This document shows, one piece after another, positions 1 through 64,000 of a DNA stretch of 64,000 bases. The stretch is from Clostridia bacterium (lineage in GTDB: Bacteria > Bacillota > Clostridia > Oscillospirales > CAG-272). Both the position numbers and the translations under genes were made by a program. Positions within the stretch are counted from its first letter, which is position 1. Each line of letters begins with the position of its first letter. The stretch covers positions 6,443 through 70,442 of the forward strand of contig JAFSAM010000077.1 in NCBI GenBank assembly GCA_017441005.1. The letters are read 5' to 3'. Under the pieces are notes generated by a model. That model was given only the letters and a program-made list of their open reading frames with translations, searched no databases and had not been told where the DNA came from.

Positions 1-2334
1 GGATGAATCGTATGAGCTGACACCGCTTGTGGATTTGATGAAGTCGATTATCTTATCAATTTCCGCTTCGCTTACGAATGAACCCTGTACACGTACCGGC
101 TTTGAGAATCCTACGGGGGCATAAAGCATATCGCCTCGGCCGATGAGCTTTTCTGCACCTGCTACGTCAATTATGGTACGCGAGTCGACCTGTGATGCCA
201 TTGTGAATGCTATTCTTGAGGGTACGTTTGCCTTGATAAGACCGGTTACAACGTCGACGGACGGTCTCTGCGTACCGATTACAAGGTGCATACCTGCCGC
301 ACGCGCCTTTTGTGCAAGTCGGCAGATGGAATCTTCTACTTCCTTGGGCGAGGTCATCATAAGGTCAGCCAATTCGTCGATCACTATTATGATCTGGGGC
401 AGAAATTCTTTTTCCGGATCGTCCTTTGTTATCCTGTTATAGCTTGCAACGTCTCTTACGCCCACTTCTTCAATAAGCTCGAAGCGTCGATCCATCTCGG
501 TAACTGCCCAATGGAGCGAGCCTGCCGCTTTCTTGGGGTCTGTTACTACGGGAACAAGCAGGTGCGGAAGTCCGTTGTATATGCTGAGCTCGACCTTTTT
601 GGGGTCGATGAGTATGAGCTTTACCTCGTCGGGAGTTGCCTTATAAAGAAGGCTGACGATCATCGAGTTTATGCACACGGATTTACCCATACCCGTTGCA
701 CCGGCAATGAGCAGGTGGGGCATTTTTGCAATGTCAAGATAAATGGGGGCACCGGCGACGTCCATACCGAGACCGACGGTCACGCGGCTCTTTGCGGTGC
801 GGAATTGCTGTGTGTCAAGAAGCTCCTTGAGGTATACGATGGAGACGTTCTTGTTCGGGACCTCGATACCAACAGCCGCTTTTCCCGGGATGGGAGCTTC
901 GATTCTGACTCCCGTAGTCGCAAGGCTGAGTGAGATATCGTCGACAAGGTTTGCGATCGCACGTACTCTTACGCCCTCCTCGGGAGCGAGCTCATAACGG
1001 GTAATAGAGGGACCTCTCGAGACGTCGATTATACGTGTTTTGACCTTGAAGCTGTTAAGCGTTTCGACAAGCTTGATTGCCGTCGAACGCATTTCCTCGC
1101 TTACGTCCTCGTTCTTTACGTTGTTTTCCATATTAAGAAGGCTGTATGGCGGGAAAACGTATTCCTTGACGGGTGAAAGCTCCTTTTCTGCCTCTTCGGT
1201 GGCAATAAGCTTCTTGCGTTCAACCATAAGCTCGAGCTCTTTTGCATCAGGGACTCCGGCAGTTATTTTATCGGCAGAGTCCTGTGACTCGGTCACTACT
1301 TCATCAACATCCTCTTCCGAAAGGTCGTCTTCGCCGTCTTCGTCTTTGAATATATCGTTAAGATCGATCTTACGCTTCTGCGCGGCTTGTGCCTCGCTGT
1401 CCTCAAGTGTAGCCTTCTTGGGCTTTCTAAAGCCGAATACGGACTCCTTTTGTGCTGAATTTACCTGCTCGGCGAGATCGTCTAAGGGAACGTCAGGGTT
1501 GAAGGGCTCGTCTGTCTGCTCGTCATGGTTTCTGAGTCTTTCCTTTTCCTTCAGAGCCGCGTCAAATGCAGTCGTGTCGACGGGGGCTCTGTCATTTTCG
1601 GGCTCAAGTGCAGACTCGTCTATCGTAAGCTTTGCTTTATCCTTGGGTGAATGCCATACCTTTTCCGCATCCACTGCCATTCTGTCCTTGCCCTCGCGGA
1701 TCTTTTCCTTTATCTTTTTGAATGCCGTTGCAGGGGTAAGACCGAAAAGAAATGTAACAAATATGACCAGAAGGGGAATGAATATACAAAGTGTCAGGGG
1801 CTTTGCCATAATGTTCTGGAACAGTGCGGCAATAAATCCGCCTATCGCACCTCCGCCGCTCCAGTTCGTTCCGGCACTCCAAAGCTTGGCGATGTTGAGC
1901 GACTCTGCGGGAGTGGCGATCGTGTGGGCGACTACCGAGAACGAAACAAGTACGAATGCCGCCGATACCGCTTTCCAGAAAAGCGTATCGGAGATCACGT
2001 CTTTTTTCCAGAACAATGCCTGTATGATTATCAAAAAGGGCACTGTGATCGCACCGAATCCGAAAAGTCCGCAGAGCAACGGCTGTACGATCGTATTACC
2101 GAGGAAGCCTGCGTATGTGGGGAAAAGGAGACAAAAGGCGATGGCAAAAGCGAGCAAGCCCCAAAGGTACGGAATGATCAAATTCCAAATACTGTTTGGG
2201 TTTCTTTCCTTTTTCTCTTTTGGAGTTTCGTTTTTTTCTGTCGGAGAAACGGTCTTTTTCTTCTCCGGCTCTTTTTTTATCTTATGTTTGTTTTCTTCTT
2301 TTTTCTTTGTTTGGTTGTACTTATACGTCGGCAT
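1..2334 (-). CDS. ftsK: DNA translocase FtsK/SpoIIIE (C-terminal end runs off the window start)
   Basis: Absent from the ORF track because it leaves the window. Manual minus-strand translation from the ATG at 2334 gives MPTYKYNQTKKKEENKHK..., followed by several hydrophobic TM segments. A Walker A motif 'MPHLLIAGATGMGKS' is encoded at 679-723 in the same frame. The plus-strand ORFs here (143-2389) are Ser-rich shadow ORFs. Confidence 0.9.
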   Translation of the reverse strand, partial: MPTYKYNQTKKKEENKHKIKKEPEKKKTVSPTEKNETPKEKKERNPNSIWNLIIPYLWGLLAFAIAFCLLFPTYAGFLGNTIVQPLLCGLFGFGAITVPFLIIIQALFWKKDVISDTLFWKAVSAAFVLVSFSVVAHTIATPAESLNIAKLWSAGTNWSGGGAIGGFIAALFQNIMAKPLTLCIFIPLLVIFVTFLFGLTPATAFKKIKEKIREGKDRMAVDAEKVWHSPKDKAKLTIDESALEPENDRAPVDTTAFDAALKEKERLRNHDEQTDEPFNPDVPLDDLAEQVNSAQKESVFGFRKPKKATLEDSEAQAAQKRKIDLNDIFKDEDGEDDLSEEDVDEVVTESQDSADKITAGVPDAKELELMVERKKLIATEEAEKELSPVKEYVFPPYSLLNMENNVKNEDVSEEMRSTAIKLVETLNSFKVKTRIIDVSRGPSITRYELAPEEGVRVRAIANLVDDISLSLATTGVRIEAPIPGKAAVGIEVPNKNVSIVYLKELLDTQQFRTAKSRVTVGLGMDVAGAPIYLDIAKMPHLLIAGATGMGKSVCINSMIVSLLYKATPDEVKLILIDPKKVELSIYNGLPHLLVPVVTDPKKAAGSLHWAVTEMDRRFELIEEVGVRDVASYNRITKDDPEKEFLPQIIIVIDELADLMMTSPKEVEDSICRLAQKARAAGMHLVIGTQRPSVDVVTGLIKANVPSRIAFTMASQVDSRTIIDVAGAEKLIGRGDMLYAPVGFSKPVRVQGSFVSEAEIDKIIDFIKSTSGVSSYDSS

Positions 2335-2385
2335 AGAAAACTTCCTTTTTTTGAACTTCTTTGAGCTTTTTGTTGATTACTTGGC

Positions 2386-3213
2386 TTAACCGAATATTAT
2401 TGCGAGAACGCCCACTGCGAAGCAGTAATACGAGAACATTCTGAAATTTGATTTTTTTGATATGTATATGAGAAACTTCATTGCGAGGACACCGACTACC
2501 GCCGCCGCTACCGTTCCGGCGATGTAGGGTACAACGTCGGACGACGCGATAGGATTTTCTGCAATGTCAAATATCGAAAGCAGATTTGCTCCGATGATCG
2601 CGGGAATGGACATAATGAATGAGAACTTAACCGCCGTTTCTCTCTTGAGTCCCATAAACAGGCCGCCCGTGATGGTCGAGCCCGAACGGGAAAGTCCGGG
2701 GACTATTGCGCACATCTGGCAAAGACCTATAAAAAGTGCGTGGCGCGGTTTTGTTTTGTCGAGCGAAAGAGTGCCTTTTTCCAGTTTATCGGATATAAAG
2801 AGCACAAGTCCGTTTAAAAGCAAGATTCCGCCGATTATCTTTGTGTATCCCGTGAGTACCTCAACGTAGTCCTTGAAGAAGACCGCTGCTGCTAAGGGGA
2901 GGGTGGCTATTATGACGAGGATGACGAATCGCTCGTTTTCTGTGTAGTCGGAAAGCTTGAATTTGCCGGTGAATACTTTTTTGAACATTGTAAAAATAGC
3001 CGGGATCAAGGCGAAAATGTCTTTATAGTATACTATGAATACGGCGATCAATGTGCCAAGGTGGAGCAGTATGTCAAAAGTGAAGTGGCTCGCCTCTAAG
3101 TTTTCCATAGAAAAGAGGTTTTGCGATATTGCAAGGTGAGCAGAGCTGGAGATCGGAAGGAATTCCGCTATTCCCTGAATGACACCGTACAGAATTGCTA
3201 AAAATATACTCAT
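2386..3213 (-). CDS. uppP: undecaprenyl-diphosphate phosphatase (BacA/UppP family)
   Basis: 275-aa polytopic membrane ORF. The N-terminal 'GIAEFLPISSSAHL' motif and internal 'PGLSRSGSTI' motif are typical of UppP. Confidence 0.9.
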   Translation of the reverse strand: MSIFLAILYGVIQGIAEFLPISSSAHLAISQNLFSMENLEASHFTFDILLHLGTLIAVFIVYYKDIFALIPAIFTMFKKVFTGKFKLSDYTENERFVILVIIATLPLAAAVFFKDYVEVLTGYTKIIGGILLLNGLVLFISDKLEKGTLSLDKTKPRHALFIGLCQMCAIVPGLSRSGSTITGGLFMGLKRETAVKFSFIMSIPAIIGANLLSIFDIAENPIASSDVVPYIAGTVAAAVVGVLAMKFLIYISKKSNFRMFSYYCFAVGVLAIIFG

Positions 3214-3312
3214 AGACAGTACCTCGGTAAAAATAGTATATAGATAATATATAATAACATATATTCAAGAAAATTACAATAGGGTACGAATAAAAAAAGG
3301 AGTTACTTGGAA

Positions 3313-3675
3313 ATGGCGCGTTGGATGTTTGTTGCTTTGGTGGGAGGTGCGGCAGGGTTTGTGAACGGACTGCTTGGCACCGGGGGTGGTATACTGCTTG
3401 TTTTTGCGCTGAATTATATGTTTAAAAATGCCGATGGCAAGGACATTTATGCAACGACGCTTGTCGTTACGCTGTGTATGTCTGCGGTTTCCGTTTTTAT
3501 ATACGGCAGAGGGGGCGGACTTCAAAGGTCAGAATGCCTAAAGTATGGGATTGCCGCCGTCCCGGGAGGCTTGATCGGAGCATATCTGCTTGACAGACTG
3601 AACGGGAAAACGGTTAAGAGGTTGTTTGGTGTGCTTCTGATAGTGGCAGGGGCAAATATGTCGGGATTGTTTTAG
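3313..3675 (+). CDS. TSUP (TauE/SafE) family permease, half-size subunit 1
   Basis: About 120 aa and about 4 TM. The Gly-rich 'GFVNGLLGTGGGILLV' motif is typical of TauE/SafE. The ATG at 3313 lies 10 nt after AAGGAG; the track start at 3307 is a TTG only 4 nt after the RBS. Confidence 0.75.
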   Translation: MARWMFVALVGGAAGFVNGLLGTGGGILLVFALNYMFKNADGKDIYATTLVVTLCMSAVSVFIYGRGGGLQRSECLKYGIAAVPGGLIGAYLLDRLNGKTVKRLFGVLLIVAGANMSGLF

Positions 3676-3684
3676 GAGGTTTTT

Positions 3685-4038
3685 ATGATAGATTTTTTTG
3701 CCGGTGTTTTGATCGCATCCCTTGCCGGGATGGGGATAGGCGGGGGTGGGCTGCTCGTGCTGTATCTCGTGTTTGTTAAGGGGGCGGAGCAGTTAGGGGC
3801 GCAAGGACTCAATTTGGTGTTTTTTATCTGCGCGGCGGCATCTTCTCTTGTTTATCATGCGAAAAAGAGAAAAATAATGTGGAGGGTTGCCGGAATACTG
3901 GCACTTGCCGGGACAGCAGGCGCGTACATGGGCTCTGTGGCGGCATCGGCAGTCAAGCCGGAGACGTTGAGAAGCATTTTCGGTTGGTTTATTATGACTG
4001 CCGGTGCTGTTGTGGTGCTCAATTTTAAAAAGAAATAA
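3685..4038 (+). CDS. TSUP (TauE/SafE) family permease, half-size subunit 2
   Basis: 117 aa with the 'GMGIGGGGLLVLYLV' motif. An AGGAGG RBS sits 5 nt upstream, and the gene starts 9 nt after the previous stop. Confidence 0.75.
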   Translation: MIDFFAGVLIASLAGMGIGGGGLLVLYLVFVKGAEQLGAQGLNLVFFICAAASSLVYHAKKRKIMWRVAGILALAGTAGAYMGSVAASAVKPETLRSIFGWFIMTAGAVVVLNFKKK

Positions 4039-4056
4039 TTTTTTTGCAAAAAGGGG

Positions 4057-4085
4057 TTGACAATTCGAAAGTTGTGTGATATTAT
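4057..4085 (+). promoter_or_regulatory. sigma-A type promoter of the rplJ-rplL operon
   Basis: TTGACA (4057-4062), a 17-nt spacer containing TG, then TATTAT (4080-4085). Confidence 0.6.
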
Positions 4086-4091
4086 ACTGAG

Positions 4092-4237
4092 GTAGTCTAA
4101 AGACAGCAGGTATCACAGTAAATCCTGCCGAGGATGAAAACAATCGAATTTATTGATTATATGAATTGGTTTGCTTTCGGTCGGTGTGTTTTGTGAACGC
4201 TGCAAGAAAGCATTTTTTGATTCAGGAGGTGAAAACC
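4092..4237 (+). ncRNA. putative ribosomal protein L10 leader (autoregulatory 5' UTR)
   Basis: About 150 nt of untranslated leader lies between the promoter and the rplJ ATG, with pairing segments such as 'cagcagg...cctgccg'. Firmicutes rplJL operons are known to carry an L10(L12)4-binding leader. The structure was not verified against a covariance model. Confidence 0.45.
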
Positions 4238-4771
4238 ATGCCGAGCGCAAAAATATTGGAACAGAAGAAAGCAGTTGTGGCTGATCTTTCCGAGAAATTG
4301 AAGAACGCTACAGCAGGTGTTGTAGTTAACTATTCCGGTATCACAGTTGAGAACGATACAAAGCTTCGTGCAGAACTCCGTAAGGCCAATGTTGAATATA
4401 AAGTATATAAGAACACTTTGACAGCAAGAGCGTGCGAAGAAGCAGGTCTCGGTGGTCTTAAGGACCAGTTCGAGGGCATGACCGCTATCGCGATCAGCGC
4501 AGAAGATCCCATTGCTCCCGCTAAGATCCTCAAAGAGTATGCTGACAAGCTCGATACATTCGAGATCAAGGCAGGTTTCCTTGACGGTGAGATAATGGAC
4601 AAGGACCAGGTAATCGCCCTTGCAGAAATTCCTTCCAAGGAAGTTCTCATCGGACGTATCGTTGGCAGCCTTATGTCTTCTCTTTACGGCTTTGCATTTG
4701 GATTGCAGGCTATTATCGACAAGAACGGCGAAGGTGCGGCTGAACCCGCAGCAGAAGCTACCGAAGCTTAA
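4238..4771 (+). CDS. rplJ: 50S ribosomal protein L10
   Basis: MPSAKILEQKKAVVADLSEKLKNATAGVVVNYSGITV... An AGGAGG RBS precedes the ATG at 4238. The track ORF start at 4166 (TTG) is an upstream extension. Confidence 0.95.
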   Translation: MPSAKILEQKKAVVADLSEKLKNATAGVVVNYSGITVENDTKLRAELRKANVEYKVYKNTLTARACEEAGLGGLKDQFEGMTAIAISAEDPIAPAKILKEYADKLDTFEIKAGFLDGEIMDKDQVIALAEIPSKEVLIGRIVGSLMSSLYGFAFGLQAIIDKNGEGAAEPAAEATEA

Positions 4772-4831
4772 GCCAAAGCTTCACAACAAAATAACAATAA
4801 TAAACAATATCTATATTGGAGGTAAATTAAA

Positions 4832-5200
4832 ATGGCAAACATTGAAAATATCATAGAAGAATTAAAGTCTCTTACAATTCTCGAGCTCGCTGACCTCGTA
4901 AAGAAGGTTGAGGAAGAGTTCGGCGTATCTGCAGCTCCCGTAGCAGTAGCAGGCGCAGCAGCTCCCGCTGCAGCAGCAGCTGAGGAGAAGACAGAGTTCG
5001 ACGTAGTACTTAAGGAAGCAGGCGCTAAGAAGCTTGACGTTATCAAGGCTGTTCGTGAGATCACCGGTCTTGGTCTTAAGGATGCTAAGGACCTCGTTGA
5101 AGCAGCTCCCAAGGTTGTTAAGGAAGCAGCTCCCAAGGAAATGGCTGAGTCCATCAAGAAGCAGCTTGAGGATGCAGGCGCAGTAGTTGAACTTAAGTAA
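4832..5200 (+). CDS. rplL: 50S ribosomal protein L7/L12
   Basis: 122 aa with an Ala-rich hinge '[23 protein letters not shown]' and a C-terminal '[19 protein letters not shown]' segment. Confidence 0.95.
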
Positions 5201-5278
5201 TTAAGGTTTAACACAAAAAAGTATATTGACTTTGGCAGGCTCCACACAGATGGAGCTTGCCGAAGAAAAATATAATAT

Positions 5279-5370
5279 GCAGAGATGGCTGAGCTGGTCT
5301 AAGGCGCACGACTGGAAATCGTGTGAACGCTAATACCGTTCCGAGAGTTCGAATCTCTCTCTCTGCGCCA
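5279..5370 (+). tRNA. tRNA-Ser (anticodon GGA), encoded CCA
   Basis: Acceptor stem GCAGAGA/TCTCTGC. Anticodon stem CACGA/TCGTG with loop CTGGAAA. Long variable arm GAACG-CTAATAC-CGTTC. T arm GAGAG-TTCGAAT-CTCTC. Discriminator G followed by CCA. Confidence 0.9.
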
Positions 5371-5375
5371 AAAAA

Positions 5376-5403
5376 CACCACCCTGAATGGGTGGTGTTTT
5401 TTT
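5376..5403 (+). terminator. intrinsic terminator after tRNA-Ser
   Basis: Stem CACCACCC/GGGTGGTG followed by a T7 tract. Confidence 0.8.
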
Positions 5404-5858
5404 GGCAAGAAGCAGAGAGAGAGATTCGAAAAGGGCAGTCGCCGAAGGCGAAAGAAACGATTCGGGGAATCGTTTCGGTGCAAATGTGTATTATTTTTCA
5501 AAAAAATAATATAAAAAAATAACTTTACTTATTGATTCTTTTCGTGATTTTCTAAATTTATTGACATACTTGCGAGACGGAGGGAGAGAAAAAACATTAC
5601 TGTTTTGCTATTTTCATTATCATAATATAGGGGTGGAGTCTTTGAGGAGCATTCGCTCTTTGTGTGCCATGTGAAAGGTTGTGCATAGGGGGAATTATAG
5701 TGGTAACGTCAATGTAGATTTTTTGCAATAAAAAATCTGTGCAAACCTAAATGATTTGCACAGACTAAATGTTAATTTGCTTTTTTAAGGATGAAGTATG
5801 AACATTTTTGTAGTTTTTTTGATAAGCTTTTGGGTGACTGTTTTTTGGCGGGGATTTA

Positions 5859-7421
5859 TCAGGAATTGAGTGCGTAATACTTGTATACGGGAGAGTAGCA
5901 ATCATTGGGAAGCTCGAGAAAGACGTAGTATGTGCCCGTTTCTCCGCTTTGGGCTTCGGGATAAGAGAGGGAAACATTGACTGTTCCGTTTTCGAGTTTA
6001 ACCTCATTTATTCCGAACGTGTCTGTTTTGCTTATACGTGTTCTGATCAAAACGAGCATTTTTTCTTTAAAGAAATCGTCGGTATATTCGTTTGCAATTT
6101 CAACGAAGCTCTTATTGTATGTGTCGGTAGTTACATTTCCGTCGAATGACTTGATTTCGACAAGCTCCATCAGCTGTTGACGTGTAGCTACGGGGTAGGC
6201 GCTTATGCCGGTGGTTTTTAACTCGCCGTCGATTATTGGCGCGATCTGATACTGATATACCGGAATAGAAAGATTGATTTCCGGAGTTTCTTCAAATTCT
6301 GCGACAAACGAGCCGTCCATACCGCATTCTCCGCGGACGGTATTTCCGACGTTATAAGTTTTATCGACCTCAAGGAAGCAGTAATAGAGAAATGTATTGG
6401 TCGTCCAGTGATCAGTGGTAGGATAGGTATATCCGATTCTTAACAGTTCGCTATCCATAGTAACGCTTGTTATTTCGGGTAGAACACCGTATTTGAAATC
6501 CTGTCCGAAAATGATCAAGGTTTTTTCTTCAAAGAATTTTTCGTCGTACTTAGCGACACCGTCCATAAACGTCGCGCCGATCTGATCATTTTTTACGCAT
6601 CCGCTGAAATGGCGTTCGCTCAGGTACTTTTCAAGATCTTCCTTTGTATCGAATACGCGAACGGTATTGTCGTATTGCGGGAAGTATCCGACGCGCTCTA
6701 TGTCATGCATGATCTGTCCGCCAACCTTGTATTCGAAGGGGACAGCTACGGGAGCGCCCTTTGCAGGTGCTTCGTGTTGATTGAAAACGACCTCGACGTT
6801 TTCGGAATATTTATCCTGAGGGACGGTTATAAGAATATGAAATACCTTTGATTTTATGTTGTCATAAGGGTCGGACACAACGGTGACCGTAATTTTTTCG
6901 TCGGAGTATTCAACGTTTTCGACTTCGGGGAGGTAACCCATAGCACCGGGAGCTTCTACTGCGACGACAATAAGTGCGTATTCATTGAAATAGGCGGAGT
7001 TATAGCTCTTTATTTCCTCGGAAAAGCCGTCATAAATTGTTAAGAATGCTCCGTGGGTTTCAGAGTAAAGTGCATTCAAGTCAAATGTTTCGCCGAGTGA
7101 TTCGGTGAAGGAGGTAAGCTCATCCAAGGTTTTGATCGGCTTCGCATAGGGAAGAGAAACACTTGTATTGAGCACGGGGGTGTATATAGCGGGAGAATTT
7201 TTAAACGAGCCGAGTATCGACTCGTGAACGAGTATTTTTTCGGGCTCCGTTTCGGGTACGGTCTCCGCTTCTGTTTCGGGTACGGTCTCGCTCTCGGGTG
7301 TGTTTTCTTCAGTGTCGACCACCGTCTGCGGTTCTGTTTCGTCAGGCTTTTCCGAATCGGAAGAGCAAGCAACCAAAAGGAGCGTTCCGAGTAATGCTAA
7401 TACAAGCACAAAATATTTCAT
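5859..7421 (-). CDS. lipoprotein of unknown function with three tandem ~150-aa modules
   Basis: MKYFVLVLALLGTLLLVACSS lipobox, then an acidic E/T/P linker. Three modules each end in a similar motif: 'FHILITVPQDKY', 'FLYYCFLEVDKTY' and 'TYYVFLELPNDCY'. The start is taken at the internal ATG 7421 rather than the track start 7469. Confidence 0.7.
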   Translation of the reverse strand: MKYFVLVLALLGTLLLVACSSDSEKPDETEPQTVVDTEENTPESETVPETEAETVPETEPEKILVHESILGSFKNSPAIYTPVLNTSVSLPYAKPIKTLDELTSFTESLGETFDLNALYSETHGAFLTIYDGFSEEIKSYNSAYFNEYALIVVAVEAPGAMGYLPEVENVEYSDEKITVTVVSDPYDNIKSKVFHILITVPQDKYSENVEVVFNQHEAPAKGAPVAVPFEYKVGGQIMHDIERVGYFPQYDNTVRVFDTKEDLEKYLSERHFSGCVKNDQIGATFMDGVAKYDEKFFEEKTLIIFGQDFKYGVLPEITSVTMDSELLRIGYTYPTTDHWTTNTFLYYCFLEVDKTYNVGNTVRGECGMDGSFVAEFEETPEINLSIPVYQYQIAPIIDGELKTTGISAYPVATRQQLMELVEIKSFDGNVTTDTYNKSFVEIANEYTDDFFKEKMLVLIRTRISKTDTFGINEVKLENGTVNVSLSYPEAQSGETGTYYVFLELPNDCYSPVYKYYALNS

Positions 7422-7550
7422 ATTCAAACCTAAGCCTCCGTTTTTTTGTATACACACTAATATTATCATATTGACAAATTGATGTCAATACCGGGGGCGT
7501 ATAAATACCGTTTCGTTTTGGGGGGCAATGGTATTCACAGTACAGAGAAA

Positions 7551-7895
7551 TCAATTTTTGTTTTGAGTGGCGACGATATTGCTTCCGAAAACATCTTTCA
7601 CAATTACGTCTCCGATATTTACCGGGAGCGTCGCTGTGGTTTGGTTTATGATTTTCATGCAATCAAACACCTTTTCTTTCGGGATGGGTTGATCTGTTTT
7701 TACCGAAAGCAAGCTTCCGTCAGTGCATTTTACCGTCGAGGTAACAGTCCTTTTGGGAGAGATGCACTCATTTTCGGCGTAGATTTTGCCTCTGTTGCAG
7801 GTGTTTCCTTTTATTTCGATGATTTCTTTTCCCTCAAGATCAATACAAAGCTCGCATCCGAGAGGACAAACAATACAGGTTAAAATTTTTTCCAT
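7551..7895 (-). CDS. DUF1667-type small Cys-rich protein (third gene of the glycerol-3-P dehydrogenase operon)
   Basis: 114 aa with 'CIVCPLGCEL...GNTCNRG'. The gene abuts the upstream oxidoreductase (7897). Confidence 0.75.
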   Translation of the reverse strand: MEKILTCIVCPLGCELCIDLEGKEIIEIKGNTCNRGKIYAENECISPKRTVTSTVKCTDGSLLSVKTDQPIPKEKVFDCMKIINQTTATLPVNIGDVIVKDVFGSNIVATQNKN

Positions 7896-7896
7896 A

Positions 7897-9132
7897 TCAC
7901 ACTACCTCCAAGGAAAAGTGGAGTTCTTTAACGTTTTTCAGGTGATCGTTTTTGAGTGTAACCGATTCCATTTCTCCCGGAGAAACCTTCGGGCGTTTTT
8001 TTGTGAGGAGTGTATTTATGCCGTCGGTAACTTTGATATTTACATTTTTGTATATGTTATTTACCCTGAAATAAACCTTTACATCGGTCAGATCGGTTAT
8101 TCTTTGCGGTACGGTATATCTGATCTTACCGTCTGTAAATATGTTTATTTCCGTACTGTCAGAAAGGTCGTTGTTTATATATTTTGCCGCGCTTTTTCCC
8201 GCAATCTCGGCTTCGTCGGAAACGAAATCGACAAGATCGTGAACGTGCAAAACGTTACCGCAAGCAAAGATTCCCGAGACTGAGGTTTGTCTGTTTTGGT
8301 CGACGAGTGCACCGTTTGTGACCGGGCTTATTTTAACATTTGCGCTTTTTGAAAGCTCGTTTTCGGGGATGAGTCCCACCGACAGCAAAAGAGTATCGCA
8401 GGGGATGAACTCTTTTGTGCTTTCGATCGGAACGCGTTTTTCGTCAACCTCAGCGACGGTTATGCCTTCGACTCTCTCTTTACCGTGGACTTCGACAACG
8501 GTATGACTGAGCCTCAGCGGTATATTGAAGTCGTTTAGGCACTGTTGGATGTTTCTTGCGAGCCCGCCCGAATAGGGCATAAGCTCAAATACTCCTTTTA
8601 CTTTTGCGCCTTCGAGGGTCAATCTTTTTGCCATAATAAGTCCGATGTCTCCGCTTCCCAATATAACCACGCTTTTTCCGGGCAAAAGGCCTTTGGTGTT
8701 TACAAGCTTTTGAGCTGTACCGGCAGTGAATATCCCTGCAGGACGGCTGCCTGCGATATTAAGTGCGCCGCGCGGACGCTCACGGCATCCCATTGCAAGG
8801 ATCACGGCTTTTGCTTTTATTTGAAATATACCGTCATGGGGGTTGGTGGCGGTGACGGTTTTATCTTCTGTTATGTCCAAAACCATAGTGTTCAGCTTGA
8901 CTTCTATGCCTGATTTTATAATTTTTTCTTCGTATCTGAATGCATATTCAGGTCCTGTCAGCTCTTCTCCGAATTTTTGCAGACCGAAGCCGTTGTGTAT
9001 ACATTGCTGTAACACTCCGCCGAGGTGGCTGTCGCGCTCCAGTATAAGTATATCTTTTATTCCGCAATCAAAGGCGGAGAGGGCGGCACTCATCCCTGCC
9101 GGCCCACCGCCGATTATGACAAGATCTTTCAT
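7897..9132 (-). CDS. FAD/NAD(P)-binding pyridine nucleotide-disulfide oxidoreductase family protein
   Basis: Two Rossmann motifs, 'VIIGGGPAGMSAA' and 'VVILGSGDIGL'. The gene overlaps the upstream gene by 4 nt. Confidence 0.8.
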   Translation of the reverse strand: MKDLVIIGGGPAGMSAALSAFDCGIKDILILERDSHLGGVLQQCIHNGFGLQKFGEELTGPEYAFRYEEKIIKSGIEVKLNTMVLDITEDKTVTATNPHDGIFQIKAKAVILAMGCRERPRGALNIAGSRPAGIFTAGTAQKLVNTKGLLPGKSVVILGSGDIGLIMAKRLTLEGAKVKGVFELMPYSGGLARNIQQCLNDFNIPLRLSHTVVEVHGKERVEGITVAEVDEKRVPIESTKEFIPCDTLLLSVGLIPENELSKSANVKISPVTNGALVDQNRQTSVSGIFACGNVLHVHDLVDFVSDEAEIAGKSAAKYINNDLSDSTEINIFTDGKIRYTVPQRITDLTDVKVYFRVNNIYKNVNIKVTDGINTLLTKKRPKVSPGEMESVTLKNDHLKNVKELHFSLEVV

Positions 9133-10568
9133 AAATTTGGATTTCCTTTCGTTTTTCCGGTAATCACCGCTGAGTTAGCTCCGAATTTTGTTACACTTTC
9201 AAATGAAATGCCGTTTTCGCGGGCGATAAGCTCGATAATGTACGGAGTGCAAAAGCCGCCCTGACACCTTCCCATTTGCGCTCTTGTCCTGCGTTTTATG
9301 CCGTCAAGATCTGTAGCTTTTGGATTGGTGCGAAGGGCATCAAGGATCTCTCCTTCCGTAATTTTTTCACATCTGCAAACTATTTTTCCGTATGCGGGAT
9401 TATCAGAAATCATTTTGTTTTTTTCTTCAAGTGAGGCATCCCGAAAACGCGTTGCCGAGGGGCGAGTGGATATATATTTTTTCTTTTTGTGCATAACTAT
9501 GCCGCTGTCTTTAAGCATATCGACAACGTATTCGGCAATTGCAGGGGATGCCGAGAGTCCGGGAGATTCTATGCCTGCAACATTTATAAATCCCTTTTGG
9601 GGAGATTCAATTATAAAATCTCCCGTACTACCTACGGCGCGCAGACCGCAGAATGAGGTTATGTTTTTTCCTGTCGGGACTGTCGCAAGGTACTCGCACG
9701 CTTTGGATTGAATGGATGATAAGCCGACTTGTGTAGTATCCTTGTTGTCTTTTTCATTAAAATCGACTGACGTCGGACCGAGTAGGAGGTTTCCGTCGAC
9801 GGTTGGGGAAACGAGAATGCCTTTACCCATAGACGAGGGAGGGCCAAAGATCGTATGGGTAACGGTTTTTCCGCACTCTTTGTCAAGTAGAATGTATTCG
9901 CCCTTGCGCGGACGTATGGTAAAGCTGCTATCATTTGCGAGTGCAGATACTTCGTCGGCGAAGAGACCTGCGCAGTTTATAATATATTTTGTGCTTACTT
10001 TTTCGGTGTACGAGGAAACCTCAAAGCCAAGATCGGTTTTTGTTATAGATTTCACGTTATAATTGCATTTCAGTTCTGCTCCGTTGTCCATTGCATTTCC
10101 TATTGCGGCAACTGCCAGTCCGTACGGGCAAACGATTGCGCCGGTCGGCGCATAGAGCGCAAAATGTGCACTTCGGGAGAGGGCGGGTTCAAGCTCGTGC
10201 AGTTCTTCGGAATTTAAGATCTTCAGTCCATTAACACCGTTCTTTTTACCCCTATTATACAGGTCGAGGATAGTTTTTAGATCTGTATCGTTAAAGCCGA
10301 CGACCAATGAGCCGTTCCTTATATATTTTACGCCAAGCTCCTTGCAGACGGATTCCATCATTTGCGATCCTTGAACATTGAGCTTTGCTTTCAGACTTCC
10401 GACCGGAGCATCAAATCCTGCGTGAATTATAGCTGAATTGGCTTTGGTCGAGCCCATCGCAACGTCGTTTTCTTTTTCTAAAACACATATTTTCAGGTCA
10501 TATCTTGATAAAGCTCTTGCAATCATTCCGCCGATGACACCCGCACCGATAATTACAACGTCATACAT
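9129..10568 (-). CDS. FAD-dependent glycerol-3-phosphate dehydrogenase/oxidase with C-terminal BFD-like [2Fe-2S] region
   Basis: 'MYDVVIIGAGVIGG' dinucleotide fold, plus C-terminal 'VCRCEKITEGEI...RAQMGRCQGGFC'. The start at 10568 was chosen for its G-rich RBS; the track start is 10583. Confidence 0.8.
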   Translation of the reverse strand: MYDVVIIGAGVIGGMIARALSRYDLKICVLEKENDVAMGSTKANSAIIHAGFDAPVGSLKAKLNVQGSQMMESVCKELGVKYIRNGSLVVGFNDTDLKTILDLYNRGKKNGVNGLKILNSEELHELEPALSRSAHFALYAPTGAIVCPYGLAVAAIGNAMDNGAELKCNYNVKSITKTDLGFEVSSYTEKVSTKYIINCAGLFADEVSALANDSSFTIRPRKGEYILLDKECGKTVTHTIFGPPSSMGKGILVSPTVDGNLLLGPTSVDFNEKDNKDTTQVGLSSIQSKACEYLATVPTGKNITSFCGLRAVGSTGDFIIESPQKGFINVAGIESPGLSASPAIAEYVVDMLKDSGIVMHKKKKYISTRPSATRFRDASLEEKNKMISDNPAYGKIVCRCEKITEGEILDALRTNPKATDLDGIKRRTRAQMGRCQGGFCTPYIIELIARENGISFESVTKFGANSAVITGKTKGNPNL

Positions 10569-10693
10569 GTTGTTTACCCCCATAGGATTGACATTACTAC
10601 ATTATGGGTATATAATAAATCGATCAAACCGGATTGTCAACCAATGGCTTTAAAGGTGATAAACGATCAAAAACGATCACAAATGAGGGCGTT

Positions 10694-11446
10694 ATGTTAA
10701 AAGAAGAGCGATACGATAAGATACTTGGCATTTTGGAGGAGGAGCAGTATATTTCTGCAATTAAGCTCAGCCGAATGCTGTACGTTAGCCTGCCTACAGT
10801 AAGGCGAGATCTGGCGGAATTGGCGCGCAGAAATCAAATAATCAGAAGTCACGGAGGGGCTAAAAAGATTCAGGCGGAGCATATTGTTTCCCCCCTGAAC
10901 TTCCGAAAAACAGTCCACGCATCCGAGAAGCGATCGCTTTGCCGACGGGCGGCGGAAATGGTGAACGATAACGAAATTATTTTTATTGACTCATCGACGA
11001 CTACTTTGCAGATGGCGGATTTTTTGAGTGAGAAAAAGGGGATAATCGTTATTACAAACGGAATATCGATTGCTGCGGTGCTTGCAAAAAAGGGAATAAA
11101 AACATACTGTACGGGCGGCGAGATATTTGAAAACTCGTTGGCTCATTTCGGCAGCTTTGCCGAAGAATTTATCGAGAGATTTAACATCGATACACTGTTT
11201 TTTTCGTGCCACGGCATAACCGAAAAGGGGATGCTTACGGACCCATCTCTTCCCGAAACGCAAATAAGGCGCGTGGCGATAAGACAGTCGAAGAAGATAG
11301 TTTTTTTGTGCGATGATACAAAGCTTGACGTGTCAACACCGTATAATCTCGCCCCGATTCAGACGGTAGATCACGTTATAACGAACACCGAGGAAGTAAA
11401 AAAATATTTTTCTCCCGAGGATCATACCAAGGTTATCGTAGTGTAG
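10694..11446 (+). CDS. DeoR family transcriptional regulator (GlpR-like), divergent from the G3P dehydrogenase operon
   Basis: N-terminal HTH 'ISAIKLSRMLYVSLPTVRRDLAEL' and a DeoR C-terminal sensor domain. The start is taken at MLKEERYDKIL. Confidence 0.85.
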   Translation: MLKEERYDKILGILEEEQYISAIKLSRMLYVSLPTVRRDLAELARRNQIIRSHGGAKKIQAEHIVSPLNFRKTVHASEKRSLCRRAAEMVNDNEIIFIDSSTTTLQMADFLSEKKGIIVITNGISIAAVLAKKGIKTYCTGGEIFENSLAHFGSFAEEFIERFNIDTLFFSCHGITEKGMLTDPSLPETQIRRVAIRQSKKIVFLCDDTKLDVSTPYNLAPIQTVDHVITNTEEVKKYFSPEDHTKVIVV

Positions 11447-11461
11447 GGGGAAATGGGAATA

Positions 11462-11496
11462 TTAAAACAAAAAGCGCACCCGAAAAAGCGGGTGCG
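11462..11496 (-). terminator. intrinsic terminator downstream of the radical SAM gene
   Basis: Stem CGCACCCG/CGGGTGCG. On the minus strand it is followed by CTTTTTGTTTT. Confidence 0.7.
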
Positions 11497-11501
11497 TAAT
11501 T

Positions 11502-12347
11502 CTATTTACTGAATCTTTTTGCGTAGCCGCATTTGCGGCATAATTCTTCGGCGGCACGTCTGTTGCTGAAACTATCGTAGATCGCTTTGGCGCGTGGGGA
11601 ACTAATGATCTGATCGAGGTCCGATTCGAACAGATTTCCGAGAGCAATTACGCCCTCGGCATCAAGGCAGCAGGGCACTACCGTTCCGTCGCACAGTATG
11701 CCTATCTGGTCGCGTAGACCGTAGCAGAACATATCGGCATCTTTTTTGCATTCATCGGCATTCATATCGGGCCAGTCGAAGTGTTCTGCAAACTCGAGAT
11801 ATATCCTGTCGGCAAGCTTTTTGCCGTTTTTGTTTCGAACGTCTGTCCATTCGCCGGGGAATTCCTCGTGAAGTTTGTCTAAAATAGGCCTATTTTCTTT
11901 TTCTTCTTCGGTTCCGATGTTCCAAAGTCTGTATGCGATATAGCATCCGGTATTTGATGCTTTGTGTGCAAAATCAATGCAATTATCGAGGTATGAGCTA
12001 TCGGCAAAAGCCTTATTTGCCGAGGGGGCGTGGAGGGATATGCTTATCTTGTGTGGGGGATCGGATAAGATATTGTCGCGTATTTTGCCTAAAAGTGTAC
12101 CGTTGGTGGTGATTATGGGCAGAAATCCCATAGATTTTGCAGTGGATATGAATTTCGGCAGATCGGGGTGGAGGGTAGGCTCACCCATCAGGTGAAAATA
12201 CAGATACTTGATCTTTCCCTTCAGCTTGCTTGCAAGATGCTCAAATTCATCTGCCGTCAGAAGCCTCGGTTTTCTCTTTGTCTTGTGACAAAACGTGCAA
12301 GATAGGTTGCATACGTTTGTTATTTCAAGATAAGCCTTGTTAAGCAT
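11502..12347 (-). CDS. radical SAM protein with C-terminal SPASM/twitch-like Cys cluster
   Basis: 'ITNVCNLSCTFCH' CxxxCxxC motif near the N-terminus and C-terminal 'CYGLRDQIGILCDGTVVPCCLD...CRKC'. The start is taken at MLNKAYLE; the track start 12491 adds an implausible extension. Confidence 0.8.
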   Translation of the reverse strand: MLNKAYLEITNVCNLSCTFCHKTKRKPRLLTADEFEHLASKLKGKIKYLYFHLMGEPTLHPDLPKFISTAKSMGFLPIITTNGTLLGKIRDNILSDPPHKISISLHAPSANKAFADSSYLDNCIDFAHKASNTGCYIAYRLWNIGTEEEKENRPILDKLHEEFPGEWTDVRNKNGKKLADRIYLEFAEHFDWPDMNADECKKDADMFCYGLRDQIGILCDGTVVPCCLDAEGVIALGNLFESDLDQIISSPRAKAIYDSFSNRRAAEELCRKCGYAKRFSK

Positions 12348-12480
12348 AAGATTCACCCCTTCGATCAATATAACCGTTATGACAATTATATCTAAAACAG
12401 TTAGAAATTTCAAGTGGTAATGGCGAACTGTGTTCACAAGCGGGAGACCTGCGTTAGCCGATTTATATATTGCAGATAAC

Positions 12481-12518
12481 AAAAAAGGCACACTTGATGT
12501 AATAAAATCAAGTGTGCC
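12481..12518 (-). terminator. intrinsic terminator (A/T tracts on both sides)
   Basis: 12-bp stem GGCACACTTGAT/ATCAAGTGTGCC, with A6 upstream and TTTAATT downstream. Confidence 0.75.
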
Positions 12519-12534
12519 TTTAATTATGTATAGG

Positions 12535-13389
12535 TTATATTTCTATATCGCAGTAGACGGGTGAGTGGTCGGAAAGCGGTAAGTAATATTTTGGCGAATA
12601 ACGGTTAAACGAGCAAATTTTCAGCTCTGACTCGGGTGTTAGCAGTATATGGTCGATTGCTTTTTCAAAGGGGAAATCGTAGTAATAGTCGTAGTATCCG
12701 TCGGCGAAGCAATAGTGAAGTCCCGCGCTTTCGTCGGGAGGAGCAATCGAAACGTCGTGTGCGTGGACGTATCCTTTTTCAAGCGCCGTCTTTACACATT
12801 GCGAATCATATCCGCCATTGAGATCGCCAACGATTATTGCGGGGCAATCGTATTTTTTTCTGTATTCTTCGATTTTTGTTATGATAAGACCGATTTGATA
12901 TACCCTTGCGAGGTCCGAATAGGGTTGGTAGTTGGGGGTGTTCGGTTGTGACGATTTCCACCACAGATGGTTTGTCGCAAAGATCAAATGCTTTCCGTTT
13001 TCTTTTATGCGGAATACCGCTATATTCCACGATTTTGTTTTATAGTTATTGAAGCATCCTTCGTATCCGGGTAATTCTTCGGGATAAAGGGCAAAATGGG
13101 AATCTATAATTTCAAATTTGTCCGTGCGATAGATTATGGGGGTATCCTTACCCCAAAGGAGTGCATATTTCTGTCCGTTTTCCAATACTCCGCACATTAG
13201 CTTTTCAGCCATAAGCGACGACATTTCCTGACATCCGATGATGTCGGGAGATAGTTCTTCGTATACTTTTATAAAACCTTTAACCCTGGCATCAGCAGAG
13301 CAGTCAAGCCCTTTTTCTTCCCAGGCGGGCTTGTTTACATCGTTTTTCCAAAGGTTGTGAGACATTATTCGCAGACTGCAAGATTTCAT
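12535..13389 (-). CDS. endonuclease/exonuclease/phosphatase (EEP) family protein
   Basis: 284 aa with 'GCQEM', 'GDLNG' and C-terminal 'SDHSPV' motifs, which are characteristic of the EEP fold. Confidence 0.8.
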   Translation of the reverse strand: MKSCSLRIMSHNLWKNDVNKPAWEEKGLDCSADARVKGFIKVYEELSPDIIGCQEMSSLMAEKLMCGVLENGQKYALLWGKDTPIIYRTDKFEIIDSHFALYPEELPGYEGCFNNYKTKSWNIAVFRIKENGKHLIFATNHLWWKSSQPNTPNYQPYSDLARVYQIGLIITKIEEYRKKYDCPAIIVGDLNGGYDSQCVKTALEKGYVHAHDVSIAPPDESAGLHYCFADGYYDYYYDFPFEKAIDHILLTPESELKICSFNRYSPKYYLPLSDHSPVYCDIEI

Positions 13390-13420
13390 TAAGGGTTCCT
13401 CCGAGACGGATTTTTTTTGG

Positions 13421-14632
13421 TTAACCGTTTGATTGGCGATTTTTGTTTGAAAATTTCATAAAGATAAAGTATGCACTACCTGCGGCAACCATAAGACTTG
13501 AGGAAAAGATCATTGTTCCGACACCGCCGAGGAGTCTCAGCAAGGGGATTGCAACAAGGCTCGATAGTGCGACGCCAAGTGTGTGCAGAAGCATTCTGTA
13601 TGATGAATACTGACCGATATAATCATAATCGACAAGCTCGACTATGACGCAGGGGACTGCCGAGTCGATGACCGATATGCAGAGGGCAGACAAAAAGTAC
13701 ATTGTGTAGAATACGACTATATTGCCCGACATCATAAGCGGCATAAGTATAATCAGACAAAGGCTCGAAAAGAACGTAAGCTTTGAGTTTCTTTTTGGGG
13801 AAGAGACCTTGGAAAAGAAAAAGTTACCGATCATATAGGCGCTTTGCAGAATGAGCGAAAGAACTGCGGAGGCAGAGTCGCTTTTTGTTATGCCGAGCGA
13901 AAAGCCGATGGTCATTGTGGAGACGAATATGCCCGAATTAAAGCCGCGCATAAGGTGGGGAAGCGCCAGAATATAGAACGGCTTGTATTTCAGTATGTTG
14001 GTTTTTTTGGCTTGATTATCTTTTCTTTGGGGGAAGGTGGGCTCGGTCGAGCGTATGCTCATAGCGACAATAAACGATATTATTATAAGCGTGATTCCGA
14101 AAAGGAAGAAAAAGAGCATCGATTTATTGTAGTCAAATCTTGCGGTTACAAAAATCATCACCGATGAAGACAAAGCGCCCGTAAGCCCGCAAAAGAAGCT
14201 CGTTATTCCCATTATGTTTCCGAGGCGGTTTATATCGAGGTAATAATACGGTGTTTTGTACTGTACGACAGCTAAGACGGCCTGGTCAATATTGGTGATG
14301 ATTCCTGCCGCAAACAGCCCTACCGTTTTGATCTTCAAAGACAGATTCGGGGTCAGACAAAAGGCGATCAAGGCGACAAAAAGAATGATCTGCAATAGAA
14401 TCGATATTGAGTAGAGCTGCATAATTCTTTTTATTCTGTCGACTATGAGCGAGAAGCCCAGCATAACGACTACCTGTGTGATCTGCAAAACTGACAAATA
14501 GAGCATTACCGTGGTATCGGGAATGCCGTTTTTCAGCATAAAGCCTTGTATAATAGCATTTGTGATCAATGTGCAGGCAAGGCTGTATAGTGTGACGTGT
14601 ATAACGTGCTTTTGATTGTTTGTGAGTTTCAT
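13421..14632 (-). CDS. MFS-type transporter
   Basis: 403 aa, highly hydrophobic, about 12 predicted TM segments. No substrate assignment is possible. Confidence 0.7.
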   Translation of the reverse strand: MKLTNNQKHVIHVTLYSLACTLITNAIIQGFMLKNGIPDTTVMLYLSVLQITQVVVMLGFSLIVDRIKRIMQLYSISILLQIILFVALIAFCLTPNLSLKIKTVGLFAAGIITNIDQAVLAVVQYKTPYYYLDINRLGNIMGITSFFCGLTGALSSSVMIFVTARFDYNKSMLFFFLFGITLIIISFIVAMSIRSTEPTFPQRKDNQAKKTNILKYKPFYILALPHLMRGFNSGIFVSTMTIGFSLGITKSDSASAVLSLILQSAYMIGNFFFSKVSSPKRNSKLTFFSSLCLIILMPLMMSGNIVVFYTMYFLSALCISVIDSAVPCVIVELVDYDYIGQYSSYRMLLHTLGVALSSLVAIPLLRLLGGVGTMIFSSSLMVAAGSAYFIFMKFSNKNRQSNG

Positions 14633-14819
14633 TAATTTTACCCTCTTGTCAAGAAGAAAATCGGGAAATCATTACCTGAATAGTAACACATAAAATTTAA
14701 AAAGTAAATAGGGACAAAAAAATTTTTGAAAAAACACGATTGGAAGATTTTATGAATAAATATATTGATATTTGATCAATATGTATGATATAATAAAATG
14801 TGGAAACGGAGGGAGCAGA

Positions 14820-16817
14820 ATGAGAGTACGAAAGAAAAACAAAATGATCGAATACGATCCGTACCTTTTGCCTTATGAAAAGGACTTAGAGCTTCGTCGG
14901 GCGCTTTATGCCTCAAAAAGAAAAGAGCTGTTAGGTAATTTAAGAAAAATAAAAAGCTTTGCAAACGGGCATCGATATTTCGGCTTCCACCGCAAGAGGA
15001 CAGGTTGGGTCTACAGAGAATGGGCTCCCGCCGCCGAGAAAATGTATCTTACGGGTGATTTCAATAACTGGGATATATCCTCGCACCAAATGAAAAAGCT
15101 TGAAAACGGCATTTTTGAAATAGAATTAAAGGGCAGGAATGCTTTGATTCCCGGACAAAAGGTTCAGGCTATTGTGATATATAAAGGGCAGACCCTTCGC
15201 CGTGTGCCTACTTATGCTACGAGAGTCGTGCAGGACCCCGTTACCTATTTATGGTGTTGCGAGCTTGAAGAGCCGAACGAAAGGTTCCCTTGGACCGACG
15301 GCGGTTTTGTTCCGCAAAAAACACCCTTTATCTATGAATGCCATATAGGTATGGCTCAGGAAGAGGGACGGGTAGGTACTTATAGTGAATTCACAAAAAA
15401 CATCCTTCCGAGAATAAAAAAGCTGGGCTACAACACGATACAGATCATGGCGGTAATGGAGCATCCGTATTACGGCTCGTTTGGCTATCAGGTGTCAAAC
15501 TTTTTTGCTGTTTCATCGCGTTGCGGACACGGTAGCGAGCTGAAAGAGCTTATAAATACCGCTCACGAAATGGGGATTGCCGTATTGCTTGACGTCGTGC
15601 ACTCGCACGCTGTCAAGAACACGAATGAGGGGCTGAACGAGTTTGACGGAACGGTATATCAGTTCTTTCACGGTGGGGTAAGGGGTGACCACAGCGCGTG
15701 GGGCACAAAGCTTTTCAACTATTCAAAAAACGAGGTACTTCATTTCCTTCTTTCAAACTTGAAATACTGGATGGAGGAATTCCATTTTGACGGCTTCCGC
15801 TTCGACGGAGTGACGTCGATGCTTTATCACGATCACGGGCTTGGCAGTGCTTTTACCGACTATTCTATGTATTTTTCGACCAATACAGATACCGATGCCG
15901 TTACCTATCTGCAGCTCGCAAACGAGCTTATTCACGAGATCAACCCCGATGCCATAACCATCGCCGAGGATATGTCGGGAATGCCCGGTATGTGTATTCC
16001 GATAAGCGACGGCGGAATAGGCTTTGACTACCGACTGTCGATGGGCGTGCCCGATCTTTGGATCAAAACCATCAAGGAATATACCGACGACGAGTGGGAT
16101 ATGGGTAAGCTGTGGTATGAGCTTACCTCCCGTCGACCGCACGAAAAGAATATCGGCTACTGCGAGTCGCACGATCAGGCATTGGTGGGTGACAAGACGA
16201 TCATGTTCAGATTATGCGATGCCGATATGTATACCTCAATGAGCAAAATATATACCAACAGCGTGATAGACAGAGGTATTGCCTTGCACAAGATGATCAG
16301 ACTGCTTACTGCATCTCTTGCCGGAAACGGGTATCTGAACTTTATGGGCAACGAGTTCGGCCATCCCGAGTGGATAGATTTTCCGCGCGAGGGCAACGGC
16401 TGGAGCTATCACTATTGCCGCAGACAGTGGAGTCTGGTCGATTCTCCCGAGCTCAGATACTGCGAATTAAACGAGTTTGATATGGCAATGATAAAGCTTC
16501 TCAAGGAGGGCGACCTTCTTGAAAAAACGGCTGTAAACCGCTGGATGCATCAAGACGACAAGCTTATTATTTATACCAAGGGAGACTTTGTATTTATATT
16601 CAATTTCCACCCGACAAAGTCGTTTGACGGCTATTTTGTGCCGGTGGGGGATATTGGAAAATACACCGTTTCGCTTTCGACCGATGACAAAATATTCGGA
16701 GGATTTGAGAGGGTGGATACCGAGGTCGAATACAGTGCATATAAAGCACAGGACGGCAGAGTCGGCTTCAAATGCTATATTCCAAACAGAACGGCAATTG
16801 TCTTAAAGAAAAAATAA
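14820..16817 (+). CDS. glgB: 1,4-alpha-glucan branching enzyme (GH13)
   Basis: GH13 conserved regions 'DVVHSH', 'GFRFDGVTSM', 'IAEDMSG' and 'YCESHDQ'. A GGAGGGAG RBS precedes the ATG at 14820. Confidence 0.9.
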   Translation: MRVRKKNKMIEYDPYLLPYEKDLELRRALYASKRKELLGNLRKIKSFANGHRYFGFHRKRTGWVYREWAPAAEKMYLTGDFNNWDISSHQMKKLENGIFEIELKGRNALIPGQKVQAIVIYKGQTLRRVPTYATRVVQDPVTYLWCCELEEPNERFPWTDGGFVPQKTPFIYECHIGMAQEEGRVGTYSEFTKNILPRIKKLGYNTIQIMAVMEHPYYGSFGYQVSNFFAVSSRCGHGSELKELINTAHEMGIAVLLDVVHSHAVKNTNEGLNEFDGTVYQFFHGGVRGDHSAWGTKLFNYSKNEVLHFLLSNLKYWMEEFHFDGFRFDGVTSMLYHDHGLGSAFTDYSMYFSTNTDTDAVTYLQLANELIHEINPDAITIAEDMSGMPGMCIPISDGGIGFDYRLSMGVPDLWIKTIKEYTDDEWDMGKLWYELTSRRPHEKNIGYCESHDQALVGDKTIMFRLCDADMYTSMSKIYTNSVIDRGIALHKMIRLLTASLAGNGYLNFMGNEFGHPEWIDFPREGNGWSYHYCRRQWSLVDSPELRYCELNEFDMAMIKLLKEGDLLEKTAVNRWMHQDDKLIIYTKGDFVFIFNFHPTKSFDGYFVPVGDIGKYTVSLSTDDKIFGGFERVDTEVEYSAYKAQDGRVGFKCYIPNRTAIVLKKK

Positions 16818-16831
16818 TACAAGCATAAAAA

Positions 16832-16861
16832 ATGACCGTACTGAATTGTACGGTCATTTTC
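16832..16861. terminator. bidirectional intrinsic terminator between glgB and the dehydrogenase gene
   Basis: Stem ATGACCGTAC/GTACGGTCAT flanked by an A tract and a T tract. Confidence 0.75.
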
Positions 16862-16883
16862 ATTGTTTTCTTGATTTATCGGC

Positions 16884-17921
16884 TTATCTTCTGCCCCAGA
16901 TGCAGTCTTCAGCAAACTGTTCAGCGATTACGCCTTCGGGAACGCCTGTAGACTTGGACTCGGTAAGAATGTTCTCAACGGTATTGTAGATGTTGTATAC
17001 CTTCTTGAGAACCTCTTCTTCGTTGTAGTTGCCTGCAGCTTCGCCTGCCGCGTTGATTACGCCGCCTGCGTTGATGATGAAGTCAGGCGCATAAGCGATA
17101 CCTCTTGCCTTGAGAGCTTCACCCGAAGCGAGGTCGAGGATAACGTTATTAGCCGCACCTGCAATTGCCTTACAGTTGAAGTTGGGGATTGTGTCGGGGT
17201 TAACGATAGCACCCATAGCACAGGGAGCGAGAATGTCGCATTCCTGAGAAAGGATCTTGTCTGCGGGAACGATCTCTGCACCGAACTTGTCGCGGAGCTC
17301 TTCGAGAGGAGCCATGTTTGTACGGTTGGAAACGTAGAGCTTAGCACCCTCTTTTGCGAGGTGGTGGCAAAGGTCGAAGCCAACCTTACCGATACCCTGA
17401 ACGGCAATCTTCATACCGTTGAGGTTGTCAGTGCCGAAAACTACCTTTGCGGTAGCCTTGATACCCTGCCATGTACCGATGGAGGTATAGGGAGAGGGGT
17501 CGCCGCTGATATGGGGAAGACCGCAGATGTACTTTGTTTTTCTTGCCATAATAAGAGCATCGTCGCAGTCTGTGTTAACATCTTCTGCTGTGATGTAGCA
17601 GCCGCCGAGAGCGTTTACAGCTTCAGCAAATGCTTCGAACATAGCTTCTGTCTTCTGGGAAGGATCGGCAATAATAACGCCCTTACCGCCGCCAAAGTCA
17701 AGACCTGCTGCAGCATTCTTGTGAGACATACCGCGAGAGAGACGGAGAACGTCGAAAAGTGCATCGTCGCTTGATGCGTAAGGATAGAGACGGCAGCCGC
17801 CGATGGCAGGGCCTCTAACTGTATTATGTACTGCAATAATAGCACGAAGGCCTGCTTTTTCGTTGTTTACGAACAATACTTTTTCGTGTCCGCGATCAAC
17901 CATAGTTTCAATGAGTTTCAA
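16884..17921 (-). CDS. Leu/Val/Phe-type amino acid dehydrogenase (Glu/Leu/Phe/Val dehydrogenase family)
   Basis: 'GLRAIIAVHNTVRGPAIGGCR', catalytic-Lys motif 'FGGGKGVI' and Rossmann motif 'VQGIGKVG'. A TTG at 17921 sits 6 nt after AAGAGGTG; the track start GTG at 17930 overlaps the RBS. Confidence 0.85.
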   Translation of the reverse strand: MKLIETMVDRGHEKVLFVNNEKAGLRAIIAVHNTVRGPAIGGCRLYPYASSDDALFDVLRLSRGMSHKNAAAGLDFGGGKGVIIADPSQKTEAMFEAFAEAVNALGGCYITAEDVNTDCDDALIMARKTKYICGLPHISGDPSPYTSIGTWQGIKATAKVVFGTDNLNGMKIAVQGIGKVGFDLCHHLAKEGAKLYVSNRTNMAPLEELRDKFGAEIVPADKILSQECDILAPCAMGAIVNPDTIPNFNCKAIAGAANNVILDLASGEALKARGIAYAPDFIINAGGVINAAGEAAGNYNEEEVLKKVYNIYNTVENILTESKSTGVPEGVIAEQFAEDCIWGRR

Positions 17922-18042
17922 AGAAATCACCTCTTAGAAAAATTTGAATAAACATATCCAAGGCATGGAAAGATCGAGCCAAATTAAACGTCCAAAAAAG
18001 CCTTTAAGAGATTCTTATCTTCCATACAAAAAATATGGAAAT

Positions 18043-18071
18043 ATTCTATCATAAAGATGTTGTGGTGTCAA
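18043..18071 (-). promoter_or_regulatory. sigma-A type promoter of the dehydrogenase gene
   Basis: On the minus strand: TTGACA, 17 nt, TAGAAT. It lies about 110 nt upstream of the start codon. Confidence 0.55.
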
Positions 18072-18233
18072 TATTTTTTTGCATAAAAATTTTAAGTTTT
18101 TTTAAAAAAACGCATTAAAGAAGACACATCGGAATGTACAGATTGAACCGATGTGCCTGTGTGCTTAAATCCGGGGACCGGAAATCAAGAATATAATTTT
18201 CTTTTTGTCCGATCTTTCGGGAGAAAATCTATA

Positions 18234-18863
18234 TCAGCCGGCTGAATAATCGACACCGAGTGTTTCGCAAAGGGAAAGAACGGTTACGGGAGTGTCGACA
18301 CGGAGGTACACACCGTATCGGTTATCTACGGTCATTTTTCCGTCTTTTATGGACGAAATGACTATTGTATCCGTGTAGGGCTCTTCATATTCGCCGTAGT
18401 CTGCACGGGTATATGTTATTTCGAGCTTTGAGCCATTGAGGATATAGGTTCCGTAATCGCTCGGGAAGCCCATCGGAGCCGTATACCATCCTTCCTCGCC
18501 TTGCATAGGCATATAATACGAGTTGTAGAGGGTGCGTCCGTCGCTTTGGGCAGTTCCGTCCTCGTTGAGCGTAATGGTGTGGGTATATAAGCAGTTGTCT
18601 TCGCGGATGACGCTCATCCAAGTGCCTGTGATATCGCTTTTTGTGATCTCGGGAGAGGCAACGCTTTGTGTCTCCGACTCGGTTTGGATCGTGGTTTGCT
18701 CTGTTGTGTCCGATTCATCTGTAGCTGTCGATTGTTCTTCAAGTGTTTCGTTTCCGGGTCTTGCGTGGGTTATCGCTTCATTTTTGCGGGTCACTATGCT
18801 GCATCCTGTCGAAAGAATTGCAAGTGTTAAGATCAAAGTAATAAAGACAAATGTTTTTTTCAT
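18234..18863 (-). CDS. lipoprotein of unknown function
   Basis: MKKTFVFITLILTLAILSTGCS lipobox followed by an acidic T/E-rich linker. Confidence 0.7.
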   Translation of the reverse strand: MKKTFVFITLILTLAILSTGCSIVTRKNEAITHARPGNETLEEQSTATDESDTTEQTTIQTESETQSVASPEITKSDITGTWMSVIREDNCLYTHTITLNEDGTAQSDGRTLYNSYYMPMQGEEGWYTAPMGFPSDYGTYILNGSKLEITYTRADYGEYEEPYTDTIVISSIKDGKMTVDNRYGVYLRVDTPVTVLSLCETLGVDYSAG

Positions 18864-19074
18864 ATTGGTATTTTCTCCTGTAAATTATATTTGTATCGCG
18901 AAATGTACCAAACAACACAATGATAGCACATTTATGTGGGAAAATCAATAGCGTTGTTCTATTCCCGAAAAACTGTTTTTTCAAAAAATAAGTAAATATT
19001 TTTAATACTCATTGAAGATATTTTGTTTTTGTAGTATAATTCAAAACACATACAGTTAAGGTTGGTAAAAGGAA

Positions 19075-19938
19075 ATGAGTATAAAAGTAACAGACGTAAG
19101 ATGTCAAAAGGGCGATGCGGCATTTTTGCTTGACGATGGGAAGACTGCCGTTTTATACGATACGGGCTTTGGTTTTACCGGATATAACGTCGCCGATAAT
19201 ATAAAAAAGGTATTGGGAGATAGACCGCTTGACTATATTTTTCTGACACATTCGCATTATGACCACGCACTCGGAAGTGCTTATATTTTGAGGAAATATC
19301 CTACGGCAAAGGTGGTTGCGGGCAGTTATGCGGCAGGCATTTTCAAGCGCGACGGCGCAAAAAGAGTAATGAAGGAGCTCGATAAGAAATTTGCCGAAAA
19401 ATGCGGAGTATTCGACTATGAGTTCCTCGGAGACGAGCTGAAGGTCGATATTGCCGTCGAGGACGGCGACGTTGTCAAGGCGGGAGATATGGAGTTCAGA
19501 GTGCTCAGTCTGCCCGGGCATACCCGTTGCTCCGTAGGCTATTATTGCGAAAAAGAGGGGCTGTTTCTTGCCTGCGAAACGCTGGGCGTATACGACGGAA
19601 GCAAGATCGTTCCTTCGTTTCTTGTCGGTTACAAAATGTCGATCGAGTCGATCGAACGGGTGGAAAAGCTCGATATATCGTCTGTTGTTATGCCGCACTA
19701 CGGTCTGCTTGACGGCGAAGAGACAAAATTCTTTCTTCGGAATATGAAGGCTTTTTCAGAGCAAATGGCAGATTTTATTCTTGGCGGCATAAAATCGGGA
19801 TACAGCGACGAAAAACTGATCGAACTTTTTAAAGAAAAATATTGGAACGGACATACGAAGGAGGTCTATCCCGAGGATGCTCTCAAGCTTAATACTTCAA
19901 TAATGATCAATTTGATAAAAAAAGAGCTTTTGCAATAG
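19075..19938 (+). CDS. MBL-fold metallo-hydrolase
   Basis: 'LTHSHYDH' metal-binding motif. 287 aa. Confidence 0.85.
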   Translation: MSIKVTDVRCQKGDAAFLLDDGKTAVLYDTGFGFTGYNVADNIKKVLGDRPLDYIFLTHSHYDHALGSAYILRKYPTAKVVAGSYAAGIFKRDGAKRVMKELDKKFAEKCGVFDYEFLGDELKVDIAVEDGDVVKAGDMEFRVLSLPGHTRCSVGYYCEKEGLFLACETLGVYDGSKIVPSFLVGYKMSIESIERVEKLDISSVVMPHYGLLDGEETKFFLRNMKAFSEQMADFILGGIKSGYSDEKLIELFKEKYWNGHTKEVYPEDALKLNTSIMINLIKKELLQ

Positions 19939-19943
19939 AAAAA

Positions 19944-19971
19944 ATGACACGTCAAAAACGTGTCATTTTTT
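19944..19971. terminator. bidirectional intrinsic terminator
   Basis: Stem ATGACACG/CGTGTCAT flanked by A5 and T6. Confidence 0.75.
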
Positions 19972-19997
19972 ATGCATAAGAAATTATCGGATAAAGC

Positions 19998-20801
19998 TTA
20001 TTTAACTATACAGGCTTGTCTGTAGTTAATGGAAAAAGATAATTCCACGTCCGATTTTCTGTACTCGGTTATTCCTTTCAAGGGGTCGCAAAAAATATAC
20101 GTTTTGCTTGTGTAACCGATAAGCACCATGCAGTGAGAAAAAGAATGCCATTCGACCTTTTTGCCTTTTACGGTGGCTTTCCAGCATACGCTCGGATCTC
20201 CGTTCATTTCGATCAGTCCCCATAGGATAACGGGTGTGCCTTGATCTATCATTTTTTCATAATATTCCATTGATTCTCCGCTGACGTCGACAACCTTTTT
20301 CGGAGAACCGAGTGAAGCAAAAAATGCATTGCCTGTTGCAACGATACAGGGGGCATAGCATCCGTAGCCCACTCCCTTTGCATCTCCGACATAGGTCGTC
20401 CACGGGTCGCCGTTTTTGTATGGCGACTTCGGCATATAATTGTCATACAGTATTACCGGATCGATGTTATATCCGGCATAGTTTAAGGCTATCGCAAGTG
20501 ACACGACCTCGCAGCCGTTTGGAAGAAGTGGTTTTTGCATAATGTTTGTTACCTTTAAGCGGGCATATTCGTTTTTCGGGCTTGTCGGTGCTTTCGTTTC
20601 GTTAGGCTTTTTTGTCTGTTTCGTCGTTTCTTCCCGTGTGAATTTAGGCTCCTCCGTTTCGTTTGGCGGAGTGGAAATGGTATCAATTTCCGAATCGTTA
20701 AACGCAGGGTAAGAAGGCTGATCGTAATTATCCATACAGGCTGTCGCCATATAACATACCAAAAGAAAGATCAATACGAGTAACTGTGTGTATTTTTTCA
20801 T
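19998..20801 (-). CDS. secreted C39-like (papain-fold) peptidase domain lipoprotein
   Basis: Signal and lipobox 'LVCYMATAC', a low-complexity linker, 'NGCEVVSLAIALNYAGY' (candidate nucleophile Cys) and 'HCMVLIGY' (candidate His). Confidence 0.65.
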   Translation of the reverse strand: MKKYTQLLVLIFLLVCYMATACMDNYDQPSYPAFNDSEIDTISTPPNETEEPKFTREETTKQTKKPNETKAPTSPKNEYARLKVTNIMQKPLLPNGCEVVSLAIALNYAGYNIDPVILYDNYMPKSPYKNGDPWTTYVGDAKGVGYGCYAPCIVATGNAFFASLGSPKKVVDVSGESMEYYEKMIDQGTPVILWGLIEMNGDPSVCWKATVKGKKVEWHSFSHCMVLIGYTSKTYIFCDPLKGITEYRKSDVELSFSINYRQACIVK

Positions 20802-20890
20802 AAAAAAATCCCTCCTCTGCTAAAAAGGGTAACACAGGGGAGGGAAAAAAGTATTCATAAAAATGTAAGTGAAATGTAAGAATGTTGCTT

Positions 20891-21763
20891 TTATTTATAA
20901 AATGTCATACCCGAAAAACGGCACGTTTCCATATCCCAGCAGAGCATCATCGTTCCCAGAGCAGAGGAGTTGAAATCAAGAATGATCTTGCCGTCCGAAT
21001 AGAAGGCGGTGGGTATTTGATTGTTTATGATGGCTATTATATCAAAAACGTCGCGTCTGTCGGCGGAATAAAACTGCCAGCGGCAGTAGGAGTAAAAAAA
21101 GTCGGCTATCGGGTCGACATACAGAATACTGTCGCTTATGTATGCTCCGCCCGACAGAGGGGTCTCCTCTCTTTCGTAGAACACTCCCGAGAGCAAGATC
21201 TGTAAATAATTTGACAGATCTGTATTGCTTCCGTTCAGGCGGTGGTATTCGGCTGAATCGCATATAGTTTTGAAGCATTCGTTTACTGTGGCAGTTTTGT
21301 ATGTGTTTCTTGTCAATGGCTCGATGATGAAGGATATCAGGTTTCCGTCACTGTCGCAGGCAAAGTTCATTATGAGCTCGTTGTAGCTTGTTCCGCATGA
21401 CAATATAACGTTTTTTACAAGATGGATATCCCTTGTTGTGTAATATTCGGCTTTGGAAAAGTCATATTGATTGGAGTCGGTAAACGATTCCGAAAGCCGT
21501 CTGATCTTTATGGTTATCCAAGCCGGCACCTCTTCCTCAAGAGGGGCTTGATCTTTGATCAACGTCCAGGGGTAAGCATCGCTGATCATTTTTCTCTTTT
21601 GTGTTTCATCATGGCTTTTTTGAACGTCTACCGTCACGGTCTTGTTCTTCTCTTTTTCAAAAAGCGTTCTTGAATTTTTTATCAAGATAAAGCCGGAGAT
21701 TATTATTGCCAAAGCGATTAATACTGCGACAACCGAATCAATAATTCTAATCTTTGTTTTCAA
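20891..21763 (-). CDS. membrane-anchored hypothetical protein co-oriented with the two-component system
   Basis: A single N-terminal TM segment (VVAVLIALAIIISGFILI). The gene overlaps the kinase gene end by 17 nt. No recognisable motif was found. Confidence 0.6.
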   Translation of the reverse strand: MKTKIRIIDSVVAVLIALAIIISGFILIKNSRTLFEKEKNKTVTVDVQKSHDETQKRKMISDAYPWTLIKDQAPLEEEVPAWITIKIRRLSESFTDSNQYDFSKAEYYTTRDIHLVKNVILSCGTSYNELIMNFACDSDGNLISFIIEPLTRNTYKTATVNECFKTICDSAEYHRLNGSNTDLSNYLQILLSGVFYEREETPLSGGAYISDSILYVDPIADFFYSYCRWQFYSADRRDVFDIIAIINNQIPTAFYSDGKIILDFNSSALGTMMLCWDMETCRFSGMTFYK

Positions 21764-23213
21764 TTAATCTTCGACCTCCTTCCGCATAAGGTACGGTTAT
21801 AAACATAGTTGTACCCGCGCCCGATCTGCTTTTTGCCGTAAGGCGTGCATAGTGTCTTTTTGCGATCTCAAGGCAGAGGGACAGTCCGAGTCCCGCGCCG
21901 CCCGCGGAGCGTGATCTTGATTTATCAGCCATATAAAAGGGCTCTGTAATTTTTTTGAGCACGTCTTTTGTCATTCCGATCCCGTTGTCCTGAACGGATA
22001 TCACGATACCGTTCTTTTCGCATCTTGATTTCAGCCTTACGGTTCCGCCCTCAAACGAGGCTTTTGCCGCATTGTCGACGAGATTGTAGATAAGCGATTT
22101 GAAAAGCTCTCTGTCGCAGAAGATCTCTCCGTCTTCGCCCTCGTATGTCAGCTTGAGCTTCATTTTTTCGAGGGATGGTTCCATGGTGTTTTTCACCTCT
22201 GACAGAATGTCGCTTACGGAGTATACATTATAATCAAGCTCTGCGCTGTCTGCCGTGGCAAGCTGGAGCAGCTTTGACGACATATTCTTCAGCCTCTTTG
22301 CCTCATCTACGATTATTCGCGAATATTCCAGACGCTCTTCGTCCTTTACGTCTTTTTTTATACGCAAAATATCGCCGTAGCACAGGATGGACGTTAACGG
22401 TGTTTTCATCTCGTGCGCAAGATTGTTAACGTACTGCTTTCTTCCCTCGGCAATGTCTTCAAACTTTTTCGCGTTTTCCTCTACGGCTTCTGCCATTATG
22501 TTGATCTTTTCCGATATTTCCCTGATCTCGGCACTGCCTTTCACTTTTACTCTTGCGCTGTAGTCGCCCTCCGCGATCTTGCTTACTGTATTTTTCAGCT
22601 TTGACAGCGGCGAGAGAAGGAATATAAGAAAACAAAGCAAGATTAGCGATATGAGTACGGCAAAAATTATACTCACATACCCCGCCGTTTTGAAAAGCGA
22701 GGTGTATTCGTTGAATATATTACTGATATCGTGAAGGGTGTATAAAGCGTAGCTGTTTTCTTCAGCCTGAAAGACCGATGCACTGACAATATACGTCAAT
22801 GAATCGTGTTCATATATGTGCGTGGTGAATTTGTCCTTTTCAAGCTCGTTGAAGGAGGGAAGCAGCTCTGTTTTTATGTTGTAGAACTCGCCACCGCAGC
22901 CCGTCATGTCACCGTTTTGGGAATATATAGCCAAAGCATAAATTGAGCCGTATTCGCTGTAATGCGAGCTTCTTTCGGCTATGATCTTATCGGTTTCGTC
23001 TTTTGACAGCAGAGCGATTCTGTCCAAAAGCTTTTTTTGTGATATTTCATTTTGGACCGAGGAAACAAAAAAGCTTCCCTCGTTAGCCGTGGTTTTTCTC
23101 ACGTTATCGATCGAAGACGAAAAGGTGATGTGCAGTACCGTTATCGTTGTTATCCCGACTGCGATCATAATAAACAGAAGGGATACAAGAAATATTTTCC
23201 ACTTCAGCTTCAT
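21747..23213 (-). CDS. sensor histidine kinase
   Basis: Two TM segments, an H-box 'LAHEMKTPLTSI', and ATPase boxes 'DNAAKAS', 'DNGIGM' and 'GGAGLGLS'. Confidence 0.9.
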   Translation of the reverse strand: MKLKWKIFLVSLLFIMIAVGITTITVLHITFSSSIDNVRKTTANEGSFFVSSVQNEISQKKLLDRIALLSKDETDKIIAERSSHYSEYGSIYALAIYSQNGDMTGCGGEFYNIKTELLPSFNELEKDKFTTHIYEHDSLTYIVSASVFQAEENSYALYTLHDISNIFNEYTSLFKTAGYVSIIFAVLISLILLCFLIFLLSPLSKLKNTVSKIAEGDYSARVKVKGSAEIREISEKINIMAEAVEENAKKFEDIAEGRKQYVNNLAHEMKTPLTSILCYGDILRIKKDVKDEERLEYSRIIVDEAKRLKNMSSKLLQLATADSAELDYNVYSVSDILSEVKNTMEPSLEKMKLKLTYEGEDGEIFCDRELFKSLIYNLVDNAAKASFEGGTVRLKSRCEKNGIVISVQDNGIGMTKDVLKKITEPFYMADKSRSRSAGGAGLGLSLCLEIAKRHYARLTAKSRSGAGTTMFITVPYAEGGRRLIENKD

Positions 23214-23214
23214 A

Positions 23215-23877
23215 CTATTCTTCCCAACCGTCGAGACGGTAACCGAGCTTCGGTATCGTCACGAGCTTTGTGTGCAGAGCTAATTTTTTTCGGATCTGCT
23301 GAATGTGTATATCAAGTGTGCGGCTTTGCCCTTCAAAGTTTATTCCCCATACAGACGACAGCAGTCTGTCTCTCGGAATGGCGATGTTGATGTTTTTTAG
23401 AAAATACACAAAAAGCTCAAATTCTCTTGGGGTGAGAGGTATCTCTTTGCCGTTCTTTTTTATGCTGTGACGCGTGATGTCTGCAATAATATCTCCGTAG
23501 TGCAGTATGGGCGACAGCTTGTTTGCTCTCCTCAGAACGACCTCTATTCTTGCAAGTAATTCCAAAGCTTCAAAGGGCTTTACTATATAATCCTCGGCGC
23601 CCAGCTTCAGCCCGTTTACCTTGTCGAGAACGTCCTGAAGCGCGGTAAGGAAAATTATCGGAATATTGCAGCCGTTTATCTTTTTGATCACATCAAAACC
23701 GTTTAGTCCGGGCAGCATAACGTCTAAAAGCACAAGATCCCAATTTCCGTCCTTTATGACCCCGACTGCCGAAAGACCGTTATCGCATATCTCGCTGTTG
23801 TATCCCGCCATCGAAAGGGTAGCTTTTATCGTTTTTGCAATGTTGATATCGTCTTCTACGATGAGTATGTTTGTCAT
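23215..23877 (-). CDS. OmpR-family response regulator
   Basis: Receiver motif 'LVLLDVMLPGLNG' and a C-terminal winged helix 'LTPREFELFVYF...GYRL'. Confidence 0.9.
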   Translation of the reverse strand: MTNILIVEDDINIAKTIKATLSMAGYNSEICDNGLSAVGVIKDGNWDLVLLDVMLPGLNGFDVIKKINGCNIPIIFLTALQDVLDKVNGLKLGAEDYIVKPFEALELLARIEVVLRRANKLSPILHYGDIIADITRHSIKKNGKEIPLTPREFELFVYFLKNINIAIPRDRLLSSVWGINFEGQSRTLDIHIQQIRKKLALHTKLVTIPKLGYRLDGWEE

Positions 23878-24023
23878 AGTTTTTCTCCCGAAATATAGGG
23901 TGCATCCCGTTATGATGATATTGTAGCATAAACGGTATGATAAATCACCGCTTATGTAATAAAGGTATTATGACCGAAATGTAAAATATAGGTTTCAAAC
24001 ATAAAAAAGGGAACAAATAAAAA

Positions 24024-24412
24024 GGTCTGTACAAACCATTATGATTTGCACAGACCCGTAGATTTAAGTTTTCTTTGCCTGTTTTTTCAAAAAATAAAGC
24101 GCACAAATATAGAGGTCTGCACAGACTTTTGTAGTTTGTACAGACCAATAGATTCAAGTTTTCTTTGCCTGTTTTTTCAAAAAATAAAGCGCACAAATAT
24201 AGAGGTCTGCACAGACTTTTATAGTCTGCACAGACCAAAAGATTCAAGTTTTCTTTGCCTACTTATTCAAAAATAAGGCGCACAAATATAGAGGTCTGTA
24301 CAGACTTTTATAGTCTGCACAGACCCATAGATTCAAGTTTTCTTTGCCTACTTTCTTTCCGAAAAAGAAAGTAGGCGAAAAAGAAAGTAGGCGAAAAAGA
24401 AAGTAGGGAAAG
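24024..24412 (+). repeat. tandem array: four ~90-bp units (starts 24024, 24114, 24204, 24293) plus three 16-bp units (24361-24408)
   Basis: Each 90-bp unit carries a ~33-nt hairpin, for example GGTCTGCACAGAC-TTTTATA-GTCTGCACAGACC, followed by the conserved 'agattcaagttttctttgcct...aaaaataaagcgcacaaatatagag'. The array ends in the hairpin CCTACTTTCTTT-CCGAAA-AAGAAAGTAGG and GAAAAAGAAAGTAGGC x3. Confidence 0.9.
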
Positions 24413-24416
24413 TAGG

Positions 24417-25706
24417 TCAGAAGCCGAATTTTGAATAGTAGGTGTCCATATCGACAACTACGCTTTCTTTTCTCGATTCTTCTGCGGCGAAGGCGAGGAA
24501 GTGGTTGCGGACGGAAACGTCGATGTCGGCGGCACGATAGCCGTTATAGCTGCCGCTCAAATACTGGTGCAATTCCTCGACCAGACCCTGGTCGCCGCCA
24601 CCGTGACCGCCGTTTATGGATTCGTCGGTTCTGACTACGGGAACCGAATAGGTTTTACCGCTTTCGAAATTGAACACGTGAATTTCGGTAGCTGCGGCGT
24701 GAGCATAGAGCTCGCCCTTTGTTCCGTAGATTCGAATGTATCTGCCGCCTCGGTTGAAGGCGTTTACGTTCAGGGTTGCGGTAACTCCGCCCTCAAATTC
24801 CATATTGACGACCTGATGGTCGGCAACGTCGTTGTTTGCGTGGTATACACAGAGGCCGTAATCGGTATTGCGGAGTGCATTCATAACGTCCTCGTCGGTG
24901 GGATTCTGATATGCATCGGTGAAGCCGCGTGTGATGATACGGCGGCGGGGATTTTCTTTAAAGTCTACGTAGTGCTTAATGCAGTTGTAGGGACAGGTAT
25001 TACCGACGGGGCAGTTGCCGTCACAGCAACGAACGGGTGCGCCCTCGGGTGCATTTTTTTCTGTGAAGTGAGTCAAAGAGCCGAACGACGTGATCTTTTT
25101 GCAGGGCTTATCGACGATCCATTGGATCATATCGAGGTCATGGCTCGATTTTGCCAAAAGCATGGGAGCCGATTCAGCCTCGCTGTGCCAGTTTCCGCGA
25201 ACGTAGCTGTGGCTGAAGTGCACGTTACCGATTCCCTCGACCTGATCGACGGAAACGACATCTCCGATCGCACCGCTCATTACGATCTCCTTGACGTGCC
25301 AGAAGAAGGGGGCATAGCGGAGCACGTGGCCGACAAGCACCTTTGTGCCCTTTTTACGGGCAGCGGCGGCAATGTCCGCACACTCCTTGGCTGTCGGAGC
25401 GACAGGCTTTTCAAGAAGTAGGTCATAGCCTCTTTCGATAGCTAACAAAGCGGGCTCGTAGTGCATATTGTCAACGGTGGATATTACGGCAAGATCAGCC
25501 ATTTTAGGCTCTGCCAATATTTCCTTCCAACCGGGATAGCATCTCTCCTTAGGAATGGAAAATTTTGTTTCAAAGTGCTTTCTTCTCGCTTCTTCGGGGT
25601 CAGCCATACCTACGATCTCGTAGTTTTCGGGGTATTCTGCCATAAGATTTGAGTATCTGTTTCCGCGGTTTCCCGCGCCGATTATGATCACGCTGATTTT
25701 TTTCAT
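24417..25706 (-). CDS. Gfo/Idh/MocA family oxidoreductase
   Basis: 'VIIIGAGNRG' Rossmann motif and 'LLLEKPVA' EKP motif, plus a Cys-rich insert 'RCCDGNCPVGNTCPYNC'. Confidence 0.85.
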   Translation of the reverse strand: MKKISVIIIGAGNRGNRYSNLMAEYPENYEIVGMADPEEARRKHFETKFSIPKERCYPGWKEILAEPKMADLAVISTVDNMHYEPALLAIERGYDLLLEKPVAPTAKECADIAAAARKKGTKVLVGHVLRYAPFFWHVKEIVMSGAIGDVVSVDQVEGIGNVHFSHSYVRGNWHSEAESAPMLLAKSSHDLDMIQWIVDKPCKKITSFGSLTHFTEKNAPEGAPVRCCDGNCPVGNTCPYNCIKHYVDFKENPRRRIITRGFTDAYQNPTDEDVMNALRNTDYGLCVYHANNDVADHQVVNMEFEGGVTATLNVNAFNRGGRYIRIYGTKGELYAHAAATEIHVFNFESGKTYSVPVVRTDESINGGHGGGDQGLVEELHQYLSGSYNGYRAADIDVSVRNHFLAFAAEESRKESVVVDMDTYYSKFGF

Positions 25707-25833
25707 TGAAAAAACCTTCTTTCTTGCTATTACAATCTTGACATTTCTTTATTTTTATTTTATAGTATTTTTAAAGAAAATCAAGAGTTTATATTGACGA
25801 ACAATAACACAATATTGCTGTTTTGGGGGCATT

Positions 25834-26625
25834 ATGATTTCTTCACGCTACGAAACGCACAACATCAAAAATTCTGTTTTACCGTTTATTTTTCATCCGT
25901 CGTTTAAAATGAGTCGGCGAGTGAAGATACCGAACTGGCATAAAAACATTGAATTCCTCCAGTGTATCGACGGAGAGGGCTTTGTTCGTTGCGGCACAAC
26001 GGTAGTCCCACTGAAACCGAATTCCGTTGTGACCGTTAATTCGGACGTTTTGCATTCGATCGGGACGGATTCGTTTCTTGAATACCGATGCCTGATCCTT
26101 GACAACGGTTTTTTGGTGTCAAACGGTATTCCTGCCGACGGGCTGTTTTTCCGTTCTTTGTTGGATTCGCCGAAGCTTGTAGATCAATTTAACCGAGTAT
26201 GTCAGGCGTTTCTTGAGCTTGATGCCGAGGATTTCAGATCGGTTGCATATTTGCGGAGTGAGGTCATGCGCTTTTGTGTTGAGCTGTGCGAATTCAGCGA
26301 GCCGAAGCAACCGACGGAAATGGATAACGATTACGTCAAGGAAGCAATTTACTATATTAGAAGTCATTTGACGGAGCAGGTCTCGCTGGACAGACTTTCG
26401 GCTGTGGTCGGGGTAAGCAAGTTTCATCTTGCGCGCCAATTCAAAAAGTATACGGGTAATTCGATCATTCAAACAGTCAACCTTATGCGGTGTGCCGAGG
26501 CACAGCGCTTGCTGGAGCAGGGAATGAGCGTATCTAATGTCGCCGATGCCTGCGGCTTTGCCAATCATTCGTATTTTTCAAAGACGTTTTATTCAATAAT
26601 GGGCAAGCTCCCGTCTGATGTGTAA
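25834..26625 (+). CDS. AraC family transcriptional regulator
   Basis: N-terminal cupin-like region and a C-terminal double HTH ('VSKFHLARQFKKYTGNSI', 'GFANHSYFSKTF'). It is divergent from the oxidoreductase gene. Confidence 0.85.
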   Translation: MISSRYETHNIKNSVLPFIFHPSFKMSRRVKIPNWHKNIEFLQCIDGEGFVRCGTTVVPLKPNSVVTVNSDVLHSIGTDSFLEYRCLILDNGFLVSNGIPADGLFFRSLLDSPKLVDQFNRVCQAFLELDAEDFRSVAYLRSEVMRFCVELCEFSEPKQPTEMDNDYVKEAIYYIRSHLTEQVSLDRLSAVVGVSKFHLARQFKKYTGNSIIQTVNLMRCAEAQRLLEQGMSVSNVADACGFANHSYFSKTFYSIMGKLPSDV

Positions 26626-26688
26626 CCGAAAAAGCACATCATTTTCGGTTTTTAACTTGTAATTTGATACAAAAGGAGAAAAAACACC

Positions 26689-27426
26689 GTGAAACGCACA
26701 TATTCGGTTTTATTTATCGGAAACAGCTACACATATTATAACGATATGCCGACCGAGATTTTTAAAAGGATAGCGGAGTCGGGGAGGGTTACTGTAGACG
26801 TTACAGCCATTACAAAGGGAGCACACACGCTCTCAAGGTTTGCAGATCCGTATGACAGTTACGGAGCATCGGTCGAGCGGGAATTGACGGGGGATAAAAA
26901 ATACGATTACGTGATATTGCAGGAGCAGAGCTGTCGTCCCATTACCGAGAATGCAGGCGATTTTTACTCTGCGGTAAGAAATCTTGCCGAAAGAATAAGA
27001 CATACGGGGGCGGAGCCTATCTTGTATGCAACCTGGGGTAGGGAAAAAGACAGCCCGACGTTAGAGCAGTATGGCTGGACAAACGAAAGTATGACCTGGA
27101 AATTGGCGGCGGCATATCGTGCGATCGGCGGCGAATTGGATATCCCCGTCGCATACGTCGGACTTGCCTTTTATGACGTTTACAGCAACCGTAATGACAT
27201 AGAGCTTTACGCCGCCGATAGGACCCATCCGTCATACAGCGGAAGCTATCTTGCCGCGGTGTCTTTGTTTTCAAAGATATTCGGCGTAGACCCCACAGAT
27301 ATCAAATTTACGGGAGGTTTATCTGCCGACGATGCCGAAGTGCTTTGCCATGCGGCAAAGAATGCGATTTGTTCTGATCCCGCTATCCCGAAGGAGTACA
27401 TAACTTCGTCAATAGGGATAAAATGA
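26689..27426 (+). CDS. SGNH/GDSL-like hydrolase family protein
   Basis: 'VLFIGNSYTYYNDMP' block I-like motif. GTG start 6 nt after AAGGAGAAAA. Confidence 0.65.
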   Translation: MKRTYSVLFIGNSYTYYNDMPTEIFKRIAESGRVTVDVTAITKGAHTLSRFADPYDSYGASVERELTGDKKYDYVILQEQSCRPITENAGDFYSAVRNLAERIRHTGAEPILYATWGREKDSPTLEQYGWTNESMTWKLAAAYRAIGGELDIPVAYVGLAFYDVYSNRNDIELYAADRTHPSYSGSYLAAVSLFSKIFGVDPTDIKFTGGLSADDAEVLCHAAKNAICSDPAIPKEYITSSIGIK

Positions 27427-27450
27427 TTCTTTGTGATAATATAAAAAAGG

Positions 27451-27599
27451 ATCTCTCATCCCGTCTTTTTGCTGCGCAAAAATCCACCATTCTCGCTGCG
27501 GCGGAGGACTATCTCGCGTTCTGACAGTCCACCGGACTGTCATTCATTGCGCGTAGTAACGCTTCGCTACCCACAGGAAAGGGCTTGAAATAACATTGC
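27451..27599 (+). repeat. R-family dispersed repeat, long form, copy a
   Basis: 'atctctcatcccgtctttttgctgcgcaaaaatccaccattctcgc...ctgacagtccaccggactgtcattc...cccacaggaaagggcttgaaataacattg'. It is near-identical to 40644-40790 in the same orientation. Confidence 0.9.
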
Positions 27600-27945
27600 A
27601 TTAAAAAAATATGGAGGAGCTTGCTCCTCCATATTTTGATTTGTAGCTTTAGCGCCAAAAACCACCACTTGAAGTGGTGGAATAAAAAACCTTTAGATTC
27701 AATTGGTTGAATATATATGGGTAATAAAAATAGATGAAAATAAGGCTTTTGGTGCATTCAGTATATCACATATTAAATTAAAGTCAATGGTTTTTTGAGA
27801 TTTTTGCGGGGGAGGTTTTTTAACTTAAAAATGACGTTTATGCGTTTTTTAAAAAATAATTTTTTTAGAAAATAAATATTGAAATAAAAAATATTCTGTG
27901 ATATAGTATTTAAAGGACATAATCGTTTTTATAAGGAGAGGTTTT

Positions 27946-29214
27946 ATGAAAAGAATACTGTTCAGTTTACTTGTTCTTGTACTTGTTGTATCTTTTGCTT
28001 CTTGCGGGAATAATGACGGTGTCGGTGATGAAGTAAATGAGACTCATTACGAAACAGAAACAAACGATGAAACAAAAGTTTCCGAAGAGACGGAAGCAGA
28101 GACTGAGATAACTATTGGCGGAAAAAATATAAATGATTATTATAAAGTAGTTCAGTTTGATCTGCCCGAAGGTTCTTTCAGGGATGCTGTCGTTGCGCAT
28201 ATGAGAGAGCAGGCATCAATAGAATGGGTTTGCTCGGAAACTTTTGGAATAACCGAAGATTTTAACAGCTGGGGAATACACCTTCAATTTAAAAAAGGCG
28301 AGAAATACGTAGGAATTCCTTATGCCGATACAAAGGTAAGCGCAGAGCAGTTCAGACAGGCTTTGGTTGACGGAACGTATACTTGCCAATCCGATAAATG
28401 GAAGGACGTATACGGAGTTCAATGTGTTTCTTCGATATACAATTCTATTCAGCAAGTAGCCCCGAACGTTTACGGAACTACTTATAATATGACTCCGGGA
28501 ATAGTGTCGTTTGAATTCAGAGGCATTATATGCGGACAGTACGAGGTACCAAAGTCGCTGAGAAAAACTCAGGAGATCATTGATACAAATTCCGGTGACG
28601 TAATGTGCGAAGCTTATGCACAGCTCAAAAAGGGAGACGTTATCATAATGCAGGACCTTGACAGAGGTGCTGCGCACACCCGATTGGTTGTTGAGGATGC
28701 CGTTGTTTTGAGAAATGCGGCGGGTAAAATCAACAAGGGAAGAAGCTATGTTCAGACAATAGAGCAGACGAACTCTTTCGATGCACAGCGTACGGACGGT
28801 GTAAAAACCACATGGTATGTGGATCATAAATATTCTTTTGATAAACTTATTCAAACCAATTACGTGCCGATAACTTTTGAAATATACAATAAAGACAGAT
28901 CAGAGTGTGAGGCTCCTTATTTGCTTCTTGACAAAGAGATCACCCCAAAGCAGATAGAAAAGGGAGCAATAGGAAGCAATGTTGAATCTAATTTCCCCAT
29001 AAGATACGTTTATCTTGACTTGTATAGCAAGGACGGAAAGCTTGTAAAAAGGGAAATGAAGTTTGATATGGCGGATGAGTTTAAGGTAATTCTCCGCAAA
29101 CCTTCGATAGCTCTTGCTTCAAATCTCGAAAAAGGCGAATATACGTTCGTTTTGACCGCGGGCATTGCAAGAGGAAGTGCAGAGCTTGCAAGAGTAGATT
29201 TTACGGTAGAGTAA
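27946..29214 (+). CDS. P-family lipoprotein, paralog 1 (uncharacterised; conserved Cys/His pair)
   Basis: Lipobox 'VVSFASCG' and an E/T-rich linker. Conserved blocks 'SIEWVCSETF', 'KGEKYVGIPY', 'GVQCVSSIYNSIQQ', 'AAHTRLVVE', 'SYVQTIEQTNSFD' and 'TTWYVDHKYSF'. Confidence 0.8.
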   Translation: MKRILFSLLVLVLVVSFASCGNNDGVGDEVNETHYETETNDETKVSEETEAETEITIGGKNINDYYKVVQFDLPEGSFRDAVVAHMREQASIEWVCSETFGITEDFNSWGIHLQFKKGEKYVGIPYADTKVSAEQFRQALVDGTYTCQSDKWKDVYGVQCVSSIYNSIQQVAPNVYGTTYNMTPGIVSFEFRGIICGQYEVPKSLRKTQEIIDTNSGDVMCEAYAQLKKGDVIIMQDLDRGAAHTRLVVEDAVVLRNAAGKINKGRSYVQTIEQTNSFDAQRTDGVKTTWYVDHKYSFDKLIQTNYVPITFEIYNKDRSECEAPYLLLDKEITPKQIEKGAIGSNVESNFPIRYVYLDLYSKDGKLVKREMKFDMADEFKVILRKPSIALASNLEKGEYTFVLTAGIARGSAELARVDFTVE

Positions 29215-29247
29215 AAAGTGAATTCAAGAAAATAATCGAAAAACAAT

Positions 29248-29295
29248 GGACACATCATAAGGGTAGATCCCCAAAATGATGTGTCCGTATTTTTT
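29248..29295 (+). terminator. H-family conserved hairpin, copy H1
   Basis: GGACACATCAT (29248-58), loop, ATGATGTGTCC (29276-86), then a T-rich tract. Confidence 0.85.
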
Positions 29296-29383
29296 TAGAA
29301 AAAGTTTTTTGGCTTACTCTGATTAAGCGGAATAAGTTTATTTTTTAACGGTTATTTGCCAACTTTTTTAAAAGGGCTGCAGG

Positions 29384-30223
29384 TTAAGCTTTACCTGCAG
29401 CGCCTACTAAATTGATTTTATTTAAAGCCATTGCTTTAACCGATTCAATAGGTTTTTTCATAAAAATGTCAACGGCAAGGCTTCTGTCGGGGTCATTTAA
29501 AGTTTCAAGCACACCTGAGGCAAATGAGCAACAAACGTCTGTACCGATATTCATTTTGCGTACCCCCGCTTTGATAGCAGCTTTTACTTGGTCATCGGGA
29601 ATACCGGTGCCGCCGTGAAGAACAAGGGGGATGCCTCCTGTTGCCTCTCTTATAGCTTTTATTCTCTCGATATCGAGGCGGGGCGTTTTTTTGTAATGAC
29701 CGTGGGCATTTCCTATGAGCACGGCGAGACAGCAAACACCCGTTTGCTTTACAAATTCCGCGGCTTCGGTGGGGTCTGTGAATTCTTCTATAACGTCGTC
29801 GTTGGCGCTGCCGACGTGGCCGATCTCTCCCTCGACGCCGACGTTTATATAATTGCAGATGTCAACTATGCGTTTGGTTGCCGAAACATTATCGCTGAAC
29901 GAGTGAACAGAGCCGTCAAACATAATGCCGGTCGCGCCCCAATAAAGGATCCTCTGGACCTCTGCCTCTGTTGCCCCGTGATCAAGGTGGAAGCAAACGG
30001 GCACGCTTGCCTTTTTTGCCGCCGCCAAAACAACGGGAGCGATATAGTAGCCCACCTCTTCATTGATAAGACGCGGATATACCTGAATGATCACCGGCGC
30101 TTTTGCCTCTTCTGCGGCGCTGATCACGCCCATGACGGTTTCAATGTTATATACGTTGAATGCGGGAACACAGTATCCGCCTTCCTCTGCCATTCCAATA
30201 ATTTGCTTTAAAGTTACTAACAT
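29384..30223 (-). CDS. class II ketose-bisphosphate aldolase family protein (fructose/tagatose-bisphosphate aldolase-like)
   Basis: 'CVPAFNVYN', 'FHLDHG' and 'LVLHGGTGIP' motifs. A GGAGGA RBS precedes the ATG at 30223. Confidence 0.85.
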   Translation of the reverse strand: MLVTLKQIIGMAEEGGYCVPAFNVYNIETVMGVISAAEEAKAPVIIQVYPRLINEEVGYYIAPVVLAAAKKASVPVCFHLDHGATEAEVQRILYWGATGIMFDGSVHSFSDNVSATKRIVDICNYINVGVEGEIGHVGSANDDVIEEFTDPTEAAEFVKQTGVCCLAVLIGNAHGHYKKTPRLDIERIKAIREATGGIPLVLHGGTGIPDDQVKAAIKAGVRKMNIGTDVCCSFASGVLETLNDPDRSLAVDIFMKKPIESVKAMALNKINLVGAAGKA

Positions 30224-30429
30224 TTTATTCCTCCGGATCATTATTGTATTTTTGTAATATTATATCTGACATAAACCGCTGATACAATGTATTTTTAGAA
30301 ACGGTTATTGTATTTTTTGGTATTATTGTGTGAATGTATATGAAGTTTGAATAAAACGGGAAGAGGTGTTGACTGACATTGCAAAAGTAGATGATTTGGT
30401 AAAAATATTAACAAATTGAAACAAAAGTG

Positions 30430-30457
30430 TTGAAAAAAATAATCGGAGTGATATAAT
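30430..30457 (+). promoter_or_regulatory. candidate sigma-A promoter upstream of the coiled-coil/signal peptidase/pilus genes
   Basis: TTGAAA (30430-35), a 16-nt spacer with TG, then TATAAT (30452-57). Confidence 0.5.
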
Positions 30458-30509
30458 ATAATTAATAAGTAAGATTATCTATCGGGACTAAAAGGAGGAG
30501 TGGGTTAAA

Positions 30510-30953
30510 TTGACTGATAAAGAGTTAAAGTCATTGAGCCGTCGAGAGCTGCTTGAGGTGCTGATAGTTCAAATGGAAGAAAACCAAAAATTGACCGAAC
30601 GGCTTGAGCAAGTCGAAAAGGAACTTAACGACAAAACAATAAGAATAGAGAAGTCGGGGTCCATAGCGGAAGCTTCGCTGAGACTTAATGATATTTTCGA
30701 TAAGGCGGAGGCTTCGGCGGCATTGTATCTTGAAAACATAAAAAGGCTTGAAAAAGAGGCGGAGGAAAAGGCGGAAAAGCTTATCCGAGATGCGGAAGAA
30801 GAAAGCCGACGGATGGTGAAGCACGCAGAGAATATGTTCAACACGCTTCCCAAATTAAAAACAATAGCTGATATGGAAGAGAAAGAATTTGTTTTCGACG
30901 AAAAAACAAACGATAAAGAGGAAAATGATAAAGAAGAGCAAGAAAACGGTTAA
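30510..30953 (+). CDS. coiled-coil protein of unknown function
   Basis: 147 aa, heptad-rich and E/K-rich. An AGGAGG RBS lies upstream. No enzymatic motif was found. Confidence 0.6.
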   Translation: MTDKELKSLSRRELLEVLIVQMEENQKLTERLEQVEKELNDKTIRIEKSGSIAEASLRLNDIFDKAEASAALYLENIKRLEKEAEEKAEKLIRDAEEESRRMVKHAENMFNTLPKLKTIADMEEKEFVFDEKTNDKEENDKEEQENG

Positions 30954-31515
30954 AACACCCACTATCGATGAGCTGAAGCGTGAGCTTGAGAGGGTCAAAT
31001 ATAACAGCAAGTACCGCCGAGTGTTAAAAAGCACGGTTTTTACTTTGGTCGTCGTTGCGGCATTGGCGGTTTTGGTCGCTACGATATGGCTTCCCGTTTT
31101 GAGGATCTACGGAACGTCAATGGTGCCGACGTTGGACGAAGGCGAAATAGTAATATCCATCAAGGGGGCAAAGTTTGAGGCGGGCGATCTGGTGTGCTTT
31201 TATCTTGGAAACAAGCTGCTTGTAAAGAGATTTATCGCAGGGCCCGGACAATGGGTCGATATAGATGAAGAGGGCAACGTATACGTAGACGGAAATCTGT
31301 TGGATGAGCCCTACATCGCCCAAAAGTCTTTGGGAGATTGCAATATTGAGCTGCCGTATCAGGTTCCCGACAGCAGATATTTCGTTTTGGGCGACCAAAG
31401 AGCAACCTCGATAGACAGCAGAAATACTGTTGTAGGCTGTATTGCGGAGGAGCAGATGGTCGGAAAGATCGTATTCAGGGTATGGCCCTTCAGTAAATTC
31501 GGTAAGATCAAATAG
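30925..31515 (+). CDS. signal peptidase I (S26 family), pilus-island associated
   Basis: 'GTSMVPT' (Ser box), 'LVKRFIAGPG' (Lys box) and 'GDQRATSIDSR' (box E), plus an N-terminal TM segment. Confidence 0.85.
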   Translation: MIKKSKKTVKTPTIDELKRELERVKYNSKYRRVLKSTVFTLVVVAALAVLVATIWLPVLRIYGTSMVPTLDEGEIVISIKGAKFEAGDLVCFYLGNKLLVKRFIAGPGQWVDIDEEGNVYVDGNLLDEPYIAQKSLGDCNIELPYQVPDSRYFVLGDQRATSIDSRNTVVGCIAEEQMVGKIVFRVWPFSKFGKIK

Positions 31516-31573
31516 AAATAATCGGTAAATAATTTTTAACTATTATTAAAAACAGAAAGGAGGAGCATTTGGT

Positions 31574-34500
31574 ATGAAGGACAATATGGTCGCGAGAGTG
31601 TCGGAATACAAGAAAAAGCGGTCGCGCAGAAAAATGTGGTACAGAATAGTGACCTGTATGGCTGCTATTGTCGTTTTCGTTACCACGTATGCTCTTATCC
31701 TGCCTGTAATAACATTGAACAAGAACGTGTGCGGTCTTACAGAGCATACCCACACGGATGAATGTTACAATGAAGCTAACGAATTGTTGTGCGAGCTTAC
31801 GGAGCACATTCATACGGATGAGTGCAAGGGGGCTGAGCTGACCGACGGCGAAATGCAACAGGTCGACACCGTTATACAAAAGATCGATGCCCTCCCGAGT
31901 GCCGATGTGATCGAAAATACGCTGCTTGGCTATGACGAGTCGGGTGATATGGATTCGTATGAGACCTATTTTGCAGAGGTTCAGCCGGACATTTTGGAAG
32001 TATATAGAGAATATGACACATTATCCGTTGAACAGAAGGCTTACGTCGAAAATGCTTCCAAGCTTATGGAGCTTGAGTGGATATGGTCGGTGGCGGTGTA
32101 CGATAGCGGAGATTCATCTACCATAGGTGACGTTCTCGACGGAGACTATGCATATTTATATGACGTAAGACTCAAGGAGAACGCCTCCGAAAACAGATAC
32201 CCCTCTACGGGAACGGCTCCCTTCGATGCCGATGACGCGGCGGGAAATGACACAGGGGCCGATAATTTGATCGTCAGAACGTATGATACCGTTTCGTATA
32301 CGGTTGAATTTTATACGGCATTGAGAAAAGAGGTCGTGGACGATCACATATCCGGATATAAGACGGGACGCATTTATTTTGAATTTATTCTTCCTTTAAG
32401 CGAGGAGGAGGCACAGTTTGAGGTCGAATCGATGCTGTGGCTCAAATCCTCACAGAATATAAAGTACGAGCTTGTGACCGTTGACGGAAAGCAGGTGCTT
32501 CGCGGAAGCTATATGCTGGTAGGAAACGCGACCAACCCCGCGGCGATAGGTGCAAGCCAAAACGAGACTGTAGTCGTTGTACGTGCCCTTCGTATGCATA
32601 ACGGCGAGAAGATCAAGCCGGACATTACATTGTGGCTTGAATATAACGAGGTTGGTACGACCTACGTCAACAATATTCCGCAGACTATAGTAACAGGCTC
32701 GGGGGCTGTCTGCTCGAAGACCGACAGCGATTCGACGGCACACGGTGCGGAATACAAAACCGTAGAAATACCCGAGGTTACCGTATCGGCGGCTCCAATG
32801 TATAACATAACGGTAGTCCAGGGTGACACTTCAAGAAACACATTGGTTGGAGCTTTTGACTTTTCAAAGGGTAATTCCCAAGCAGTAAACAAGAGCGCGG
32901 ATTACGGCATCATATATGGCAGAATGAGCGGATACGGCTTGAGAATCGAGATATGCGGAAAGAAAGGTCAGGGATTGCGAGGCGTCGAATTACCCGACGA
33001 GAACACCCCTATAACCTTTGATATCGGAATATACTCTACCTATAAATACTACGATGAAGAGCAAGGCAAAAACATAACGCTGGAAAAAGACGGCATTGCC
33101 GACTATCAGCCGTTGATATGGATGGTTACCGACAACGATTCGACGTCGGGCGCGCAGGGCAGAGCACCCGCGACCTACAATGCTTACATTACCTCTGTTC
33201 CGTTGAACAGGAAGACTTCACTCCCTGTCGATTGGTCATATAACCGTTGCTATACGGGCGGTACTTGGACACCTGCTGACAAGCAAGGTGAAATCGATAC
33301 CGTATCTGTTACGGTATCCGGGTTTAAGCTTGGCGGATATGAGGAGTTGGGCGGCGGATTGCACTTTCCGTATCTTGATGCGGCGGATGCGAAAACGTCG
33401 GGAGCGAGATACTACAATCCCAACAACATAAGTCATTATTGGGAGATCGAGCAGGGTATCTTCTCTGCCGGTGAGTTGTGGATAATGCAGCCGTACAACA
33501 GCATTGAGGACGGCACATATATAAGCGAGAAGATCGGTTACGAGGGACAGTACAGCACTTATATAACCCTTTCTAATCTGAATATGAAGAGCGAAGGCGG
33601 CACGGTGGTAACTACAGAGGACCAGACGAATACCACTGACGATACCAAGATGTTCAGCCGTTATATGGTAAGCAAGGGTCACATAAAGGCGTGGGTAGTT
33701 TACCTTAAATACAATACAAGAGTTTGGAACCAAACATTGACGGACGGCGCTTACCAGACAAATGCCGACAGCGACTGGGCTGTTGCAGGTCAAGGTGTCA
33801 CCGTGAACACCGTCATAGAGCATATGGACAACGAGGGAGTATATCTCGGAATTGCCTATGACGTACTGTTAAAATGGGACGATGACTATTTCGAGCCTGA
33901 CGGAGACACATCTGATGACTACTCGATAACGGGATATACCAGATCCGGTCAGACGACAAAGCTGCTGTGGGCGGCTAAGCCCGACGGTACGGGATGGTCT
34001 GATGTCGATAACGATGAAGAAATGAAAAGGTATACCGTGGACGACCTGGTGTTTTACAGCAGTCTTTCCGACCTTAAGGCTTCGGGGGCTGTGTGTGTAG
34101 GTGCTTTGGCGGAATACAGAGGTATACAGCATACGGGACTTCGAAATATACACGTATACATAGATGGAAAGATCAAGCAGGATTGTCCCGTAAATCAGGT
34201 CTATATGTTGGTGGCAAACAGATATGCCTGGAGAAAGACGGACGTCGCAAAGGACGTTGCCGCATATTACGGCATAGACGAAAATTCGTTACACACAATA
34301 ACCGAAGAGCAATACTCGTATTACGCGCACAACGTATTCCCGACAAGGGATCCGGGAAAGGCTTCGCAGTCGAATTATCTCGGAACGAAAAAGATGCTTG
34401 ACGAGACGCACACGATAATCGTAAACTATCCCGAAACCTATTGGCGCCAGGATTACTATAAGACCAATGCGGGAAGCACGACGTCATACTCGGAGGATAA

Positions 34501-36412
34501 CAAGATGTCCGCCCTCGCATCGAAGGCGGTATACAATGAAACGGGATATCACACCGGATACGGCTCGTTCTGGTATCAGGACTCCTGTTTGATCATTCCT
34601 TATGAATCCACGGTCAACAAGAGCGTGGCGCAAACGGAGGGCTCGGGAGAGTTAAAGACCGTATATGATATGAACCAAAACCAGCGAGTGATCGACTACG
34701 CGATTTTTGCAAGGATAGACAGGAAGCTGGGAGAGGGAGTATCCTCGGCGGGCATTCTTGAAACCGTAATCTATATTGAAGATACCATACCTGCAGGTAT
34801 GACATATATACCGGGATCTGCATATTTGGGCGGCACTTATGCTCAGGATCCTCTGCATCAGCAGCAAGGTACGGTGACGAACGGCTTGCAAGAGTCGGAA
34901 ACCATGCAGTCGGCAGCTGCTTACTTTGTAAGAGAAACGCTGACGGTTTATTCCGACGGTACTACGACGGTGAGATGGAGGTTCCCCGTTACGGCTGATT
35001 CGTCAATGGCGATCTGGTCGGATACGCTGAGATATTCGTGCTATATCGGAACTCCCGGAAACGAGGAAACCGACGTAGTCCACGACCAGCAGCTTACAAA
35101 CTCGGTAAAGATCTGGTCTGCCGGTGAGGCAAAAAGAACCTTCAAGGTAGATTTCGGAAACCTTGACAGTTACGGCATAAAGATCCAGAAGATGGGTGCG
35201 GTATCCCTTTCAAAGCTTTCGGATCAATTGGTCGTAGACAAGGGCGCCGATATGGGCTTTACCATGAACGTCGGTAACAACGGAAGCACGGCTCAAACCG
35301 GTACGATCATCGTCGAGACGCTTCCCTATAACGGATATAACGGAACAAGCTTCAACGGGAAGCTTGTGATAACAGAGTTTTCCGCGGGTACTGTCGACAA
35401 CAGTACAGCCTCGGATGCATTGCTCAGCGGATTTAATTTCTACTATACAACAGATCCGTCATATGCGGGCAAGGTCAGCGATCAGCTGGTCGGTGAAGAT
35501 TTCACTAATACGTCAATATGGACTCCTCTTGTGAAGAGTTCTTCCGCAAACAACGTTGACGGTCGACCGTTTGGACTGTTTACCGATTCATCCGGCAACA
35601 GCTTCCCGTCGGCAGTCGATCAGACAAATCAGATAGTGTTGATCGCGGCTGTCGGTAATTTGCCGGCAGAAAAAACCCTTAAAATGCATATTACACTTTC
35701 GCTTCCCAACGGTGTGGCGGAGAACAAGCTTGTAAACTTCCTTTCTCAGGGAACTCTCAGATCTCAGGCACAGTCCCAGATAGTAAACAGAAATATCGAG
35801 GGCTTGACCTGGATCGATGATAACGCAAACGGTGCGCGAGCAGAAAACGAAGTGCTTATTTCGGGAGTGACGGTCACGCTGAAAAAGTATAACGTGCTTA
35901 AAAGCGCATACGAAAACGTATGCTATCCCGGAACTACTGAGCCCATTGTGATAAAGACCGGACAAAGGGTAAGCGTACAGAGCGGAGGAAGCTATTACAT
36001 CGAGACCTATGAGGCGGGAAAATACTTATTTACCGATCTGTCGGCAGGAACCTACTCTGTTGTATTCAGCGACGGAACGGGAGAGGGTATCATCTCACCG
36101 TATCTGGCATCGCCGCAGAATTATGTGGGCGATGACACCATAGACTCGGATGCGAGAGCGGTTTACGTAGACTCAAAGCACAGTGCGATCTCGTACACCG
36201 TAATAGAGGGTATCGAGATGAAGCCTGCGGGCCAGTTGACTTACGGCTCCGACTTTTCGAGAAACAATGACAGCGGCTTCTATTTGAGAGGTCCGCTTCT
36301 TCCCACCACGGGCGGAACGGGTCATGAAACGTATATTTTGGGCGGAGGACTGTTGATGGTAACAGCGGTTCTGTGTCTATTATATAAAAAACGCAGAAAG
36401 GAGGACACCTAA
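31574..36412 (+). CDS. 1612-aa LPxTG-anchored surface protein (candidate pilus tip adhesin)
   Basis: N-terminal TM/signal anchor. Two 'C-x-LTEH-x-HTDEC' motifs. An SdrD-B/Cna-B-like C-terminal region ('GLTWIDDNANG...YLFTDLSAGTYSV'). C-terminal sorting signal 'LPTTGGTG', a hydrophobic stretch, then 'KKRRKED'. Confidence 0.85.
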   Translation: MKDNMVARVSEYKKKRSRRKMWYRIVTCMAAIVVFVTTYALILPVITLNKNVCGLTEHTHTDECYNEANELLCELTEHIHTDECKGAELTDGEMQQVDTVIQKIDALPSADVIENTLLGYDESGDMDSYETYFAEVQPDILEVYREYDTLSVEQKAYVENASKLMELEWIWSVAVYDSGDSSTIGDVLDGDYAYLYDVRLKENASENRYPSTGTAPFDADDAAGNDTGADNLIVRTYDTVSYTVEFYTALRKEVVDDHISGYKTGRIYFEFILPLSEEEAQFEVESMLWLKSSQNIKYELVTVDGKQVLRGSYMLVGNATNPAAIGASQNETVVVVRALRMHNGEKIKPDITLWLEYNEVGTTYVNNIPQTIVTGSGAVCSKTDSDSTAHGAEYKTVEIPEVTVSAAPMYNITVVQGDTSRNTLVGAFDFSKGNSQAVNKSADYGIIYGRMSGYGLRIEICGKKGQGLRGVELPDENTPITFDIGIYSTYKYYDEEQGKNITLEKDGIADYQPLIWMVTDNDSTSGAQGRAPATYNAYITSVPLNRKTSLPVDWSYNRCYTGGTWTPADKQGEIDTVSVTVSGFKLGGYEELGGGLHFPYLDAADAKTSGARYYNPNNISHYWEIEQGIFSAGELWIMQPYNSIEDGTYISEKIGYEGQYSTYITLSNLNMKSEGGTVVTTEDQTNTTDDTKMFSRYMVSKGHIKAWVVYLKYNTRVWNQTLTDGAYQTNADSDWAVAGQGVTVNTVIEHMDNEGVYLGIAYDVLLKWDDDYFEPDGDTSDDYSITGYTRSGQTTKLLWAAKPDGTGWSDVDNDEEMKRYTVDDLVFYSSLSDLKASGAVCVGALAEYRGIQHTGLRNIHVYIDGKIKQDCPVNQVYMLVANRYAWRKTDVAKDVAAYYGIDENSLHTITEEQYSYYAHNVFPTRDPGKASQSNYLGTKKMLDETHTIIVNYPETYWRQDYYKTNAGSTTSYSEDNKMSALASKAVYNETGYHTGYGSFWYQDSCLIIPYESTVNKSVAQTEGSGELKTVYDMNQNQRVIDYAIFARIDRKLGEGVSSAGILETVIYIEDTIPAGMTYIPGSAYLGGTYAQDPLHQQQGTVTNGLQESETMQSAAAYFVRETLTVYSDGTTTVRWRFPVTADSSMAIWSDTLRYSCYIGTPGNEETDVVHDQQLTNSVKIWSAGEAKRTFKVDFGNLDSYGIKIQKMGAVSLSKLSDQLVVDKGADMGFTMNVGNNGSTAQTGTIIVETLPYNGYNGTSFNGKLVITEFSAGTVDNSTASDALLSGFNFYYTTDPSYAGKVSDQLVGEDFTNTSIWTPLVKSSSANNVDGRPFGLFTDSSGNSFPSAVDQTNQIVLIAAVGNLPAEKTLKMHITLSLPNGVAENKLVNFLSQGTLRSQAQSQIVNRNIEGLTWIDDNANGARAENEVLISGVTVTLKKYNVLKSAYENVCYPGTTEPIVIKTGQRVSVQSGGSYYIETYEAGKYLFTDLSAGTYSVVFSDGTGEGIISPYLASPQNYVGDDTIDSDARAVYVDSKHSAISYTVIEGIEMKPAGQLTYGSDFSRNNDSGFYLRGPLLPTTGGTGHETYILGGGLLMVTAVLCLLYKKRRKEDT

Positions 36413-36470
36413 CTCTTTGAAGCGTTTATCCCTAAAACAAAAAAAATTAATTATAAAAAAGGAGAAAACC

Positions 36471-38021
36471 ATGAAAAACATCAAAAAAATCGCCGGCATT
36501 TTGCTGGTAGCCATTATGCTTATGGCAATGACAGTTAACGTTTTTGCTCTTACAGATCAGCAGCTCATCGACCAGTACGGAGATGTATTTGGCGAAAACT
36601 CTATCCAGGATGGTCTTGATCATATCGAAGACATTGCTCCCGGAAAGAGAGGTTTGCTCTACATCAATGGCACGATCCAAGGTCAGAAGTACAGACTTTA
36701 CACTATCGCATCCCTTGAAAGCTGGAACGGAACAACCTATTCTTACAAAGTAAACCCCAAGTGGGCAGCTTTCTTCGCTGATGGCGCTGAAGGCGCTGCT
36801 TATGCAAACGTAGATGCTCAGGGTTACTTCACATGGAAGACAGGAACCGATGAAGCTACCATGAAGGAGTTCACTCAGAAGGCATTGGCATATGCTAAGG
36901 CAAATTATACGTCTTCGAATATGGACGAAGCTGAAATTACAGCTGACGGAACAGGCTATGCAAGATGGTATGCAAAGTACGGCTATCACCTTATCGATTC
37001 CGATACAGGTACATTGGCTTCTTTGACAACAAATGATCCTCACCAGGTTATTACTCTTAAGAACAAGGCTCCCACAGTAACTAAGACTGTAAAAGATGGC
37101 GATGCTCAAGGCGCGTCCAATACTGCAAGCATCGGTGACACAGTAGAATACACAGTAACGATTACTGCTCAGGCAGGCGCGCAGAACTATATTTTGCACG
37201 ATACAATGTCCGCAGGTCTTACTTTTGACGCAGATTCCGTAAAGGTTTATAACGGCTCTGTAGCAGACGGCAATCTCATTACAGCGGGTGCTGCTACCTA
37301 TTCCGTTGCCGGCGGCACCAAAATGGGCAGCGACACAGAAGACTGTACATTCCACGTTGTATTTGCACAGGCATTCTGCGATACTTTGATCGCAGACCAG
37401 AAGATCATCGTAACATATTCCGCAACACTTAACGACGAAGCTGTTATCGGCGGTGTAGGCGAAAACAACGAAGCAAAGATCACTTACGGTGAAACAAGCC
37501 AGATCGAAACCGCAGAAACTAAGACCAACACATTTACATTCGAGCTTCCCGTATTTAAGTATACAGGCGATCCCAAGACTGCATTGGCAGGTGCAACCTT
37601 CTCCATCAAGGATGAAGACGGCAATCTTATCAAGGCAATTCAGACCGAAGGTGCGGCTGATGGCGCTGTAGAGGACGTATATCTTGTAAGCGATGATGCT
37701 GCAGCAGTAACACAGTTTACAACAGATGCTACAGGTAAGTTTACTGTTCAGGGTCTTGCTGCAGGCACATATACACTTACCGAGGTTACAGCTCCTCAGG
37801 GCTACAACAAGTGCGTTGACGTTGAGATCGAGATCGCAGAAGACGGAACAATTGATATAGCAAATGCTGAAGGCTATGTTGAGATCGAAAACAAGTCCGG
37901 TTCTATCCTTCCTTCGACAGGTGGTATGGGTACAACGATATTCTACGCTGTCGGCGGTTTGCTCGTCGTAGTAGCAATAGTATTCCTTATTACCAGAAAG
38001 AGAATGTACTACAAAGGCTGA
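36471..38021 (+). CDS. LPxTG pilin (candidate major/backbone pilin)
   Basis: Signal peptide MKNIKKIAGILLVAIMLMAMTVNVFA. Cna-B-like 'ATFSIKDEDGN...GTYTLTEVTAPQGY' (E-box-like). Sorting signal 'LPSTGGMGT', a TM segment, then 'RKRM'. Confidence 0.8.
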   Translation: MKNIKKIAGILLVAIMLMAMTVNVFALTDQQLIDQYGDVFGENSIQDGLDHIEDIAPGKRGLLYINGTIQGQKYRLYTIASLESWNGTTYSYKVNPKWAAFFADGAEGAAYANVDAQGYFTWKTGTDEATMKEFTQKALAYAKANYTSSNMDEAEITADGTGYARWYAKYGYHLIDSDTGTLASLTTNDPHQVITLKNKAPTVTKTVKDGDAQGASNTASIGDTVEYTVTITAQAGAQNYILHDTMSAGLTFDADSVKVYNGSVADGNLITAGAATYSVAGGTKMGSDTEDCTFHVVFAQAFCDTLIADQKIIVTYSATLNDEAVIGGVGENNEAKITYGETSQIETAETKTNTFTFELPVFKYTGDPKTALAGATFSIKDEDGNLIKAIQTEGAADGAVEDVYLVSDDAAAVTQFTTDATGKFTVQGLAAGTYTLTEVTAPQGYNKCVDVEIEIAEDGTIDIANAEGYVEIENKSGSILPSTGGMGTTIFYAVGGLLVVVAIVFLITRKRMYYKG

Positions 38022-38161
38022 TAGACGATAGTTTTTAGGTGTGCGAGGAGAGCTCTTGCAGCTCTCCTCCTAACCTAACCGGAAAAGTGTCAGAATGATA
38101 ACTACAGCACTTTTCTTTTACCGTTGACATAGAAATATGCAACGGCAAGGAGGGCCCTTCA

Positions 38162-39040
38162 ATGAAGCAAAAAAGCAAAAAGAATAAGAAAAAAGGCAGC
38201 TTTTTGACGACGCTGCTTTTGGTCTTTGTTTTTATTGTAGGGTTGTCCTTGCTGCTGTATCCTTCATTCAGCGATTATTGGAATTCTTTGCACCAATCCA
38301 TCGCAATAGCCAACTATTCCGAAGCGGTGTCTAATCTCGGAGACGAAGAAAACGAAAGACTGTTCAATGAGGCCGTTGAATATAATTCATCTCTCAAAGA
38401 GAGAACCAACCCGTATTTATTGAGTCCCGATCAGAAACAACAGTATGCAGAGCTTCTTGACGTATCCGGAACAGGTGTTATGGGATATATAGAGATCCCG
38501 TCATTGGGAATATCGGCTCCTCTTTACCATACTACCGAAGAAAAGGTGCTTCAGGTTGCCATCGGGCATATTGAATGGTCATATCTTCCGGTTGGCGGAG
38601 AGGGAACGCACTGCGTTTTGTCGGGACATAGAGGCTTACCGAGTGCACGTCTTTTTACAGACGTTGACAAAATGGTGGTAGGCGACGTATTTACGATCTG
38701 TATACTTGACAGACTTCTGACCTATGAGGTGGATAAAATATCTATCGTCGAGCCCGACGAAACGGCAGGACTGAGGGCAGAGGAGGGTATGGATTACTGC
38801 ACTTTGGTAACGTGTACTCCTTACGGAATAAACACTCACAGATTACTTGTCAGAGGACACAGAATAGAGAATGCAGAGGTAGCAAAAACCGTGCGTGTAA
38901 TGGCAGATGCCATACAGATAGATCCCATGGTGGTGGCACCTATACTGTCAATACCGATACTTGCCGTGCTTTTGGCAATGGTTTTGATGAATGACAGAGA
39001 TTCCTACAGAAATAGCGGAGGTGACGACGATGAAGACTAA
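38162..39040 (+). CDS. class C (pilus-polymerising) sortase
   Basis: N- and C-terminal TM segments, 'LSGHRGLP' and 'TLVTCTPYGINTHRLLVRGHR' (TLxTC plus Arg). Confidence 0.85.
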   Translation: MKQKSKKNKKKGSFLTTLLLVFVFIVGLSLLLYPSFSDYWNSLHQSIAIANYSEAVSNLGDEENERLFNEAVEYNSSLKERTNPYLLSPDQKQQYAELLDVSGTGVMGYIEIPSLGISAPLYHTTEEKVLQVAIGHIEWSYLPVGGEGTHCVLSGHRGLPSARLFTDVDKMVVGDVFTICILDRLLTYEVDKISIVEPDETAGLRAEEGMDYCTLVTCTPYGINTHRLLVRGHRIENAEVAKTVRVMADAIQIDPMVVAPILSIPILAVLLAMVLMNDRDSYRNSGGDDDED

Positions 39041-39941
39041 AATAGTGTCAATTGTATTGGCTTTTGTCCTTTTGAGTATATCTTTGGCAACCGGCGTAAA
39101 TGCAATCGACGGTATTGATATAAATAAAAAAGCCGATCTTACGGTTATTTTTGCCCCCGAGGGCGAGGGAGCGGAGATAAACTTTTATTTGCACAAGATA
39201 GCCGACGTGGAAGAGACTGCAGAATACAAGGTCGTAGACCGTTTTAAGGGTTATGACATTGATCTCGAAGACAATACCGCCGAGGAATGGAGACTTCTTG
39301 CAACATATTTGACGGGTGTTATATCATCCGACGGAATAAGCGCCGATTACTTTGTGAAAACGGACAGCGAGGGACGTGCGGTGTTCAGCGGACTTCCTCT
39401 CGGTCTTTATTACGTTTCCGGCGAAGTGTATCACGGCGACAGAGTGTACGTTACGCCGACACCGTTTTTGATAAGCCTCCCCGACAGAGATGCTACCGGG
39501 GAAGGCTGGAATTACAACGTAGAGCTTTATTCCAAATATTCATCAGTACCCGATTCCGAACCTGTTAGTGTTGAGGTTTTGAAGATTTGGAATGATAACA
39601 ACGATGCGTCCCGCCCCGAAAAGGTGGAGATCAGTCTTTATGACGGCGAAAAACTGTATGATACCGTGGTTTTGAATAAAGACAATAATTGGCAGCATAA
39701 ATGGACAGAGCTTTACGGCGGTACCGTGTGGAGCGTAAAGGAGACGTCAGTTCCCGATGGATACAGCGTATCGGTAGAACAGCAGAACCAGCGCTTTGTT
39801 ATAACTAATACCAAGACCGTTCCGTCTGTTCCCTCAGGTCCCTCGTTGCCTCAAACGGGTGTGATGTGGAGACCTGTTCCGATCCTCGCATTTTTGGGTA
39901 CAGGTTTGGTCATAGCCGGTGTATTGCGCCGCAGAGGATGA
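39030..39941 (+). CDS. LPxTG minor pilin (candidate basal pilin) with Cna-B domain
   Basis: Signal peptide MKTKIVSIVLAFVLLSISLATGVNA. 'VLKIWNDNNDASRPEKVEISLY...WSVKETSVPDGY'. 'LPQTG', a TM segment, then 'RRRG'. The start overlaps the sortase stop. Confidence 0.8.
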   Translation: MKTKIVSIVLAFVLLSISLATGVNAIDGIDINKKADLTVIFAPEGEGAEINFYLHKIADVEETAEYKVVDRFKGYDIDLEDNTAEEWRLLATYLTGVISSDGISADYFVKTDSEGRAVFSGLPLGLYYVSGEVYHGDRVYVTPTPFLISLPDRDATGEGWNYNVELYSKYSSVPDSEPVSVEVLKIWNDNNDASRPEKVEISLYDGEKLYDTVVLNKDNNWQHKWTELYGGTVWSVKETSVPDGYSVSVEQQNQRFVITNTKTVPSVPSGPSLPQTGVMWRPVPILAFLGTGLVIAGVLRRRG

Positions 39942-40615
39942 AAATGAAAAAGAAAAAGAAGAATAAAAGAGGATTAATTTTGATAATATCGGGGCTGTTG
40001 CTTATTGCAGCCGCCCTTTTTCTGACAGGATACAACATCTGGGATAACAATAGGGCTAAGAAGGAAGCCGACAATGCCGTAAAGGTGTTGATGGAGGAAT
40101 TGAATGTCGAGACGGAAAGTCCGAAAGAAGAGGAAAGCTCCCCCGTCTCGGTAGAGACAGAGGAGCCGATCGAGGAGACAGTACCCGAAATTCCGATATA
40201 TATTCGTAATCCGCTTATGGAAATGCCGATAAAAACAGTCGACGGAATTGATTATATCGGGATAATTGAGCTTCCGTCGCTTGATATTGTTCTTCCCGTC
40301 GCGTCAAAATGTAACGATCAGATACTGAAGAGTGCCCCCTGCAGATTTTACGGATCGGTATATACGGATGATATAGTAATTGCCGCCCATAATTATGATG
40401 CCCATTTTGGGAAAATAACCGGATTAAAAACGGGCGATGACGTAGTATTTACCGATATGGACGGAAATGTGTTTGTTTATTCCGTAGTGGGACACGAGAC
40501 GATCGACGGAAACGACGTTGAGGGGATGATATCCGAAGGCTGGGATATGACTCTGTTTGCCTGTAACTTCAGCGGAGACAAAAGAGTCGCCGTGAGATGT
40601 GAAAAAGCTGATTGA
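39938..40615 (+). CDS. second sortase-family transpeptidase (class uncertain)
   Basis: N-terminal TM segment, 'IAAHNY' (His) and 'MTLFACNFSGDKRVAVRC', where TLFAC replaces TLxTC and an Arg follows. An ATGA overlap joins it to the pilin stop. Confidence 0.7.
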   Translation: MKMKKKKKNKRGLILIISGLLLIAAALFLTGYNIWDNNRAKKEADNAVKVLMEELNVETESPKEEESSPVSVETEEPIEETVPEIPIYIRNPLMEMPIKTVDGIDYIGIIELPSLDIVLPVASKCNDQILKSAPCRFYGSVYTDDIVIAAHNYDAHFGKITGLKTGDDVVFTDMDGNVFVYSVVGHETIDGNDVEGMISEGWDMTLFACNFSGDKRVAVRCEKAD

Positions 40616-40643
40616 CGGCTTTTTGTTGAACACAAAACGGGGC

Positions 40644-40790
40644 ATCCCATCCCGTCTTTTGCTACGCAAAAATCAACCATTCTCGCTGTAGCGGAGGACT
40701 ATCTCGCGTTCTGACAGTCCACCGGACTGTCATTCATTTCGCGTAGTAACGCTTCGCTACCCACAGGAAAGGTGTAAATTGACATTGATT
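40644..40790 (+). repeat. R-family dispersed repeat, long form, copy b
   Basis: Direct copy of 27451-27599, differing at roughly half a dozen positions. It starts 29 nt after the sortase stop. Confidence 0.9.
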
Positions 40791-40967
40791 AAAGATAATA
40801 ATGCCCCGACCAAATGATCAAACATTCGGTCGGGGCATTGTTTTAATGATAACTCTCAAATGCTGTCTTTGTTGCTTATAGCGTGTATTTATGTTATAGC
40901 ATAATTGGAAAAGCTTTATTAAGTGTATCAAATAAATGCTTAAAAATCCAAAGGAAAAGTAATAAAA

Positions 40968-41012
40968 AGCCCTTTCCTGAGGGAAGGGTGTCACGCGAAT
41001 GCGTGACGGGAT
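40968..41012 (-). repeat. R-family repeat, short form with alternative internal hairpin, inverted orientation
   Basis: 'agccctttcctgagggaagggtg-tcacgcgaatgcgtga-cgggatgagagata'. The flanks equal the reverse complement of the 41202-41272 flanks, but the central hairpin differs. Confidence 0.8.
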
Positions 41013-41201
41013 GAGAGATATACATTAATTTTTTGAAAATAATATTTCGGCATGAGAACTAATGAAAGCGGTATGATAAATTAAAATATATGGCTGACAC
41101 ATATTTTCGTTGCAAGTGGTAAGGTTCTTTGCGGTTTTTCCCCAAAAAAACAGATGATATAGGTAATGTGAAATAATATAGCGAGCAAAGACTTAAAGCA
41201 T

Positions 41202-41272
41202 ATCTCTCATCCCGTCTTTTTGCTACGCAAAAATCCACCCTTCCCACAGGAAAGGGCTTGAAATTACATTGA
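41202..41272 (+). repeat. R-family repeat, short form (lacks the ~85-bp internal segment)
   Basis: 'atctctcatcccgtctttttgctacgcaaaaatccacccttcccacaggaaagggcttgaaattacattg'. Confidence 0.85.
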
Positions 41273-41344
41273 TTTAATATAAAAAGAGATAGAGAGTAAG
41301 GCTATATTTTATAAATTTGTATACTTGCTTGTAATTATCGAGCT

Positions 41345-42160
41345 TTAATATTCGTTTCTGAATTCGTTTGGGGACATTCCGCAGTGTTTTTTGAATATAC
41401 GGCTGAAATAGTTCTGATCATCGAAGCCGACGGCGGAGCCGATCTCGAGTATTGACATATCACTGTCAAGCAACAGCTCTTTCGCATTTTCCATACGAAC
41501 GTTCATAATGTATTGCTTGGGGCTTTTTCCAAACAGCTCGGTAAAGAGGTGAGAAAAACGGCTTTCGCTTAGGTTGCACTTTGTCGCAAGCTCTTCAAGG
41601 GTCAAGTTTTTCGAGAAATTATTGTGTATGTATTCGCAAACATTTTCAAAGCGTTTGTTCGTGTCACTACTCCCCGATAGCATATATGCATTTTTTCTGC
41701 CGATCACCGAGATGATCTCAAGAAGTATGCCGTTCATACGGTGGGTGCCAAACTTTAGCTTCTGCTTATATTCGCCGATGAGCGTATCAAAAAGGACCTC
41801 CAGGGTATGGCTTTTCCCGATATAATAAATGTTCCTTTCGTCAAGCGCCGTATCGCGCATCAGCTGTTCGCATTCACTGCCTGTGAAATGTATGTAATAT
41901 GATATAGGGCAGTCCTCGGGGAAAAAGCTGTATTCCTGTGGCTGACCGGGAAGATAAACGATTACAGAGCCTTTTGGTGCTTCGGTCGTTTCGCCGTTTA
42001 TTGTTACGAAGCATCTGCCCTCGGCTATATACAGTAAGTGATAGTCTTTTCTGCCATAGGGTCTGTAGCTTCCGCGCCTTTTAGCAAATAAATGCTGTCT
42101 ACCGCAGGCGTTTATTGAGATATATTCGTCTGATACCTTTTCCGACGTGTAATTTGTCAT
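41345..42160 (-). CDS. AraC family transcriptional regulator
   Basis: Cupin-like N-terminus and a C-terminal double HTH ('LSESRFSHLFTELFGKSP', 'GFDDQNYFSRIFKKHCGMSP'). A GGAGGGTGG RBS precedes the ATG at 42160. Confidence 0.85.
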   Translation of the reverse strand: MTNYTSEKVSDEYISINACGRQHLFAKRRGSYRPYGRKDYHLLYIAEGRCFVTINGETTEAPKGSVIVYLPGQPQEYSFFPEDCPISYYIHFTGSECEQLMRDTALDERNIYYIGKSHTLEVLFDTLIGEYKQKLKFGTHRMNGILLEIISVIGRKNAYMLSGSSDTNKRFENVCEYIHNNFSKNLTLEELATKCNLSESRFSHLFTELFGKSPKQYIMNVRMENAKELLLDSDMSILEIGSAVGFDDQNYFSRIFKKHCGMSPNEFRNEY

Positions 42161-42352
42161 AGATCCACCCTCCGTTTGCAAACAGTATAACATTTTTTGA
42201 TATATTTTGTCAATAGCAGAAAAGTCCAGATAGTCAGCAGAAAAAACTATATTATTTTTAGTGATTCGGTGGTATTATGTGGTTGTAACGGATAGATCGA
42301 TTATCTGTGATTTAGCAAAAAAGTGAAGTTTATTGAGAGTGAGGGAGTTTTT

Positions 42353-43489
42353 ATGTTAAAGCTTGGCGTAATAGGATGCGGCACCAGAATGACCGGAGTT
42401 GTGAAAAAAATATTGGCTGCCGGAGAGGTTACTCTTACCTGCGTTTGCGATACCGATATCGATAGGGTAAAGAAGGTTAATCTCTTTGAGGAAAAATTTT
42501 CGTCCGTCAGATACTATTCGGATGCCGAAGAAATGCTGAAAAACGAGGAGCTTGACGGCGTATGTATAGGAACAAGATGCTCCACCCATACAAAGTATGC
42601 ATTGTTGGTTGCAAAATACAATTTGCCCATGTTTCTTGAAAAGCCCGTATGTACGACCTATGAGGATCTTGAACTGTTGAAAACAATAGACTTCATGGAC
42701 AATAAGACGGTTGTTTCTTTTCCGCTTCGAAACACTACACTCGTTAATTTCGTAAAAGAGTTGGTCGACAGCGGAAAGATCGGAAATATCGAGCACATAC
42801 AGGCATATAACAACGTCACTTATGCAAGAGGCTATTATCATAAGTGGTATAGAGACGAGAATGAGACGGGCGGACTGTTCTTGCAAAAGGCGACACACGA
42901 TCTTGATTATATAAATCATATTTTGAACGGACTGAGGCCGGTAAGACTGTGTGCTATGAAATCTAAACAGATATTCAAGGGAGATAAGCCTGCAGGGTTA
43001 AAGTGCGCAGACTGTCCCGATGCCGAGACCTGCCCCGAAAGCCCTGCAAACGTATATAAGGCGGGCGACACGAGACCCAAGGGTGAATATTGCTGTTTCG
43101 CCGTAGACACGGGTAACGAGGACAGCGGAAGCGTCATAATTGAATACGAAAGCGGAATGCACGTTGTATATTCCCAGGATTTTATCGTGCGAAACGGCGC
43201 ATCCAAGAGAGGCGCAAGGCTTATCGGATATAAGGGAACATTGGAATTTGACTGGTATAAGGATACAGTCACGGTGTATCGCCACGATGCCGACGTTATC
43301 GAGACACACAAGCTTGGAAAGACAGAGGGCGCTCACTTCGGAGGTGATGACGCTCTGGCAAAAAATTTCGTAAAGGTTATGGAGGGAAAAGCAGATTCCA
43401 TAGCCCCACTTTCCGAGGGAATAAACAGTGCGGCTCTTTGTTTGGCTGCAAAAAGATCGGCTGAAGAGCATATTTTCATTGAGCTGTAA
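42353..43489 (+). CDS. Gfo/Idh/MocA family oxidoreductase
   Basis: 'LGVIGCGTRM' Rossmann motif, 'MFLEKPVC' motif and a Cys-containing insert 'KCADCPDAETCPESP'. It is divergent from the AraC gene. Confidence 0.85.
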   Translation: MLKLGVIGCGTRMTGVVKKILAAGEVTLTCVCDTDIDRVKKVNLFEEKFSSVRYYSDAEEMLKNEELDGVCIGTRCSTHTKYALLVAKYNLPMFLEKPVCTTYEDLELLKTIDFMDNKTVVSFPLRNTTLVNFVKELVDSGKIGNIEHIQAYNNVTYARGYYHKWYRDENETGGLFLQKATHDLDYINHILNGLRPVRLCAMKSKQIFKGDKPAGLKCADCPDAETCPESPANVYKAGDTRPKGEYCCFAVDTGNEDSGSVIIEYESGMHVVYSQDFIVRNGASKRGARLIGYKGTLEFDWYKDTVTVYRHDADVIETHKLGKTEGAHFGGDDALAKNFVKVMEGKADSIAPLSEGINSAALCLAAKRSAEEHIFIEL

Positions 43490-43522
43490 GATATAAAACA
43501 CCTTTCTCTTAACACAAAAAAC

Positions 43523-43568
43523 GGACACATCATAATGGAAAACAACCAAAATGACGTGTCCTTTTTTT
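43523..43568 (+). terminator. H-family conserved hairpin, copy H2
   Basis: GGACACATCAT (43523-33), loop, ATGACGTGTCC (43551-61), then T7. Confidence 0.85.
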
Positions 43569-43688
43569 GTTAATTAATTTATAGCCGGTTTTCTTCACTT
43601 ACTTTCTTTCGAAGAAAGGTTGGCAAAGAACTTGAATAAGAAGTTTTTGCTTTTTCACAATTACTTGATAATTATAATTTTGAAAGAT

Positions 43689-44477
43689 TTATATGTTTTT
43701 TAGCTTTTTTCTCATTTTTATCGGAGAAACACCAAAGCAGTTCTTAAATACTTTTGAAAAATATCCGTAATTATCATATCCCAGCCAATATGCTATTTCT
43801 TGTAAGGTCATTTCGTTATTGGTAAGCATATTTTGGGCAAGGAGCATCTTCTGTTCGTTAATGTATTCGGTAAGAGTCAATCCCATCTCTTTTTTGAAAA
43901 TGCGTGTAGTGTGTTCGCGTGAAAGATGTATTGCTTCACTGACTGTGTTCAAGGAGATGGGTTTTGTAATATTGTCATTTATGTATTTTATGGCGTTCAG
44001 TGCGTGGCGGTTTTTTGTCTTATATTTCAAGGTGTCAAAGAACTCTGTCAAAATACAGTTAAATAGATTTGGCAATATTTCAATTATTTTTAAGTTTTCG
44101 CCCTTGTCATCTATTGTGCTGTCATCAACGTTATAATAGGTGTAAGGGTAAGAAGCAAGCAGATTGCGGATGGTTGAGTTTACGGCATTCCTCATAAGAA
44201 GAACTGAAGATATCTCACTTCCCGTCCTGGGATGATAGTTAAATATAACGTAATGTGCGGGAGAGTCGCTTTTGTAACGCTCTCTTTTGGTTCCCGGAGG
44301 AAGAATGAGAGCATCGTTTTCACCCAAAACTATTTCTTTGCCGTTTACTTTGTAACGGACATTACCGCTGAAAACAAAGGTAAGATGGTAAAAATCTATA
44401 ACCGAAAACGGAATGCTTCCGTGACAGGGTCCGTTATAATTATAAAAGCAAATGAATCTATCGATTTTATATGTCAT
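43689..44477 (-). CDS. AraC family transcriptional regulator (divergent from P-family paralog 2)
   Basis: MTYKIDRFICFYNY..., with a C-terminal HTH 'LSREHTTRIFKKEMGLT' and 'GYDNYGYFSKVFKNCFGVSP'. A GGAGAA RBS lies 7 nt before the ATG at 44477. The track start 44852 would overlap the neighbouring gene. Confidence 0.8.
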   Translation of the reverse strand: MTYKIDRFICFYNYNGPCHGSIPFSVIDFYHLTFVFSGNVRYKVNGKEIVLGENDALILPPGTKRERYKSDSPAHYVIFNYHPRTGSEISSVLLMRNAVNSTIRNLLASYPYTYYNVDDSTIDDKGENLKIIEILPNLFNCILTEFFDTLKYKTKNRHALNAIKYINDNITKPISLNTVSEAIHLSREHTTRIFKKEMGLTLTEYINEQKMLLAQNMLTNNEMTLQEIAYWLGYDNYGYFSKVFKNCFGVSPIKMRKKLKNI

Positions 44478-44661
44478 ATTTTGGTTCTCCATATCAATAT
44501 AGTGTATAAAATAATGTTTATTAGAGCAATATTGTTTATTGAAAAATATCGCTTGATATCTTATTATATAGTAAAGACCAATTAAAGTCAATGGCAAAAT
44601 AGAGTATAAAAGTTTGTACCGCGGAAAACTGCTTTTTTGCTTTTGACGGGAAGGTGATAAA

Positions 44662-45936
44662 ATGAAAAAAATACTTGTTTTACTTTTGGTTGTATTGCTC
44701 TTTGTATGCGTGGGTTGCGCAAAGGAAGAGCCTGAGAACAACAATAAGGAGGAGACTGATATGTCAGAGACAAATAATGAAGTTATTGACACTGAAAATG
44801 AAACTGAAGCCGAAAACCAGCCTAAAAATGAAAACGGAATATTAACCATCAATCCCGATGATTATTATAAGTGCGTTGTGTTTGAGCTTCCGAAAGAGAA
44901 TTTCAGAGACGCAGCCGTAAATCACATGAGAGCGCAGTCATCTATCGAGTGGGTGTGCAGTAATGATTTTGCAGTATCGGAAAAGTTTAACAGCTGGGGG
45001 ATTAATCTCGAATGGAAGAAAGGCGAAAAATATATGGGAATTCCATATTCCGATACAAAAGTAAGCCTTGAAGAATTCAAGACTTATATGGTAGACGGAA
45101 CGTTTACTTGCAATTCGAGTAAGTGGAAAGAAGTTCCGGGAAATGCATGTATGTCTTCAATTTTTAATTCCATACAGCAGTTTGAACCTAATGTTGCGGG
45201 GGTATCTAATCAGCTTATGCCCAGTTATGATACTTTCCAAGCTAAAATACTGGGAGAATACAATGTTCCCAAAGGGGTTAAGACGACAAAAGAAATAATA
45301 AGTGCCAATAATTTAAATGATATTTACGAAGCGTTTGCAAGCGGAATAGAAGGCGACATTGTAATTTTCAAAGATGATATTAAAGATGCATCACATATTC
45401 GTATGCTTGTCGAACCTGCAACGGTTGTAAGAAATGCGGCAGGAAGGATCAACCCTTCAAGAAGCTATGTTAAGACTATCGAGCAAACCAATGCGTTTGA
45501 CACGCAGAGAAAAGACGGAGTAAAAACCACGTGGTTTGTAGATCACGTTTATACGTTTGATGCTCTTATTGAAAAGGAATATATTCCGATAACACTTGAG
45601 ATTTACAATAAAGATAAATCCGAGTGCGAGATTCCGTATTTGTATCTTGACGAGGAGATTACCCCTGCAATATTGGCAAAGGGAACAGCGATAAGTACAA
45701 TAAAATCCAATTTCCCCATTCGTTTTATGAAGGCTGAATTGCTTGATAAAACAGGAAATTGTGTGAACAGCGTTGTGGTACACGATCTCCACGATACCAG
45801 AAGCATAAATTTGAGAAATCAGATGACAAAGCTGTTTAACGGACTTGAAAACGGTGATTATACTTTTGTGCTTACCTCGGGTATTGCAATTGGAAATGCT
45901 GAACTTGCAAGGGTAGATTTTACCTACAATAAGTGA
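44662..45936 (+). CDS. P-family lipoprotein, paralog 2
   Basis: Lipobox 'LFVCVGCA' and an acidic linker. Blocks 'SIEWVCSNDF', 'KGEKYMGIPY', 'GNACMSSIFNSIQQ', 'ASHIRMLVE', 'SYVKTIEQTNAFD' and 'TTWFVDHVYTF'. Confidence 0.8.
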   Translation: MKKILVLLLVVLLFVCVGCAKEEPENNNKEETDMSETNNEVIDTENETEAENQPKNENGILTINPDDYYKCVVFELPKENFRDAAVNHMRAQSSIEWVCSNDFAVSEKFNSWGINLEWKKGEKYMGIPYSDTKVSLEEFKTYMVDGTFTCNSSKWKEVPGNACMSSIFNSIQQFEPNVAGVSNQLMPSYDTFQAKILGEYNVPKGVKTTKEIISANNLNDIYEAFASGIEGDIVIFKDDIKDASHIRMLVEPATVVRNAAGRINPSRSYVKTIEQTNAFDTQRKDGVKTTWFVDHVYTFDALIEKEYIPITLEIYNKDKSECEIPYLYLDEEITPAILAKGTAISTIKSNFPIRFMKAELLDKTGNCVNSVVVHDLHDTRSINLRNQMTKLFNGLENGDYTFVLTSGIAIGNAELARVDFTYNK

Positions 45937-46008
45937 TTGGTTTATAGATCAATAATCCCCCTCGGTGGTATGAAAAGCCGAGGGGGAAAGTTTTAAGGAG
46001 AAAACAAG

Positions 46009-46872
46009 ATGAAGATAAAAAAAGTATGCGTTATCGGCGGCGGACTTATGGGACGTCAGATTGCACTTAATACTGCGATTTATTCTTACGAGGTTACTTT
46101 AACCGATTCCAACCCGGACGTACATGATGCGGTTGCAAAATGGGAAGAAGAGTATTTGGCGGGCAGAATTGCAAAGGGAAGAATGACTGAGGAACAGGTT
46201 GCGGGAATCAAGAGTCGTTTTCATATAGTTTCGACGCTGGAGGAGGCTGCAAAAGACGCAGACCTTGTTATTGAAGCGATAGTTGAAGTCGAAGACATAA
46301 AAAGAGAGCTTTTCCGAAAGCTGTCGGCACTTACAAGAGAAGATACGATTATTGCAACAAATTCAAGCCGTATGTGCGCATCGTTGTTTAAGGATGAAGT
46401 AAAGAACCCCGCAAGATTTGCAAATCTTCACTATTTCAATCCTGCGCTTGTAATGAAGCTGACCGAGGTAGTTCAAGGTGAACATTGCAGCTCGGAAACG
46501 GCAGAAACACTTATGGAGTTTTCAAGGTCAACGGGAAAGACCCCCGTTTTGTTAAAGCGTGAGATTGAGGGCTTTATCGCAAACAGACTGCTAAACGCCT
46601 TAAAAAACGAAGCTCGTTATCTTGTCGAAAACGGTTATTGTACCATTGAGGACGTTGATACTGCCAGTGAAAACGGACTTGGACATCCTATGGGTCCATT
46701 TAGACTGGAGGACCTTACCGGTATCGACCTTACGTATAACATTATGATGAGGACATACGAAAAAACCGGTGAAAAGCCTATAGGATTCGAACTGGTGAAA
46801 AGCTATTATGATAAAGGTTTTTACGGTAAAAAGAATGGCAGAGGATATTACGATTACTCACAAAAAAAATAA
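46009..46872 (+). CDS. 3-hydroxyacyl-CoA (3-hydroxybutyryl-CoA) dehydrogenase family protein
   Basis: 'VCVIGGGLMGRQIA' NAD fold, 'TNSS' and 'HYFNPA' motifs. 287 aa. Confidence 0.85.
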   Translation: MKIKKVCVIGGGLMGRQIALNTAIYSYEVTLTDSNPDVHDAVAKWEEEYLAGRIAKGRMTEEQVAGIKSRFHIVSTLEEAAKDADLVIEAIVEVEDIKRELFRKLSALTREDTIIATNSSRMCASLFKDEVKNPARFANLHYFNPALVMKLTEVVQGEHCSSETAETLMEFSRSTGKTPVLLKREIEGFIANRLLNALKNEARYLVENGYCTIEDVDTASENGLGHPMGPFRLEDLTGIDLTYNIMMRTYEKTGEKPIGFELVKSYYDKGFYGKKNGRGYYDYSQKK

Positions 46873-46996
46873 AAATGAGATCAGCCGCTAATGCTACAGC
46901 TCTGTCGGCGCATATTTTATAACGATATGTACTAAAAATCGAGCAGAGATTTTATCTGACATTGTAGGGGGCGACGTCCTCGACGCCCCGATAAAA

Positions 46997-47362
46997 GTGA
47001 AGTTATTACCTTACGGAGAAATTGCGGAAAAGTATATAAAACAATTAAATAAATTTTACGAGAATATTTCTGTTGAAAAATACGTAATAATGCCGGATCA
47101 CATACATATATTAATCGTCGTAAAAAAAGAAAAAGATACAATACAAAAGGGTGGGGCGTCGAGGACGTCGCCCCCTACAAGACAACATTCGTCTGTGTCA
47201 AAAAATGTTTCTACATTTAAAAGGTTTTGTAACAAGGAATATGGAGAAAATATATGGCAAGAATCTTTTTTTGACCATATAATCAGAAGTAACGAAGACT
47301 ATGAAGAACACTTAAAATACATTCACGAAAACCCGATAAAATGGTATTATAAGAATAAATAA
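46997..47362 (+). CDS. RAYT/IS200-like Y1 (HUH) transposase, N-terminally disrupted
   Basis: 'VIMPDHIHILI' HUH motif and C-terminal 'YIHENPIKW' (candidate catalytic Tyr). The same frame reads '...GAYFITICTKNRAEILSDIVGGDVLDAP...' upstream back to an in-frame TAA at 46889. The only nearby ATG (46875) is in another frame. Confidence 0.7.
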   Translation: MKLLPYGEIAEKYIKQLNKFYENISVEKYVIMPDHIHILIVVKKEKDTIQKGGASRTSPPTRQHSSVSKNVSTFKRFCNKEYGENIWQESFFDHIIRSNEDYEEHLKYIHENPIKWYYKNK

Positions 47363-47367
47363 AAAAA

Positions 47368-47420
47368 GGACACATCATTTTCGGATAAACTCCGAAATGA
47401 TGTGTCCTTAGTTTTTATTG
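47368..47420 (+). terminator. H-family conserved hairpin, copy H3
   Basis: GGACACATCAT (47368-78), loop 'tttcggataaactccgaa', ATGATGTGTCC (47397-407). It lies 6 nt after the RAYT stop codon. Confidence 0.85.
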
Positions 47421-47501
47421 AAGTTTGTGCGATAAAACTATATAAAAGTTATAAAACTTTGAAAAAGCTTTTTACTCTTCTTGCTTTTATCGACTGCATT
47501 C

Positions 47502-48293
47502 TTATGCTTCAAGCTCTTTTAATGCGGCTTCAAGCGTTTGTTTGCTTTCAAGCACGATTCCGCCTACCTCAAGAACGACAAGCTTGTCGTATCCGTAATT
47601 TTCAAGCGAACGGCAGACCTCGACCAAATCAACCAAACCGTCCTCGCATACCAATGAATGATGCATTTTTCCTGCGGCTGAATTCTGGCTCAAATGAACG
47701 TTGTAGAGGGGCAATTTAAGCTCATCGAGGTTAGGTAAGCCAATGTTGTGAGATGAATAGTGCGCAAAATCTATAGTTGCGCCAAAATAGGGGTTGTTTT
47801 CGGTGAGGTGTGCAAAGCGATTGAGATCATCTACAGTAAAAACGAGCTCATAGGGGCGTTTCTCCATATTTTCAATACCGACACGAACCTTCTTTTCTTT
47901 TGCATATTGCGCAATATCGGTAACGATATCCATCAAGGTTTCCCAATGCTCGTTTGGGTCTTCTTCGTTTGTTGTAAGTCTTCCGGGATGGAAGGTAACG
48001 GTACCGAGACCGTGTCTTGCCGAAAGATCGATCGAGTGCTTCAGATTGGCAATCGAGGATGCACGGCGTTCAAGATCGGACGAGGATATGTTGTTGACTC
48101 CGTAGGGCGCGTGTAAAGAGAGTGTCAACCCCCGTGATACTGCATAGGCGAGGATTTCATCCTGCAGGCTTTCATCATCGGGGAGGTTGCTCACCGCAAT
48201 TTCCATATATGAAAAACCGAGTTCTAATGCCTCGTCTATCCAATTTTTGTCTCCGTTTTTAAATTTACCGCAATCGGTACATGCTATTTTCAT
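47502..48293 (-). CDS. sugar phosphate isomerase/epimerase (xylose isomerase-like TIM barrel)
   Basis: Motifs 'LSLHAPY', 'VTFHPG', 'VGIENMEKR' and 'TIDFAHY' are typical of this fold. Confidence 0.8.
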   Translation of the reverse strand: MKIACTDCGKFKNGDKNWIDEALELGFSYMEIAVSNLPDDESLQDEILAYAVSRGLTLSLHAPYGVNNISSSDLERRASSIANLKHSIDLSARHGLGTVTFHPGRLTTNEEDPNEHWETLMDIVTDIAQYAKEKKVRVGIENMEKRPYELVFTVDDLNRFAHLTENNPYFGATIDFAHYSSHNIGLPNLDELKLPLYNVHLSQNSAAGKMHHSLVCEDGLVDLVEVCRSLENYGYDKLVVLEVGGIVLESKQTLEAALKELEA

Positions 48294-48462
48294 TTATAAT
48301 CACCTTTCTGGAAAGATTATGTTTTTTAATATCCTTTTGTCATATTGAGGTACAAGAGGTCGAGCTTCCGCTTGTAACCGGGAAAGTTGCCGTCTGGTTT
48401 GGCCGATGGTGGCGCATTAATTTCTGCGGTGTGTCTAAGCTTTTGTATATGGCATTATCGGT

Positions 48463-49551
48463 TTATACCGTAAATTCAAAATGCTCAAGGTCAACGCCGC
48501 CTCGTGCAATCGCAATTCGGTAATTATATGTATAAGAGCCCTTTTCCAAAGAGGCAAGATCAAGATCATTATTCATATCGCATAAGTTAAGACCATAGAC
48601 ATTCGTGAAATTGTTTTTCAGAGATGATCTGACAAGCTTTCCGTCTGCATCTTTAATTGTTGCATAGGCGTAGTTCAAGGGAAACGTGGATGTTATTTTG
48701 CCGTTTAGTCCGTTCTTTATCGTGTCGGGGTTATTTTTTTCTTCAAGGATAATATATGCATCCTTCGGTTCATCGCCGTTGGTGTAGATTTCAAGGGTTA
48801 TGGGCATAAAATGCTTTTCGTAAAGTTTTTCAAAGGTGTACTTTCTGCCAACAAACCAGGTTGTGTTAATGTCTACGGTTTTGTCCCAGGCATTAGTCTG
48901 CTCGATTACAGCAACAGTGCTTTTTTCCCCGTCAATAGTGCCGTTTTCGTTATATACGACCTCGGCATCGGAGTATACCATTCTCACGTGTCCCGCTCCG
49001 GGTTTGCAGTAGTACAAAATGTCTGCTGACTTCAGCATTCCGTATGCTTCAAAAATTTTTGTTTTGGGGTTGAAATCCCAAATGTTGAATGATGAATAAT
49101 CGTCTCCGTATTGTTCGAAGGGGATTTTTATATCGTTGGGGAACTTAAAAATTCCGGGATACCATTTTTGCGGTTTTGTTCCGCCGATACCGCCGTTGCT
49201 GATAAGCTGTTGCAGAGCCATTGAAATAGAAGACGAACAATGGTTTCCCACGATTTCATCGAAATAAAAAACGTCGTTGTTGTCAAAAACACCGTTGTCA
49301 ACAAATTGCTCGAACTGATCGAGTGTAGCCTTCATTCCGGAGTAGGATACACCGTAATAGGTCTTGCCTTTTTCATAGGTAAGATCTACGTTTGTTCGTG
49401 GACCTTTTTTGATTATGGTAAATGTCTGCTTTGGTGTCCATTTAATCTGCGACATTTTTATCATATAATCGAGAACAATCTGTCTGTAATCTCCCCGGGG
49501 AGCAGGAATCTTTGCGATTTTACAATTATCGGAAACTATAGCATTATTCAT
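48463..49551 (-). CDS. P-family paralog 3, without signal peptide (predicted cytoplasmic)
   Basis: MNNAIVSDNCKI... The blocks 'QIKWTPKQTF', 'GNHCSSSISMALQQ', 'AGHVRMVYS', 'VIEQTNAWD' and 'TTWFVGRKYTF' align with paralogs 1, 2 and 4. An AAGGGAGAG RBS lies 7 nt before the ATG at 49551. Confidence 0.75.
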   Translation of the reverse strand: MNNAIVSDNCKIAKIPAPRGDYRQIVLDYMIKMSQIKWTPKQTFTIIKKGPRTNVDLTYEKGKTYYGVSYSGMKATLDQFEQFVDNGVFDNNDVFYFDEIVGNHCSSSISMALQQLISNGGIGGTKPQKWYPGIFKFPNDIKIPFEQYGDDYSSFNIWDFNPKTKIFEAYGMLKSADILYYCKPGAGHVRMVYSDAEVVYNENGTIDGEKSTVAVIEQTNAWDKTVDINTTWFVGRKYTFEKLYEKHFMPITLEIYTNGDEPKDAYIILEEKNNPDTIKNGLNGKITSTFPLNYAYATIKDADGKLVRSSLKNNFTNVYGLNLCDMNNDLDLASLEKGSYTYNYRIAIARGGVDLEHFEFTV

Positions 49552-49727
49552 AGGTGTACTCTCCCTTTTTGTGGTTTTGGTTGTATATGTTTCAATTGGA
49601 TTATAGCACAAATGCGGTTAGTTGTAAAGTGATGATTATAGTTTTTCATTTGTAGAATTTTATCAATATAAGTCACTTTTTTAAAATATTATTTTGTGAG
49701 CTGTTTTGTTAACTTATAAAAAAATAT

Positions 49728-49778
49728 AGACACATCATCCTTGAAAACTCCCAAATGATGTGTCCAACTTTTTTATTG
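49728..49778 (+). terminator. H-family conserved hairpin, copy H4 (start of a ~95-bp repeat shared with H5)
   Basis: AGACACATCAT (49728-38), loop, ATGATGTGTCC (49755-65), then AACTTTTTT. Confidence 0.85.
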
Positions 49779-49785
49779 TTTTTAT

Positions 49786-49920
49786 TCAAGTTTTTAGCAC
49801 GCCTTTTTTCAAAAAGCGACCCGCGTCCCCTTTATTTGCTTGCGCTTTTCGAAACGCAACGGCAACCGCTACAGTCATACCGACCATAGGATTGTTACCT
49901 GCGCCGATGAGAGCTATCAT
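49786..49920 (-). CDS. 44-aa small hydrophobic/basic protein (candidate small membrane peptide)
   Basis: MIALIGAGNNPMVGMTVAVAVAFRKAQANKGDAGRFLKKGVLKT. It starts 7 nt after the DUF4926-like stop. A second copy at 63623-63725 differs mostly at third codon positions. Confidence 0.45.
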   Translation of the reverse strand: MIALIGAGNNPMVGMTVAVAVAFRKAQANKGDAGRFLKKGVLKT

Positions 49921-49927
49921 TATATTT

Positions 49928-50176
49928 TCAATCTCCAAATTCAGCTTTTATCTGTTCATTGATAATGGCGTGCATTACGGGAATAAGTTTTAGGTCCTCT
50001 TCTTTGATTGGGATCTCAGCGATATCTTCTTTCTCACCACATTGAGGGAAACATACGTCCCACTCTCCGTCTATGCATTCTTCCAACCAAATAACGCCTT
50101 GCATACCTTTATGCACGCCGTATTTGGCATACTTTTCTTTTTCAACTATTATTTCTACACAATCTAAATATTTCAT
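49928..50176 (-). CDS. DUF4926-like small protein (candidate antitoxin/immunity partner)
   Basis: 82 aa. The pattern 'D.VEIIV...YAKYGVHKGMQGVIW...GEWDVCF...EDIAEIPIKEEDL' matches my recollection of DUF4926. It starts 1 nt after the upstream gene's stop. Confidence 0.55.
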   Translation of the reverse strand: MKYLDCVEIIVEKEKYAKYGVHKGMQGVIWLEECIDGEWDVCFPQCGEKEDIAEIPIKEEDLKLIPVMHAIINEQIKAEFGD

Positions 50177-50177
50177 A

Positions 50178-50519
50178 TTATTTACCCCCGTATGGTGTAT
50201 TTAAAGATATGTGCCCATTAGGATATACCGTCCATCCTGTAATAAAAGATACAAATTCTCCTTTTGTTTTATTTGGAATCTCTACCCTTATACTGATTCT
50301 TTGGCCATACTTATTCAATAGACCTAATTGGTACTCTCCGTTAATATATTTTTCTAATGCTTGTTTCTTTACCTCGTTTTGTAACCATTTTGCATCTGCT
50401 ACAGTATAGCCCCAAGAATTGAACATTTTCTCCTTTGTATGACTGTATTGTTTTTCTGTGTTAAACAGGTATGGATCAAATTTTGAGTATGGGCAGTTAG
50501 CAGTGCCATTGAACATCAC
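50178..50519 (-). CDS. DUF6883-like domain protein, part of a longer disrupted gene
   Basis: 'KFDPYLFN...SHTKEKMFNSWGYT...YGQRISIRVEI...FITGWTV...ISLNTPYG' fits the DUF6883 pattern as I recall it. The frame is open upstream to 50708 and encodes a Cys/His zinc-ribbon-like segment, with no start codon in that stretch. Confidence 0.55.
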   Translation of the reverse strand: MMFNGTANCPYSKFDPYLFNTEKQYSHTKEKMFNSWGYTVADAKWLQNEVKKQALEKYINGEYQLGLLNKYGQRISIRVEIPNKTKGEFVSFITGWTVYPNGHISLNTPYGGK

Positions 50520-50889
50520 ATTAACATATGGTATATCCTCTAATATACAATGACAATAAGTGTGGTGCGGGTGCTTGGGATGAGATTCTTTTGAGAACCA
50601 ACAATTATGCAGTTTTAGACATTCAGAGCAATGATTAGGGCTTAAATTTCTGTGAATCCATTTTACCCACTGCGGTTCTGTGGGGATTGAGTCCTCCGTT
50701 TTACTGCATTAACAACTTGCGATAGATAATTCATTTGTATTCCTTTCTAATAGTATCATACTTTATTGAAATTGTAAATATATGAATTGCGGTTGTTTCG
50801 AAAGGAATTATAGCATAATTTTAAGTTATTCTCTCCCCATTGTTAAGTGAAAAAAGTTTATTCTTATTGGAGCAGATAGAAAAAATATT

Positions 50890-50940
50890 GGACACATCAA
50901 GGATGAAAACTCCCAAATGATGTGTCCAACTTTTTTATTG
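50890..50940 (+). terminator. H-family conserved hairpin, copy H5
   Basis: GGACACATCA (50890-99), loop, ATGATGTGTCC (50917-27), then AACTTTTTT. The repeat shared with H4 extends to about 50985. Confidence 0.85.
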
Positions 50941-51027
50941 TTTTTATTCAAGTTTTTAGCACGCCTTTTTTTCAAAAAGCGACCGTAGTTTCTTTTACTC
51001 TTTCGACATCGCAGTGCTTTTTTTCTT

Positions 51028-51726
51028 CTATATTATTTGATCCTGCAAAGGGTTATTTATAGTGAATATTTCATATTCCCCGCCTTTTATCCTTTCGATC
51101 AGGTCTGCTTCACATTCAATAGCATTTTCACAACGTATGCCTGCAAGTCTTTTGGCGGCGGAGGCAACGTGATTGTCCGAGCCTGCAAAGTGCAGCAGCT
51201 TATAAAAATCGGCATAGATTCTGGCAAGATCGTTTTCTTCTTCAGATCGTGATGCGTTGACAATCTCAACGCCATGAACCTCTCTGGGATAAAGTCGTAT
51301 ATGATCTATATATGATGCCTCGCGATAGGGATGAGCCTGGATAACCAGTGCACCCGCTTCAGCTAAAAATCGCAGCTCGTCGCTTTTCTTCATTTCCATA
51401 ATTTCGGGGTGGTCAAGATACCATTGCTTATCCTTACCGTATATGAGAAAATCGGTACCACCATAGGTAAGTTCAACTCCGCAAAACACCTTTATTCCAA
51501 TATCATTGCCCAAAGAAAGCCCCTCTTCGTAAGCGGAAAAGTAAAATTCGATCTGCTCTGCGTATGGACGCTTTTTGTCATAATTGATATTACCGTCAAG
51601 AAAATGATTGGTGATGAATACACCGTCATAGCCCAGTTTCTTATAAAACTTAAGGCTTTCCTCCACGGTGGCGCGCGCACACTTGCTTACGGGACTTGTG
51701 TGGAGGTGAGTTTCGTACAAAAACAT
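51028..51726 (-). CDS. PHP-domain metal-dependent phosphoesterase
   Basis: N-terminal 'ETHLHTSPVSKC', plus 'IQAHPYR' and 'FAGSDNH' motifs. Confidence 0.8.
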   Translation of the reverse strand: MFLYETHLHTSPVSKCARATVEESLKFYKKLGYDGVFITNHFLDGNINYDKKRPYAEQIEFYFSAYEEGLSLGNDIGIKVFCGVELTYGGTDFLIYGKDKQWYLDHPEIMEMKKSDELRFLAEAGALVIQAHPYREASYIDHIRLYPREVHGVEIVNASRSEEENDLARIYADFYKLLHFAGSDNHVASAAKRLAGIRCENAIECEADLIERIKGGEYEIFTINNPLQDQII

Positions 51727-51729
51727 ACT

Positions 51730-53367
51730 TTATTCACCCCAATTTTCCTTAATGGACAAGTCGAATATCTCCCCGAACCTTGGTACACGTACTACCGTTT
51801 CGGGGGATTTTTTGCGTATAGCTTCCTCGATCACCCTTGCGTGCTCCATAGTCCAACGCTTGTCGTCGGTTCTATCTACGTATAGGTGGGTGAGAAAAAT
51901 GCTCTTCTTGGACTTTGTCAGCATATAATCGGCAAACTCATCTGCCACGGGCATGTAAATCTCGGGTTCAAGAGCGTGGTCGGTCAACCAAACGTGTCCG
52001 AAGGCGTAATCTGCATTATGTTCCCCATCGGTCAGACTGTAATCCCTCACATCGCAGGGAAAGATAAGCGAAGGGGCGTTTTCTGCAGTAACAAGATAAC
52101 CTACGCAAGGAGTTCCAACTTTTTCGGTGGGACGCTTGTGTGCGCCTTTAAGAACGCGTATATTCAAGGGCCCCATTTTTATTTCGTCTCCGGCTCTTAC
52201 TTCAGTAATATATTGAGACCTAACACCAAGCTCAAGCACTTTTTCTGTCAAAAAGTCCGGTACGACCCATTTTAATTCCGTATTTGCCAACGCTCTTACC
52301 GTGCGCTTTTCCAGATGGTCACCGTGTGCGTGAGTCAAAAGCATACAGTCTATGTCGCCCAAATACTCGCGAACCATTGAGGGAGTTTCGGCAAAATAGC
52401 GCAACCTATGGAAGGATACGTCCATCGCCCATTGATATCCGTGGGTCGAAAAGAGATAAGAAGAGGGAGCAAGAAGGGTTCCGTAACAGCCTCTTTTCTT
52501 GCGAAGCACGTCGAGAGAACGGCGGAAGCATCCGTCAAACAGCAATCTCTCCTCGTCGTGGCGCAGGGCCCTGATAGGATAGTTTGCTTTTAAGGTATCT
52601 GCAGAAAGCAGATACCCTTCGGTTGCCGTCCAGCGGTGGGCAAATCGCTTTGGATCAAGCTCTATGTTATATATTCCCGTATAGGTATAACCCAGTGCTT
52701 CAAAATACAGTTTTTGGGGCTCTCCCAATTCCACTAAAGGGAAATGAGTAGTTCCTTCGCTGTAGCTGTGTATATGGGTATGTATGGCTCTCTTCAAAAA
52801 CTCCGCGGGGGGGAGCGTGTTCGGCGAGTCGGTAAACTTCGATGCGTACCAGACATAATGTCCCATATCAAAGCAGGTGCCTACGTTCGGTCTGTCAGCA
52901 CGGGTAACGGCATCCAAAACCAACGATAGGCTGTCGCCATCGGCGCCGCCGGGTAATTGCCGGTTATTTTCCAGTGCTATCTTTACGGGATAATGGTTGG
53001 ATGAAATATGCTCGGAAAGCTGTGTGAGCATTACCGCGTTGTCTCCCTGAACCGGGTGAATAGTGACGATTAACTCGTTTTGCCTCATATTTGCCAAAAC
53101 AAGCTTCAGCGGTTCAAAAACGGCTGAAACGGCACCCTCCACAGTTTTGGTCTTGCCGTGGACGGTTATATTGAAGCCGTAGTCCCACAGAAGATTCGCA
53201 ATCCGCAATACCTCAGAAGGATCGGCATTAGCCTGCACGTTTCGTATCTCGATGCTTCTCACTCCGTGGTTCCACAGTTTCGGAAGAAGAATCTCGGGTC
53301 TGTTTTCTCCTTCTTCTTTTCCGCTGAGTATTTTGTATGCAACAGACATTCCAATCATTTTTAGCAT
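51730..53367 (-). CDS. fusion protein: xylose isomerase-like TIM barrel (N) + MBL-fold hydrolase (C)
   Basis: N-terminal half has 'IALENNR', 'CFDMGHY' and 'HTHIHSY'. C-terminal half has 'LLTHAHGDHL'. 545 aa. Its stop lies 3 nt before the start of the downstream PHP gene on the same strand. Confidence 0.7.
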   Translation of the reverse strand: MLKMIGMSVAYKILSGKEEGENRPEILLPKLWNHGVRSIEIRNVQANADPSEVLRIANLLWDYGFNITVHGKTKTVEGAVSAVFEPLKLVLANMRQNELIVTIHPVQGDNAVMLTQLSEHISSNHYPVKIALENNRQLPGGADGDSLSLVLDAVTRADRPNVGTCFDMGHYVWYASKFTDSPNTLPPAEFLKRAIHTHIHSYSEGTTHFPLVELGEPQKLYFEALGYTYTGIYNIELDPKRFAHRWTATEGYLLSADTLKANYPIRALRHDEERLLFDGCFRRSLDVLRKKRGCYGTLLAPSSYLFSTHGYQWAMDVSFHRLRYFAETPSMVREYLGDIDCMLLTHAHGDHLEKRTVRALANTELKWVVPDFLTEKVLELGVRSQYITEVRAGDEIKMGPLNIRVLKGAHKRPTEKVGTPCVGYLVTAENAPSLIFPCDVRDYSLTDGEHNADYAFGHVWLTDHALEPEIYMPVADEFADYMLTKSKKSIFLTHLYVDRTDDKRWTMEHARVIEEAIRKKSPETVVRVPRFGEIFDLSIKENWGE

Positions 53368-53676
53368 TACTCCTTAATTTTTATTGTATTTTTACTGTGA
53401 GAGCTCTATACTAAATGCGAAAACTCTGCATAAAGCTATAAGTCAGCCTGTTTGTTCGTATGTAATCGTCGTTGAGGAAGTTTTTACTTCCGCCGAAAGA
53501 CGTACATCATACCAATATCATAAATATTTCCATCAAAAATATGTCAAGGAATCTTTCCGGAATGTTATCACGAACGTGTTTCGATTATAACATTTATCTT
53601 TTTATTTGTCAAATATCCAACACTTCTTTTGGTCAACGTATTCACTTTTACATTATATTACTCCCCCCAAAAAATA

Positions 53677-53725
53677 TAGACACATCATGAGGATAAACTC
53701 CAAAATGATGTGTCTATATTTTTTT
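53677..53725 (+). terminator. H-family conserved hairpin, copy H6
   Basis: TAGACACATCAT (53677-88), loop 'gaggataaactccaaa', ATGATGTGTCTA (53705-16), then T-rich sequence. Confidence 0.85.
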
Positions 53726-53790
53726 GTCAATTTTGTTTATTGGAGCGATTTGTGTGCGAATGAACAATAGTGTATAATTCCGGAATATGT

Positions 53791-54876
53791 TTAAATGTCT
53801 TTCGACTGACCTTGATCTATCCAGATTCCGGTGCCGTCGGACATAATTGCGAATTGATAGGCTTCTACAAGGCTTTGAATAGTGCGGCTTAAAGCTTTTC
53901 GTTCTATAAAAAGCTCGTAGGGAGGATTCTTGAGTTCCTCCAAAATATCTTTTTGTCTCAGGTGGTGTTTGCTGTCGGATTTCGTTTTTAAAATTGAATA
54001 TACAAAGAGTGGCAAAAGACTTTTTTGTGAATTGCCTTTTTTGGGACGGTAGAGCTCGTCGAGCTCTTCTTCAGTCATCTGTTCTTCTCGTTCAATTTGA
54101 AGGCGTCTGGTGTTGCTGACAGTTTCTCGTGATATTCCATAACGGTTTAAGAGCATTGCGGCGACAAGCTGTTTTGCCTCTGTGAAAACTACTGCATACG
54201 GGGCATTTAGGAGCATCAAGCGATATAGCCTTCTGGAACGAATGATCACATCGTATGCGCAAATTTTTCCGCCGATACGAGCTTGTGCCTGTGAATAGAG
54301 GTCAGAGACGGATTTGTGATAGTATTCTTTTTCATCGTCGGATACTGAAACATTTAGGTAGTCTGACAAAAAAGAACGTTCAAAATCATCGAGAGGTGCT
54401 CCTTTCGAGAGGTTTCCGGCAATTACCTTGACGTATTCGGATACGTCCATTCTGTCTTCTATATCTTGAAGCCTTTCTATGTCAAATTTATCATACGAAA
54501 AAGGTCGAAGATAATCGTTCCAAAACTTAAAAAACGTATCGTCATTAACTTGTTTTTTGAAATCTTCAGTTGATTGAATATCGAGCAGATCCCCAAGCTT
54601 TTCCGCAAAAAAACGAATAATTGCAACATGAGCCTGCGCTTCGTCTATGAAGTATTCATAGTCTGCAAGATTCCAATTTACCAAGCAACGGTAGCTGTCA
54701 TTTTCGTCTGTATGCAGGTCTTCGCTGAAGCCTTGTCCCGGGGCGTCATAGTGCCAACCGGGAATATATAAAACTCCGTCTTCGTCGGTACGCTCAAACA
54801 TTAGAGTAATGAAATCTTTAAGCTCTAATTCGGGATCATCAAAGGAATAAAATGTTTTGTTTGCTATGTTTGACAT
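53791..54876 (-). CDS. retron-associated protein of unknown function (candidate effector), acidic N-terminal ~280 aa + C-terminal wHTH-like region
   Basis: MSNIANKTFYSFDDPELELKDF... AAAGGAGA RBS 6 nt before the ATG at 54876. C-terminal 'LRQKDILEELKNPPYELFIERKALSRTIQSLVEAYQFAIMSDGTGIWI' resembles an HTH_11-type winged helix. No nuclease, ATPase, TIR or TM motif was recognised. Confidence 0.7.
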   Translation of the reverse strand: MSNIANKTFYSFDDPELELKDFITLMFERTDEDGVLYIPGWHYDAPGQGFSEDLHTDENDSYRCLVNWNLADYEYFIDEAQAHVAIIRFFAEKLGDLLDIQSTEDFKKQVNDDTFFKFWNDYLRPFSYDKFDIERLQDIEDRMDVSEYVKVIAGNLSKGAPLDDFERSFLSDYLNVSVSDDEKEYYHKSVSDLYSQAQARIGGKICAYDVIIRSRRLYRLMLLNAPYAVVFTEAKQLVAAMLLNRYGISRETVSNTRRLQIEREEQMTEEELDELYRPKKGNSQKSLLPLFVYSILKTKSDSKHHLRQKDILEELKNPPYELFIERKALSRTIQSLVEAYQFAIMSDGTGIWIDQGQSKDI

Positions 54877-54951
54877 ATTGTTTCTCCTTTTCATATATTA
54901 CAAAAAGAGTATATCAACTTAGTTGCACCATATTAGGTACAACCACTTTTT

Positions 54952-54981
54952 ATTATATAGGATTCGATAATAAAAAGTCAA
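54952..54981 (-). promoter_or_regulatory. candidate sigma-A promoter for the retron-associated gene
   Basis: On the minus strand: TTGACT (54981-54976, overlapping the RT stop codon), 18 nt, TATAAT (54957-54952). An imperfect palindrome GTTGCACC-ATATTA-GGTACAAC at 54922-54943 follows it. Confidence 0.5.
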
Positions 54982-56030
54982 CTATTACAATGGGTATCAA
55001 AAGATTTAGACAAATTTTCTTTAGCTGCTTGAAACCATTTATTTTCAGGTTCAATTTGTAAAATGTAGTTAACTTTTCCGATAAGGTGACATTTATATCG
55101 AGCGGTATCCCATTTTCCATTTTCGAAAAAGTCATTCTTTTTTCCGTATTTCATACTGTCTTCAAGACCGAATTTTAATGCGTAATAAACATCTTGGCGA
55201 AGTGTTTTTTTATAGTCTGACGGAATAGACACTTTTTTGTTAACGCATAATCCTGTTACTGTTTGGCGCGATGAAAAGAATATGTATTTTGTTTTTTTCT
55301 TATTTACCTGAAATCCCCATCGGTTGAGCATATCTTCAATTTTGTAAGAAAGAACAACAAGAGGATAGTCGGCGGAAAAGGTTAAATCATCACAGTACCG
55401 TGTGTAGACTATGCCGCGTTCGTTACACCAAAATCCTATGTGCTCGTCAAAAGATTTCATCACAAGATTGGATAATGCGGGAGATGTAGGAGCGCCTTGT
55501 GGCAATACACCGTCTTTTGTGCAAAGGGAAGTAAGAATAACCCCGCATTGAGTTGGGAAAAGAGTGGAGGGGAAAGCTGAAGATAGAACTTGATGAAAGG
55601 TAATAGAACTAAAAAAGTCGGAAATATCCATTTTTAATAAATAAAGATGATTGATATGAGGAGCAGCATTATCTTTAAGGTTTTTTCCTTTTTTATATGC
55701 CATAGCATAAGGCGATGTTTCTGCTTTTGATATGATGTTTTGAAGTATTTTCTTTTGGACTTTTTTTAGTTTTCCGTTGGGGGAATGAATGATCCTGAAG
55801 CCGTTGCTTCTTTTGGGGATTCGTATTTCTTTATAACAAGAGTCTGCTTTCTTTGATAAAGCAAAGAGTTCTCCTGTTGTTGTGCCGAGAGTGTCGGCAA
55901 GAGATTGCAGTTCTTTTGATATGCCTTTATTGCTTTTTTGTTTTTTTGAAGAATGTGAATTGGCAAATATTCCAATGAGTTTTTTTACAAAGACTTGAAT
56001 GTTTCTGATAATGTTTGATGCTTTTTTCAT
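54978..56030 (-). CDS. retron-type reverse transcriptase
   Basis: 'IRIPKRSNGFRIIHSP', 'NAAPH' (retron NAxxH), 'LPQGAPTSPALSN', 'RYCDDLTFS' (YxDD) and 'RQTVTGLCVN' (retron VTG motif). A GGAGGA RBS precedes the ATG at 56030. Confidence 0.9.
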   Translation of the reverse strand: MKKASNIIRNIQVFVKKLIGIFANSHSSKKQKSNKGISKELQSLADTLGTTTGELFALSKKADSCYKEIRIPKRSNGFRIIHSPNGKLKKVQKKILQNIISKAETSPYAMAYKKGKNLKDNAAPHINHLYLLKMDISDFFSSITFHQVLSSAFPSTLFPTQCGVILTSLCTKDGVLPQGAPTSPALSNLVMKSFDEHIGFWCNERGIVYTRYCDDLTFSADYPLVVLSYKIEDMLNRWGFQVNKKKTKYIFFSSRQTVTGLCVNKKVSIPSDYKKTLRQDVYYALKFGLEDSMKYGKKNDFFENGKWDTARYKCHLIGKVNYILQIEPENKWFQAAKENLSKSFDTHCNS

Positions 56031-56059
56031 TGGTTTTCCTCCATTTTGGTAACAAAAAC

Positions 56060-56243
56060 CCCTTTGCAGTACAAAATGACTTGGGAAAAATCGACGAGAG
56101 TCTGAGTTACCGGAGGTAACTCAGCGGCTCGATGGAGATTTTTTTCAAGCACGCGGCTATGCCGCACACGAGGGAATAAACACCGATCAACGACTCGCTG
56201 ACCGTCTTGAAACTTTAATCAAGATGTACTCTACTGCAAAGGG
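56060..56243 (-). ncRNA. retron msr-msd non-coding RNA template
   Basis: 12-bp inverted repeats CCCTTTGCAGTA (minus strand; plus 56232-56243) and TACTGCAAAGGG (minus strand; plus 56060-56071) lie 160 nt apart. A G directly follows a1 (plus coordinate 56231), as in the Ec86 'TTA-G' context. Three short msr-like hairpins are followed by a long msd-like stem CTGAGTTAC/GTAACTCAG (56102-56124). The region ends 29 nt upstream of the RT ATG. Confidence 0.8.
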
Positions 56244-56329
56244 ATTCTTATAATGTTGTTTGTATTTTAACAAAATCAATGTACCGAATTCGGTTCATTG
56301 ATTGTTAGAAGTAAAAAAAACAAAAAATA

Positions 56330-56379
56330 TTGGACACATCATAAGGATAAACTCCAAAATGATGTGTCCAACTTTTTTG
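56330..56379 (+). terminator. H-family conserved hairpin, copy H7
   Basis: TTGGACACATCAT (56330-42), loop 'aaggataaactccaaa', ATGATGTGTCCAA (56359-71), then T6. Confidence 0.85.
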
Positions 56380-56383
56380 TTAT

Positions 56384-58237
56384 TTAATTAGTTGCAAGTT
56401 TTCTTTGCTTACTTTCTTTCCTTAAAAAAAGTAGGTTTCCTATTGAGCATTTTGCGTTGCCGTAAAGGTGGGGGAGCGAGTCTGCGCCTACTGTGGAGAG
56501 AACGTCAAATCTAACATATCTTGCTTGTGTGTTTTCAAATGTAACGACGGTTTCACCGCCAAAAGTGCGAAAAATACCGTCTGCTTTTTTTTCGTACTTT
56601 GTTCCGTCAATGCTCGTATATATGGCAAAGGCGGTTGGGAGAGTTGCTGTGTAATCATCTTCACGCCATTTTGTGCGAAGTTCGGGTTGGGTTTTCGGAG
56701 GCTTTTCAACCGGTCTTGGATAGTACCCAATTGCACTGACCGTATGCAATTGTTGCATATCGATTACAATTGATGCTTTGGTGTTCTTTCCTTCCCATAC
56801 GTTGTATACGTCTCCTTCAATGGCGGCAGAGGCATCTTCGCCTGTGAGTATATCAACTGCTGTTGCGTTGCTTAGGTCTATGGCGGATAGTTTTGATTCG
56901 GTATATTTGTCAAATTTACGTCCCGTCCATACGGGCATCGACCAAGTTCTTTTGCCCTCACCGTCTACAAAACGCAGATAGAAATACCGTGCGGTATCTG
57001 ACTGTATTTCAAAATCAAAACTTGAAGAAATATTTGTTGTTTTCAGCAAAGTCTTTCCACCGTCGGATATAACGGCACATTCAACGGGAACTGTCATTTC
57101 ATCTTTTGTAAAATATGAAAGTTCAACGTGGAATCGGTAGGTGTTTGCATAATCAAGGTCGGCGGGAGCGGCTTTTCCATTTACGGTATATCGAAGTTTT
57201 ACGTTTCCGCTTTCGGTTGCATAAAACCTATTATTGCGGAGAGCATCGATAAATGCTTCTCGACTCTTTTCTCGAGCGAGTAAAACCGTTTTCGCTCTCA
57301 TAAAACCGTATCCTCTTTCAGGGCCGTGGGAGTCTGTCGATGCGACTGAACTTACACGAAAGCCGCTATCCAGTGCAAGTGAATAGTTAAATTCATGCAT
57401 AAGATTTTCCCCGATAGCTCTGCCGTTAATCGTTTCGATTCCTCGGACAGCATGTATCATTTCGGGAGTATTGTTTTTATGAAAACAGAAATTCCAGATT
57501 CCCTTATGTCCGATTCCCACTGTACAAGGATGGGCAAAAATTGCGATGGGGGCGGGAGAAGTGCTTATACATTCAAAGAACGGTTTCCAAGAATCTGCAG
57601 AAATATATCCATCTGTGTTGAAAGTAACGATTTCTCCGGAATTTTTGTGAAGAACACCAAAACGGTCGTTTTCCAAAACCGTTACCTCCGATTCTGCTCC
57701 CGGAAGCATAATCACAACGTTCGGCTCTGCTTTTTCGATTTCTACAAAATTGCGGAAGAACTCTGTATCGTTGAGTACGATTGCATGGTCGGACATAACG
57801 CAGAAATCAAGAAGACCTTCGTTTTTGATTTGTTTGATAAAATCACGCTGGAACTCTGACGTGCGGTTGATAAATTCTTCGTGATTATGAATTTTGGTAG
57901 TGTGATTATGAAGGTCGCCTATATAGTAGTTTAATTTATCGTCAGAACTTGCTTTTTTGTTCTCGGTTACCGTTACGAAGCAGGTGTATTGAACACCGCC
58001 CATCGTTGCACTTACGGTTGCATTTCCAACCTTTTTCAATATAAGCAGAACACCGTTGTTGAAGCACATCGGTTCATTACCAGAGAAGGAGTGAAGTGAG
58101 ACTGCATCTGAATCGGATTCCCATTTTATATCTGCTTTGGCCAACTCATTATGTTTTTCGCTGTCAAAACCTATGTGGAGCGGTAACACATCTCCTACAA
58201 ACGATGTTATGTGATTTTGGGATAATGAAACAGTCAT
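56384..58237 (-). CDS. PHP/CehA-like metallo-hydrolase with N-terminal Ig-like region and C-terminal discoidin (F5/8 type C)-like domain
   Basis: MTVSLSQNHITSF... after a TAGGAGGA RBS at the ATG 58237. Motifs 'GDLHNHT' and 'ASTDSHG'. The C-terminal ~150 aa are discoidin-like. The last 12 codons (RKESKQRKLATN) are encoded by a dispersed repeat module. Confidence 0.7.
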   Translation of the reverse strand: MTVSLSQNHITSFVGDVLPLHIGFDSEKHNELAKADIKWESDSDAVSLHSFSGNEPMCFNNGVLLILKKVGNATVSATMGGVQYTCFVTVTENKKASSDDKLNYYIGDLHNHTTKIHNHEEFINRTSEFQRDFIKQIKNEGLLDFCVMSDHAIVLNDTEFFRNFVEIEKAEPNVVIMLPGAESEVTVLENDRFGVLHKNSGEIVTFNTDGYISADSWKPFFECISTSPAPIAIFAHPCTVGIGHKGIWNFCFHKNNTPEMIHAVRGIETINGRAIGENLMHEFNYSLALDSGFRVSSVASTDSHGPERGYGFMRAKTVLLAREKSREAFIDALRNNRFYATESGNVKLRYTVNGKAAPADLDYANTYRFHVELSYFTKDEMTVPVECAVISDGGKTLLKTTNISSSFDFEIQSDTARYFYLRFVDGEGKRTWSMPVWTGRKFDKYTESKLSAIDLSNATAVDILTGEDASAAIEGDVYNVWEGKNTKASIVIDMQQLHTVSAIGYYPRPVEKPPKTQPELRTKWREDDYTATLPTAFAIYTSIDGTKYEKKADGIFRTFGGETVVTFENTQARYVRFDVLSTVGADSLPHLYGNAKCSIGNLLFLRKESKQRKLATN

Positions 58238-58354
58238 AAAAATCCTCCTATGCAAATCTGTCTGTATTTTATCACAATGTATGGTTTTTGTAAAGGGAAA
58301 AAGATAGGGCAAGCACGCTGTTGTCGAGTATGTAATAACACTTTGCAAGATAAC

Positions 58355-58462
58355 ATTTTTGCGTTGTTTTCCTTTTAAACCGAGGCTTTTCATCAACTTT
58401 TGAACTGTCTTGTGGTTAAGAACATAGCCTTTGTATGATATCAATCGTATAAACGTATACAA
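58355..58462 (-). pseudogene. IS3-family transposase (OrfB) remnant
   Basis: 'SYKGYVLNHKTVQKLMKSLGLKGKQRK' matches the conserved 'G..VNHKRV.RLM.ELGL..R.R' segment of IS3-family OrfB. Only about 36 codons remain, and they are read in frame into the long track ORF 56384-58462. Confidence 0.5.
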
Positions 58463-58536
58463 AATAATGTGTTGACAAAAAAGTATAAATCGTTTATACT
58501 TTTTTAAATTAATTAAAAAACGGAGGCTGTTGTTTA

Positions 58537-59193
58537 ATGATAAACATTTTTTTGATTTTTGGTGACAGCTATTCTGCCCACAAAAGCTATATACCTAATG
58601 ACCATGATTTTTATTATTGCGATGAAGGCGGCGATTGGGGGGAGCCGGTTACAAAAATGTATGCAGACCAAATGTGGTGGGGACATCTCATTAAAAATAC
58701 TGATGCCAAGCTTATACGTAACGATAGTTGGTCGGGGGCTGCGATAGGATATACCGGTTATTCAGGAGATTGTTCGGAAACATCATCTTTTATTTGCAGG
58801 TATCATAAACTTGCAGAAACAGGTTTTTTTAATGAAAATCATATTGATACGATACTTATTTTTGGGGGAACAAACGATAGTTGGTGTCAAGCGCCTATAG
58901 GCGAAGAAAAATATTCTGATTGGGAAAAAGAAGATCTTTTTTCGGCATTACCCGCTATTTGTTATTTTATTGATGTACTGAAAAAAGATCACCCGGACAA
59001 GAGAATCATATTTTTGATAAACTGTGATTCGATAAAAACTGAAATAATTGAATGTATAAAAAATGCTTCAAAGCGGATAGGAATTGAGTTTGTAGAATTA
59101 AAAAATATTGATAAACTCACAAAACATCCGACGGTGACGGGTATGGAGCAAATATATTGTCAGCTGATGGCATATTTAAAAAGCCAAAATTGA
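58537..59193 (+). CDS. SGNH/GDSL hydrolase family protein
   Basis: 'IFLIFGDSYS' block I and 'FGGTNDS' block III. No signal peptide. Confidence 0.75.
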   Translation: MINIFLIFGDSYSAHKSYIPNDHDFYYCDEGGDWGEPVTKMYADQMWWGHLIKNTDAKLIRNDSWSGAAIGYTGYSGDCSETSSFICRYHKLAETGFFNENHIDTILIFGGTNDSWCQAPIGEEKYSDWEKEDLFSALPAICYFIDVLKKDHPDKRIIFLINCDSIKTEIIECIKNASKRIGIEFVELKNIDKLTKHPTVTGMEQIYCQLMAYLKSQN

Positions 59194-59376
59194 CAGTTAT
59201 ATAAGCTGAATGGCAAAATAGTTCAAAAACTCAAATTAATGCGGCAAAATAGTTTATTGAAAAAAACTTCGATTTAGATTACTATAAAGCAGGTATGCTT
59301 GATATTGTGCAGAAACACAACACAATGATTTAATAGTATGCCAACAGTAATAATTATTGGTGTATGGAGAAGTGTT

Positions 59377-61212
59377 ATGAAGAAATTTTTATCATTTTTT
59401 CTGATCTTTGTATTGATGTTAAGTTTGGGTTGCAATCTTATTTCCTGTCAAAAGGTAGAAAAACAAAACTCCGGTAATGATAATGAAACCGAATCAAAAA
59501 ATAACACAAGTGAAGAAAAAGAACCGACGGTATTTCTCGATAGTCTTACTCTTGATGACGAAAGATACACGATAGGAGAATTTAAAAAGAACGTTTTTGA
59601 ATATAAAGTATCCCTCCCGGACGGAAGACCGACCGTACCCAGAGTAAATGCAGCTGCCCCCGATGGCTGTGTAGTTAAGATAAGTCAGGCAGCTATTCCC
59701 GATAGCGCAACCTCCGGTAAGGCTACGGTTACAGTAACAAACGCTAAGGGGGAGAGCTCAGCTTATACGGTTATATTTGAGCGTAGTATAGAGAACGGGT
59801 TTGTCCTGCAGTACGATGACAGATGGGTGTTTAATACGGGGTATCACAACGACACGGGGGATGGTTATGTTTACGAATCAAGCAATCCCGACATAATTTC
59901 TATTGACGAAAACGGTATTTTGAGGGCAAACAAGGTTTCTGATGAGGAGGTTACTCTTACCGCCAAGCAGGGAACTGCGATAAAGGCGACTTTGGTTGTT
60001 GATAGGGTAGAAAAGGCTCATATAAATTTGTTTTTTATAACCGGTCAATCCAACGGTCAGGGACATTATGATTCATCAAACTGGGGCACCGGAGTTGCGC
60101 ACCTGATTTCTCACGAAGAACAACTTGAAAACGTAGAGGAAATAGGTGGGGAAGGAAGAGTATACAGCTATGATGTGTTCCCACGTCCCGAAAATAAAGA
60201 AGTTTACAGTCTTAAGGGAAAGATTTACGATATGGCAACCGTATCAAAGCAGGGGCATCAAAACTCTCTCGGTAAGACGTATTATGAGCTTTCGGGTGAA
60301 AAGGTAGTGTTTTTACAGTCATCTTATGGTGGCGCTCCCATTGAATCATGGTTAGATATAAAAAGACATAAAGACATTGTGGGAAGCTATGACCAGCACT
60401 ATTTTTATGCCGAAACACGTTCTGCATACAACAAGCTTGTAAAGTTGCTTGAAGAAAATTATGAAATTGTTTGCACCGCAAATTTCTGGTGCCAAGGTGA
60501 AACCGCAATGACTGCGATTTACGACAGAAATCTTACCACTTACCTTCACCCAAGTAATGATGGGTTCAAAACAAGCAATTTAATGACCGATGAAAAATAT
60601 TACAATTACTTTATGATGATGCACGAAGATATGAAAGAGGACTTCGGGCTTGAATATAATTGTATTATGTTTGTAAGATCAAGGGGAGGCGTAAGCAAGA
60701 GTGCCGTTGTTCCTATTATTTCAGCTCAGTTCGCGCTTTGCAATAACAACGACGATATAATTGTTGCTACAAGAACGTTTGCTGAAATAGGTACGATGTA
60801 TGGAAGCGGTGACAAAAATAAAGAGGGGTACGGCTTTATCGGAACGGATGATACCCACTATAACCAGATAGGCTATAATTATCACGGAAAAGAGGCGGCA
60901 ACAAACGCATTTAATGCTATTTTTGGAGTTGCGACAAATACCTGCGAGGGCGTGGAAATCATAGCCAATAACGGCATAGACAGACTTGATTCTACAAAGA
61001 TTATTACCTTGAAAGCGGGAAAAGAACAAAGAATAGGCGCACTTTGTTTGCCGCATTATATTAATGAAAGTATTATGTGGACATCAAGTGATGAGAGCGT
61101 GGCGACCGTAGATAAATTCGGTAAGATTACGGCAGTGGGCGCAGGTAACGCTGTAATTACTGCAACGGCTTCAAGCGGAAAGATGCAATCCGTTAACGTC
61201 AAAGTTAATTAA
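59377..61212 (+). CDS. lipoprotein: SASA-family (sialate O-acetylesterase-like) carbohydrate esterase with Big_2 domains
   Basis: Lipobox 'MLSLGC'. 'FFITGQSNGQGH' (GQSN motif). Big_2-like 'YESSNPDIISIDENGILRA' and C-terminal 'WTSSDESVATVDKFGKITAVGAGNAVITA'. Confidence 0.7.
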   Translation: MKKFLSFFLIFVLMLSLGCNLISCQKVEKQNSGNDNETESKNNTSEEKEPTVFLDSLTLDDERYTIGEFKKNVFEYKVSLPDGRPTVPRVNAAAPDGCVVKISQAAIPDSATSGKATVTVTNAKGESSAYTVIFERSIENGFVLQYDDRWVFNTGYHNDTGDGYVYESSNPDIISIDENGILRANKVSDEEVTLTAKQGTAIKATLVVDRVEKAHINLFFITGQSNGQGHYDSSNWGTGVAHLISHEEQLENVEEIGGEGRVYSYDVFPRPENKEVYSLKGKIYDMATVSKQGHQNSLGKTYYELSGEKVVFLQSSYGGAPIESWLDIKRHKDIVGSYDQHYFYAETRSAYNKLVKLLEENYEIVCTANFWCQGETAMTAIYDRNLTTYLHPSNDGFKTSNLMTDEKYYNYFMMMHEDMKEDFGLEYNCIMFVRSRGGVSKSAVVPIISAQFALCNNNDDIIVATRTFAEIGTMYGSGDKNKEGYGFIGTDDTHYNQIGYNYHGKEAATNAFNAIFGVATNTCEGVEIIANNGIDRLDSTKIITLKAGKEQRIGALCLPHYINESIMWTSSDESVATVDKFGKITAVGAGNAVITATASSGKMQSVNVKVN

Positions 61213-61226
61213 TAGGAAATAGGAAT

Positions 61227-61272
61227 AAAGGACACATCATCAGGAAAAACCAAAATGATGTGTCCTTTTTTT
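61227..61272 (+). terminator. H-family conserved hairpin, copy H8
   Basis: AAAGGACACATCAT (61227-40), loop 'caggaaaaaccaaa', ATGATGTGTCCTTT, then T7. Confidence 0.85.
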
Positions 61273-61306
61273 GGGGGGATTCAACAGCGGTGTCCGATGG
61301 ACAAGT

Positions 61307-62092
61307 TTATTTTTTCATTAATTCGTTTTTCAGGTTTATCGGTGGAATGCCGAAAAAATCTTTAAATACCTTTGAAAAATAACCGTAGTTTTCATATCCC
61401 AAGCACAATGCTATTTCGGTTAATGACATAGCATCGTTCGTAAGCATATTTTTTGCGAGTGTGACTTTTTGCTTGTTGATAAACTCCGAAACCGTCATAC
61501 CGAGTTCTCTTTTGAAAAGCTTTGCAGTATATTCCTTTGTAACGTGCAGAAATTGGCTTATGTCAGAGAGCGACAAGGATTGTGTTATGTTGTCATTGAT
61601 ATATTTAATTGCATTTAAGACGTGAATGTTTTTTGTTGAATAATTCATAGAGTCGAACAGCTCGGCAAGCACGCAGTTAAAAAGATTCGGCAGGATTGTG
61701 TTGACTTTGCTGTTGCCATATGAGGGGGATGTCAGATGGTCAGCTGCTCTGTAATACGTGTACGGATATACCTCGAGCAGTTTTCTTATGGTTTGATTGA
61801 CTGCATTTTTGAAAAACAGATTTGATGGTATGTCGTTTCCTTTTGTGGTTGTGTAATTAAATATAACGTAGTGAGCTAATCCTTCGCTGGGAAACCTTTT
61901 TCTGACAGTTCCTGGTACCAGAAGCATAGCATCATTTGGGTGAAGAACAACCTCTTCCCCATTTACTATATAAGTTATTGTTCCTTCCAAAACAAAGGTG
62001 AGATGATAAAAGTTTATTTTTGCGGTTTCAATCTTTTTGTGTTTGTATCCCTTGTGGTTGCAAAAATAAGAAAAATTTTTTACGGTATACAC
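61307..62092 (-). CDS. AraC family transcriptional regulator (paralog of 43689-44477; divergent from P-family paralog 4)
   Basis: Aligns along its length with the 43689 regulator: 'INFYHLTFVLEGTITYIVNGEEVVL', 'AHYVIFNY', 'GYENYGYFSKVFKDFFGIPP'. GTG start at 62092, 8 nt after GGAGAA, by analogy with the paralog. The track start is 62179. Confidence 0.75.
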   Translation of the reverse strand: MYTVKNFSYFCNHKGYKHKKIETAKINFYHLTFVLEGTITYIVNGEEVVLHPNDAMLLVPGTVRKRFPSEGLAHYVIFNYTTTKGNDIPSNLFFKNAVNQTIRKLLEVYPYTYYRAADHLTSPSYGNSKVNTILPNLFNCVLAELFDSMNYSTKNIHVLNAIKYINDNITQSLSLSDISQFLHVTKEYTAKLFKRELGMTVSEFINKQKVTLAKNMLTNDAMSLTEIALCLGYENYGYFSKVFKDFFGIPPINLKNELMKK

Positions 62093-62271
62093 GATACGGT
62101 TTCTCCACAGATTAATATAGTATAAAAAACTGTAACCAACAGAATAATCTGGTTTATTGAAAAAGAGCTTTTCATACACTATTATATAGTAAAGATAAAA
62201 ATATTGTCAAGTATAAAATAATGAATGCCTTTTGAGTTAAACGTAAGTTTTTATAGCGGGAGGGGAATTAA

Positions 62272-63516
62272 ATGAAAAAGGTGTATTTTCTTTTATTGAT
62301 GCTTATATTTTTGTTTCTTGTTGTATCTTGTGGCAAAAAAGAAGAAAATTCAAAGGAGGAGATTACGGTGAAGGAGGAAATAAAAGAAACGGTTTTGGAG
62401 ACTGATAAAGAGGAAATCGATCTTCCTGTTGATCCCGATGATTATTTTAAATTGGTGACGTTTGAGCTTCCCGATGATTTCAGAAAAGCCGCGGTTGAGT
62501 ATATGCGTAAGCAGTCAAGTATAGCGTGGACTCCCGAAAAAACCTTTAAAACAGGAAGGCAAAACGAGAATTGGGGCTTTGAGCTGACATACGAAGAGGG
62601 AAAGGTTTATACAGGTCTTTTGTATTCCACAAGAAAGGCATCTGTTGACGAATTTCAGCTTACTCTCGCAAAAAATGGAGGCAAATACACCTCGGAAAAG
62701 TATGATTATAGCTTTCCCTTGGGGGTAGAATGCAACACGTCCATTACACATTCATTGCAGCAGTTTACAAATGCGGTGACAGGCAAAGCAGAAACACTTA
62801 TGCCCAGTTATGCGGACTTGTTCGGTGGCGTAGTAGTGGGCGAGTATACTGTTCCCGATGGGGTGCGCCAAACAGCAAAGATTATATCGGCAAATACTCC
62901 CGAGGTGATGTATCAGGCATATTCGCAGTTGGATGTGGGTGATATTATAATCACGAAAGATGAGGATAAAAAAGTAAACCATTTGAGAATGATTGTGGAA
63001 AAGCCGGTTGTTGTTACGACAGCGTCAGGTAAGATCAATCCAAACAGAAGCTATGTGGTTACTATAGAGCAGACAGATACTTTTGATAAAACAAGAACAG
63101 ACGGTGTAAATACAACGTGGTGGGTAGACCATCAATATACATTATCAAAGCTTCTTGAAAAGAACTACGTTCCCGTTTCGGTTGAGGCATACAGAACCGG
63201 AGTGGGGGTTGTTCCGTATATAGGGCTTGACACCGAGATTACGGCAGGAATACTCGAAAAAGGCACTCTTACGGGTACAATAACATCAAATTATCCTATC
63301 AGATTTATTCATATCAATCTTTATAAAAAAGACGGTACCCTTGTGAGCAACGTGGTCTATAACGGCGAATTTGATACGAGAAAAGTCAATTTGAGAAAAT
63401 ATGCTTCCGATATATTTACCGACGGTATGACCGAGGGAGAATATACTCTTGAAGTATTGGCGGGGGTAAGCCGCGGTTATGCGGAAATAGCGAAAGTAAA
63501 CTTTATATACGGGTAA
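62272..63516 (+). CDS. P-family lipoprotein, paralog 4
   Basis: Lipobox 'FLVVSCG'. Blocks 'SIAWTPEKTF', 'GVECNTSITHSLQQ', 'VNHLRMIVE', 'SYVVTIEQTDTFD' and 'TTWWVDHQYTL'. Confidence 0.8.
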   Translation: MKKVYFLLLMLIFLFLVVSCGKKEENSKEEITVKEEIKETVLETDKEEIDLPVDPDDYFKLVTFELPDDFRKAAVEYMRKQSSIAWTPEKTFKTGRQNENWGFELTYEEGKVYTGLLYSTRKASVDEFQLTLAKNGGKYTSEKYDYSFPLGVECNTSITHSLQQFTNAVTGKAETLMPSYADLFGGVVVGEYTVPDGVRQTAKIISANTPEVMYQAYSQLDVGDIIITKDEDKKVNHLRMIVEKPVVVTTASGKINPNRSYVVTIEQTDTFDKTRTDGVNTTWWVDHQYTLSKLLEKNYVPVSVEAYRTGVGVVPYIGLDTEITAGILEKGTLTGTITSNYPIRFIHINLYKKDGTLVSNVVYNGEFDTRKVNLRKYASDIFTDGMTEGEYTLEVLAGVSRGYAEIAKVNFIYG

Positions 63517-63539
63517 ATGTATTATAAGGATAAAAAATA

Positions 63540-63590
63540 TTGGACACATCATGGATAAAAACTCCAAAATGATGTGTCCAACTTTTTTTG
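63540..63590 (+). terminator. H-family conserved hairpin, copy H9
   Basis: TTGGACACATCAT, loop 'ggataaaaactccaaa', ATGATGTGTCCAA (63569-81), then T7. Confidence 0.85.
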
Positions 63591-63622
63591 AAAAAAATAA
63601 GGATATGGGGGAACCCATATCC

Positions 63623-63725
63623 TTAAAAATATGCTTTATTTGTTTGCGCTTTTCGAAACGCAACTGCAACAGCAACAGTCATACTTAGCCTGCGGGTTGT
63701 TGCCTGCAACCACGAGACCCATCAT
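63623..63725 (-). pseudogene. second copy of the small hydrophobic ORF, split by a 1-nt frameshift
   Basis: The ATG at 63725 gives MMGLVVAGNNPQAKY..., then changes frame. The conserved C-terminal half MTVAVAVAFRKAQTNKAYF* is readable from the ATG at 63682. A terminator hairpin GGATATGGG-GGA-ACCCATATCC (63601-63622) follows. Confidence 0.4.
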
Positions 63726-63726
63726 T

Positions 63727-64000
63727 TCAACTGCGGAAATTATAAAAATATTCCGAGGGCGAGCATCCGATATGCTTTTTGAATTCGGTGGAAAAATATT
63801 TATAATCCGTGTAGCCCGACATTAACGCGACTTCTTTGAGAGAATAATATTTTGTGGAAATCAATTCTGTGGCATACCGTATTCGGAGAAAAACAATATA
63901 TTTTTGAGGTGATTTTCCGTATTCTTTTTTAAAAAGCTTTCGGAAATATACTTCACTTACAAACGATTGATTTGCAATTTCACGTATAGACAAATTCGGC
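63727..64000 (-). CDS. AraC family transcriptional regulator, C-terminal part (N-terminus beyond window end)
   Basis: 'EVYFRKLFKKEYGKSPQKY' and 'GYTDYKYFSTEFKKHIGCSPSEY' double-HTH motifs. The frame is open to the window edge. Confidence 0.75.
   Translation of the reverse strand, partial: PNLSIREIANQSFVSEVYFRKLFKKEYGKSPQKYIVFLRIRYATELISTKYYSLKEVALMSGYTDYKYFSTEFKKHIGCSPSEYFYNFRS

Follow-up and report, generated by a model that had tools for sequence, protein, structure and literature searches.

Hairpins of one family in a single orientation

The window analyzed here (the whole stretch of 64,000 nucleotides from contig JAFSAM010000077.1 of a Clostridia bacterium) raises the question of what kind of element a hairpin repeated many times among accessory genes is, and how its copies came to face one way. 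An earlier note had claimed nine hairpins of one family, and we found all nine, near-identical and in one orientation, with a chance expectation of 0 (Table 1). The start positions reported for copies 6 to 9 were shifted by 1 to 3 nt. With at most one mismatch, the 11-mer arm occurs 21 times in the window versus 0.68 expected, and the complete arm-gap-arm pattern occurs exactly five times versus 0.00 expected, while lone arms are near-absent (three one-mismatch singles versus 0.68 expected and no exact single). These counts, together with a covariance model (R1) whose training set consisted partly of these nine copies, bear out a single sequence family and rule out independent ordinary terminators.

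In a full-sensitivity search with this model, all nine hairpins scored best on one shared strand, the minus strand (49.5 to 69.3 bits, versus 26.9 to 45.5 bits on the plus strand), confirming the uniform orientation. The loop motif had been assigned to the plus orientation; however, plus is the poorer-folding strand, and the best fold is on the opposite one. The stem is conserved as described, but it is 14 to 15 bp long rather than 11 to 13 bp, including three or four covarying outer pairs. From the outside to the tip, the outer stem gives way to an internal loop and then to an inner stem, which is short and variable and is capped by an A/U-rich loop; the copies have an A-tract on their left flank and a T-tract on their right. 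In c2, a T-to-C change in one arm leaves only the minus strand with a G.U pair.

Strong copies are absent from the first 29 kb, in agreement with the earlier note, and two weak look-alikes occur there (12484-12521, 22 bits; 19941-19969, 19 bits). The latter, a short relic, lies directly 3' of a Lactamase_B gene, at a site that by synteny carries a hairpin-RayT-hairpin unit in locus L201 and a single full hairpin in L101. Hairpin copies always lie at a gene 3' end: convergent genes flank five of the nine, and tandem minus-strand genes flank the other four. The proposed cassette-like layout, with hairpins at module boundaries, holds.

TABLE 1 Hairpins and associated features, in window coordinates
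Feature	Position	Strand	Score and context
Hairpin c1	29244..29290	-	R1 57.8 bits, E 9.5e-14; distal array end; between lipoprotein gene 27946-29214(+) and aldolase gene 29384-30241(-)
Hairpin c2	43519..43565	-	56.5 bits; between GFO/IDH oxidoreductase gene (+) and AraC gene (-)
Decayed RayT gene (Y1 HUH, TnpA_REP-like)	46895..47362	+	tblastn, translation, homologs
Hairpin c3	47364..47411	-	49.5 bits; directly 3' of RayT pseudogene stop
Hairpin c4	49724..49769	-	55.8 bits
GGGtGRT gene-end fragment of c4	49770..49921	-	CDS tail + 3' UTR
Hairpin c5 + ~65 nt 3' UTR	50886..50997	-	hairpin 50886-50931, 60.2 bits
Hairpin c6	53674..53719	-	65 bits; downstream of retron module
Hairpin c7	56328..56373	-	69.3 bits; upstream of retron module; 11 nt past stop of gene 56384-58462(-)
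Hairpin c8	61226..61269	-	60.9 bits; between SASA/Big_2 gene (+) and AraC gene (-)
Hairpin c9	63538..63583	-	66.8 bits
GGGtGRT gene-end fragment of c9	63584..63731	-	CDS tail + 3' UTR
Short relic hairpin, AAAAAATGACACG-TTTTTGA-CGTGTCATTTTTT	19941..19969	.	18.7 bits, E 0.01

The array extends from a GGGtGRT operon

In gut Clostridia the GGGtGRT operon consists of PTAC, NifU-like, and GGGtGRT genes, and more than 100 species have the hairpin about 80 nt 3' of the GGGtGRT stop codon. The GGGtGRT protein has reportedly been seen in gut and rumen metaproteome studies. In this genome, the three genes lie on the minus strand 3 kb beyond the right window edge (window-equivalent 67.0-69.4 kb), and GGGtGRT has a tenth hairpin 52 nt past its stop, preceded by a generic terminator. 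The presence of the operon beyond the window edge was predicted from the GGGtGRT link and then found on the contig. The ten hairpins, all in the operon's orientation and nine of them inside the window, form one array over the 38 kb downstream of GGGtGRT, a single local cluster within the 73.5 kb of this genome that we examined. Each array hairpin closes one accessory module, and the modules include AraC/lipoprotein pairs, sugar enzymes, a retron, a pilus cluster, and the dead RayT gene.

Some copies carry GGGtGRT sequence. The coding part of the c4 fragment is the last ~88 nt of the gene (49832-49921; 86% identity to a real gene end), and its 3' UTR is an allele unlike this genome's own GGGtGRT UTR that resembles the one in L009. 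In c9 the coding part is the last ~93 nt (63636-63731), frameshifted, and the 3' UTR, which contains a generic GC hairpin with a T-run (63598-63625), is near-identical to the UTR of the real GGGtGRT gene in this genome. The 3' UTR of c5 is of the same GGGtGRT type as that of c4, and the c4 and c5 regions form a direct repeat of 101 to 120 nt. Since c9 and c4 retain ~90 nt of the GGGtGRT coding end plus 3' UTR, the hairpin copies derive from the GGGtGRT 3' region (tail, UTR, and hairpin), duplicated during insertion. For the seven window copies that lack a tail fragment, this probable gene-end origin is extrapolated from c4, c5, and c9.

The earlier note had also suggested tabulating orientation against replication direction. 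The uniform orientation needs no such factor: a minus-strand gene precedes each copy, which points in the same direction as GGGtGRT, and across loci orientation is unlinked to replication skew (coefficient -0.013, sd 0.010, with gene strand controlled).

The same arrangement recurs in other species

An exact stem-core pattern scan of one genome per species returned at least 120 loci in more than 100 MAG species; since the loci were picked by exact stem-core match, the invariance of the core in their alignment is partly by construction. Among the matches listed, the GGGtGRT gene is present in 72 of 120 loci, and 89 of 145 hairpins (61%; 118 other-species loci) lie just 3' of a GGGtGRT stop or tail fragment (median distance, 79 nt). 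In about 20 of the 120 listed loci, the 8 kb covered contains neither the GGGtGRT gene nor a piece of its tail. One strand folds better in 127 of 143 copies (G.U pairs, 194 versus 23), and fold energies average -21 to -24 kcal/mol across both strands. The outer stem is constant in sequence and the inner stem drifts. Outer pairs covary; one of them, for example, is GC in 57, AU in 40, GU in 5, and unpaired in 0 copies, and the pair adjoining the internal loop is UA in 64 and UG in 38. All 13 multi-copy loci among the matches listed have their copies in one orientation.

A structure of gene, cassette, tail fragment, and hairpin recurs in dozens of species, in the order gene-cassette-tail-hairpin (L050, L093, L044, and L102) or gene-hairpin-cassette-tail-hairpin (L009 and L063). 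Left ends of the tail fragments cluster at -94 (n = 20), -73 (n = 14), and -40 (n = 8), the right end is the stop codon in 64 of 86, and the cassettes hold cargo only (0.4 to 5.7 kb).

Comparison of related genomes showed that copies coincide with synteny breakpoints. In nine contigs encoding an identical GGGtGRT protein, the gene is always followed by one hairpin, and the stretch from there to a conserved Radical_SAM gene varies, with at least four different gene sets among them. The interval from Lactamase_B to GGGtGRT is 47 kb here versus 8.9 kb in L201, with different gene content. In the variable region of the P0151 clade a second hairpin is absent, and joints are marked by tail fragments, not hairpins.

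RayT and tyrosine recombinase genes

The earlier note had linked the hairpins to a RAYT/IS200-like enzyme. The association with RayT holds, but the open reading frame in the window is a dead gene: a 5'-truncated pseudogene that has lost its first 17 codons and has an in-frame stop, 91% identical to residues 18-164 of the full-length, 172-aa P0005. A hairpin does start 6 nt after its stop, as described (the reading frame ends at 47362 and the stem starts at 47368). This geometry of c3 is that of intact hairpin-RayT-hairpin units (aligned with L201, L037, and L202); the left-flank hairpin of the intact copies is missing at the pseudogene.

Full-length RayT genes bracketed on both sides by the hairpin occur in L037/L201 (two paralogs), in L202, and on this same contig just outside the window, where the bracketed RayT is a 48%-identical paralog; the bracketing is thus common to two lineages only 48% identical. 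Unit geometry is fixed, with one hairpin ~45 nt 5' of the RayT start codon and one 1 to 7 nt past the stop, and the coding strand is always the poorer-folding hairpin strand. L201 has four hairpins in 20 kb, all flanking its two RayT genes, which are 8 kb apart and 96% identical in protein; by a rough estimate (1/C(26,4), ~26 intergenic gaps), the odds of this placement by chance are ~1 in 15,000. Loci selected by RayT rather than by hairpin contain only two solo hairpins in ~127 kb. No hairpin flanks the RayT relatives that are at most 69% identical, or any of 80 metagenome relatives. The solved structure closest to RayT is E. coli TnpA_REP (4ER8; E 1.2e-8).

These units resemble IS200/IS605 elements in their hairpin-promoter-Y1 gene-hairpin order (~650-700 bp), in having both hairpins on the same strand, and in the near-identical pair in L201. 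They differ in that the Pfam Y1_Tnp match of RayT is subthreshold (21 bits versus 23), solved transposases match it at E ~0.5 versus 1e-8 for TnpA_REP, the hairpins on the left and right share one sequence, and solo hairpins outnumber whole units.

We also found a gene for an Xer-like recombinase following the hairpin in at least 24 loci/species. It comes closest to the models for XerA/XerC/XerD and for integron integrase, the latter at 49 bits against a cut-off of 265. There is no such integrase gene in the window array or in the 73.5 kb examined. GGGtGRT tails occur in 15 IMG/VR viral contigs, several at contig ends, and one viral contig has two tail-hairpin-integrase units; in four viral contigs, the GGGtGRT loci have no hairpin.

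Alternative explanations

We think it probable (roughly 0.6) that Oscillospirales-type gut Clostridia have an insertion hot spot at the 3' end of the GGGtGRT operon, where modules stack, that the hairpin is its end-piece, and that the hairpins mark the joints of a 38-kb head-to-tail stack of inserted accessory modules. The earlier note had pointed toward a REP-like mobilized element, and the REPtron of E. coli and Pseudomonas likewise has short imperfect extragenic palindromes at gene 3' ends, a TnpA_REP-type Y1 HUH gene bracketed by the same palindrome, and syntenic RayT positions between species (here LysR-RayT-GH3 in L202/L207, and ClpP-RayT in L201 and this contig). A RayT copying the hairpin genome-wide, with the window as a dense patch and orientation set by replication-coupled, strand-specific insertion, would fit the bracketed RayT genes of several genomes and two lineages, the TnpA_REP match, and the single orientation of multi-copy loci. 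We nevertheless consider it quite unlikely: over the 73.5 kb examined the copies form one GGGtGRT-anchored array, with none in the 29 kb of adjoining core DNA, instead of hundreds of dispersed copies; solo copies are rare in RayT-selected loci; and 61% of other-species hairpins among the matches listed follow a GGGtGRT stop or tail. Hairpin-only transposition leaves the GGGtGRT sequence on c4, c5, and c9 unexplained. The hairpin, unlike REPs, has no GTAG or CGTC tag, forms no REPIN doublets, flanks RayT as direct rather than inverted copies, has a stem common to more than 100 species instead of a species-specific one, and sometimes carries part of a neighboring gene; its orientation is unrelated to replication skew, and the two RayT-flanking hairpins beyond GGGtGRT on this contig are oriented opposite to the array. 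An immobile shared bidirectional terminator, or a DNA uptake sequence tending to inverted pairs, would suit the gene-end positions and the A-tract, stem, and T-tract present on both strands, but is hardly credible given the same 46-nt sequence with gene tails at nonorthologous sites in more than 100 species, the near-absence of single arms, unlike in DUS/USS, and the strand-asymmetric fold.

Integron attC arrays share with this locus imperfect hairpin sites whose outer stems are conserved and whose tops vary, one site per cassette in a single orientation, one better-folding strand, and an Xer-family recombinase gene adjoining the primary site in many species. An integron-like platform, in which an Xer-like tyrosine recombinase uses the GGGtGRT tail as primary site and the hairpin as an attC-like bottom-strand site, moving cassettes in trans with RayT as cargo, would also explain the cargo-only cassettes, the discrete tail-fragment classes, and a folded strand opposite the RayT coding strand. 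It is unlikely, since the recombinase falls far below the IntI cut-off and is absent from the 73.5 kb examined, the window modules comprise several genes that lie on both strands and bring their own promoters and regulators, the stem ends GTTGGAC/GTCCAAY are in reverse order to the attC R''/R' boxes, the primary site is inside a protein-coding gene, and hairpin-RayT-hairpin units also occur away from GGGtGRT. Plain accretion and later decay of ordinary integrative elements and prophages at the GGGtGRT 3' end, with the hairpin a passive native terminator and the RayT link due to chance, gains from the tail duplications, which start at about -94 or -73, end at the stop codon, and resemble attL/attR repeats, from viral contigs ending at the tail, and from the adjoining integrase gene. 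We regard it as improbable: Campbell-type integration duplicates the tail and not the hairpin, yet the window array has ten hairpins and two tails; the ten modules hold no integrase remnants; a generic terminator already precedes the hairpin at this GGGtGRT gene; L201's four hairpins fall exactly on four RayT flanks; and the outer stem keeps its sequence whereas the inner one drifts.

A probable hot spot at a conserved gene end

SCC elements at rlmH/orfX in staphylococci and islands at tRNA/tmRNA genes are tandem arrays at the 3' end of a conserved gene. They share with the GGGtGRT array an attachment site at such an end, gene-end direct repeats at joints, head-to-tail stacking, and some units without their own recombinase. 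Unlike in those islands, most joints here are a conserved hairpin and not a gene tail, the modules are small and cargo only, and an HUH enzyme is associated besides tyrosine recombinases. To our knowledge, GGGtGRT, unlike the targets of those islands, is not known as an attachment site.

On the best reading, the hairpin of this hot spot is a putative single-strand recombination site that doubles as a predicted bidirectional terminator. A candidate strand-specific recombinase would join modules at a hairpin folded from one DNA strand, presumably the GGGtGRT sense strand, which keeps the G.T/G.U pairs. RayT is the most likely candidate enzyme for hairpin-level events, and tyrosine integrases (from the Xer-like gene 3' of the hairpin or from phages) are the most likely candidates for events inside the GGGtGRT tail. 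Each insertion would duplicate the attachment region, and the array would therefore grow head to tail in a single orientation. The A-tract, 14- to 15-bp stem, and T-tract, as a predicted bidirectional intrinsic terminator, may insulate modules from one another and from the GGGtGRT operon. A cassette hot spot at GGGtGRT has not been described before in this group.

Nine copies of one hairpin in a single orientation

The earlier note had described nine hairpins in the window, all in the same orientation and with no clear copy in the first 29 kb, and each of these points stands. Allowing up to one mismatch, the window contains the 11-nt arm GGACACATCAT 21 times, where chance predicts 0.68, and 18 of these occurrences pair into nine arm-loop-arm hairpins. 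A covariance model made from 20 copies and run on the window without filters recovered exactly these nine (c1 to c9), with scores of 49.5 to 69.3 bits; beyond them, the whole window gave two weak look-alikes, both in the first 29 kb (see the table). The left-hand look-alike, a terminator hairpin (GGCACACTTGAT-loop-ATCAAGTGTGCC) within core DNA that scores 22 bits to the family stem, could either have diverged from a true copy or resemble one by chance. All nine copies are 46 nt long and intergenic, and they occur as singlets at least 1.1 kb apart.

Along the aligned copies, an A-tract leads into the stem, and the loop ends in AAA and is followed by the second arm and then a T-tract, with (A/G)TT beside the A-tract on one flank and AAY before the T-tract on the other. 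The 11 to 13 bp first given for the stem proved too short, as 3 to 4 more base pairs lie outside GGACAC and show covariation; at one outer pair, 57 sequences have GC, 40 have AU, 5 have GU, and none is unpaired. Further in, an internal loop precedes an inner stem of 3 to 5 bp that varies with compensating changes, and the terminal loop is A-rich (U-rich on the other strand). Because the stem core had to match exactly for a cross-species locus to be chosen, the invariance of that core is partly a product of the selection. Rfam holds no family for this hairpin: only a tRNA reached the gathering score in the whole window, and the 200 nt around c7, searched at E up to 10, gave only chance microRNA-like matches far below thresholds. 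A literature search on the stem sequence returned PCR primers only, and searches on RAYT with Clostridia and on GGGtGRT returned only general RAYT papers and metaproteome lists.

The orientation is uniform, but the plus form in which the copies had been read is the poorer-folding one. In 127 of 143 copies taken from many genomes, the opposite strand folds better, and this strand carries 194 G·U pairs versus 23 on the other. We call the better-folding sense F; in all nine window copies it is the minus strand. A minus-strand gene lies immediately upstream of every window copy, the neighboring genes being a convergent pair at five and a tandem minus-strand pair at four. Among 118 listed loci of other species, co-directional gene ends lie upstream of F in about 72% of cases, and the opposite sense has no preference for a co-directional upstream gene. 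A replication-coupled orientation was rejected, since gene-level GC3 skew, regressed on gene strand and on the orientation of the hairpin (605 genes in the 118 listed loci), showed no effect of the latter (−0.013, standard deviation 0.010).

The array derives from the 3' end of GGGtGRT

Upstream of c4 and c9, in the F sense, what had been taken for a small open reading frame (ORF) is the last ~90 nt of a GGGtGRT coding sequence (CDS) and its 3' untranslated region (UTR), followed by the hairpin; part of this UTR is common to c5 and c4. These tail fragments predicted a real GGGtGRT gene upstream of the array, past the right edge of the window. We found genes for PTAC, a NifU-like protein and GGGtGRT on the minus strand of the contig extension, at the window equivalent of 67.0 to 69.4 kb; a tenth hairpin follows the GGGtGRT stop codon at a distance of 52 nt. 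The tail and UTR at c9 are almost identical to the end of this real gene, and the UTR that they share includes a generic, terminator-like GC hairpin. The UTR of c4 and c5 is a different allele, resembling that of another species (L009). Judged from the gene-end sequence at c4, c5 and c9 and from the real gene found upstream, the ten hairpins are one head-to-tail array extending 38 kb from GGGtGRT. In the 73.5 kb seen of this contig, a 41-kb stretch around GGGtGRT contains 12 copies, whereas the remaining 29 kb of the window contain none, and solo copies number 2 in ~127 kb of loci chosen by RayT, a TnpA_REP-like Y1 HUH gene.

The longest common class of tail starts with GAAATGATGGGTCTC, at about −94 nt relative to the stop codon, and is also seen in another genome (L210, about 14830). 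Since GAAATGATGGGTCTC agrees with the hairpin arm ATGATGTGTCC at 9 of 11 positions, the tail-UTR-hairpin unit starts and finishes with a similar motif; the likeness might be coincidental, at odds of about 1 in 100 for that region, or it might reflect a common recognition site.

Tail fragments and cassettes in other species

Scanning one genome per species for the exact pattern gave at least 120 loci in more than 100 gut or rumen metagenome-assembled species, named as Oscillospiraceae, Acutalibacteraceae, Ruminococcaceae, Christensenellaceae, or just Clostridia; many of the listed loci are mutually syntenic. Clustering of neighbor proteins, with genes taken as simple ORF calls, gave a single dominant upstream gene, GGGtGRT (PF14057), the final gene of the operon PTAC, NifU-like, GGGtGRT, which is present in 72 of the 120 loci listed. 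In these loci, 89 of 145 hairpins follow the GGGtGRT stop codon at a median distance of 79 nt, F always having the same sense as GGGtGRT: 48 after a full gene, 6 after a gene cut by the contig end, and 35 after only a short tail fragment of discrete length. The hairpin is not universal, as four GGGtGRT loci in viral contigs lack a copy.

Feature maps drawn in the F orientation gave three layouts: gene, hairpin, Xer-like integrase (at least 24 loci); gene, cassette, tail fragment, UTR, hairpin (L050, L093, L044, and L102); and gene, hairpin, cassette, tail fragment, hairpin (L009 and L063). The cassettes are 0.4 to 5.7 kb long and carry nothing but cargo, such as the gene for an alpha/beta hydrolase or a lipoprotein. 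In most cases, the duplicated segment begins within the CDS and ends at or just past the stop codon. For 86 tail fragments, the left end is at about −94 in 20, −73 in 14, and −40 in 8, and the right end is the stop codon in 64. That many species have these same discrete classes speaks for defined breakpoints and against random decay. The common 3' end and variable 5' extent of the fragments also led us to consider retroposition of the 3' end of GGGtGRT mRNA by a retron reverse transcriptase (RT), which we rejected because the same discrete starts recur in many species and some loci with arrays have no RT. Database GGGtGRT proteins of 430 to 461 aa were considered as tail fusions; the two that we read (P0121 and P0124) have internal duplications unrelated to the tail.

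As a sample unbiased toward the hairpin, we used nine contigs coding for an identical GGGtGRT protein. Each has one hairpin after GGGtGRT, at +18 nt, at +129 nt, or past a 4-kb cassette, and the interval from the hairpin to a conserved Radical_SAM gene holds at least four different gene sets among them, with tail fragments marking some of the joints. In L201, a locus of a related species with a 98% identical GGGtGRT, the interval between Lactamase_B and GGGtGRT is 8.9 kb, versus 47 kb here, and its gene content is different. At the site of the second weak hairpin of the window, L201 carries a hairpin-RayT-hairpin unit, and L101 carries a single full hairpin. In these comparisons, the copies coincide with synteny breaks, and segments ending at the repeats are present or absent between close relatives, both among the contigs with identical GGGtGRT and between L101 and L201. 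In two loci (L228, 11000-11076; L235, 5252-5340), a degenerate second GGGtGRT tail directly follows the stop codon with no cassette, which looks like the scar of an excised cassette. Several contigs end at a tail fragment; repeats such as the hairpin and tail break assemblies at the GGGtGRT locus.

Two types of candidate recombinase beside the hairpin

In other species, at least 24 loci have a gene for an Xer-like integrase adjoining the putative attachment site, as does a viral contig, whereas the 73.5 kb seen of this genome contain no integrase gene. The protein has 315 aa (L005, 2316-3263, with at least 23 other loci; also L213 and L214). Its best models are XerA, XerC, and XerD, each below its cut-off. 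The gene starts 5 to 35 nt past the T-run of the hairpin, a gap too short for a promoter, and would therefore need read-through of the hairpin to be expressed. A promoter inside the hairpin was rejected because hexamer matches are weak and their spacing is poor. The GGGtGRT tail also occurs in 15 IMG/VR viral contigs, in several of them at contig ends, and one viral contig has two tail-hairpin-integrase units.

The cellular role of RAYT-type enzymes is debated. The RAYT/IS200-like gene that the earlier note placed before a copy is indeed a RayT homolog with a hairpin after its stop codon, but it is decayed: its ORF, which ends at 47362, shares 91% identity with residues 18 to 164 of a 172-aa protein, lacks the first 17 codons, and has an in-frame stop. 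RayT has the HUH and catalytic Tyr motifs, and the family profile matches E. coli TnpA_REP (4ER8) best in the PDB (E, 1.2e-8) and IS200/IS605 transposases at only E ~0.5. Hairpins are found on both flanks of RayT in L037/L201a, L201b, and the contig extension and on one flank in L202 (the right-hand copy) and the window; the four hairpins in the 20.5 kb of L201 all flank its two RayT genes. The intact contig-extension paralog, only 48% identical and located at the window equivalent of 70309-70830, has one hairpin ~42 nt upstream of the start codon and another 1 nt past the stop codon, both oriented opposite to the array. In every unit, RayT is coded on the poorer-folding hairpin strand and both flanking copies score best on the same strand. 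The hairpin was not found beside RayT relatives at ≤69% identity, and it is absent from 80 metagenome RayT loci (40 to 64% identity); a few of these are flanked by different hairpins, from which it follows only that the family is able to carry flanking hairpins. RAYTs are typically single copy and housekeeping-like with abundant 16-mers in their flanks, and Group 1 RAYTs, found also in Clostridia, have only ~12 flanking 16-mer occurrences (Bertels et al. 2017, PMC5581495).

The window RayT ORF also contains a perfect inverted repeat of 26 nt, GTAGGGGGCGACGTCCTCGACGCCCC, whose arms, separated by ~165 nt, encode VGGDVLDAP and GASRTSPPT on either side of the HUH motif. The repeat is present in L037, L201 to L209, L121 to L123, and others, is nucleotide-identical in homologs down to ~60% protein identity, and was seen only inside RayT genes in the data examined here. 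It looks like a GTAG-tagged, GC-rich REP pair, and similar GTAG hairpins flank some distant RayT relatives (L163 and L140 to L143).

Modules between the hairpins

Between the window hairpins lie modules of several kinds. The retron RT matches NCBIfam retron St85 at 238 bits (cut-off, 235) and PADLOC RT_Ec107-like at 376 bits. The 367-aa gene after it has no family match and is presumably the effector, and the ~300 nt between c7 and the RT start are the expected place of the msr/msd RNA. The pilus cluster, preceded by a signal peptidase gene, encodes a 1,612-aa LPXTG adhesin, a pilin backbone subunit, two sortases, and a Cna-B protein. The DUF6883 pair, which had no match in a PADLOC search, may be toxin-antitoxin-like. 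The four paralogs of ~400 aa are 32 to 53% identical, with invariant Cys and His and no known family, and a hairpin adjoins three of their genes; we rejected them as a hidden recombinase and count them as cargo because they are lipoproteins with signal peptides.

Features of the window, with copies of the hairpin element as c1 to c9
Feature	Position	Strand	Remarks
Weak hairpin look-alike	12484-12521		Left-hand
Weak hairpin look-alike	19941-19969		Second
Lipoprotein paralog	27946-29214	+	
Sortase-dependent pilus cluster	31574-40615	+	Between c1 and c2
Lipoprotein paralog	44662-45936	+	Divergent from paired AraC regulator
GTAGGGGGCGACGTCCTCGACGCCCC arm	46964-46989	+	In RayT ORF
GTAGGGGGCGACGTCCTCGACGCCCC arm	47153-47178	-	In RayT ORF
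Lipoprotein paralog	48463-49611	-	
GAAATGATGGGTCTC	49910-49921	-	Tail start
Two-gene module	49928-50519	-	DUF6883 protein (113 aa) and 82-aa protein; between c5 and c4
Retron module	53791-56330	-	Bounded by c7 and c6
Retron RT	54978-56030		
Lipoprotein paralog	62272-63516	+	Divergent from paired AraC regulator
GAAATGATGGGTCTC	63720-63731	-	Tail start

Comparison with known systems

The hairpin has in common with REP/RAYT systems that it is a short, imperfect, extragenic, repeated palindrome and that it flanks a TnpA_REP-type Y1 HUH gene. However, the set does not match a classical REP system, as its copies cluster locally in the 73.5 kb seen, are direct singlets rather than inverted flanking repeats or REPIN doublets, and lack a GTAG/CGTC tag at the foot of the palindrome, GTAG being found only in the separate repeat GTAGGGGGCGACGTCCTCGACGCCCC and not in the hairpin flanks. 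Nor does the hairpin follow an IS608-like rule, its better-folding strand being the C-rich strand in the window. The set does not match an integron either, as the integrase scores 49 bits against the integron integrase model TIGR02249 (cut-off, 265), the modules have several genes, and the hairpin, read from its sequence, has GTTGGAC...GTCCAAY, the reverse of the attC order R''-L''...L'-R' (RYYYAAC...GTTRRRY). To our knowledge, integrons are reported as essentially absent from this phylum. DUS/USS elements occur as very many single copies, also within genes and in both orientations; here, single arms outside the nine hairpins amount to three with one mismatch, versus 0.68 expected in the window. 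As in arrays formed by integration at a gene 3' end, direct repeats of the target gene end lie at joints (c4 and c9). Since neither the classical REP nor the integron picture fits, we class the system as combining REP/RAYT features with those of integration arrays at a gene 3' end. With a T-run directly after a stable stem on both strands (mean fold energies, −24.1 and −21.2 kcal/mol), the hairpin is also, at the sequence level, a good bidirectional intrinsic terminator.

A candidate cassette platform

A conserved hairpin is thus tied to the 3' end of GGGtGRT and is duplicated, with pieces of the gene end, at the joints of stacked modules in this genome and many others, and its association with RayT is fixed. 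Tyrosine integrases probably act inside the GGGtGRT tail. Plain integration there would account for repeated tails, but it multiplies tails and not hairpins, and the window array has ten hairpins versus two tails, so some events would have taken place at the hairpin itself. We infer that the hairpin is a candidate single-strand recombination site, with RayT as the most likely enzyme, and that as a bidirectional terminator it may also insulate the modules. The full reading, to which we give a probability of roughly 0.3, is that the 3' end of the GGGtGRT operon in gut Clostridia is a dedicated cassette platform where a conserved hairpin site folded on one strand allows RayT, as a domesticated HUH enzyme, and/or the resident Xer-like recombinase to stack and exchange cargo-only modules between species. 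By analogy, such a platform would be a functional counterpart of integrons.

If this tentative reading is true, a large group of uncultured gut and rumen Clostridia share a fixed chromosomal site for collecting and swapping accessory genes, among them sugar-utilization modules, surface lipoproteins, a retron defense system, and pili. The hairpin and GGGtGRT tail would then be a simple sequence handle on strain-variable genes in metagenomes, and RayT-type enzymes would gain a concrete candidate substrate outside Proteobacteria. It would also suggest that the capture of cassettes by single-strand recombination at hairpins may have had more than one origin.

What the first reader, a model, noticed from the sequence alone, without database searches (positions are those of the whole stretch)
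43689..45936. Four-member paralogous family of uncharacterised proteins with a conserved Cys/His pair, repeatedly paired with AraC regulators
Paralogs lie at 27946-29214, 44662-45936, 62272-63516 and 48463-49551. The first three are lipoproteins with acidic linkers. All four share the blocks 'SI(E/A)W', 'KG(E/K).Y.G(I/L).Y', 'G..C..S(I)...(L/I)QQ', 'H.R(L/M).V', 'IEQT(N/D).(F/W)D', 'TTW(Y/F/W)V...Y(S/T)(F/L)' and a C-terminal beta-rich domain. An invariant Cys followed about 95-100 residues later by an invariant His suggests a papain-like or NlpC/P60-like hydrolase, but I cannot place it in a named family. Two paralogs are transcribed divergently from closely related AraC genes (43689-44477 and 61307-62092). 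The family is interleaved with esterases, Gfo/Idh/MocA oxidoreductases and TIM-barrel isomerases. This layout suggests substrate-inducible glycan or cell-surface processing modules.
Basis: partly seen in the sequence, partly recalled or inferred. Interest (0 to 1): 0.6.

Follow-up and report, generated by a model that had tools for sequence, protein, structure and literature searches.

The report
AraC-paired CHAP-like cysteine hydrolase family
The four look-alike genes are real, but they are only part of a set of about 42 copies in this small gut-bacterium genome of an unnamed, very divergent branch of the CHAP/NlpC-P60 cysteine hydrolases; many copies come as a cassette with their own AraC-type switch, and the substrate is unknown.

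Summary
Four paralogs (32-53% identical) lie at the stated coordinates. Three are lipoproteins with acidic linkers and one has no leader. Two are divergently paired with related AraC genes. "Four-member" is a large underestimate, because the 2.1-Mb genome has 42 copies. The Cys-to-His spacing is 82-84 residues, not 95-100.

Pfam and NCBIfam name nothing. Cys163, His245, Glu/Asp274 and Asp232 of a "GD" motif are each kept in at least 95% of 318 domain instances. Profile-profile comparison matches CHAP (probability 92%, P=7e-7) and NlpC/P60 (P=2e-4), with clean controls. Domain-only Foldseek hits are mostly NlpC/P60 but weak. A C-terminal Ig-like domain follows the catalytic domain.

AraC genes are strongly enriched beside the family (12 of 29 within 3 kb; P~2e-6). 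Five cassettes share one promoter layout, and other MAGs carry rows of cassettes. Some copies sit in sugar operons (rhamnose, GH123/NagA, TIM-Gfo-Gfo), but the rhamnose placement is seen in only 2 of 6 species.

Best reading: inducible surface and cytosolic cysteine amidohydrolases tied to carbohydrate use. It is a new variant of a known enzyme kind.

The parts
43689..44477 (-). AraC/XylS-family regulator (262 aa), divergent partner of P0002
   Evidence: HTH_18 1.5e-19, HTH_AraC, AraC_binding and Cupin_2 in the N-half. It is 53% identical to the AraC at 61307-62092.
44478..44661 (.). Divergent control region. Family-gene promoter (+): -35 at 44539-44544, -10 at 44562-44567. Face-to-face AraC promoter (-): -35 at 44591-44586, -10 at 44568-44563. 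Repeated AATATWGT boxes at 44496-44503 and 44528-44535. RBS GGGAAGG at 44648.
   Evidence: These are the two best promoter-like sites in the scan. The block is conserved in five cassettes (alignment A4). The operator role of the boxes is inferred.
44662..45936 (+). P0002, a 424-aa lipoprotein. Signal peptide and lipobox 44662-44718 (lipidated Cys19 at 44716-44718); acidic disordered linker 44719-44832; CHAP/NlpC-P60-like catalytic domain 44833-45597; Ig/FN3-like beta-sandwich 45598-45933.
   Evidence: Translation. AF2 model with pLDDT 89.9, low only at residues 22-52. Domain-only model with pLDDT 92.8. Whole-chain Foldseek hits are Ig/FN3/CBM-like for the C-terminal domain.
45148..45150 (+). 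Codon of the predicted nucleophile Cys163, the first residue of helix 163-171
   Evidence: Invariant in 50 of 50 homologs and in 96% of 318 domains. Lies on the CHAP and NlpC/P60 Cys in the relaxed hhalign. DSSP. Codon.
45355..45357 (+). Codon of Asp232 in the 'GD' motif, just before the strand at 233-238 that precedes the His strand
   Evidence: Conserved in 100% of 314 instances. The GD motif is the stated signature of the NlpC/P60-CHAP-amidase cluster (PMC10318531). It aligns to the GD of both families.
45394..45402 (+). Codons of the predicted general base His245 (45394-45396) and the family-specific Arg247 (45400-45402), in the 'H.R' motif on strand 243-249
   Evidence: His is 95% and Arg 86% conserved. 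His aligns to the catalytic His of CHAP and NlpC/P60 in the confident hhalign core.
45481..45483 (+). Codon of the predicted third triad residue Glu274, in 'IEQTN' on strand 269-275
   Evidence: Glu or Asp in 95% of instances. It aligns to the CHAP 'vEgN' Glu.
45046..45048 (+). Codon of Tyr129 in 'Y.G.PY', a candidate oxyanion-hole Tyr 34 residues before the Cys
   Evidence: 97% conserved. It falls on the NlpC/P60 'ylGtPY' in the relaxed hhalign. The role of the equivalent Tyr is described in PMC3573020. Inferred.
27946..29214 (+). P0001, a 422-aa lipoprotein paralog (Cys160/His244/Glu273). An AraC gene (25834-26625) and a DUF4886 gene (26689-27426) lie upstream on the same strand.
61307..62092 (-). 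AraC/XylS-family regulator (261 aa), divergent partner of P0003
   Evidence: HTH_18 9.4e-18 and Cupin_2.
62093..62271 (.). Control region of the second cassette, with the same layout: -35 TTGAAA at 62157-62162, -10 TATTAT at 62180-62185, boxes at 62114-62121 and 62200-62207.
62272..63516 (+). P0003, a 414-aa lipoprotein paralog (Cys154/His237/Glu266)
48463..49551 (-). P0004, a leaderless (cytoplasmic) paralog of 362 aa from the ATG at 49551 (Cys105/His188/Glu217). It lies 170 bp upstream of, and is co-oriented with, the xylose-isomerase-like TIM-barrel gene at 47502-48293.
   Evidence: In the tree it is sister to the array member C40:31489-32610.

Best explanation
The genes encode an unnamed, highly divergent family of the CHAP/NlpC-P60 (papain-like) superfamily of cysteine amidohydrolases.

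Each protein has a catalytic domain of about 255 residues. Cys163 sits at the start of a helix. His245 sits on the next-but-one strand after a 'GD' motif. Glu274 sits on the following strand. An Ig-like beta-sandwich follows the catalytic domain.

The likely chemistry is the usual one for this fold. The Cys-His pair, oriented by Glu, attacks an amide (or possibly ester) carbonyl, forms a thioester intermediate, and is then released by water. The family-specific invariant Arg247, two residues after His on the same strand, and Arg82 probably hold an anionic group of the substrate.

Most copies are tethered to the outside of the membrane as lipoproteins. About a dozen have no leader and are cytosolic. 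A few are parts of 1,000-1,500-aa proteins.

One clade, which includes P0002 and P0003, multiplies as a cassette: an AraC-type sensor gene, a shared spacer with face-to-face promoters, and the hydrolase gene. Each enzyme is therefore probably switched on by its own small-molecule inducer.

Because copies recur in or beside sugar-catabolic genes, the enzymes most likely cut acyl or peptide bonds in sugar-bearing conjugates (glycopeptide, muropeptide or acyl-glycan type) as part of nutrient acquisition.

Shown: family membership signals, residue conservation, copy number and AraC linkage. Inferred: catalysis, the roles of the Arg residues, induction by AraC, and the substrate class.
For: - Real paralogs, with 42 ORFs in the genome.
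- Catalytic residues: invariant in 50 homologs. In 318 instances Cys is 96%, His 95%, Glu/Asp 95% and Asp232 100% conserved. In this genome's 42 copies, leaderless ones included, Cys, His and Asp232 are kept in all and Glu/Asp274 in 40.
- Secondary structure puts Cys at a helix N-terminus and His and Glu on consecutive strands.
- hhalign against CHAP gives probability 91.9%, P=6.9e-7, score 45.7, against a shuffle maximum of 13.7. Against NlpC/P60 it gives P=1.8e-4, score 32.3, against controls of at most 16.4.
- NLPC_P60 is the top recurrent weak Pfam hit, with Amidase_6 and TGL also appearing.
- Foldseek on the domain alone returns NlpC/P60 folds for 9 of the top 12 hits.
- The GD motif is the signature of this cluster (PMC10318531).
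- Fusions to SLH, dockerin and BspA-type LRR domains indicate surface display.
- AraC: 12 of 29 AraC genes lie within 3 kb of a family gene, against 2.4 expected, P=1.6e-6. Rows of cassettes occur in two other MAGs. The promoter block is shared. AraC identity tracks partner identity (rho 0.64).
- Sugar context: the rhaB-rhaA-rhaD-FAM-fucO, GH123-FAM-NagA-like and TIM-Gfo-Gfo-SDR-FAM clusters. Gfo and TIM genes are modestly enriched (P=0.03 and 0.014).
Against: - No member reaches any curated family threshold.
- Foldseek hits are individually non-significant (best E=0.038, TM at most 0.45).
- I could not read model coordinates, so the 3-D geometry of the triad is unverified.
- No activity or expression data were found. 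The one candidate run was uninformative.
- The sugar link is modest statistically. The rhamnose-operon placement is found in only 2 of 6 species with the operon. Many flanking genes are housekeeping. The largest array (C40) has no AraC gene and no sugar gene inside it.
- The closest precedent from the rumen, RflaF_05439, showed no detectable protease activity (PMC3573020).
Confidence: 0.6

Rival explanations
1. The proteins are conventional peptidoglycan hydrolases, as most CHAP and NlpC/P60 enzymes are. They would act either on the cell's own wall (autolysins) or on the walls or wall debris of other gut bacteria. The many paralogs would match different stem-peptide and cross-bridge chemotypes, and the cytosolic copies would finish off imported muropeptides.
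For: - The closest families by profile and by fold are peptidoglycan amidases and endopeptidases.
- The genome has only one canonical NlpC/P60 gene and no CHAP gene.
- Cytosolic precedents exist in the superfamily, such as glutathionylspermidine amidase (PMC10318531).
- Invariant Arg residues would suit D-Glu or mDAP carboxylates (inference).
- A VanY gene neighbours the C73 cassette, and amino-sugar genes (GH123, NagA-like) flank the C24 copy.
Against: - No SH3b, LysM, PG_binding or choline-binding module was found in any copy or fusion. The partners are an Ig-like domain, dockerin, SLH and LRR.
- Forty-two copies with individual AraC sensors are not what housekeeping autolysins look like.
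- Dockerin fusions point to a cellulosome-type, plant-fibre context.
Confidence: 0.25
2. The proteins are acyltransferases or transglutaminase-like cross-linkers, like LRAT or Tgl, rather than hydrolases. They would use the same Cys-His chemistry to move an acyl group onto a surface or glycan acceptor.
For: - The superfamily includes LRAT acyltransferases and the Tgl transglutaminase.
- Tgl (4p8i) appears among the Foldseek hits, and PF20085 TGL appears once among the weak Pfam hits.
Against: - The best profile matches are to hydrolytic CHAP and NlpC/P60 domains.
- The Cys-then-His order is not the permuted LRAT or C92 arrangement.
- No acyl-donor biosynthesis genes were seen alongside.
Confidence: 0.07
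3. The proteins are non-catalytic surface binding proteins or variable surface antigens that merely retain an old enzyme scaffold. They would act as adhesins or solute or glycan receptors.
For: - Lipoprotein anchoring, an Ig-like C-terminal domain, a large multi-copy family and fusions to adhesion or anchoring modules.
- Non-catalytic NlpC/P60 proteins exist: RipD is among the Foldseek hits, and DUF1175 is described as inactive.
Against: - The triad and the GD motif are kept in at least 95% of 318 diverged domains, and in this genome's copies almost without exception (Cys, His and Asp232 in all 42; Glu/Asp274 in 40). Pseudoenzymes usually lose these residues.
- About a dozen copies are cytosolic, which makes no sense for adhesins or antigens.
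- No ABC transporter genes were found beside the copies examined.
Confidence: 0.06

Closest known systems
CHAP domain (Pfam PF05257; MEROPS C51): peptidoglycan amidases and endopeptidases, and glutathionylspermidine/trypanothione amidase
   Same: - Collinear Cys, then 'GD', then His, then Glu(-x-Asn) motifs.
- Best profile-profile match: probability 91.9%, P=6.9e-7.
- Trypanothione synthetase-amidase (2vpm) is among the fold hits.
- CHAP also has both extracellular and cytosolic members.
   Different: - No CHAP hit at any HMMER threshold.
- The domain is about 255 residues, against about 80-110 for CHAP. It has an N-terminal helix and beta-hairpin extension, about 70 residues between the Cys helix and the GD strand, and a hairpin of about 20 residues inserted between the His and Glu strands.
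- Arg at His+2.
- A C-terminal Ig-like domain in place of SH3b or LysM.
- Multi-copy, with AraC cassettes.
NlpC/P60 (Pfam PF00877; MEROPS C40) DL-endopeptidases such as RipA/RipB, MAP1204, LytE/CwlO and SagA
   Same: - The motifs 'y.G.PY', then Cys at a helix start, then 'L.pGD(L/I)(V/I)ff', then His.
- hhalign P=1.8e-4.
- The most recurrent weak Pfam hit.
- Nine of the top 12 Foldseek hits.
- RipA and RipB use a Cys-His-Glu triad (my own knowledge).
   Different: - Below every curated cut-off.
- Fold-search E of at least 0.038.
- The third residue lies 29 residues after His, instead of about 10-12.
- No peptidoglycan-binding modules.
RflaF_05439 NlpC/P60-like modules of Ruminococcus flavefaciens (PDB 4EYZ per the 2023 classification, written '4EZY' in the original paper; classed with Tse1 in DUF2272)
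   Same: - A surface or cellulosome-linked (dockerin) papain-like module from a rumen Clostridia bacterium.
- Superfamily membership is invisible to ordinary sequence searches.
- A Tyr about 35-38 residues before the Cys, and a long Cys-to-His spacing.
- Substrate unknown (PMC3573020).
- Some members of our family are also dockerin-fused.
   Different: - Not detectably homologous by sequence, and not among the top 50 fold hits.
- Its triad is Cys-His-Gln.
- It has a tandem duplicated module with an X-dockerin, not a lipoprotein with an Ig-like domain.
- It is single-copy.
Polysaccharide-utilisation-type 'sensor plus surface enzyme' modules (for example Bacteroides PULs with hybrid two-component sensors)
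   Same: A functional analogy only. A dedicated ligand sensor is encoded next to a surface-tethered lipoprotein enzyme, the unit is multiplied many times per genome, and copies sit within sugar-catabolic clusters.
   Different: - A Gram-positive host.
- An AraC cytosolic sensor rather than a hybrid two-component system or ECF/anti-sigma pair.
- No SusC/SusD.
- The enzyme is a cysteine amidohydrolase-type fold, not a glycoside hydrolase.
- No experimental support.

Membership tests
NlpC/P60-CHAP superfamily (papain-like clan CA, 'cluster II') | Nucleophile Cys at the N-terminus of an alpha-helix | tested here: met
   Cys163 is the first residue of helix 163-171 in both AF2 models. It is conserved in 96% of 318 domains.
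NlpC/P60-CHAP superfamily (papain-like clan CA, 'cluster II') | Catalytic His on a beta-strand downstream of the Cys (canonical, non-permuted order) | tested here: met
   His245 lies on strand 243-249. It is 95% conserved and aligns with the catalytic His of CHAP and NlpC/P60 in the confident hhalign core.
NlpC/P60-CHAP superfamily (papain-like clan CA, 'cluster II') | Third polar residue on the next strand, oriented toward His | tested here: inconclusive
   Glu274 lies on strand 269-275. Glu or Asp is present in 95% of instances, and it aligns to the CHAP Glu.
NlpC/P60-CHAP superfamily (papain-like clan CA, 'cluster II') | 'GD' motif on strand beta1 preceding the His strand | tested here: met
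   G231-D232 sit just before strand 233-238. Asp is 100% and Gly 84% conserved. The feature is as defined in PMC10318531.
NlpC/P60-CHAP superfamily (papain-like clan CA, 'cluster II') | Statistically supported profile similarity to bona fide members | tested here: met
   CHAP: P=6.9e-7, probability 92%. NlpC/P60: P=1.8e-4, probability 49%. Controls score no more than 16.4, against 45.7 and 32.3. For scale, NlpC/P60 against CHAP scores 54.3 in the same test.
NlpC/P60-CHAP superfamily (papain-like clan CA, 'cluster II') | Fold similarity to solved members | tested here: inconclusive
   Nine of the top 12 domain-only Foldseek hits are NlpC/P60 domains, but the best E is 0.038, probabilities are below 0.5 and TM-scores are at most 0.45.
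Pfam PF05257 (CHAP) or PF00877 (NLPC_P60) as curated families | HMM score above the family's gathering threshold | tested here: not met
   There is no hit at E of 1 or better for the four window proteins, and none in 8 distant members. The best NLPC_P60 E-value among 50 members is 0.004, below the cut-off.
Bacterial lipoproteins (Lgt/Lsp substrates) | N-terminal signal peptide ending in a lipobox with an invariant Cys | tested here: met
   Met for P0001, P0002 and P0003. Cys19 is invariant in 50 of 50 homologs. Twenty-six of the 42 genome copies have a lipobox. Not met for P0004 and about 12 other leaderless copies.
AraC/XylS transcription regulators (the partner genes) | C-terminal double HTH (HTH_18/HTH_AraC) with an N-terminal cupin-type ligand domain | tested here: met
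   for 43689-44477 and 61307-62092. Regulation of the adjacent gene was not tested.
Cysteine amidohydrolase (enzymatic activity) | Cys-dependent hydrolysis of an amide or ester substrate | not testable with these tools
   This requires protein expression and assays.

The most novel reading that the evidence does not exclude
The AraC-plus-lipoprotein cassettes are a Gram-positive counterpart of polysaccharide-utilisation loci. A new enzymatic branch of the CHAP/NlpC-P60 fold has been turned from cell-wall work to cutting non-peptidoglycan acyl or peptide bonds in dietary or microbial glycoconjugates. Each cassette would be tuned to a different inducer and substrate, and matched cytosolic paralogs would finish the job after uptake. 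That would define a new substrate class for this fold and a new type of inducible catabolic battery in uncultured ruminant-gut Clostridia.
Probability: 0.3. Interest if true: 0.8.

Novelty: new variant of a known kind. Interest (0 to 1): 0.55.

Why it matters
About 2% of the genes of this small-genome ruminant-gut bacterium belong to one enzyme family that no curated database names. The wider family has about 1,500 clusters at 50% identity in metagenomes.

Placing it in the CHAP/NlpC-P60 superfamily gives a testable chemistry: a Cys-His-Glu amidohydrolase. The repeated AraC cassette gives a handle for finding inducers and therefore substrates.

If the substrates turn out not to be peptidoglycan, this would extend the known reach of the fold. 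It would also reveal how fibre-associated Clostridia organise inducible surface enzymes.

If the substrates are peptidoglycan chemotypes, the family would point to large-scale scavenging of bacterial cell walls in the gut.

Tried and rejected
- Whole-chain Foldseek against the PDB and BFVD returned only Ig/FN3/CBM-like matches to the C-terminal domain. A domain-only model was needed.
- HMMER profile searches of PDB sequences with A1 and A3 found nothing relevant.
- Pfam scans of 8 distant members, including proteins of 1,000-1,500 aa, named no domain at all.
- The transglutaminase core (PF01841) gave no hhalign signal. The test is insensitive, however, because NlpC/P60 against that family also gives none.
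- Expression: no clear RNA run holds the gene. The one run of unknown kind (X14) gave thin, even coverage of genes and spacers and says nothing about transcription.
- A specific rhamnose role: the family gene follows rhaD only in G000 and G011 among 6 species with the operon, so I do not infer a rhamnose-specific function.
- The goat-gut 'PCP' cell-wall enzyme (PMC5146660) has a different architecture, with PG-binding and SH3b domains, and is not this family.
- Literature searches for NlpC plus Gfo plus AraC found nothing.
- I considered a solute-binding-protein role and rejected it. No ABC transporter genes lie nearby, and the triad is conserved.
Full report
**1. The observation.**
ORFs lie at the four stated places. 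P0001-3 begin with a signal peptide that ends in a lipobox Cys. That Cys is invariant in 50 homologs. It is followed by an acidic stretch that AlphaFold leaves disordered (residues 22-52). P0004 has no leader.

The genes at 43689-44477 and 61307-62092 are AraC/XylS regulators with cupin-type N-halves. They are 53% identical to each other and are divergent from P0002 and P0003. The neighbours include GDSL-like and SASA esterases, two Gfo/Idh/MocA oxidoreductases, a xylose-isomerase-like TIM barrel and a 3-hydroxyacyl-CoA dehydrogenase.

Two details need correcting. The Cys-to-His spacing is 82-84 residues in all four copies, not 95-100. The family is far larger than four members.

**2. Size and spread of the family.**
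A profile of the Cys/His domain finds 45 matches in the window's own 2.1-Mb genome. My own ORF calling gives 42 genes.
- Thirty-four are close members, including an 18-gene same-strand array on contig C40.
- Eight are distant members, four of them inside proteins of 1,026-1,496 aa.
- About 26 copies have a lipobox.
- About 12 start directly at the conserved core, with their own ribosome-binding site just after the previous gene's stop codon. They are truly leaderless.

A tree shows that leaderless forms arose at least five times. P0004 is sister to an array member.

Among 41 related genomes, all 12 of the same genus have the family, with 3-42 matches each. None of 29 other genera in the same family or order do, at E of 1e-10 or better. 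An exhaustive profile search of 1.84 billion representatives nevertheless finds 1,484 clusters, 442 of them at E of 1e-30 or better. Many of these are embedded in proteins of 800-2,100 aa.

Named hosts are all uncultured Eubacteriales, Clostridia or 'Ruminococcus' MAGs from faeces, buffalo caecum and rumen. The locus is present in sheep, goat and faecal metagenomes.

**3. What the protein is.**
Pfam and NCBIfam name nothing beyond the signal peptide, even in the distant members. The full-length AF2 model is confident (pLDDT 89.9). Whole-chain Foldseek sees only the C-terminal Ig/FN3-like sandwich, with hits to C5a-peptidase Fn domains, DUF3244 and a porphyran-binding CBM.

A domain-only model (residues 58-312, pLDDT 92.8) gives NlpC/P60 domains as 9 of the top 12 PDB hits: MAP1204, RipB, RipD, MAP1272c, RipA and Tse1. 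CHAP-type trypanothione amidase and Tgl appear lower down. All of these hits are individually weak (best E 0.038).

I therefore ran direct profile-profile tests against alignments of bona fide domains taken from related genomes.
- Against NlpC/P60: probability 49%, P=1.8e-4, score 32.3. The family's 'L.KGD(I/V)(I/V)...H.R' falls on 'L.pGDLvFF...HVgIY'. In the relaxed alignment, 'G..C.SS' falls on 'fDCSG' and 'Y.G.PY' on 'ylGtPY'.
- Against CHAP: probability 91.9%, P=6.9e-7, score 45.7. This match covers GD, His and the 'IEQTN'/'vEgN' Glu motif. The Cys is aligned in the relaxed mode.
- Controls: reversed targets, 30-40 column shuffles and an unrelated AraC alignment score no more than 16.4.
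- For scale, NlpC/P60 against CHAP scores 54.3.
- The transglutaminase core gave no signal, but that test is insensitive.

Independently, a permissive Pfam scan of 50 members makes NLPC_P60 the most recurrent family out of 24,736 (8 members, best E 0.004). Amidase_6 and TGL also appear.

**4. Catalytic residues.**
Across 318 domain instances (243 proteins from the searches plus this genome's copies), conservation is as follows:
- Cys163: 96%
- His245: 95%
- Glu/Asp274: 95%
- Asp232 of the 'GD' motif: 100%
- Tyr129: 97%
- Arg247: 86%

All 42 copies in this genome keep Cys, His and Asp232, leaderless and long forms included. Forty keep Glu/Asp274.

DSSP puts Cys163 at the first position of a helix, His245 on strand 243-249 and Glu274 on strand 269-275. 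The 2023 classification of papain-like enzymes names the GD motif on strand beta1 as the signature of the NlpC/P60-CHAP-amidase cluster (PMC10318531). The R. flavefaciens study describes the oxyanion-hole Tyr that precedes the Cys (PMC3573020).

I could not read model coordinates, so the triad geometry is inferred rather than measured.

**5. The AraC cassette.**
In this genome, 7 family genes have a divergent AraC gene 90-350 bp upstream. All 7 fall in one clade. Genome-wide, 12 of 29 AraC genes lie within 3 kb of a family gene, against 2.4 expected (P=1.6e-6). Independent contigs show the same arrangement: three cassettes in a JGI metagenome contig and five in a row in another MAG.

Five cassettes (two in the window, three on C32) share a conserved spacer (alignment A4). 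In the P0002 spacer the two best promoter-like sites are the family-gene promoter (TTGAAA-17-TATTAT, 44539-44567) and a face-to-face AraC promoter (TTGACT-17-TATAAT, 44591-44563). Their -10 hexamers overlap. Repeated AATATWGT boxes abut the family-gene -35.

AraC identity tracks partner identity (rho 0.64). The ligand-binding halves are more diverged than the DNA-binding halves (42% against 56%).

I infer that the cassette duplicates as a unit and that each AraC activates its neighbour in response to its own ligand. This was not tested.

**6. Functional context.**
Some copies sit inside tight operon-like clusters:
- C15: AraC, then rhamnulokinase, L-rhamnose isomerase, a class II aldolase, the family gene and an Fe-alcohol dehydrogenase.
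- C24: AraC, divergent from GH123, the family gene, an unknown gene and a NagA-like amidohydrolase.
- C78: AraC, divergent from TIM, Gfo, Gfo, an SDR, the family gene and an unknown gene.
- C14: a leaderless copy 21 bp upstream of a TIM-barrel gene, much as P0004 sits upstream of the TIM barrel in the window.

Gfo/Idh/MocA and TIM-barrel genes are modestly enriched near the family (P=0.03 and 0.014). The link is labile, however. Only 2 of 6 species with the rha operon have the family gene in it. Other flanks are housekeeping genes.

Fusion partners elsewhere are SLH, type I dockerin and BspA-type LRR domains, which are surface or cellulosome display modules. No peptidoglycan-binding module was seen in any copy.

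**7. Reading.**
The family is a divergent CHAP/NlpC-P60-type cysteine amidohydrolase with a C-terminal Ig-like domain. It is deployed both on the cell surface and in the cytosol. In one clade it is controlled cassette by cassette by AraC sensors.

The substrate is unknown. I lean toward acyl or peptide bonds in sugar-bearing conjugates used as nutrients. Classical peptidoglycan hydrolysis, including scavenging of other bacteria's walls, is the main rival.

The closest precedent in habitat and in its unresolved status is the dockerin-linked NlpC/P60-like RflaF_05439, whose activity is also unknown.

**8. Earlier notes.**
After reaching these conclusions I found that earlier agents of this scan had examined the C40 array in another window. 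They also called it NlpC/P60-like or CHAP-like, with interleaved lipoprotein and leaderless forms. This agrees with my results but is not independent evidence.

What this report adds:
- the genome-wide count and genus distribution;
- the controlled CHAP and NlpC/P60 tests;
- the AraC cassette and its shared promoter;
- the sugar-operon embedding and its lability;
- the fusion partners.

Noticed in passing
G000 C78:6463-7650; C40:59027-63740; C37:9331-10443; C52:13388-14593; C73:19940-20902 (outside the window): A second unnamed multi-copy family: proteins of about 320-400 aa with no signal peptide and no Pfam hit, 28-39% identical to one another, including a 4-gene array. Two copies directly flank CHAP-like family genes (the C78 operon and a C73 AraC cassette).
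   Followed up: partly
window 44539-44591 and 62157-62207: The family-gene promoter and the AraC promoter face each other with overlapping -10 hexamers, so RNA polymerase can probably occupy only one at a time. This layout, conserved in five cassettes, looks like a built-in switch.
   Followed up: partly
whole genome G000: A 2.1-Mb genome carries 29 AraC-type genes, 22 Gfo/Idh/MocA genes and 12 xylose-isomerase-like TIM-barrel genes. That is a very heavy investment in keto-sugar-type chemistry for its size.
   Followed up: no
window 47378-49744: In run X14 one low-depth contig joins 47378 to 49744 with six other letters between. A related strain therefore seems to lack the two-gene unit made of the TIM barrel (47502-48293) and leaderless P0004 (48463-49551). 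This suggests the unit is an indel between strains (table 5c).
   Followed up: no
G000 C21:254-3367, C21:19018-23508, C76:703-3783, C82:58997-62173 (L003, L004, L007, L010): Four proteins of 1,026-1,496 aa carry one to three copies of the family domain in their C-terminal halves. The N-terminal ~630-655 residues preceding the family domain in three of them match no Pfam family at all.
   Followed up: no
L098 (GCA_052833585.1, JAZMIV010000023.1) 4753-17263: Five AraC(-)/family(+) cassettes stand head to tail between a Dus gene and further family genes. The syntenic Dus...HprK locus in another species (L099) has family genes but no AraC. This locus seems to be the hot spot where cassettes multiply.
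   Followed up: partly
window 54978-56030 and 53791-54894: There is a reverse transcriptase gene (RVT_1, 1e-24) with a downstream 367-aa gene that has no Pfam hit. Earlier notes of this scan describe this as a retron.
   Followed up: no
window 5859-7469 (-) and 56384-58462 (-): A 536-aa ORF has no Pfam hit. A 692-aa ORF combines an N-terminal HTH_21-like fragment with C-terminal F5/8 type C (discoidin) domains.
   Followed up: no

What the first reader, a model, noticed from the sequence alone, without database searches (positions are those of the whole stretch)
53677..56379. The retron module is exactly bracketed by two direct copies of the H hairpin
H6 (53677-53725) lies 66 nt beyond the partner gene stop. 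H7 (56330-56379) lies about 90 nt upstream of msr. Both have the near-identical loop 'ggataaactccaaa'. The 2.6-kb retron unit therefore looks like an insertion between duplicated hairpins, or into a hairpin-rich hotspot. The same pattern occurs around the toxin-like module at 49.7-51.0 kb.
Basis: seen in the sequence. Interest (0 to 1): 0.6.

Follow-up and report, generated by a model that had tools for sequence, protein, structure and literature searches.

The report
Retron in a hairpin-marked island pile-up
The two hairpins around this retron are real. They are two of 13 copies of a repeat left each time a small mobile island docked behind one conserved gut-Clostridia gene, so the retron is ordinary cargo in a known kind of island pile-up.

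Summary
H6 (53668-53724) and H7 (56322-56378) are about 90% identical 57-nt hairpin elements in direct orientation, and they bracket a complete retron.

They are not specific to the retron. The genome holds 13 copies. Twelve lie in one 42-kb stretch of the window's contig. The thirteenth lies at the end of another contig that probably adjoins it.

The array sits beside a conserved GGGtGRT-family gene. In related genomes the same hairpin lies 45-150 nt past that gene's stop. It is often followed about 20 nt later by a tyrosine integrase of one family, or by a stub of that integrase. Other relatives end the gene with unrelated terminators and have no hairpin.

Five of the nine window copies, H7 among them, keep pieces of the gene's last codons or of its stop-to-hairpin spacer.

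Best reading: each hairpin is the integrase-side end piece of a former island that docked in the 3' end of that gene. This is tandem accretion, and every integrase has since been lost from this genome.

H7 belongs to the retron cassette. H6 belongs to the next cassette.

Conspecific strains in metagenomes gain or lose neighbouring cassettes with junctions inside the hairpins. No retron-less allele was found.

The parts
53668..53724 (.). H6: a 57-nt hairpin element. It is a hairpin-only copy with no gene-tail remnant. It lies 66 nt past the retron partner's stop and upstream of the 545-aa gene's promoter.
56322..56378 (.). H7: a 57-nt hairpin element at the head of the retron cassette.
56379..56437 (-). 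Scar remnant attached to H7. It holds 50-67 nt of the sequence that lies between the GGGtGRT stop codon and the hairpin in relatives' live loci. It is 96% identical to the G007 locus and 91% to the G011 locus. It now supplies the 3' end of the 56384-58237 ORF.
   Evidence: D18
53791..54894 (-). Retron partner gene, 367 aa, with no recognised domain.
   Evidence: seen in 3 metatranscriptomes
54978..56030 (-). Retron reverse transcriptase, 350 aa.
   Evidence: Pfam RVT_1 at 1e-24; PADLOC RT_Ec107-like at 2.9e-113; NCBIfam retron_St85_RT at 238 bits
56058..56245 (-). msr-msd ncRNA region, bounded by the a1/a2 inverted repeats CCCTTTGCAGTA and TACTGCAAAGGG.
   Evidence: read; conserved in L150
49718..49921 (-). 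HP4 with a full scar: the motif GGCGCAGGTAAC (49894-49905), a copy of the last 23 codons of the GGGtGRT gene, a terminator and the hairpin.
   Evidence: (tblastn aa 305-330)
50880..50984 (-). HP5: hairpin plus a 47-nt spacer, together 93% identical to HP4.
63532..63731 (-). HP9 with a full scar: a diverged copy of the last ~28 codons of GGGtGRT, its terminator (63598-63625) and the hairpin. It is 94% identical to this genome's own gene end.
61220..61275 (.). HP8: a hairpin-only copy between two convergent genes.
47360..47416 (.). HP3: hairpin with a spacer remnant, 85% identical to the G002 live locus.
46874..47362 (+). A 5'-truncated RAYT / IS200-like Y1 HUH gene with one internal TAA. It abuts the 5' foot of HP3 and is absent in the strains of runs X7 and X13.
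43516..43572 (.). HP2: hairpin with a spacer remnant.
29238..29294 (.). HP1: the leftmost copy, a hairpin-only copy between two convergent genes.

Best explanation
H6 and H7 are two of 13 copies of a 57-nt palindromic element, called H here. H is the integrase-proximal end piece of a family of small tyrosine-integrase islands. These islands dock in the 3' end of the conserved GGGtGRT-family gene of gut Clostridia.

An intact island reads, in the gene's direction: replacement copy of the last ~23 codons, stop, small terminator, H, about 20 nt, integrase gene, cargo. Each new docking pushes older islands outward and leaves one H, with or without the gene tail, at the head of each.

In this genome all integrases have been lost. 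What remains is a co-oriented row of H-headed cargo modules:
- pilus and sortase genes;
- sugar-use genes;
- a DUF6883 mini-module;
- a TIM-barrel/MBL plus PHP pair;
- the retron.

The retron cassette is H7, promoter, msr-msd, RT and partner. H6 heads the next, older cassette and, lying 66 nt past the partner gene, is placed to end retron transcripts.

With its A-run, long stem and T-run, H is built like a two-way intrinsic terminator. It most likely insulates each island from read-through out of the GGGtGRT gene. After accretion, recombination between H copies adds, removes and reorders cassettes among strains.

Shown here: the repeat family, its confinement to this locus, the gene-tail scars, the cognate integrase family in relatives, and strain polymorphisms with junctions inside H.

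Inferred: that integrases made this particular array, that H terminates transcription, and which enzyme or process acts at H.
For: **The family is confined to one locus.**
- nhmmer finds 12 copies on contig C77 at 35.7-77.4 kb, one at the end of contig C24, and nothing else in 2.1 Mb.
- HP1 to HP10 share one orientation.

**The array abuts the GGGtGRT gene.**
- That gene matches Pfam PF14057 at 5.6e-192.
- Of 120 hairpin loci from other genomes, 59 hold that gene within 8 kb. The hairpin lies just past its stop in a fixed orientation.

**H is element-borne, not the gene's native terminator.**
- In an unbiased set of relatives' GGGtGRT loci, 9 genomes end the gene with unrelated terminators and have no H.
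- All 7 same-genus loci with a visible gene end have H, as do 3 other genera.

**A cognate integrase follows H in relatives.**
- A ~312-aa Phage_integrase protein starts about 20 nt after H in 9 loci. These proteins form one family, 50-87% identical to each other.
- N-terminal stubs of the same integrase lie next to H in G002, G007 and G010. G001 has a short match of unresolved completeness, and G037 a longer one.

**Scars in this genome.**
- HP4 and HP9 carry copies of the gene's last 23-28 codons plus a terminator. H7, HP2 and HP3 carry the stop-to-H spacer.
- The same C-terminal fragments beside extra hairpins recur in 8 other genomes.

**The retron is recent cargo.**
- The RT is absent from the other 11 species of the genus. 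The best family hit is 49% identical.
- The cassette's GC content is 37.6%, against 44.3% for the genome.

**H7 goes with the retron.** See (L150; runs X13 and X14).

**Strain junctions lie inside H.**
- 56348 joins 63559 in run X13 (side 165 nt, 30 nt shared).
- 61249 joins 63564 in runs X14 and X20 (sides 82 and 75 nt, 16 nt shared).
- 61265 joins 63652 in run X6.
- Depth falls to about zero exactly to the right of H7 in runs X5, X7, X13 and X15.

**The structure is under selection.** The outer pairs covary: 22, 22 and 14 double changes in 75 sequences. No shuffle out of 500 reached the observed covariation score.
Against: - No integrase or integrase stub survives anywhere in this genome's array. 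Integrase-made accretion is therefore inferred from relatives.
- H6, HP1 and HP8 are hairpin-only copies with no gene-tail remnant, and HP5 keeps only an HP4-like spacer. They need later deletions or a second way of spreading H.
- The strain junctions lie in H itself and share only 16-30 nt. They do not lie at the presumed crossover motif in the gene. This fits site-specific action on H, or hairpin-promoted slippage, at least as well as ordinary homologous recombination.
- RAYT (Y1 HUH) genes sit next to H in four species of the genus, and their role is open.
- No retron-less allele was found, so the retron's own arrival is not directly documented.
- Termination at H is untested. The RNA runs were too thin, and the simple terminator scan misses H because its loop is too long.
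- The invariance of the 9-bp core in the 120 loci is partly by construction, because those loci were fetched with that exact pattern.
Confidence: 0.75

Rival explanations
1. H is a REP-like element serviced by the RAYT (Y1 HUH single-strand transposase) genes in the array. The transposase cuts at H hairpins in single-stranded DNA and moves H-bounded cassettes, the retron among them, in an integron-like but HUH-driven way.
For: - RAYT genes with an intact HUH motif (PDHIHVLI) and a Tyr motif (RKYIHENP) are flanked by H in G000, G003 (twice), G007 and G011.
- NCBIfam REP_Tyr_transpos matches at 6.7e-20.
- A RAYT presence/absence polymorphism ends exactly at the 5' foot of HP3: 46874 joins 47366 or 47369 in runs X7 and X13, with sides of 93 and 106 nt.
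- The RAYT sequence is 30-40 times deeper than its flanks in two metagenomes.
- Strain junctions lie inside H with only 16-30 nt shared.
Against: - Only 2 of 120 H loci hold a RAYT within 8 kb.
- Twenty RAYT relatives in other genomes, 37-66% identical, have no H nearby. Several carry a different upstream hairpin, CGGCAGAG.
- H is not dispersed through the genome as REPs are.
- H has no GTAG or CGTC head.
- The gene-tail scars and the cognate tyrosine integrase explain the origin of H without RAYT.
- The NCBIfam score of 71 bits is below the cut-off of 80.
Confidence: 0.12
2. H copies are plain two-way intrinsic terminators. They look alike only because operons and their terminators were duplicated locally. 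No mobile element is involved, and the bracket around the retron is incidental.
For: - H has an A-run, a 12-20-bp stem and a T-run on both strands.
- Copies sit at gene 3' ends, several between convergent genes.
- Paralogous lipoprotein and AraC modules exist in the region (D3, D12 and D13).
Against: - The same hairpin sits at the same conserved gene across several families of Clostridia, and it is absent from many genomes that have that gene.
- It is followed by one integrase family or its stubs.
- Copies carry fragments of the GGGtGRT gene end.
- The GGGtGRT gene already has its own terminator between its stop and H.
- The cassettes between H copies are unrelated to each other.
Confidence: 0.05
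3. The array is an integron-like cassette array and H is an attC-type site recombined by an integron integrase.
For: - H is 57-60 nt long, an imperfect palindrome with a variable centre and conserved unpaired bases.
- Copies have one orientation along the array.
- Cassettes hold 1-3 genes.
- Some copies carry GTTGGAC...GTCCAAC arms.
Against: - The genome has no integron integrase. The only TIGR02249 hit scores 37.7 bits against a cut-off of 265, and it lies on another contig.
- The GTTRRRY and RYYYAAC boxes are in the wrong order, and those positions covary rather than being conserved.
- Cassettes carry their own promoters and lie on both strands.
- The integrase found beside H in relatives is an ordinary ~312-aa Phage_integrase protein. 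It matches the ordinary tyrosine integrase on C69 only weakly, at 22-31% identity. It was not scored against the IntI model.
Confidence: 0.02

Closest known systems
Tandem accretion of integrative elements and their integrase-less remnants (CIMEs) at the 3' end of a protein gene. Examples are ICESt1/ICESt3 at fda in Streptococcus thermophilus and composite SCC arrays at rlmH in staphylococci.
   Same: - The target is the 3' end of a conserved gene.
- Direct repeats that copy the gene's end bound each module.
- A cognate tyrosine integrase is present in some genomes and lost in others.
- Old elements stack behind new ones.
- Cargo differs between strains.
   Different: - The target gene (GGGtGRT, PF14057) returned no report as an integration site in my paper search, which gave 13 hits, mostly proteomics or microbiome surveys.
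- A conserved 57-nt hairpin travels with every island, sits right upstream of the integrase, and is itself a junction of later rearrangements.
- The array here has lost every integrase.
- RAYT genes have settled beside the hairpins.
REP/REPIN elements with RAYT (TnpA-REP) transposases, also called 'REPtrons' (PMC2817692, PMC3116915, PMC6006769, PMC8266576)
   Same: - A short palindromic intergenic repeat.
- RAYT-like Y1 HUH genes flanked by copies of it.
- The repeat sits at gene ends and can act as a terminator.
   Different: - Only 13 copies, all at one locus, rather than tens to hundreds dispersed.
- No GTAG or CGTC head.
- The RAYT link does not hold outside this genus.
- The repeat's origin is traceable to an integrase island's end.
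Integron cassette arrays (attC sites plus IntI)
   Same: An array of small cargo modules, defence genes included, each with one co-oriented hairpin-forming site of about 60 nt.
   Different: - No IntI and no attI or Pc.
- The box order is wrong.
- Cassettes have their own promoters and mixed gene orientation.
- The sites carry remnants of a chromosomal gene's end.
Retrons carried as cargo of mobile islands and defence hotspots. Retrons are well known to sit in prophages and variable islands. (General knowledge.)
   Same: A complete retron (ncRNA, RT, partner gene) with lower GC than the genome, lying in a variable island and absent from sister species.
   Different: - The carrier here is a stripped, integrase-less cassette in an accretion array.
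- The partner protein has no recognised effector domain.

Membership tests
Tandem accretion of site-specific islands at a gene's 3' end | Direct repeats that copy the target gene's 3' end bound the modules. | tested here: met
   HP4 carries the last 23 codons plus GGCGCAGGTAAC. HP9 carries the last ~28 codons plus a terminator. H7, HP2 and HP3 carry the stop-to-H spacer.
Tandem accretion of site-specific islands at a gene's 3' end | A cognate site-specific recombinase sits at the site in related genomes. | tested here: met
   One Phage_integrase family, 50-87% identical, starts about 20 nt after H in 9 loci. Stubs of it occur in G002, G007 and G010.
Tandem accretion of site-specific islands at a gene's 3' end | A recombinase or its remnant lies in this genome's array. 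| tested here: not met
   phmmer and tblastn found none on C77 at 30-77 kb or in the hairpin flanks.
Tandem accretion of site-specific islands at a gene's 3' end | Strains of the same species with and without a given module, with the junction at the repeat. | tested here: inconclusive
   Met for the neighbours: the 7.2-kb segment between H7 and HP9 (run X13) and the 2.3-kb HP8-HP9 module (runs X14, X20, X6). Not met for the retron itself, because no retron-less allele appeared in 16 runs.
Tandem accretion of site-specific islands at a gene's 3' end | Crossover at a defined core inside the target gene. | not testable with these tools
   The motif GGCGCAGGTAAC lies at the start of the HP4 tail. 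The strain junctions observed lie in H, not at this motif.
REP/RAYT system | The RAYT gene is flanked by the repeat. | tested here: met
   G000 has HP11-RAYT-HP12-RAYT-HP13. G003 (twice), G007 and G011 show the same.
REP/RAYT system | The repeat is dispersed in many copies through intergenic regions of the genome. | tested here: not met
   There are 13 copies, all at one locus. Copies are clustered on one contig in most relatives that carry them.
REP/RAYT system | The pairing of repeat and RAYT holds across genomes. | tested here: not met
   Only 2 of 120 hairpin loci have a RAYT. Twenty RAYT relatives have no H nearby.
Integron | An IntI-type integrase is present. | tested here: not met
   TIGR02249: best hit 37.7 bits against a cut-off of 265, on another contig.
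Integron | attC with conserved RYYYAAC ... GTTRRRY boxes in that order. | tested here: not met
   The order is reversed, and those positions covary instead of being conserved.
Intrinsic (two-way) terminator | A stable stem-loop followed by a U-run on either strand. | tested here: met
   -18.9 to -20.9 kcal/mol on both strands, flanked by an A-run and a T-run.
Intrinsic (two-way) terminator | Transcripts end at the element. | tested here: inconclusive
   Three metatranscriptomes cover only parts of the partner gene, at depth 2-4.
Retron | A retron-clade RT with an adjacent ncRNA bounded by a1/a2 repeats, plus an accessory gene. | tested here: met
   The a1/a2 repeats CCCTTTGCAGTA and TACTGCAAAGGG were read and are conserved in L150.

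The most novel reading that the evidence does not exclude
H is not just a scar. It may be a working secondary recombination site. The island integrase acting in trans, or the RAYT enzymes parked beside it, would recognise the conserved 9-bp stem core. They would exchange, insert or delete single H-headed cassettes such as the retron. That would give gut Clostridia an integron-like cassette shuffler built from island ends. The junctions inside H that share only 16-30 nt, the covarying stem around a fixed core, and the 7.2-kb H-bounded segment that separates the retron from its gene tail in this genome are all compatible with this reading.
Probability: 0.17. Interest if true: 0.75.

Novelty: new member of a known kind. 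Interest (0 to 1): 0.4.

Why it matters
**Boundaries of the retron cassette.** The result explains how a complete retron, and other accessory modules, came to sit in a tidy hairpin-punctuated row in an uncultured gut Clostridia genome. It sets the cassette's real limits: from H7 to the partner gene's stop. H6 is not part of it. That matters for anyone who wants to clone or test this retron.

**A new address for a known process.** The locus adds to the picture of the GGGtGRT gene end as a common docking site for small islands across gut and rumen Clostridia. I found no report of this target gene as an integration site.

**An annotation marker.** The 57-nt hairpin is a handy marker for finding such cargo in metagenomes.

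**The open question.** What cuts and joins inside the hairpin is unsolved, and this is the only part that could turn out to be more than ordinary genome plasticity.

Tried and rejected
1. **Integron reading.** Rejected. The genome has no IntI, the box order is wrong, and the cassettes carry their own promoters.

2. **H as the RAYT's own REP, moving cassettes.** This was my working idea. I downgraded it after three results. Only 2 of 120 hairpin loci held a RAYT. RAYT relatives elsewhere had other hairpins. An integrase family turned up beside H.

3. **H as the ancestral terminator of GGGtGRT.** I held this after and rejected it. Nine relatives end the gene with unrelated terminators, and the gene has its own terminator before H.

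4. **Empty-site search.**
   - Exact-protein look-up of the left neighbour found nothing on record.
   - A metagenome scan found only a 58%-identical relative.
   - Genus searches showed that the neighbours are variable cargo too.

5. **Short-sided joints in read laying.** I did not use joints with a side under 30 nt, such as 53727 to 56323 in run X7. Contigs from other organisms cross-map on the hairpin.

6. **An apparent inversion.** A loose end in run X5 at 56369 suggested an inversion. I rejected it as the contig of HP11 mapping onto H7.

7. **Other retrons in the family.** None of 11 other retron loci (RT up to 49% identical) has H within 1.5 kb. H is therefore a property of the locus, not of retrons.

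8. **Rfam.** At gathering threshold, only a tRNA was found in the window.

9. **RNA 3' ends at H.** The data were too thin.
Full report
**1. The observation**

The 36-nt core GACACATCATNAGGATAAACTCCAAAATGATGTGTC occurs twice in the window, at 53679-53714 and 56333-56368. It has no mismatch outside the N position, and no match is expected by chance. The loop word GGATAAACTCCAAA is exact only at these two places.

With their A- and T-runs the elements span 53668-53724 (H6) and 56322-56378 (H7). They are 90% identical over 61 nt. They fold into long interrupted hairpins of about -19 to -21 kcal/mol on either strand, with z-scores near -8.5 to -9.

H6 ends 66 nt from the partner gene's stop. H7 begins about 80-90 nt from the msr a1 repeat.

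The stretch between them is a complete retron:
- The RT lies at 54978-56030 on the minus strand. It matches PADLOC RT_Ec107-like at 2.9e-113 and NCBIfam retron_St85_RT at 238 bits.
- The ncRNA region carries a1/a2 repeats at about 56058-56245.
- The partner gene encodes 367 aa with no known domain.

**2. The hairpins are not about the retron**

The family has 13 copies in the 2.1-Mb, 83-contig genome. Twelve lie on contig C77 between 35.7 and 77.4 kb. Nine of these are in the window, at 29249, 43524, 47369, 49729, 50891, 53679, 56333, 61231 and 63543. The thirteenth lies at the end of contig C24. That contig breaks in the same RAYT repeat as C77 and very likely adjoins it.

The ten copies to the left of a conserved operon share one orientation. 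The three on its other side are inverted.

Every stretch between copies holds unrelated cargo:
- pilin and sortase genes;
- AraC regulator plus lipoprotein pairs;
- a TIM-barrel gene;
- a DUF6883 mini-module;
- a TIM-barrel/MBL plus PHP pair;
- the retron;
- an F5/8 / GDSL / SASA group;
- a GH10 plus EamA pair.

**3. Relatives**

The organism is an uncultured gut or rumen Clostridia bacterium; the matching records are named Acutalibacteraceae, Oscillospiraceae and the like. The same hairpin occurs in 10 of the 11 other species of the genus and in a few other genera. In most of these genomes the copies are clustered on one contig.

In the fetched loci the clusters lie beside the same conserved operon. 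It encodes a 332-aa GGGtGRT-family protein (PF14057, 5.6e-192), a 238-aa protein and a ClpP-like protein. The cargo between hairpins differs from species to species. Some cassettes recur in new company:
- The 82-aa/DUF6883 module appears in G005, G007 and G010.
- The 263-aa TIM-barrel gene appears in G008 and G011.
- Each is bounded by hairpins.

The retron RT is absent from all other species of the genus. The nearest relative in 301 genomes of the family is 49% identical. The left neighbour gene is also absent from the genus, and the right neighbour has only a 43%-identical relative elsewhere in G011.

**4. What the hairpin is**

Of 120 hairpin loci fetched from other genomes, 59 hold the GGGtGRT gene within 8 kb. 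The hairpin lies a few tens of bases past the stop, in a fixed orientation. Eight of the 120 loci also show extra hairpins next to C-terminal fragments of that gene.

I first read this as the gene's ancestral terminator. An unbiased sample refuted that:
- Nine related genomes end the gene with unrelated ordinary terminators and have no H.
- All seven same-genus loci with a visible gene end have H, as do three other genera.
- Where H is present, the gene often has its own small terminator before H.

What follows H in many genomes is a ~312-aa tyrosine recombinase. It matches Pfam Phage_integrase at 4e-28 to 3.5e-32, and its start codon lies about 20 nt after the hairpin's T-run. The nine examples found form one family, 50-87% identical to each other.

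In the genus, G002, G007 and G010 keep 30-65-aa N-terminal stubs of this integrase right beside H copies. G001 has a short match of unresolved completeness, and G037 (another family) has a longer one.

H is therefore carried by a family of integrase islands. It sits between the island's replacement copy of the gene's end and its integrase gene.

**5. Scars in this genome**

I compared the right flanks of the window's H copies with relatives' live loci.
- HP4 carries the motif GGCGCAGGTAAC (49894-49905) and a copy of the last 23 codons.
- HP9 carries about 28 codons plus the terminator. It is 94% identical to this genome's own gene end.
- H7 keeps 50-67 nt of the stop-to-H spacer (window 56379-56437). 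This is 96% identical to G007's live locus, and it now forms the 3' end of the neighbouring ORF.
- HP2 and HP3 keep spacer remnants.
- H6, HP1 and HP8 are hairpin-only copies. HP5 keeps only an HP4-like spacer.

No integrase or stub is left in the array.

This is the anatomy of tandem accretion at a gene's 3' end, followed by loss of the recombinases. Earlier notes of this scan on other genomes (for example e1-3110045, e1-2814292 and e1-4744849) reached the same reading for this gene. I treated them as leads and re-derived the integrase link, the stubs and the tails here.

**6. Which hairpin belongs to the retron**

A retron locus 84% identical at the DNA level, from another metagenome (L150), is homologous from inside the hairpin (window 56365) to the partner's stop (53793) and no further.
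- Upstream it has a decayed H preceded by a gene tail and terminator.
- Downstream no H follows within the 123 nt before the contig ends.

In two samples from different studies, contigs join the retron's upstream region through one hairpin to a gene-tail unit. In run X13 the joint is 56348 to 63559, with a 165-nt side and 30 nt shared. In run X14 it is 56378 to 63652, with a 72-nt side.

So the retron cassette is (gene tail +) H7, promoter, msr-msd, RT and partner. H6 heads the next cassette, and a perfect sigma-70-type promoter for the 545-aa gene follows it.

The bracket is real, but it is not a target duplication made by the retron.

**7. The hairpins are live junctions**

Among conspecific strains (at least 95% identity), depth falls to about zero exactly to the right of H7 in runs X5, X7, X13 and X15. 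The retron and the left-hand cassettes stay covered.

Joints with long sides lie inside hairpins:
- H7 to HP9 in run X13;
- HP8 to HP9 in runs X14 and X20 (sides 82 and 75 nt, only 16 nt shared);
- HP8 to the HP9 tail in run X6.

I ignored joints with sides under 30 nt, because contigs from other organisms cross-map on the hairpin.

A second sample (L152) has the G000 arrangement at 99.6% identity. None of the 16 runs laid shows a retron-less allele.

**8. Structure**

In 75 copies the pairs just outside the core covary: 22, 22 and 14 double changes. The three pairs of the inner mini-stem show 7, 1 and 3 double changes, but only 66% of their cells form a pair. Overall, 89% of cells pair, against 25-42% for slid controls. 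No shuffle out of 500 reached the observed covariation score.

The 9-bp core GACACATCA/TGATGTGTC is invariant. This is partly by construction, because most of those loci were fetched with that pattern. HMM-found copies in relatives do show occasional core changes.

An A-run, a long stem and a T-run make a plausible two-way terminator. An element placed between a gene whose product appears in gut and rumen metaproteome studies and an integrase start would plausibly insulate the island. That function is inferred. RNA data were too thin to test it.

**9. RAYT**

IS200-like Y1 HUH genes lie beside H in G000 (two tandem copies plus one truncated copy), G003, G007 and G011. They match NCBIfam REP_Tyr_transpos at 6.7e-20, and their HUH and Tyr motifs are intact. 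Each has its stop codon about 9 nt from an H stem.

The truncated copy at 46874-47362 is absent in the strains of runs X7 and X13, with the junction at HP3's 5' foot. Its sequence is 30-40 times deeper than its flanks in two metagenomes.

Against a causal role:
- Only 2 of 120 hairpin loci hold a RAYT.
- Twenty RAYT relatives elsewhere have other hairpins nearby.

I read RAYT as a secondary settler that likes this hairpin. A role in cutting H is not excluded.

**10. Verdict**

The locus is a new member of a known kind: tandem accretion of integrase islands and their stripped remnants at the 3' end of a conserved gene. The target gene and the travelling hairpin are not, to my knowledge, described in the literature. 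The retron is ordinary cargo.

What remains unexplained is the agent that recombines inside the hairpin over 16-30 shared bases.

Noticed in passing
L002 4110-4114 (G000 contig C77 about 74,110; just beyond the window's right end): The GGGtGRT gene of this genome carries an in-frame TAA where relatives have GAA (…GKMLLSE*TECFC…). The docking-site gene may be a pseudogene here, or this may be an assembly error.
   Followed up: partly
window 46669-47335: The truncated RAYT sequence has contig depth 200 (run X7) and 151 (run X15), against about 5 for its flanks, at 95% identity or more. This Y1 transposase sequence is far more abundant in those gut communities than the strain itself, so it looks like an active, shared IS200-like element.
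   Followed up: partly
L002 6912-6935 and 7080-7100 (inside the RAYT gene, C77 76724-77275): Two inverted copies of GGGGAGGGGCTTGCTCCTCCC lie about 170 nt apart inside the RAYT coding region. The relative G011 differs around this stretch.
   Followed up: no
window 24000-24353 and 5730-5765: A second hairpin family (stem GGTCTGYACAGAC) forms four tandem 90-nt units. Similar CCCGACAGA hairpins lie near RAYT genes in other genera.
   Followed up: no
loci L153-L172 (RAYT genes of other genera): Several RAYT relatives are preceded within 20-50 nt by a conserved hairpin, AAAATCGGCAGAG…CTCTGCCGATTTT. This may be their own REP-type partner.
   Followed up: no
window 58355-58790: This 436-nt segment is replaced by 26 other bases in the strains of runs X6 and X16 (sides 255 and 146 nt). 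A nearby upstream extension of the F5/8 ORF has a weak IS3-type HTH_21 match.
   Followed up: no
It is not a gene of its own.
   Followed up: yes
window 53878-54981: Pieces of the retron partner gene appear in three gut metatranscriptomes at depth 2-4, so the gene is probably transcribed in vivo.
   Followed up: partly
G007:C37:29176-30162 (L193): The GGGtGRT protein of G007 is only 78% identical to the query, while six other species of the genus with a full-length copy are 97-100% identical. The gene may have been replaced by horizontal transfer, perhaps through island traffic at its end.
   Followed up: no
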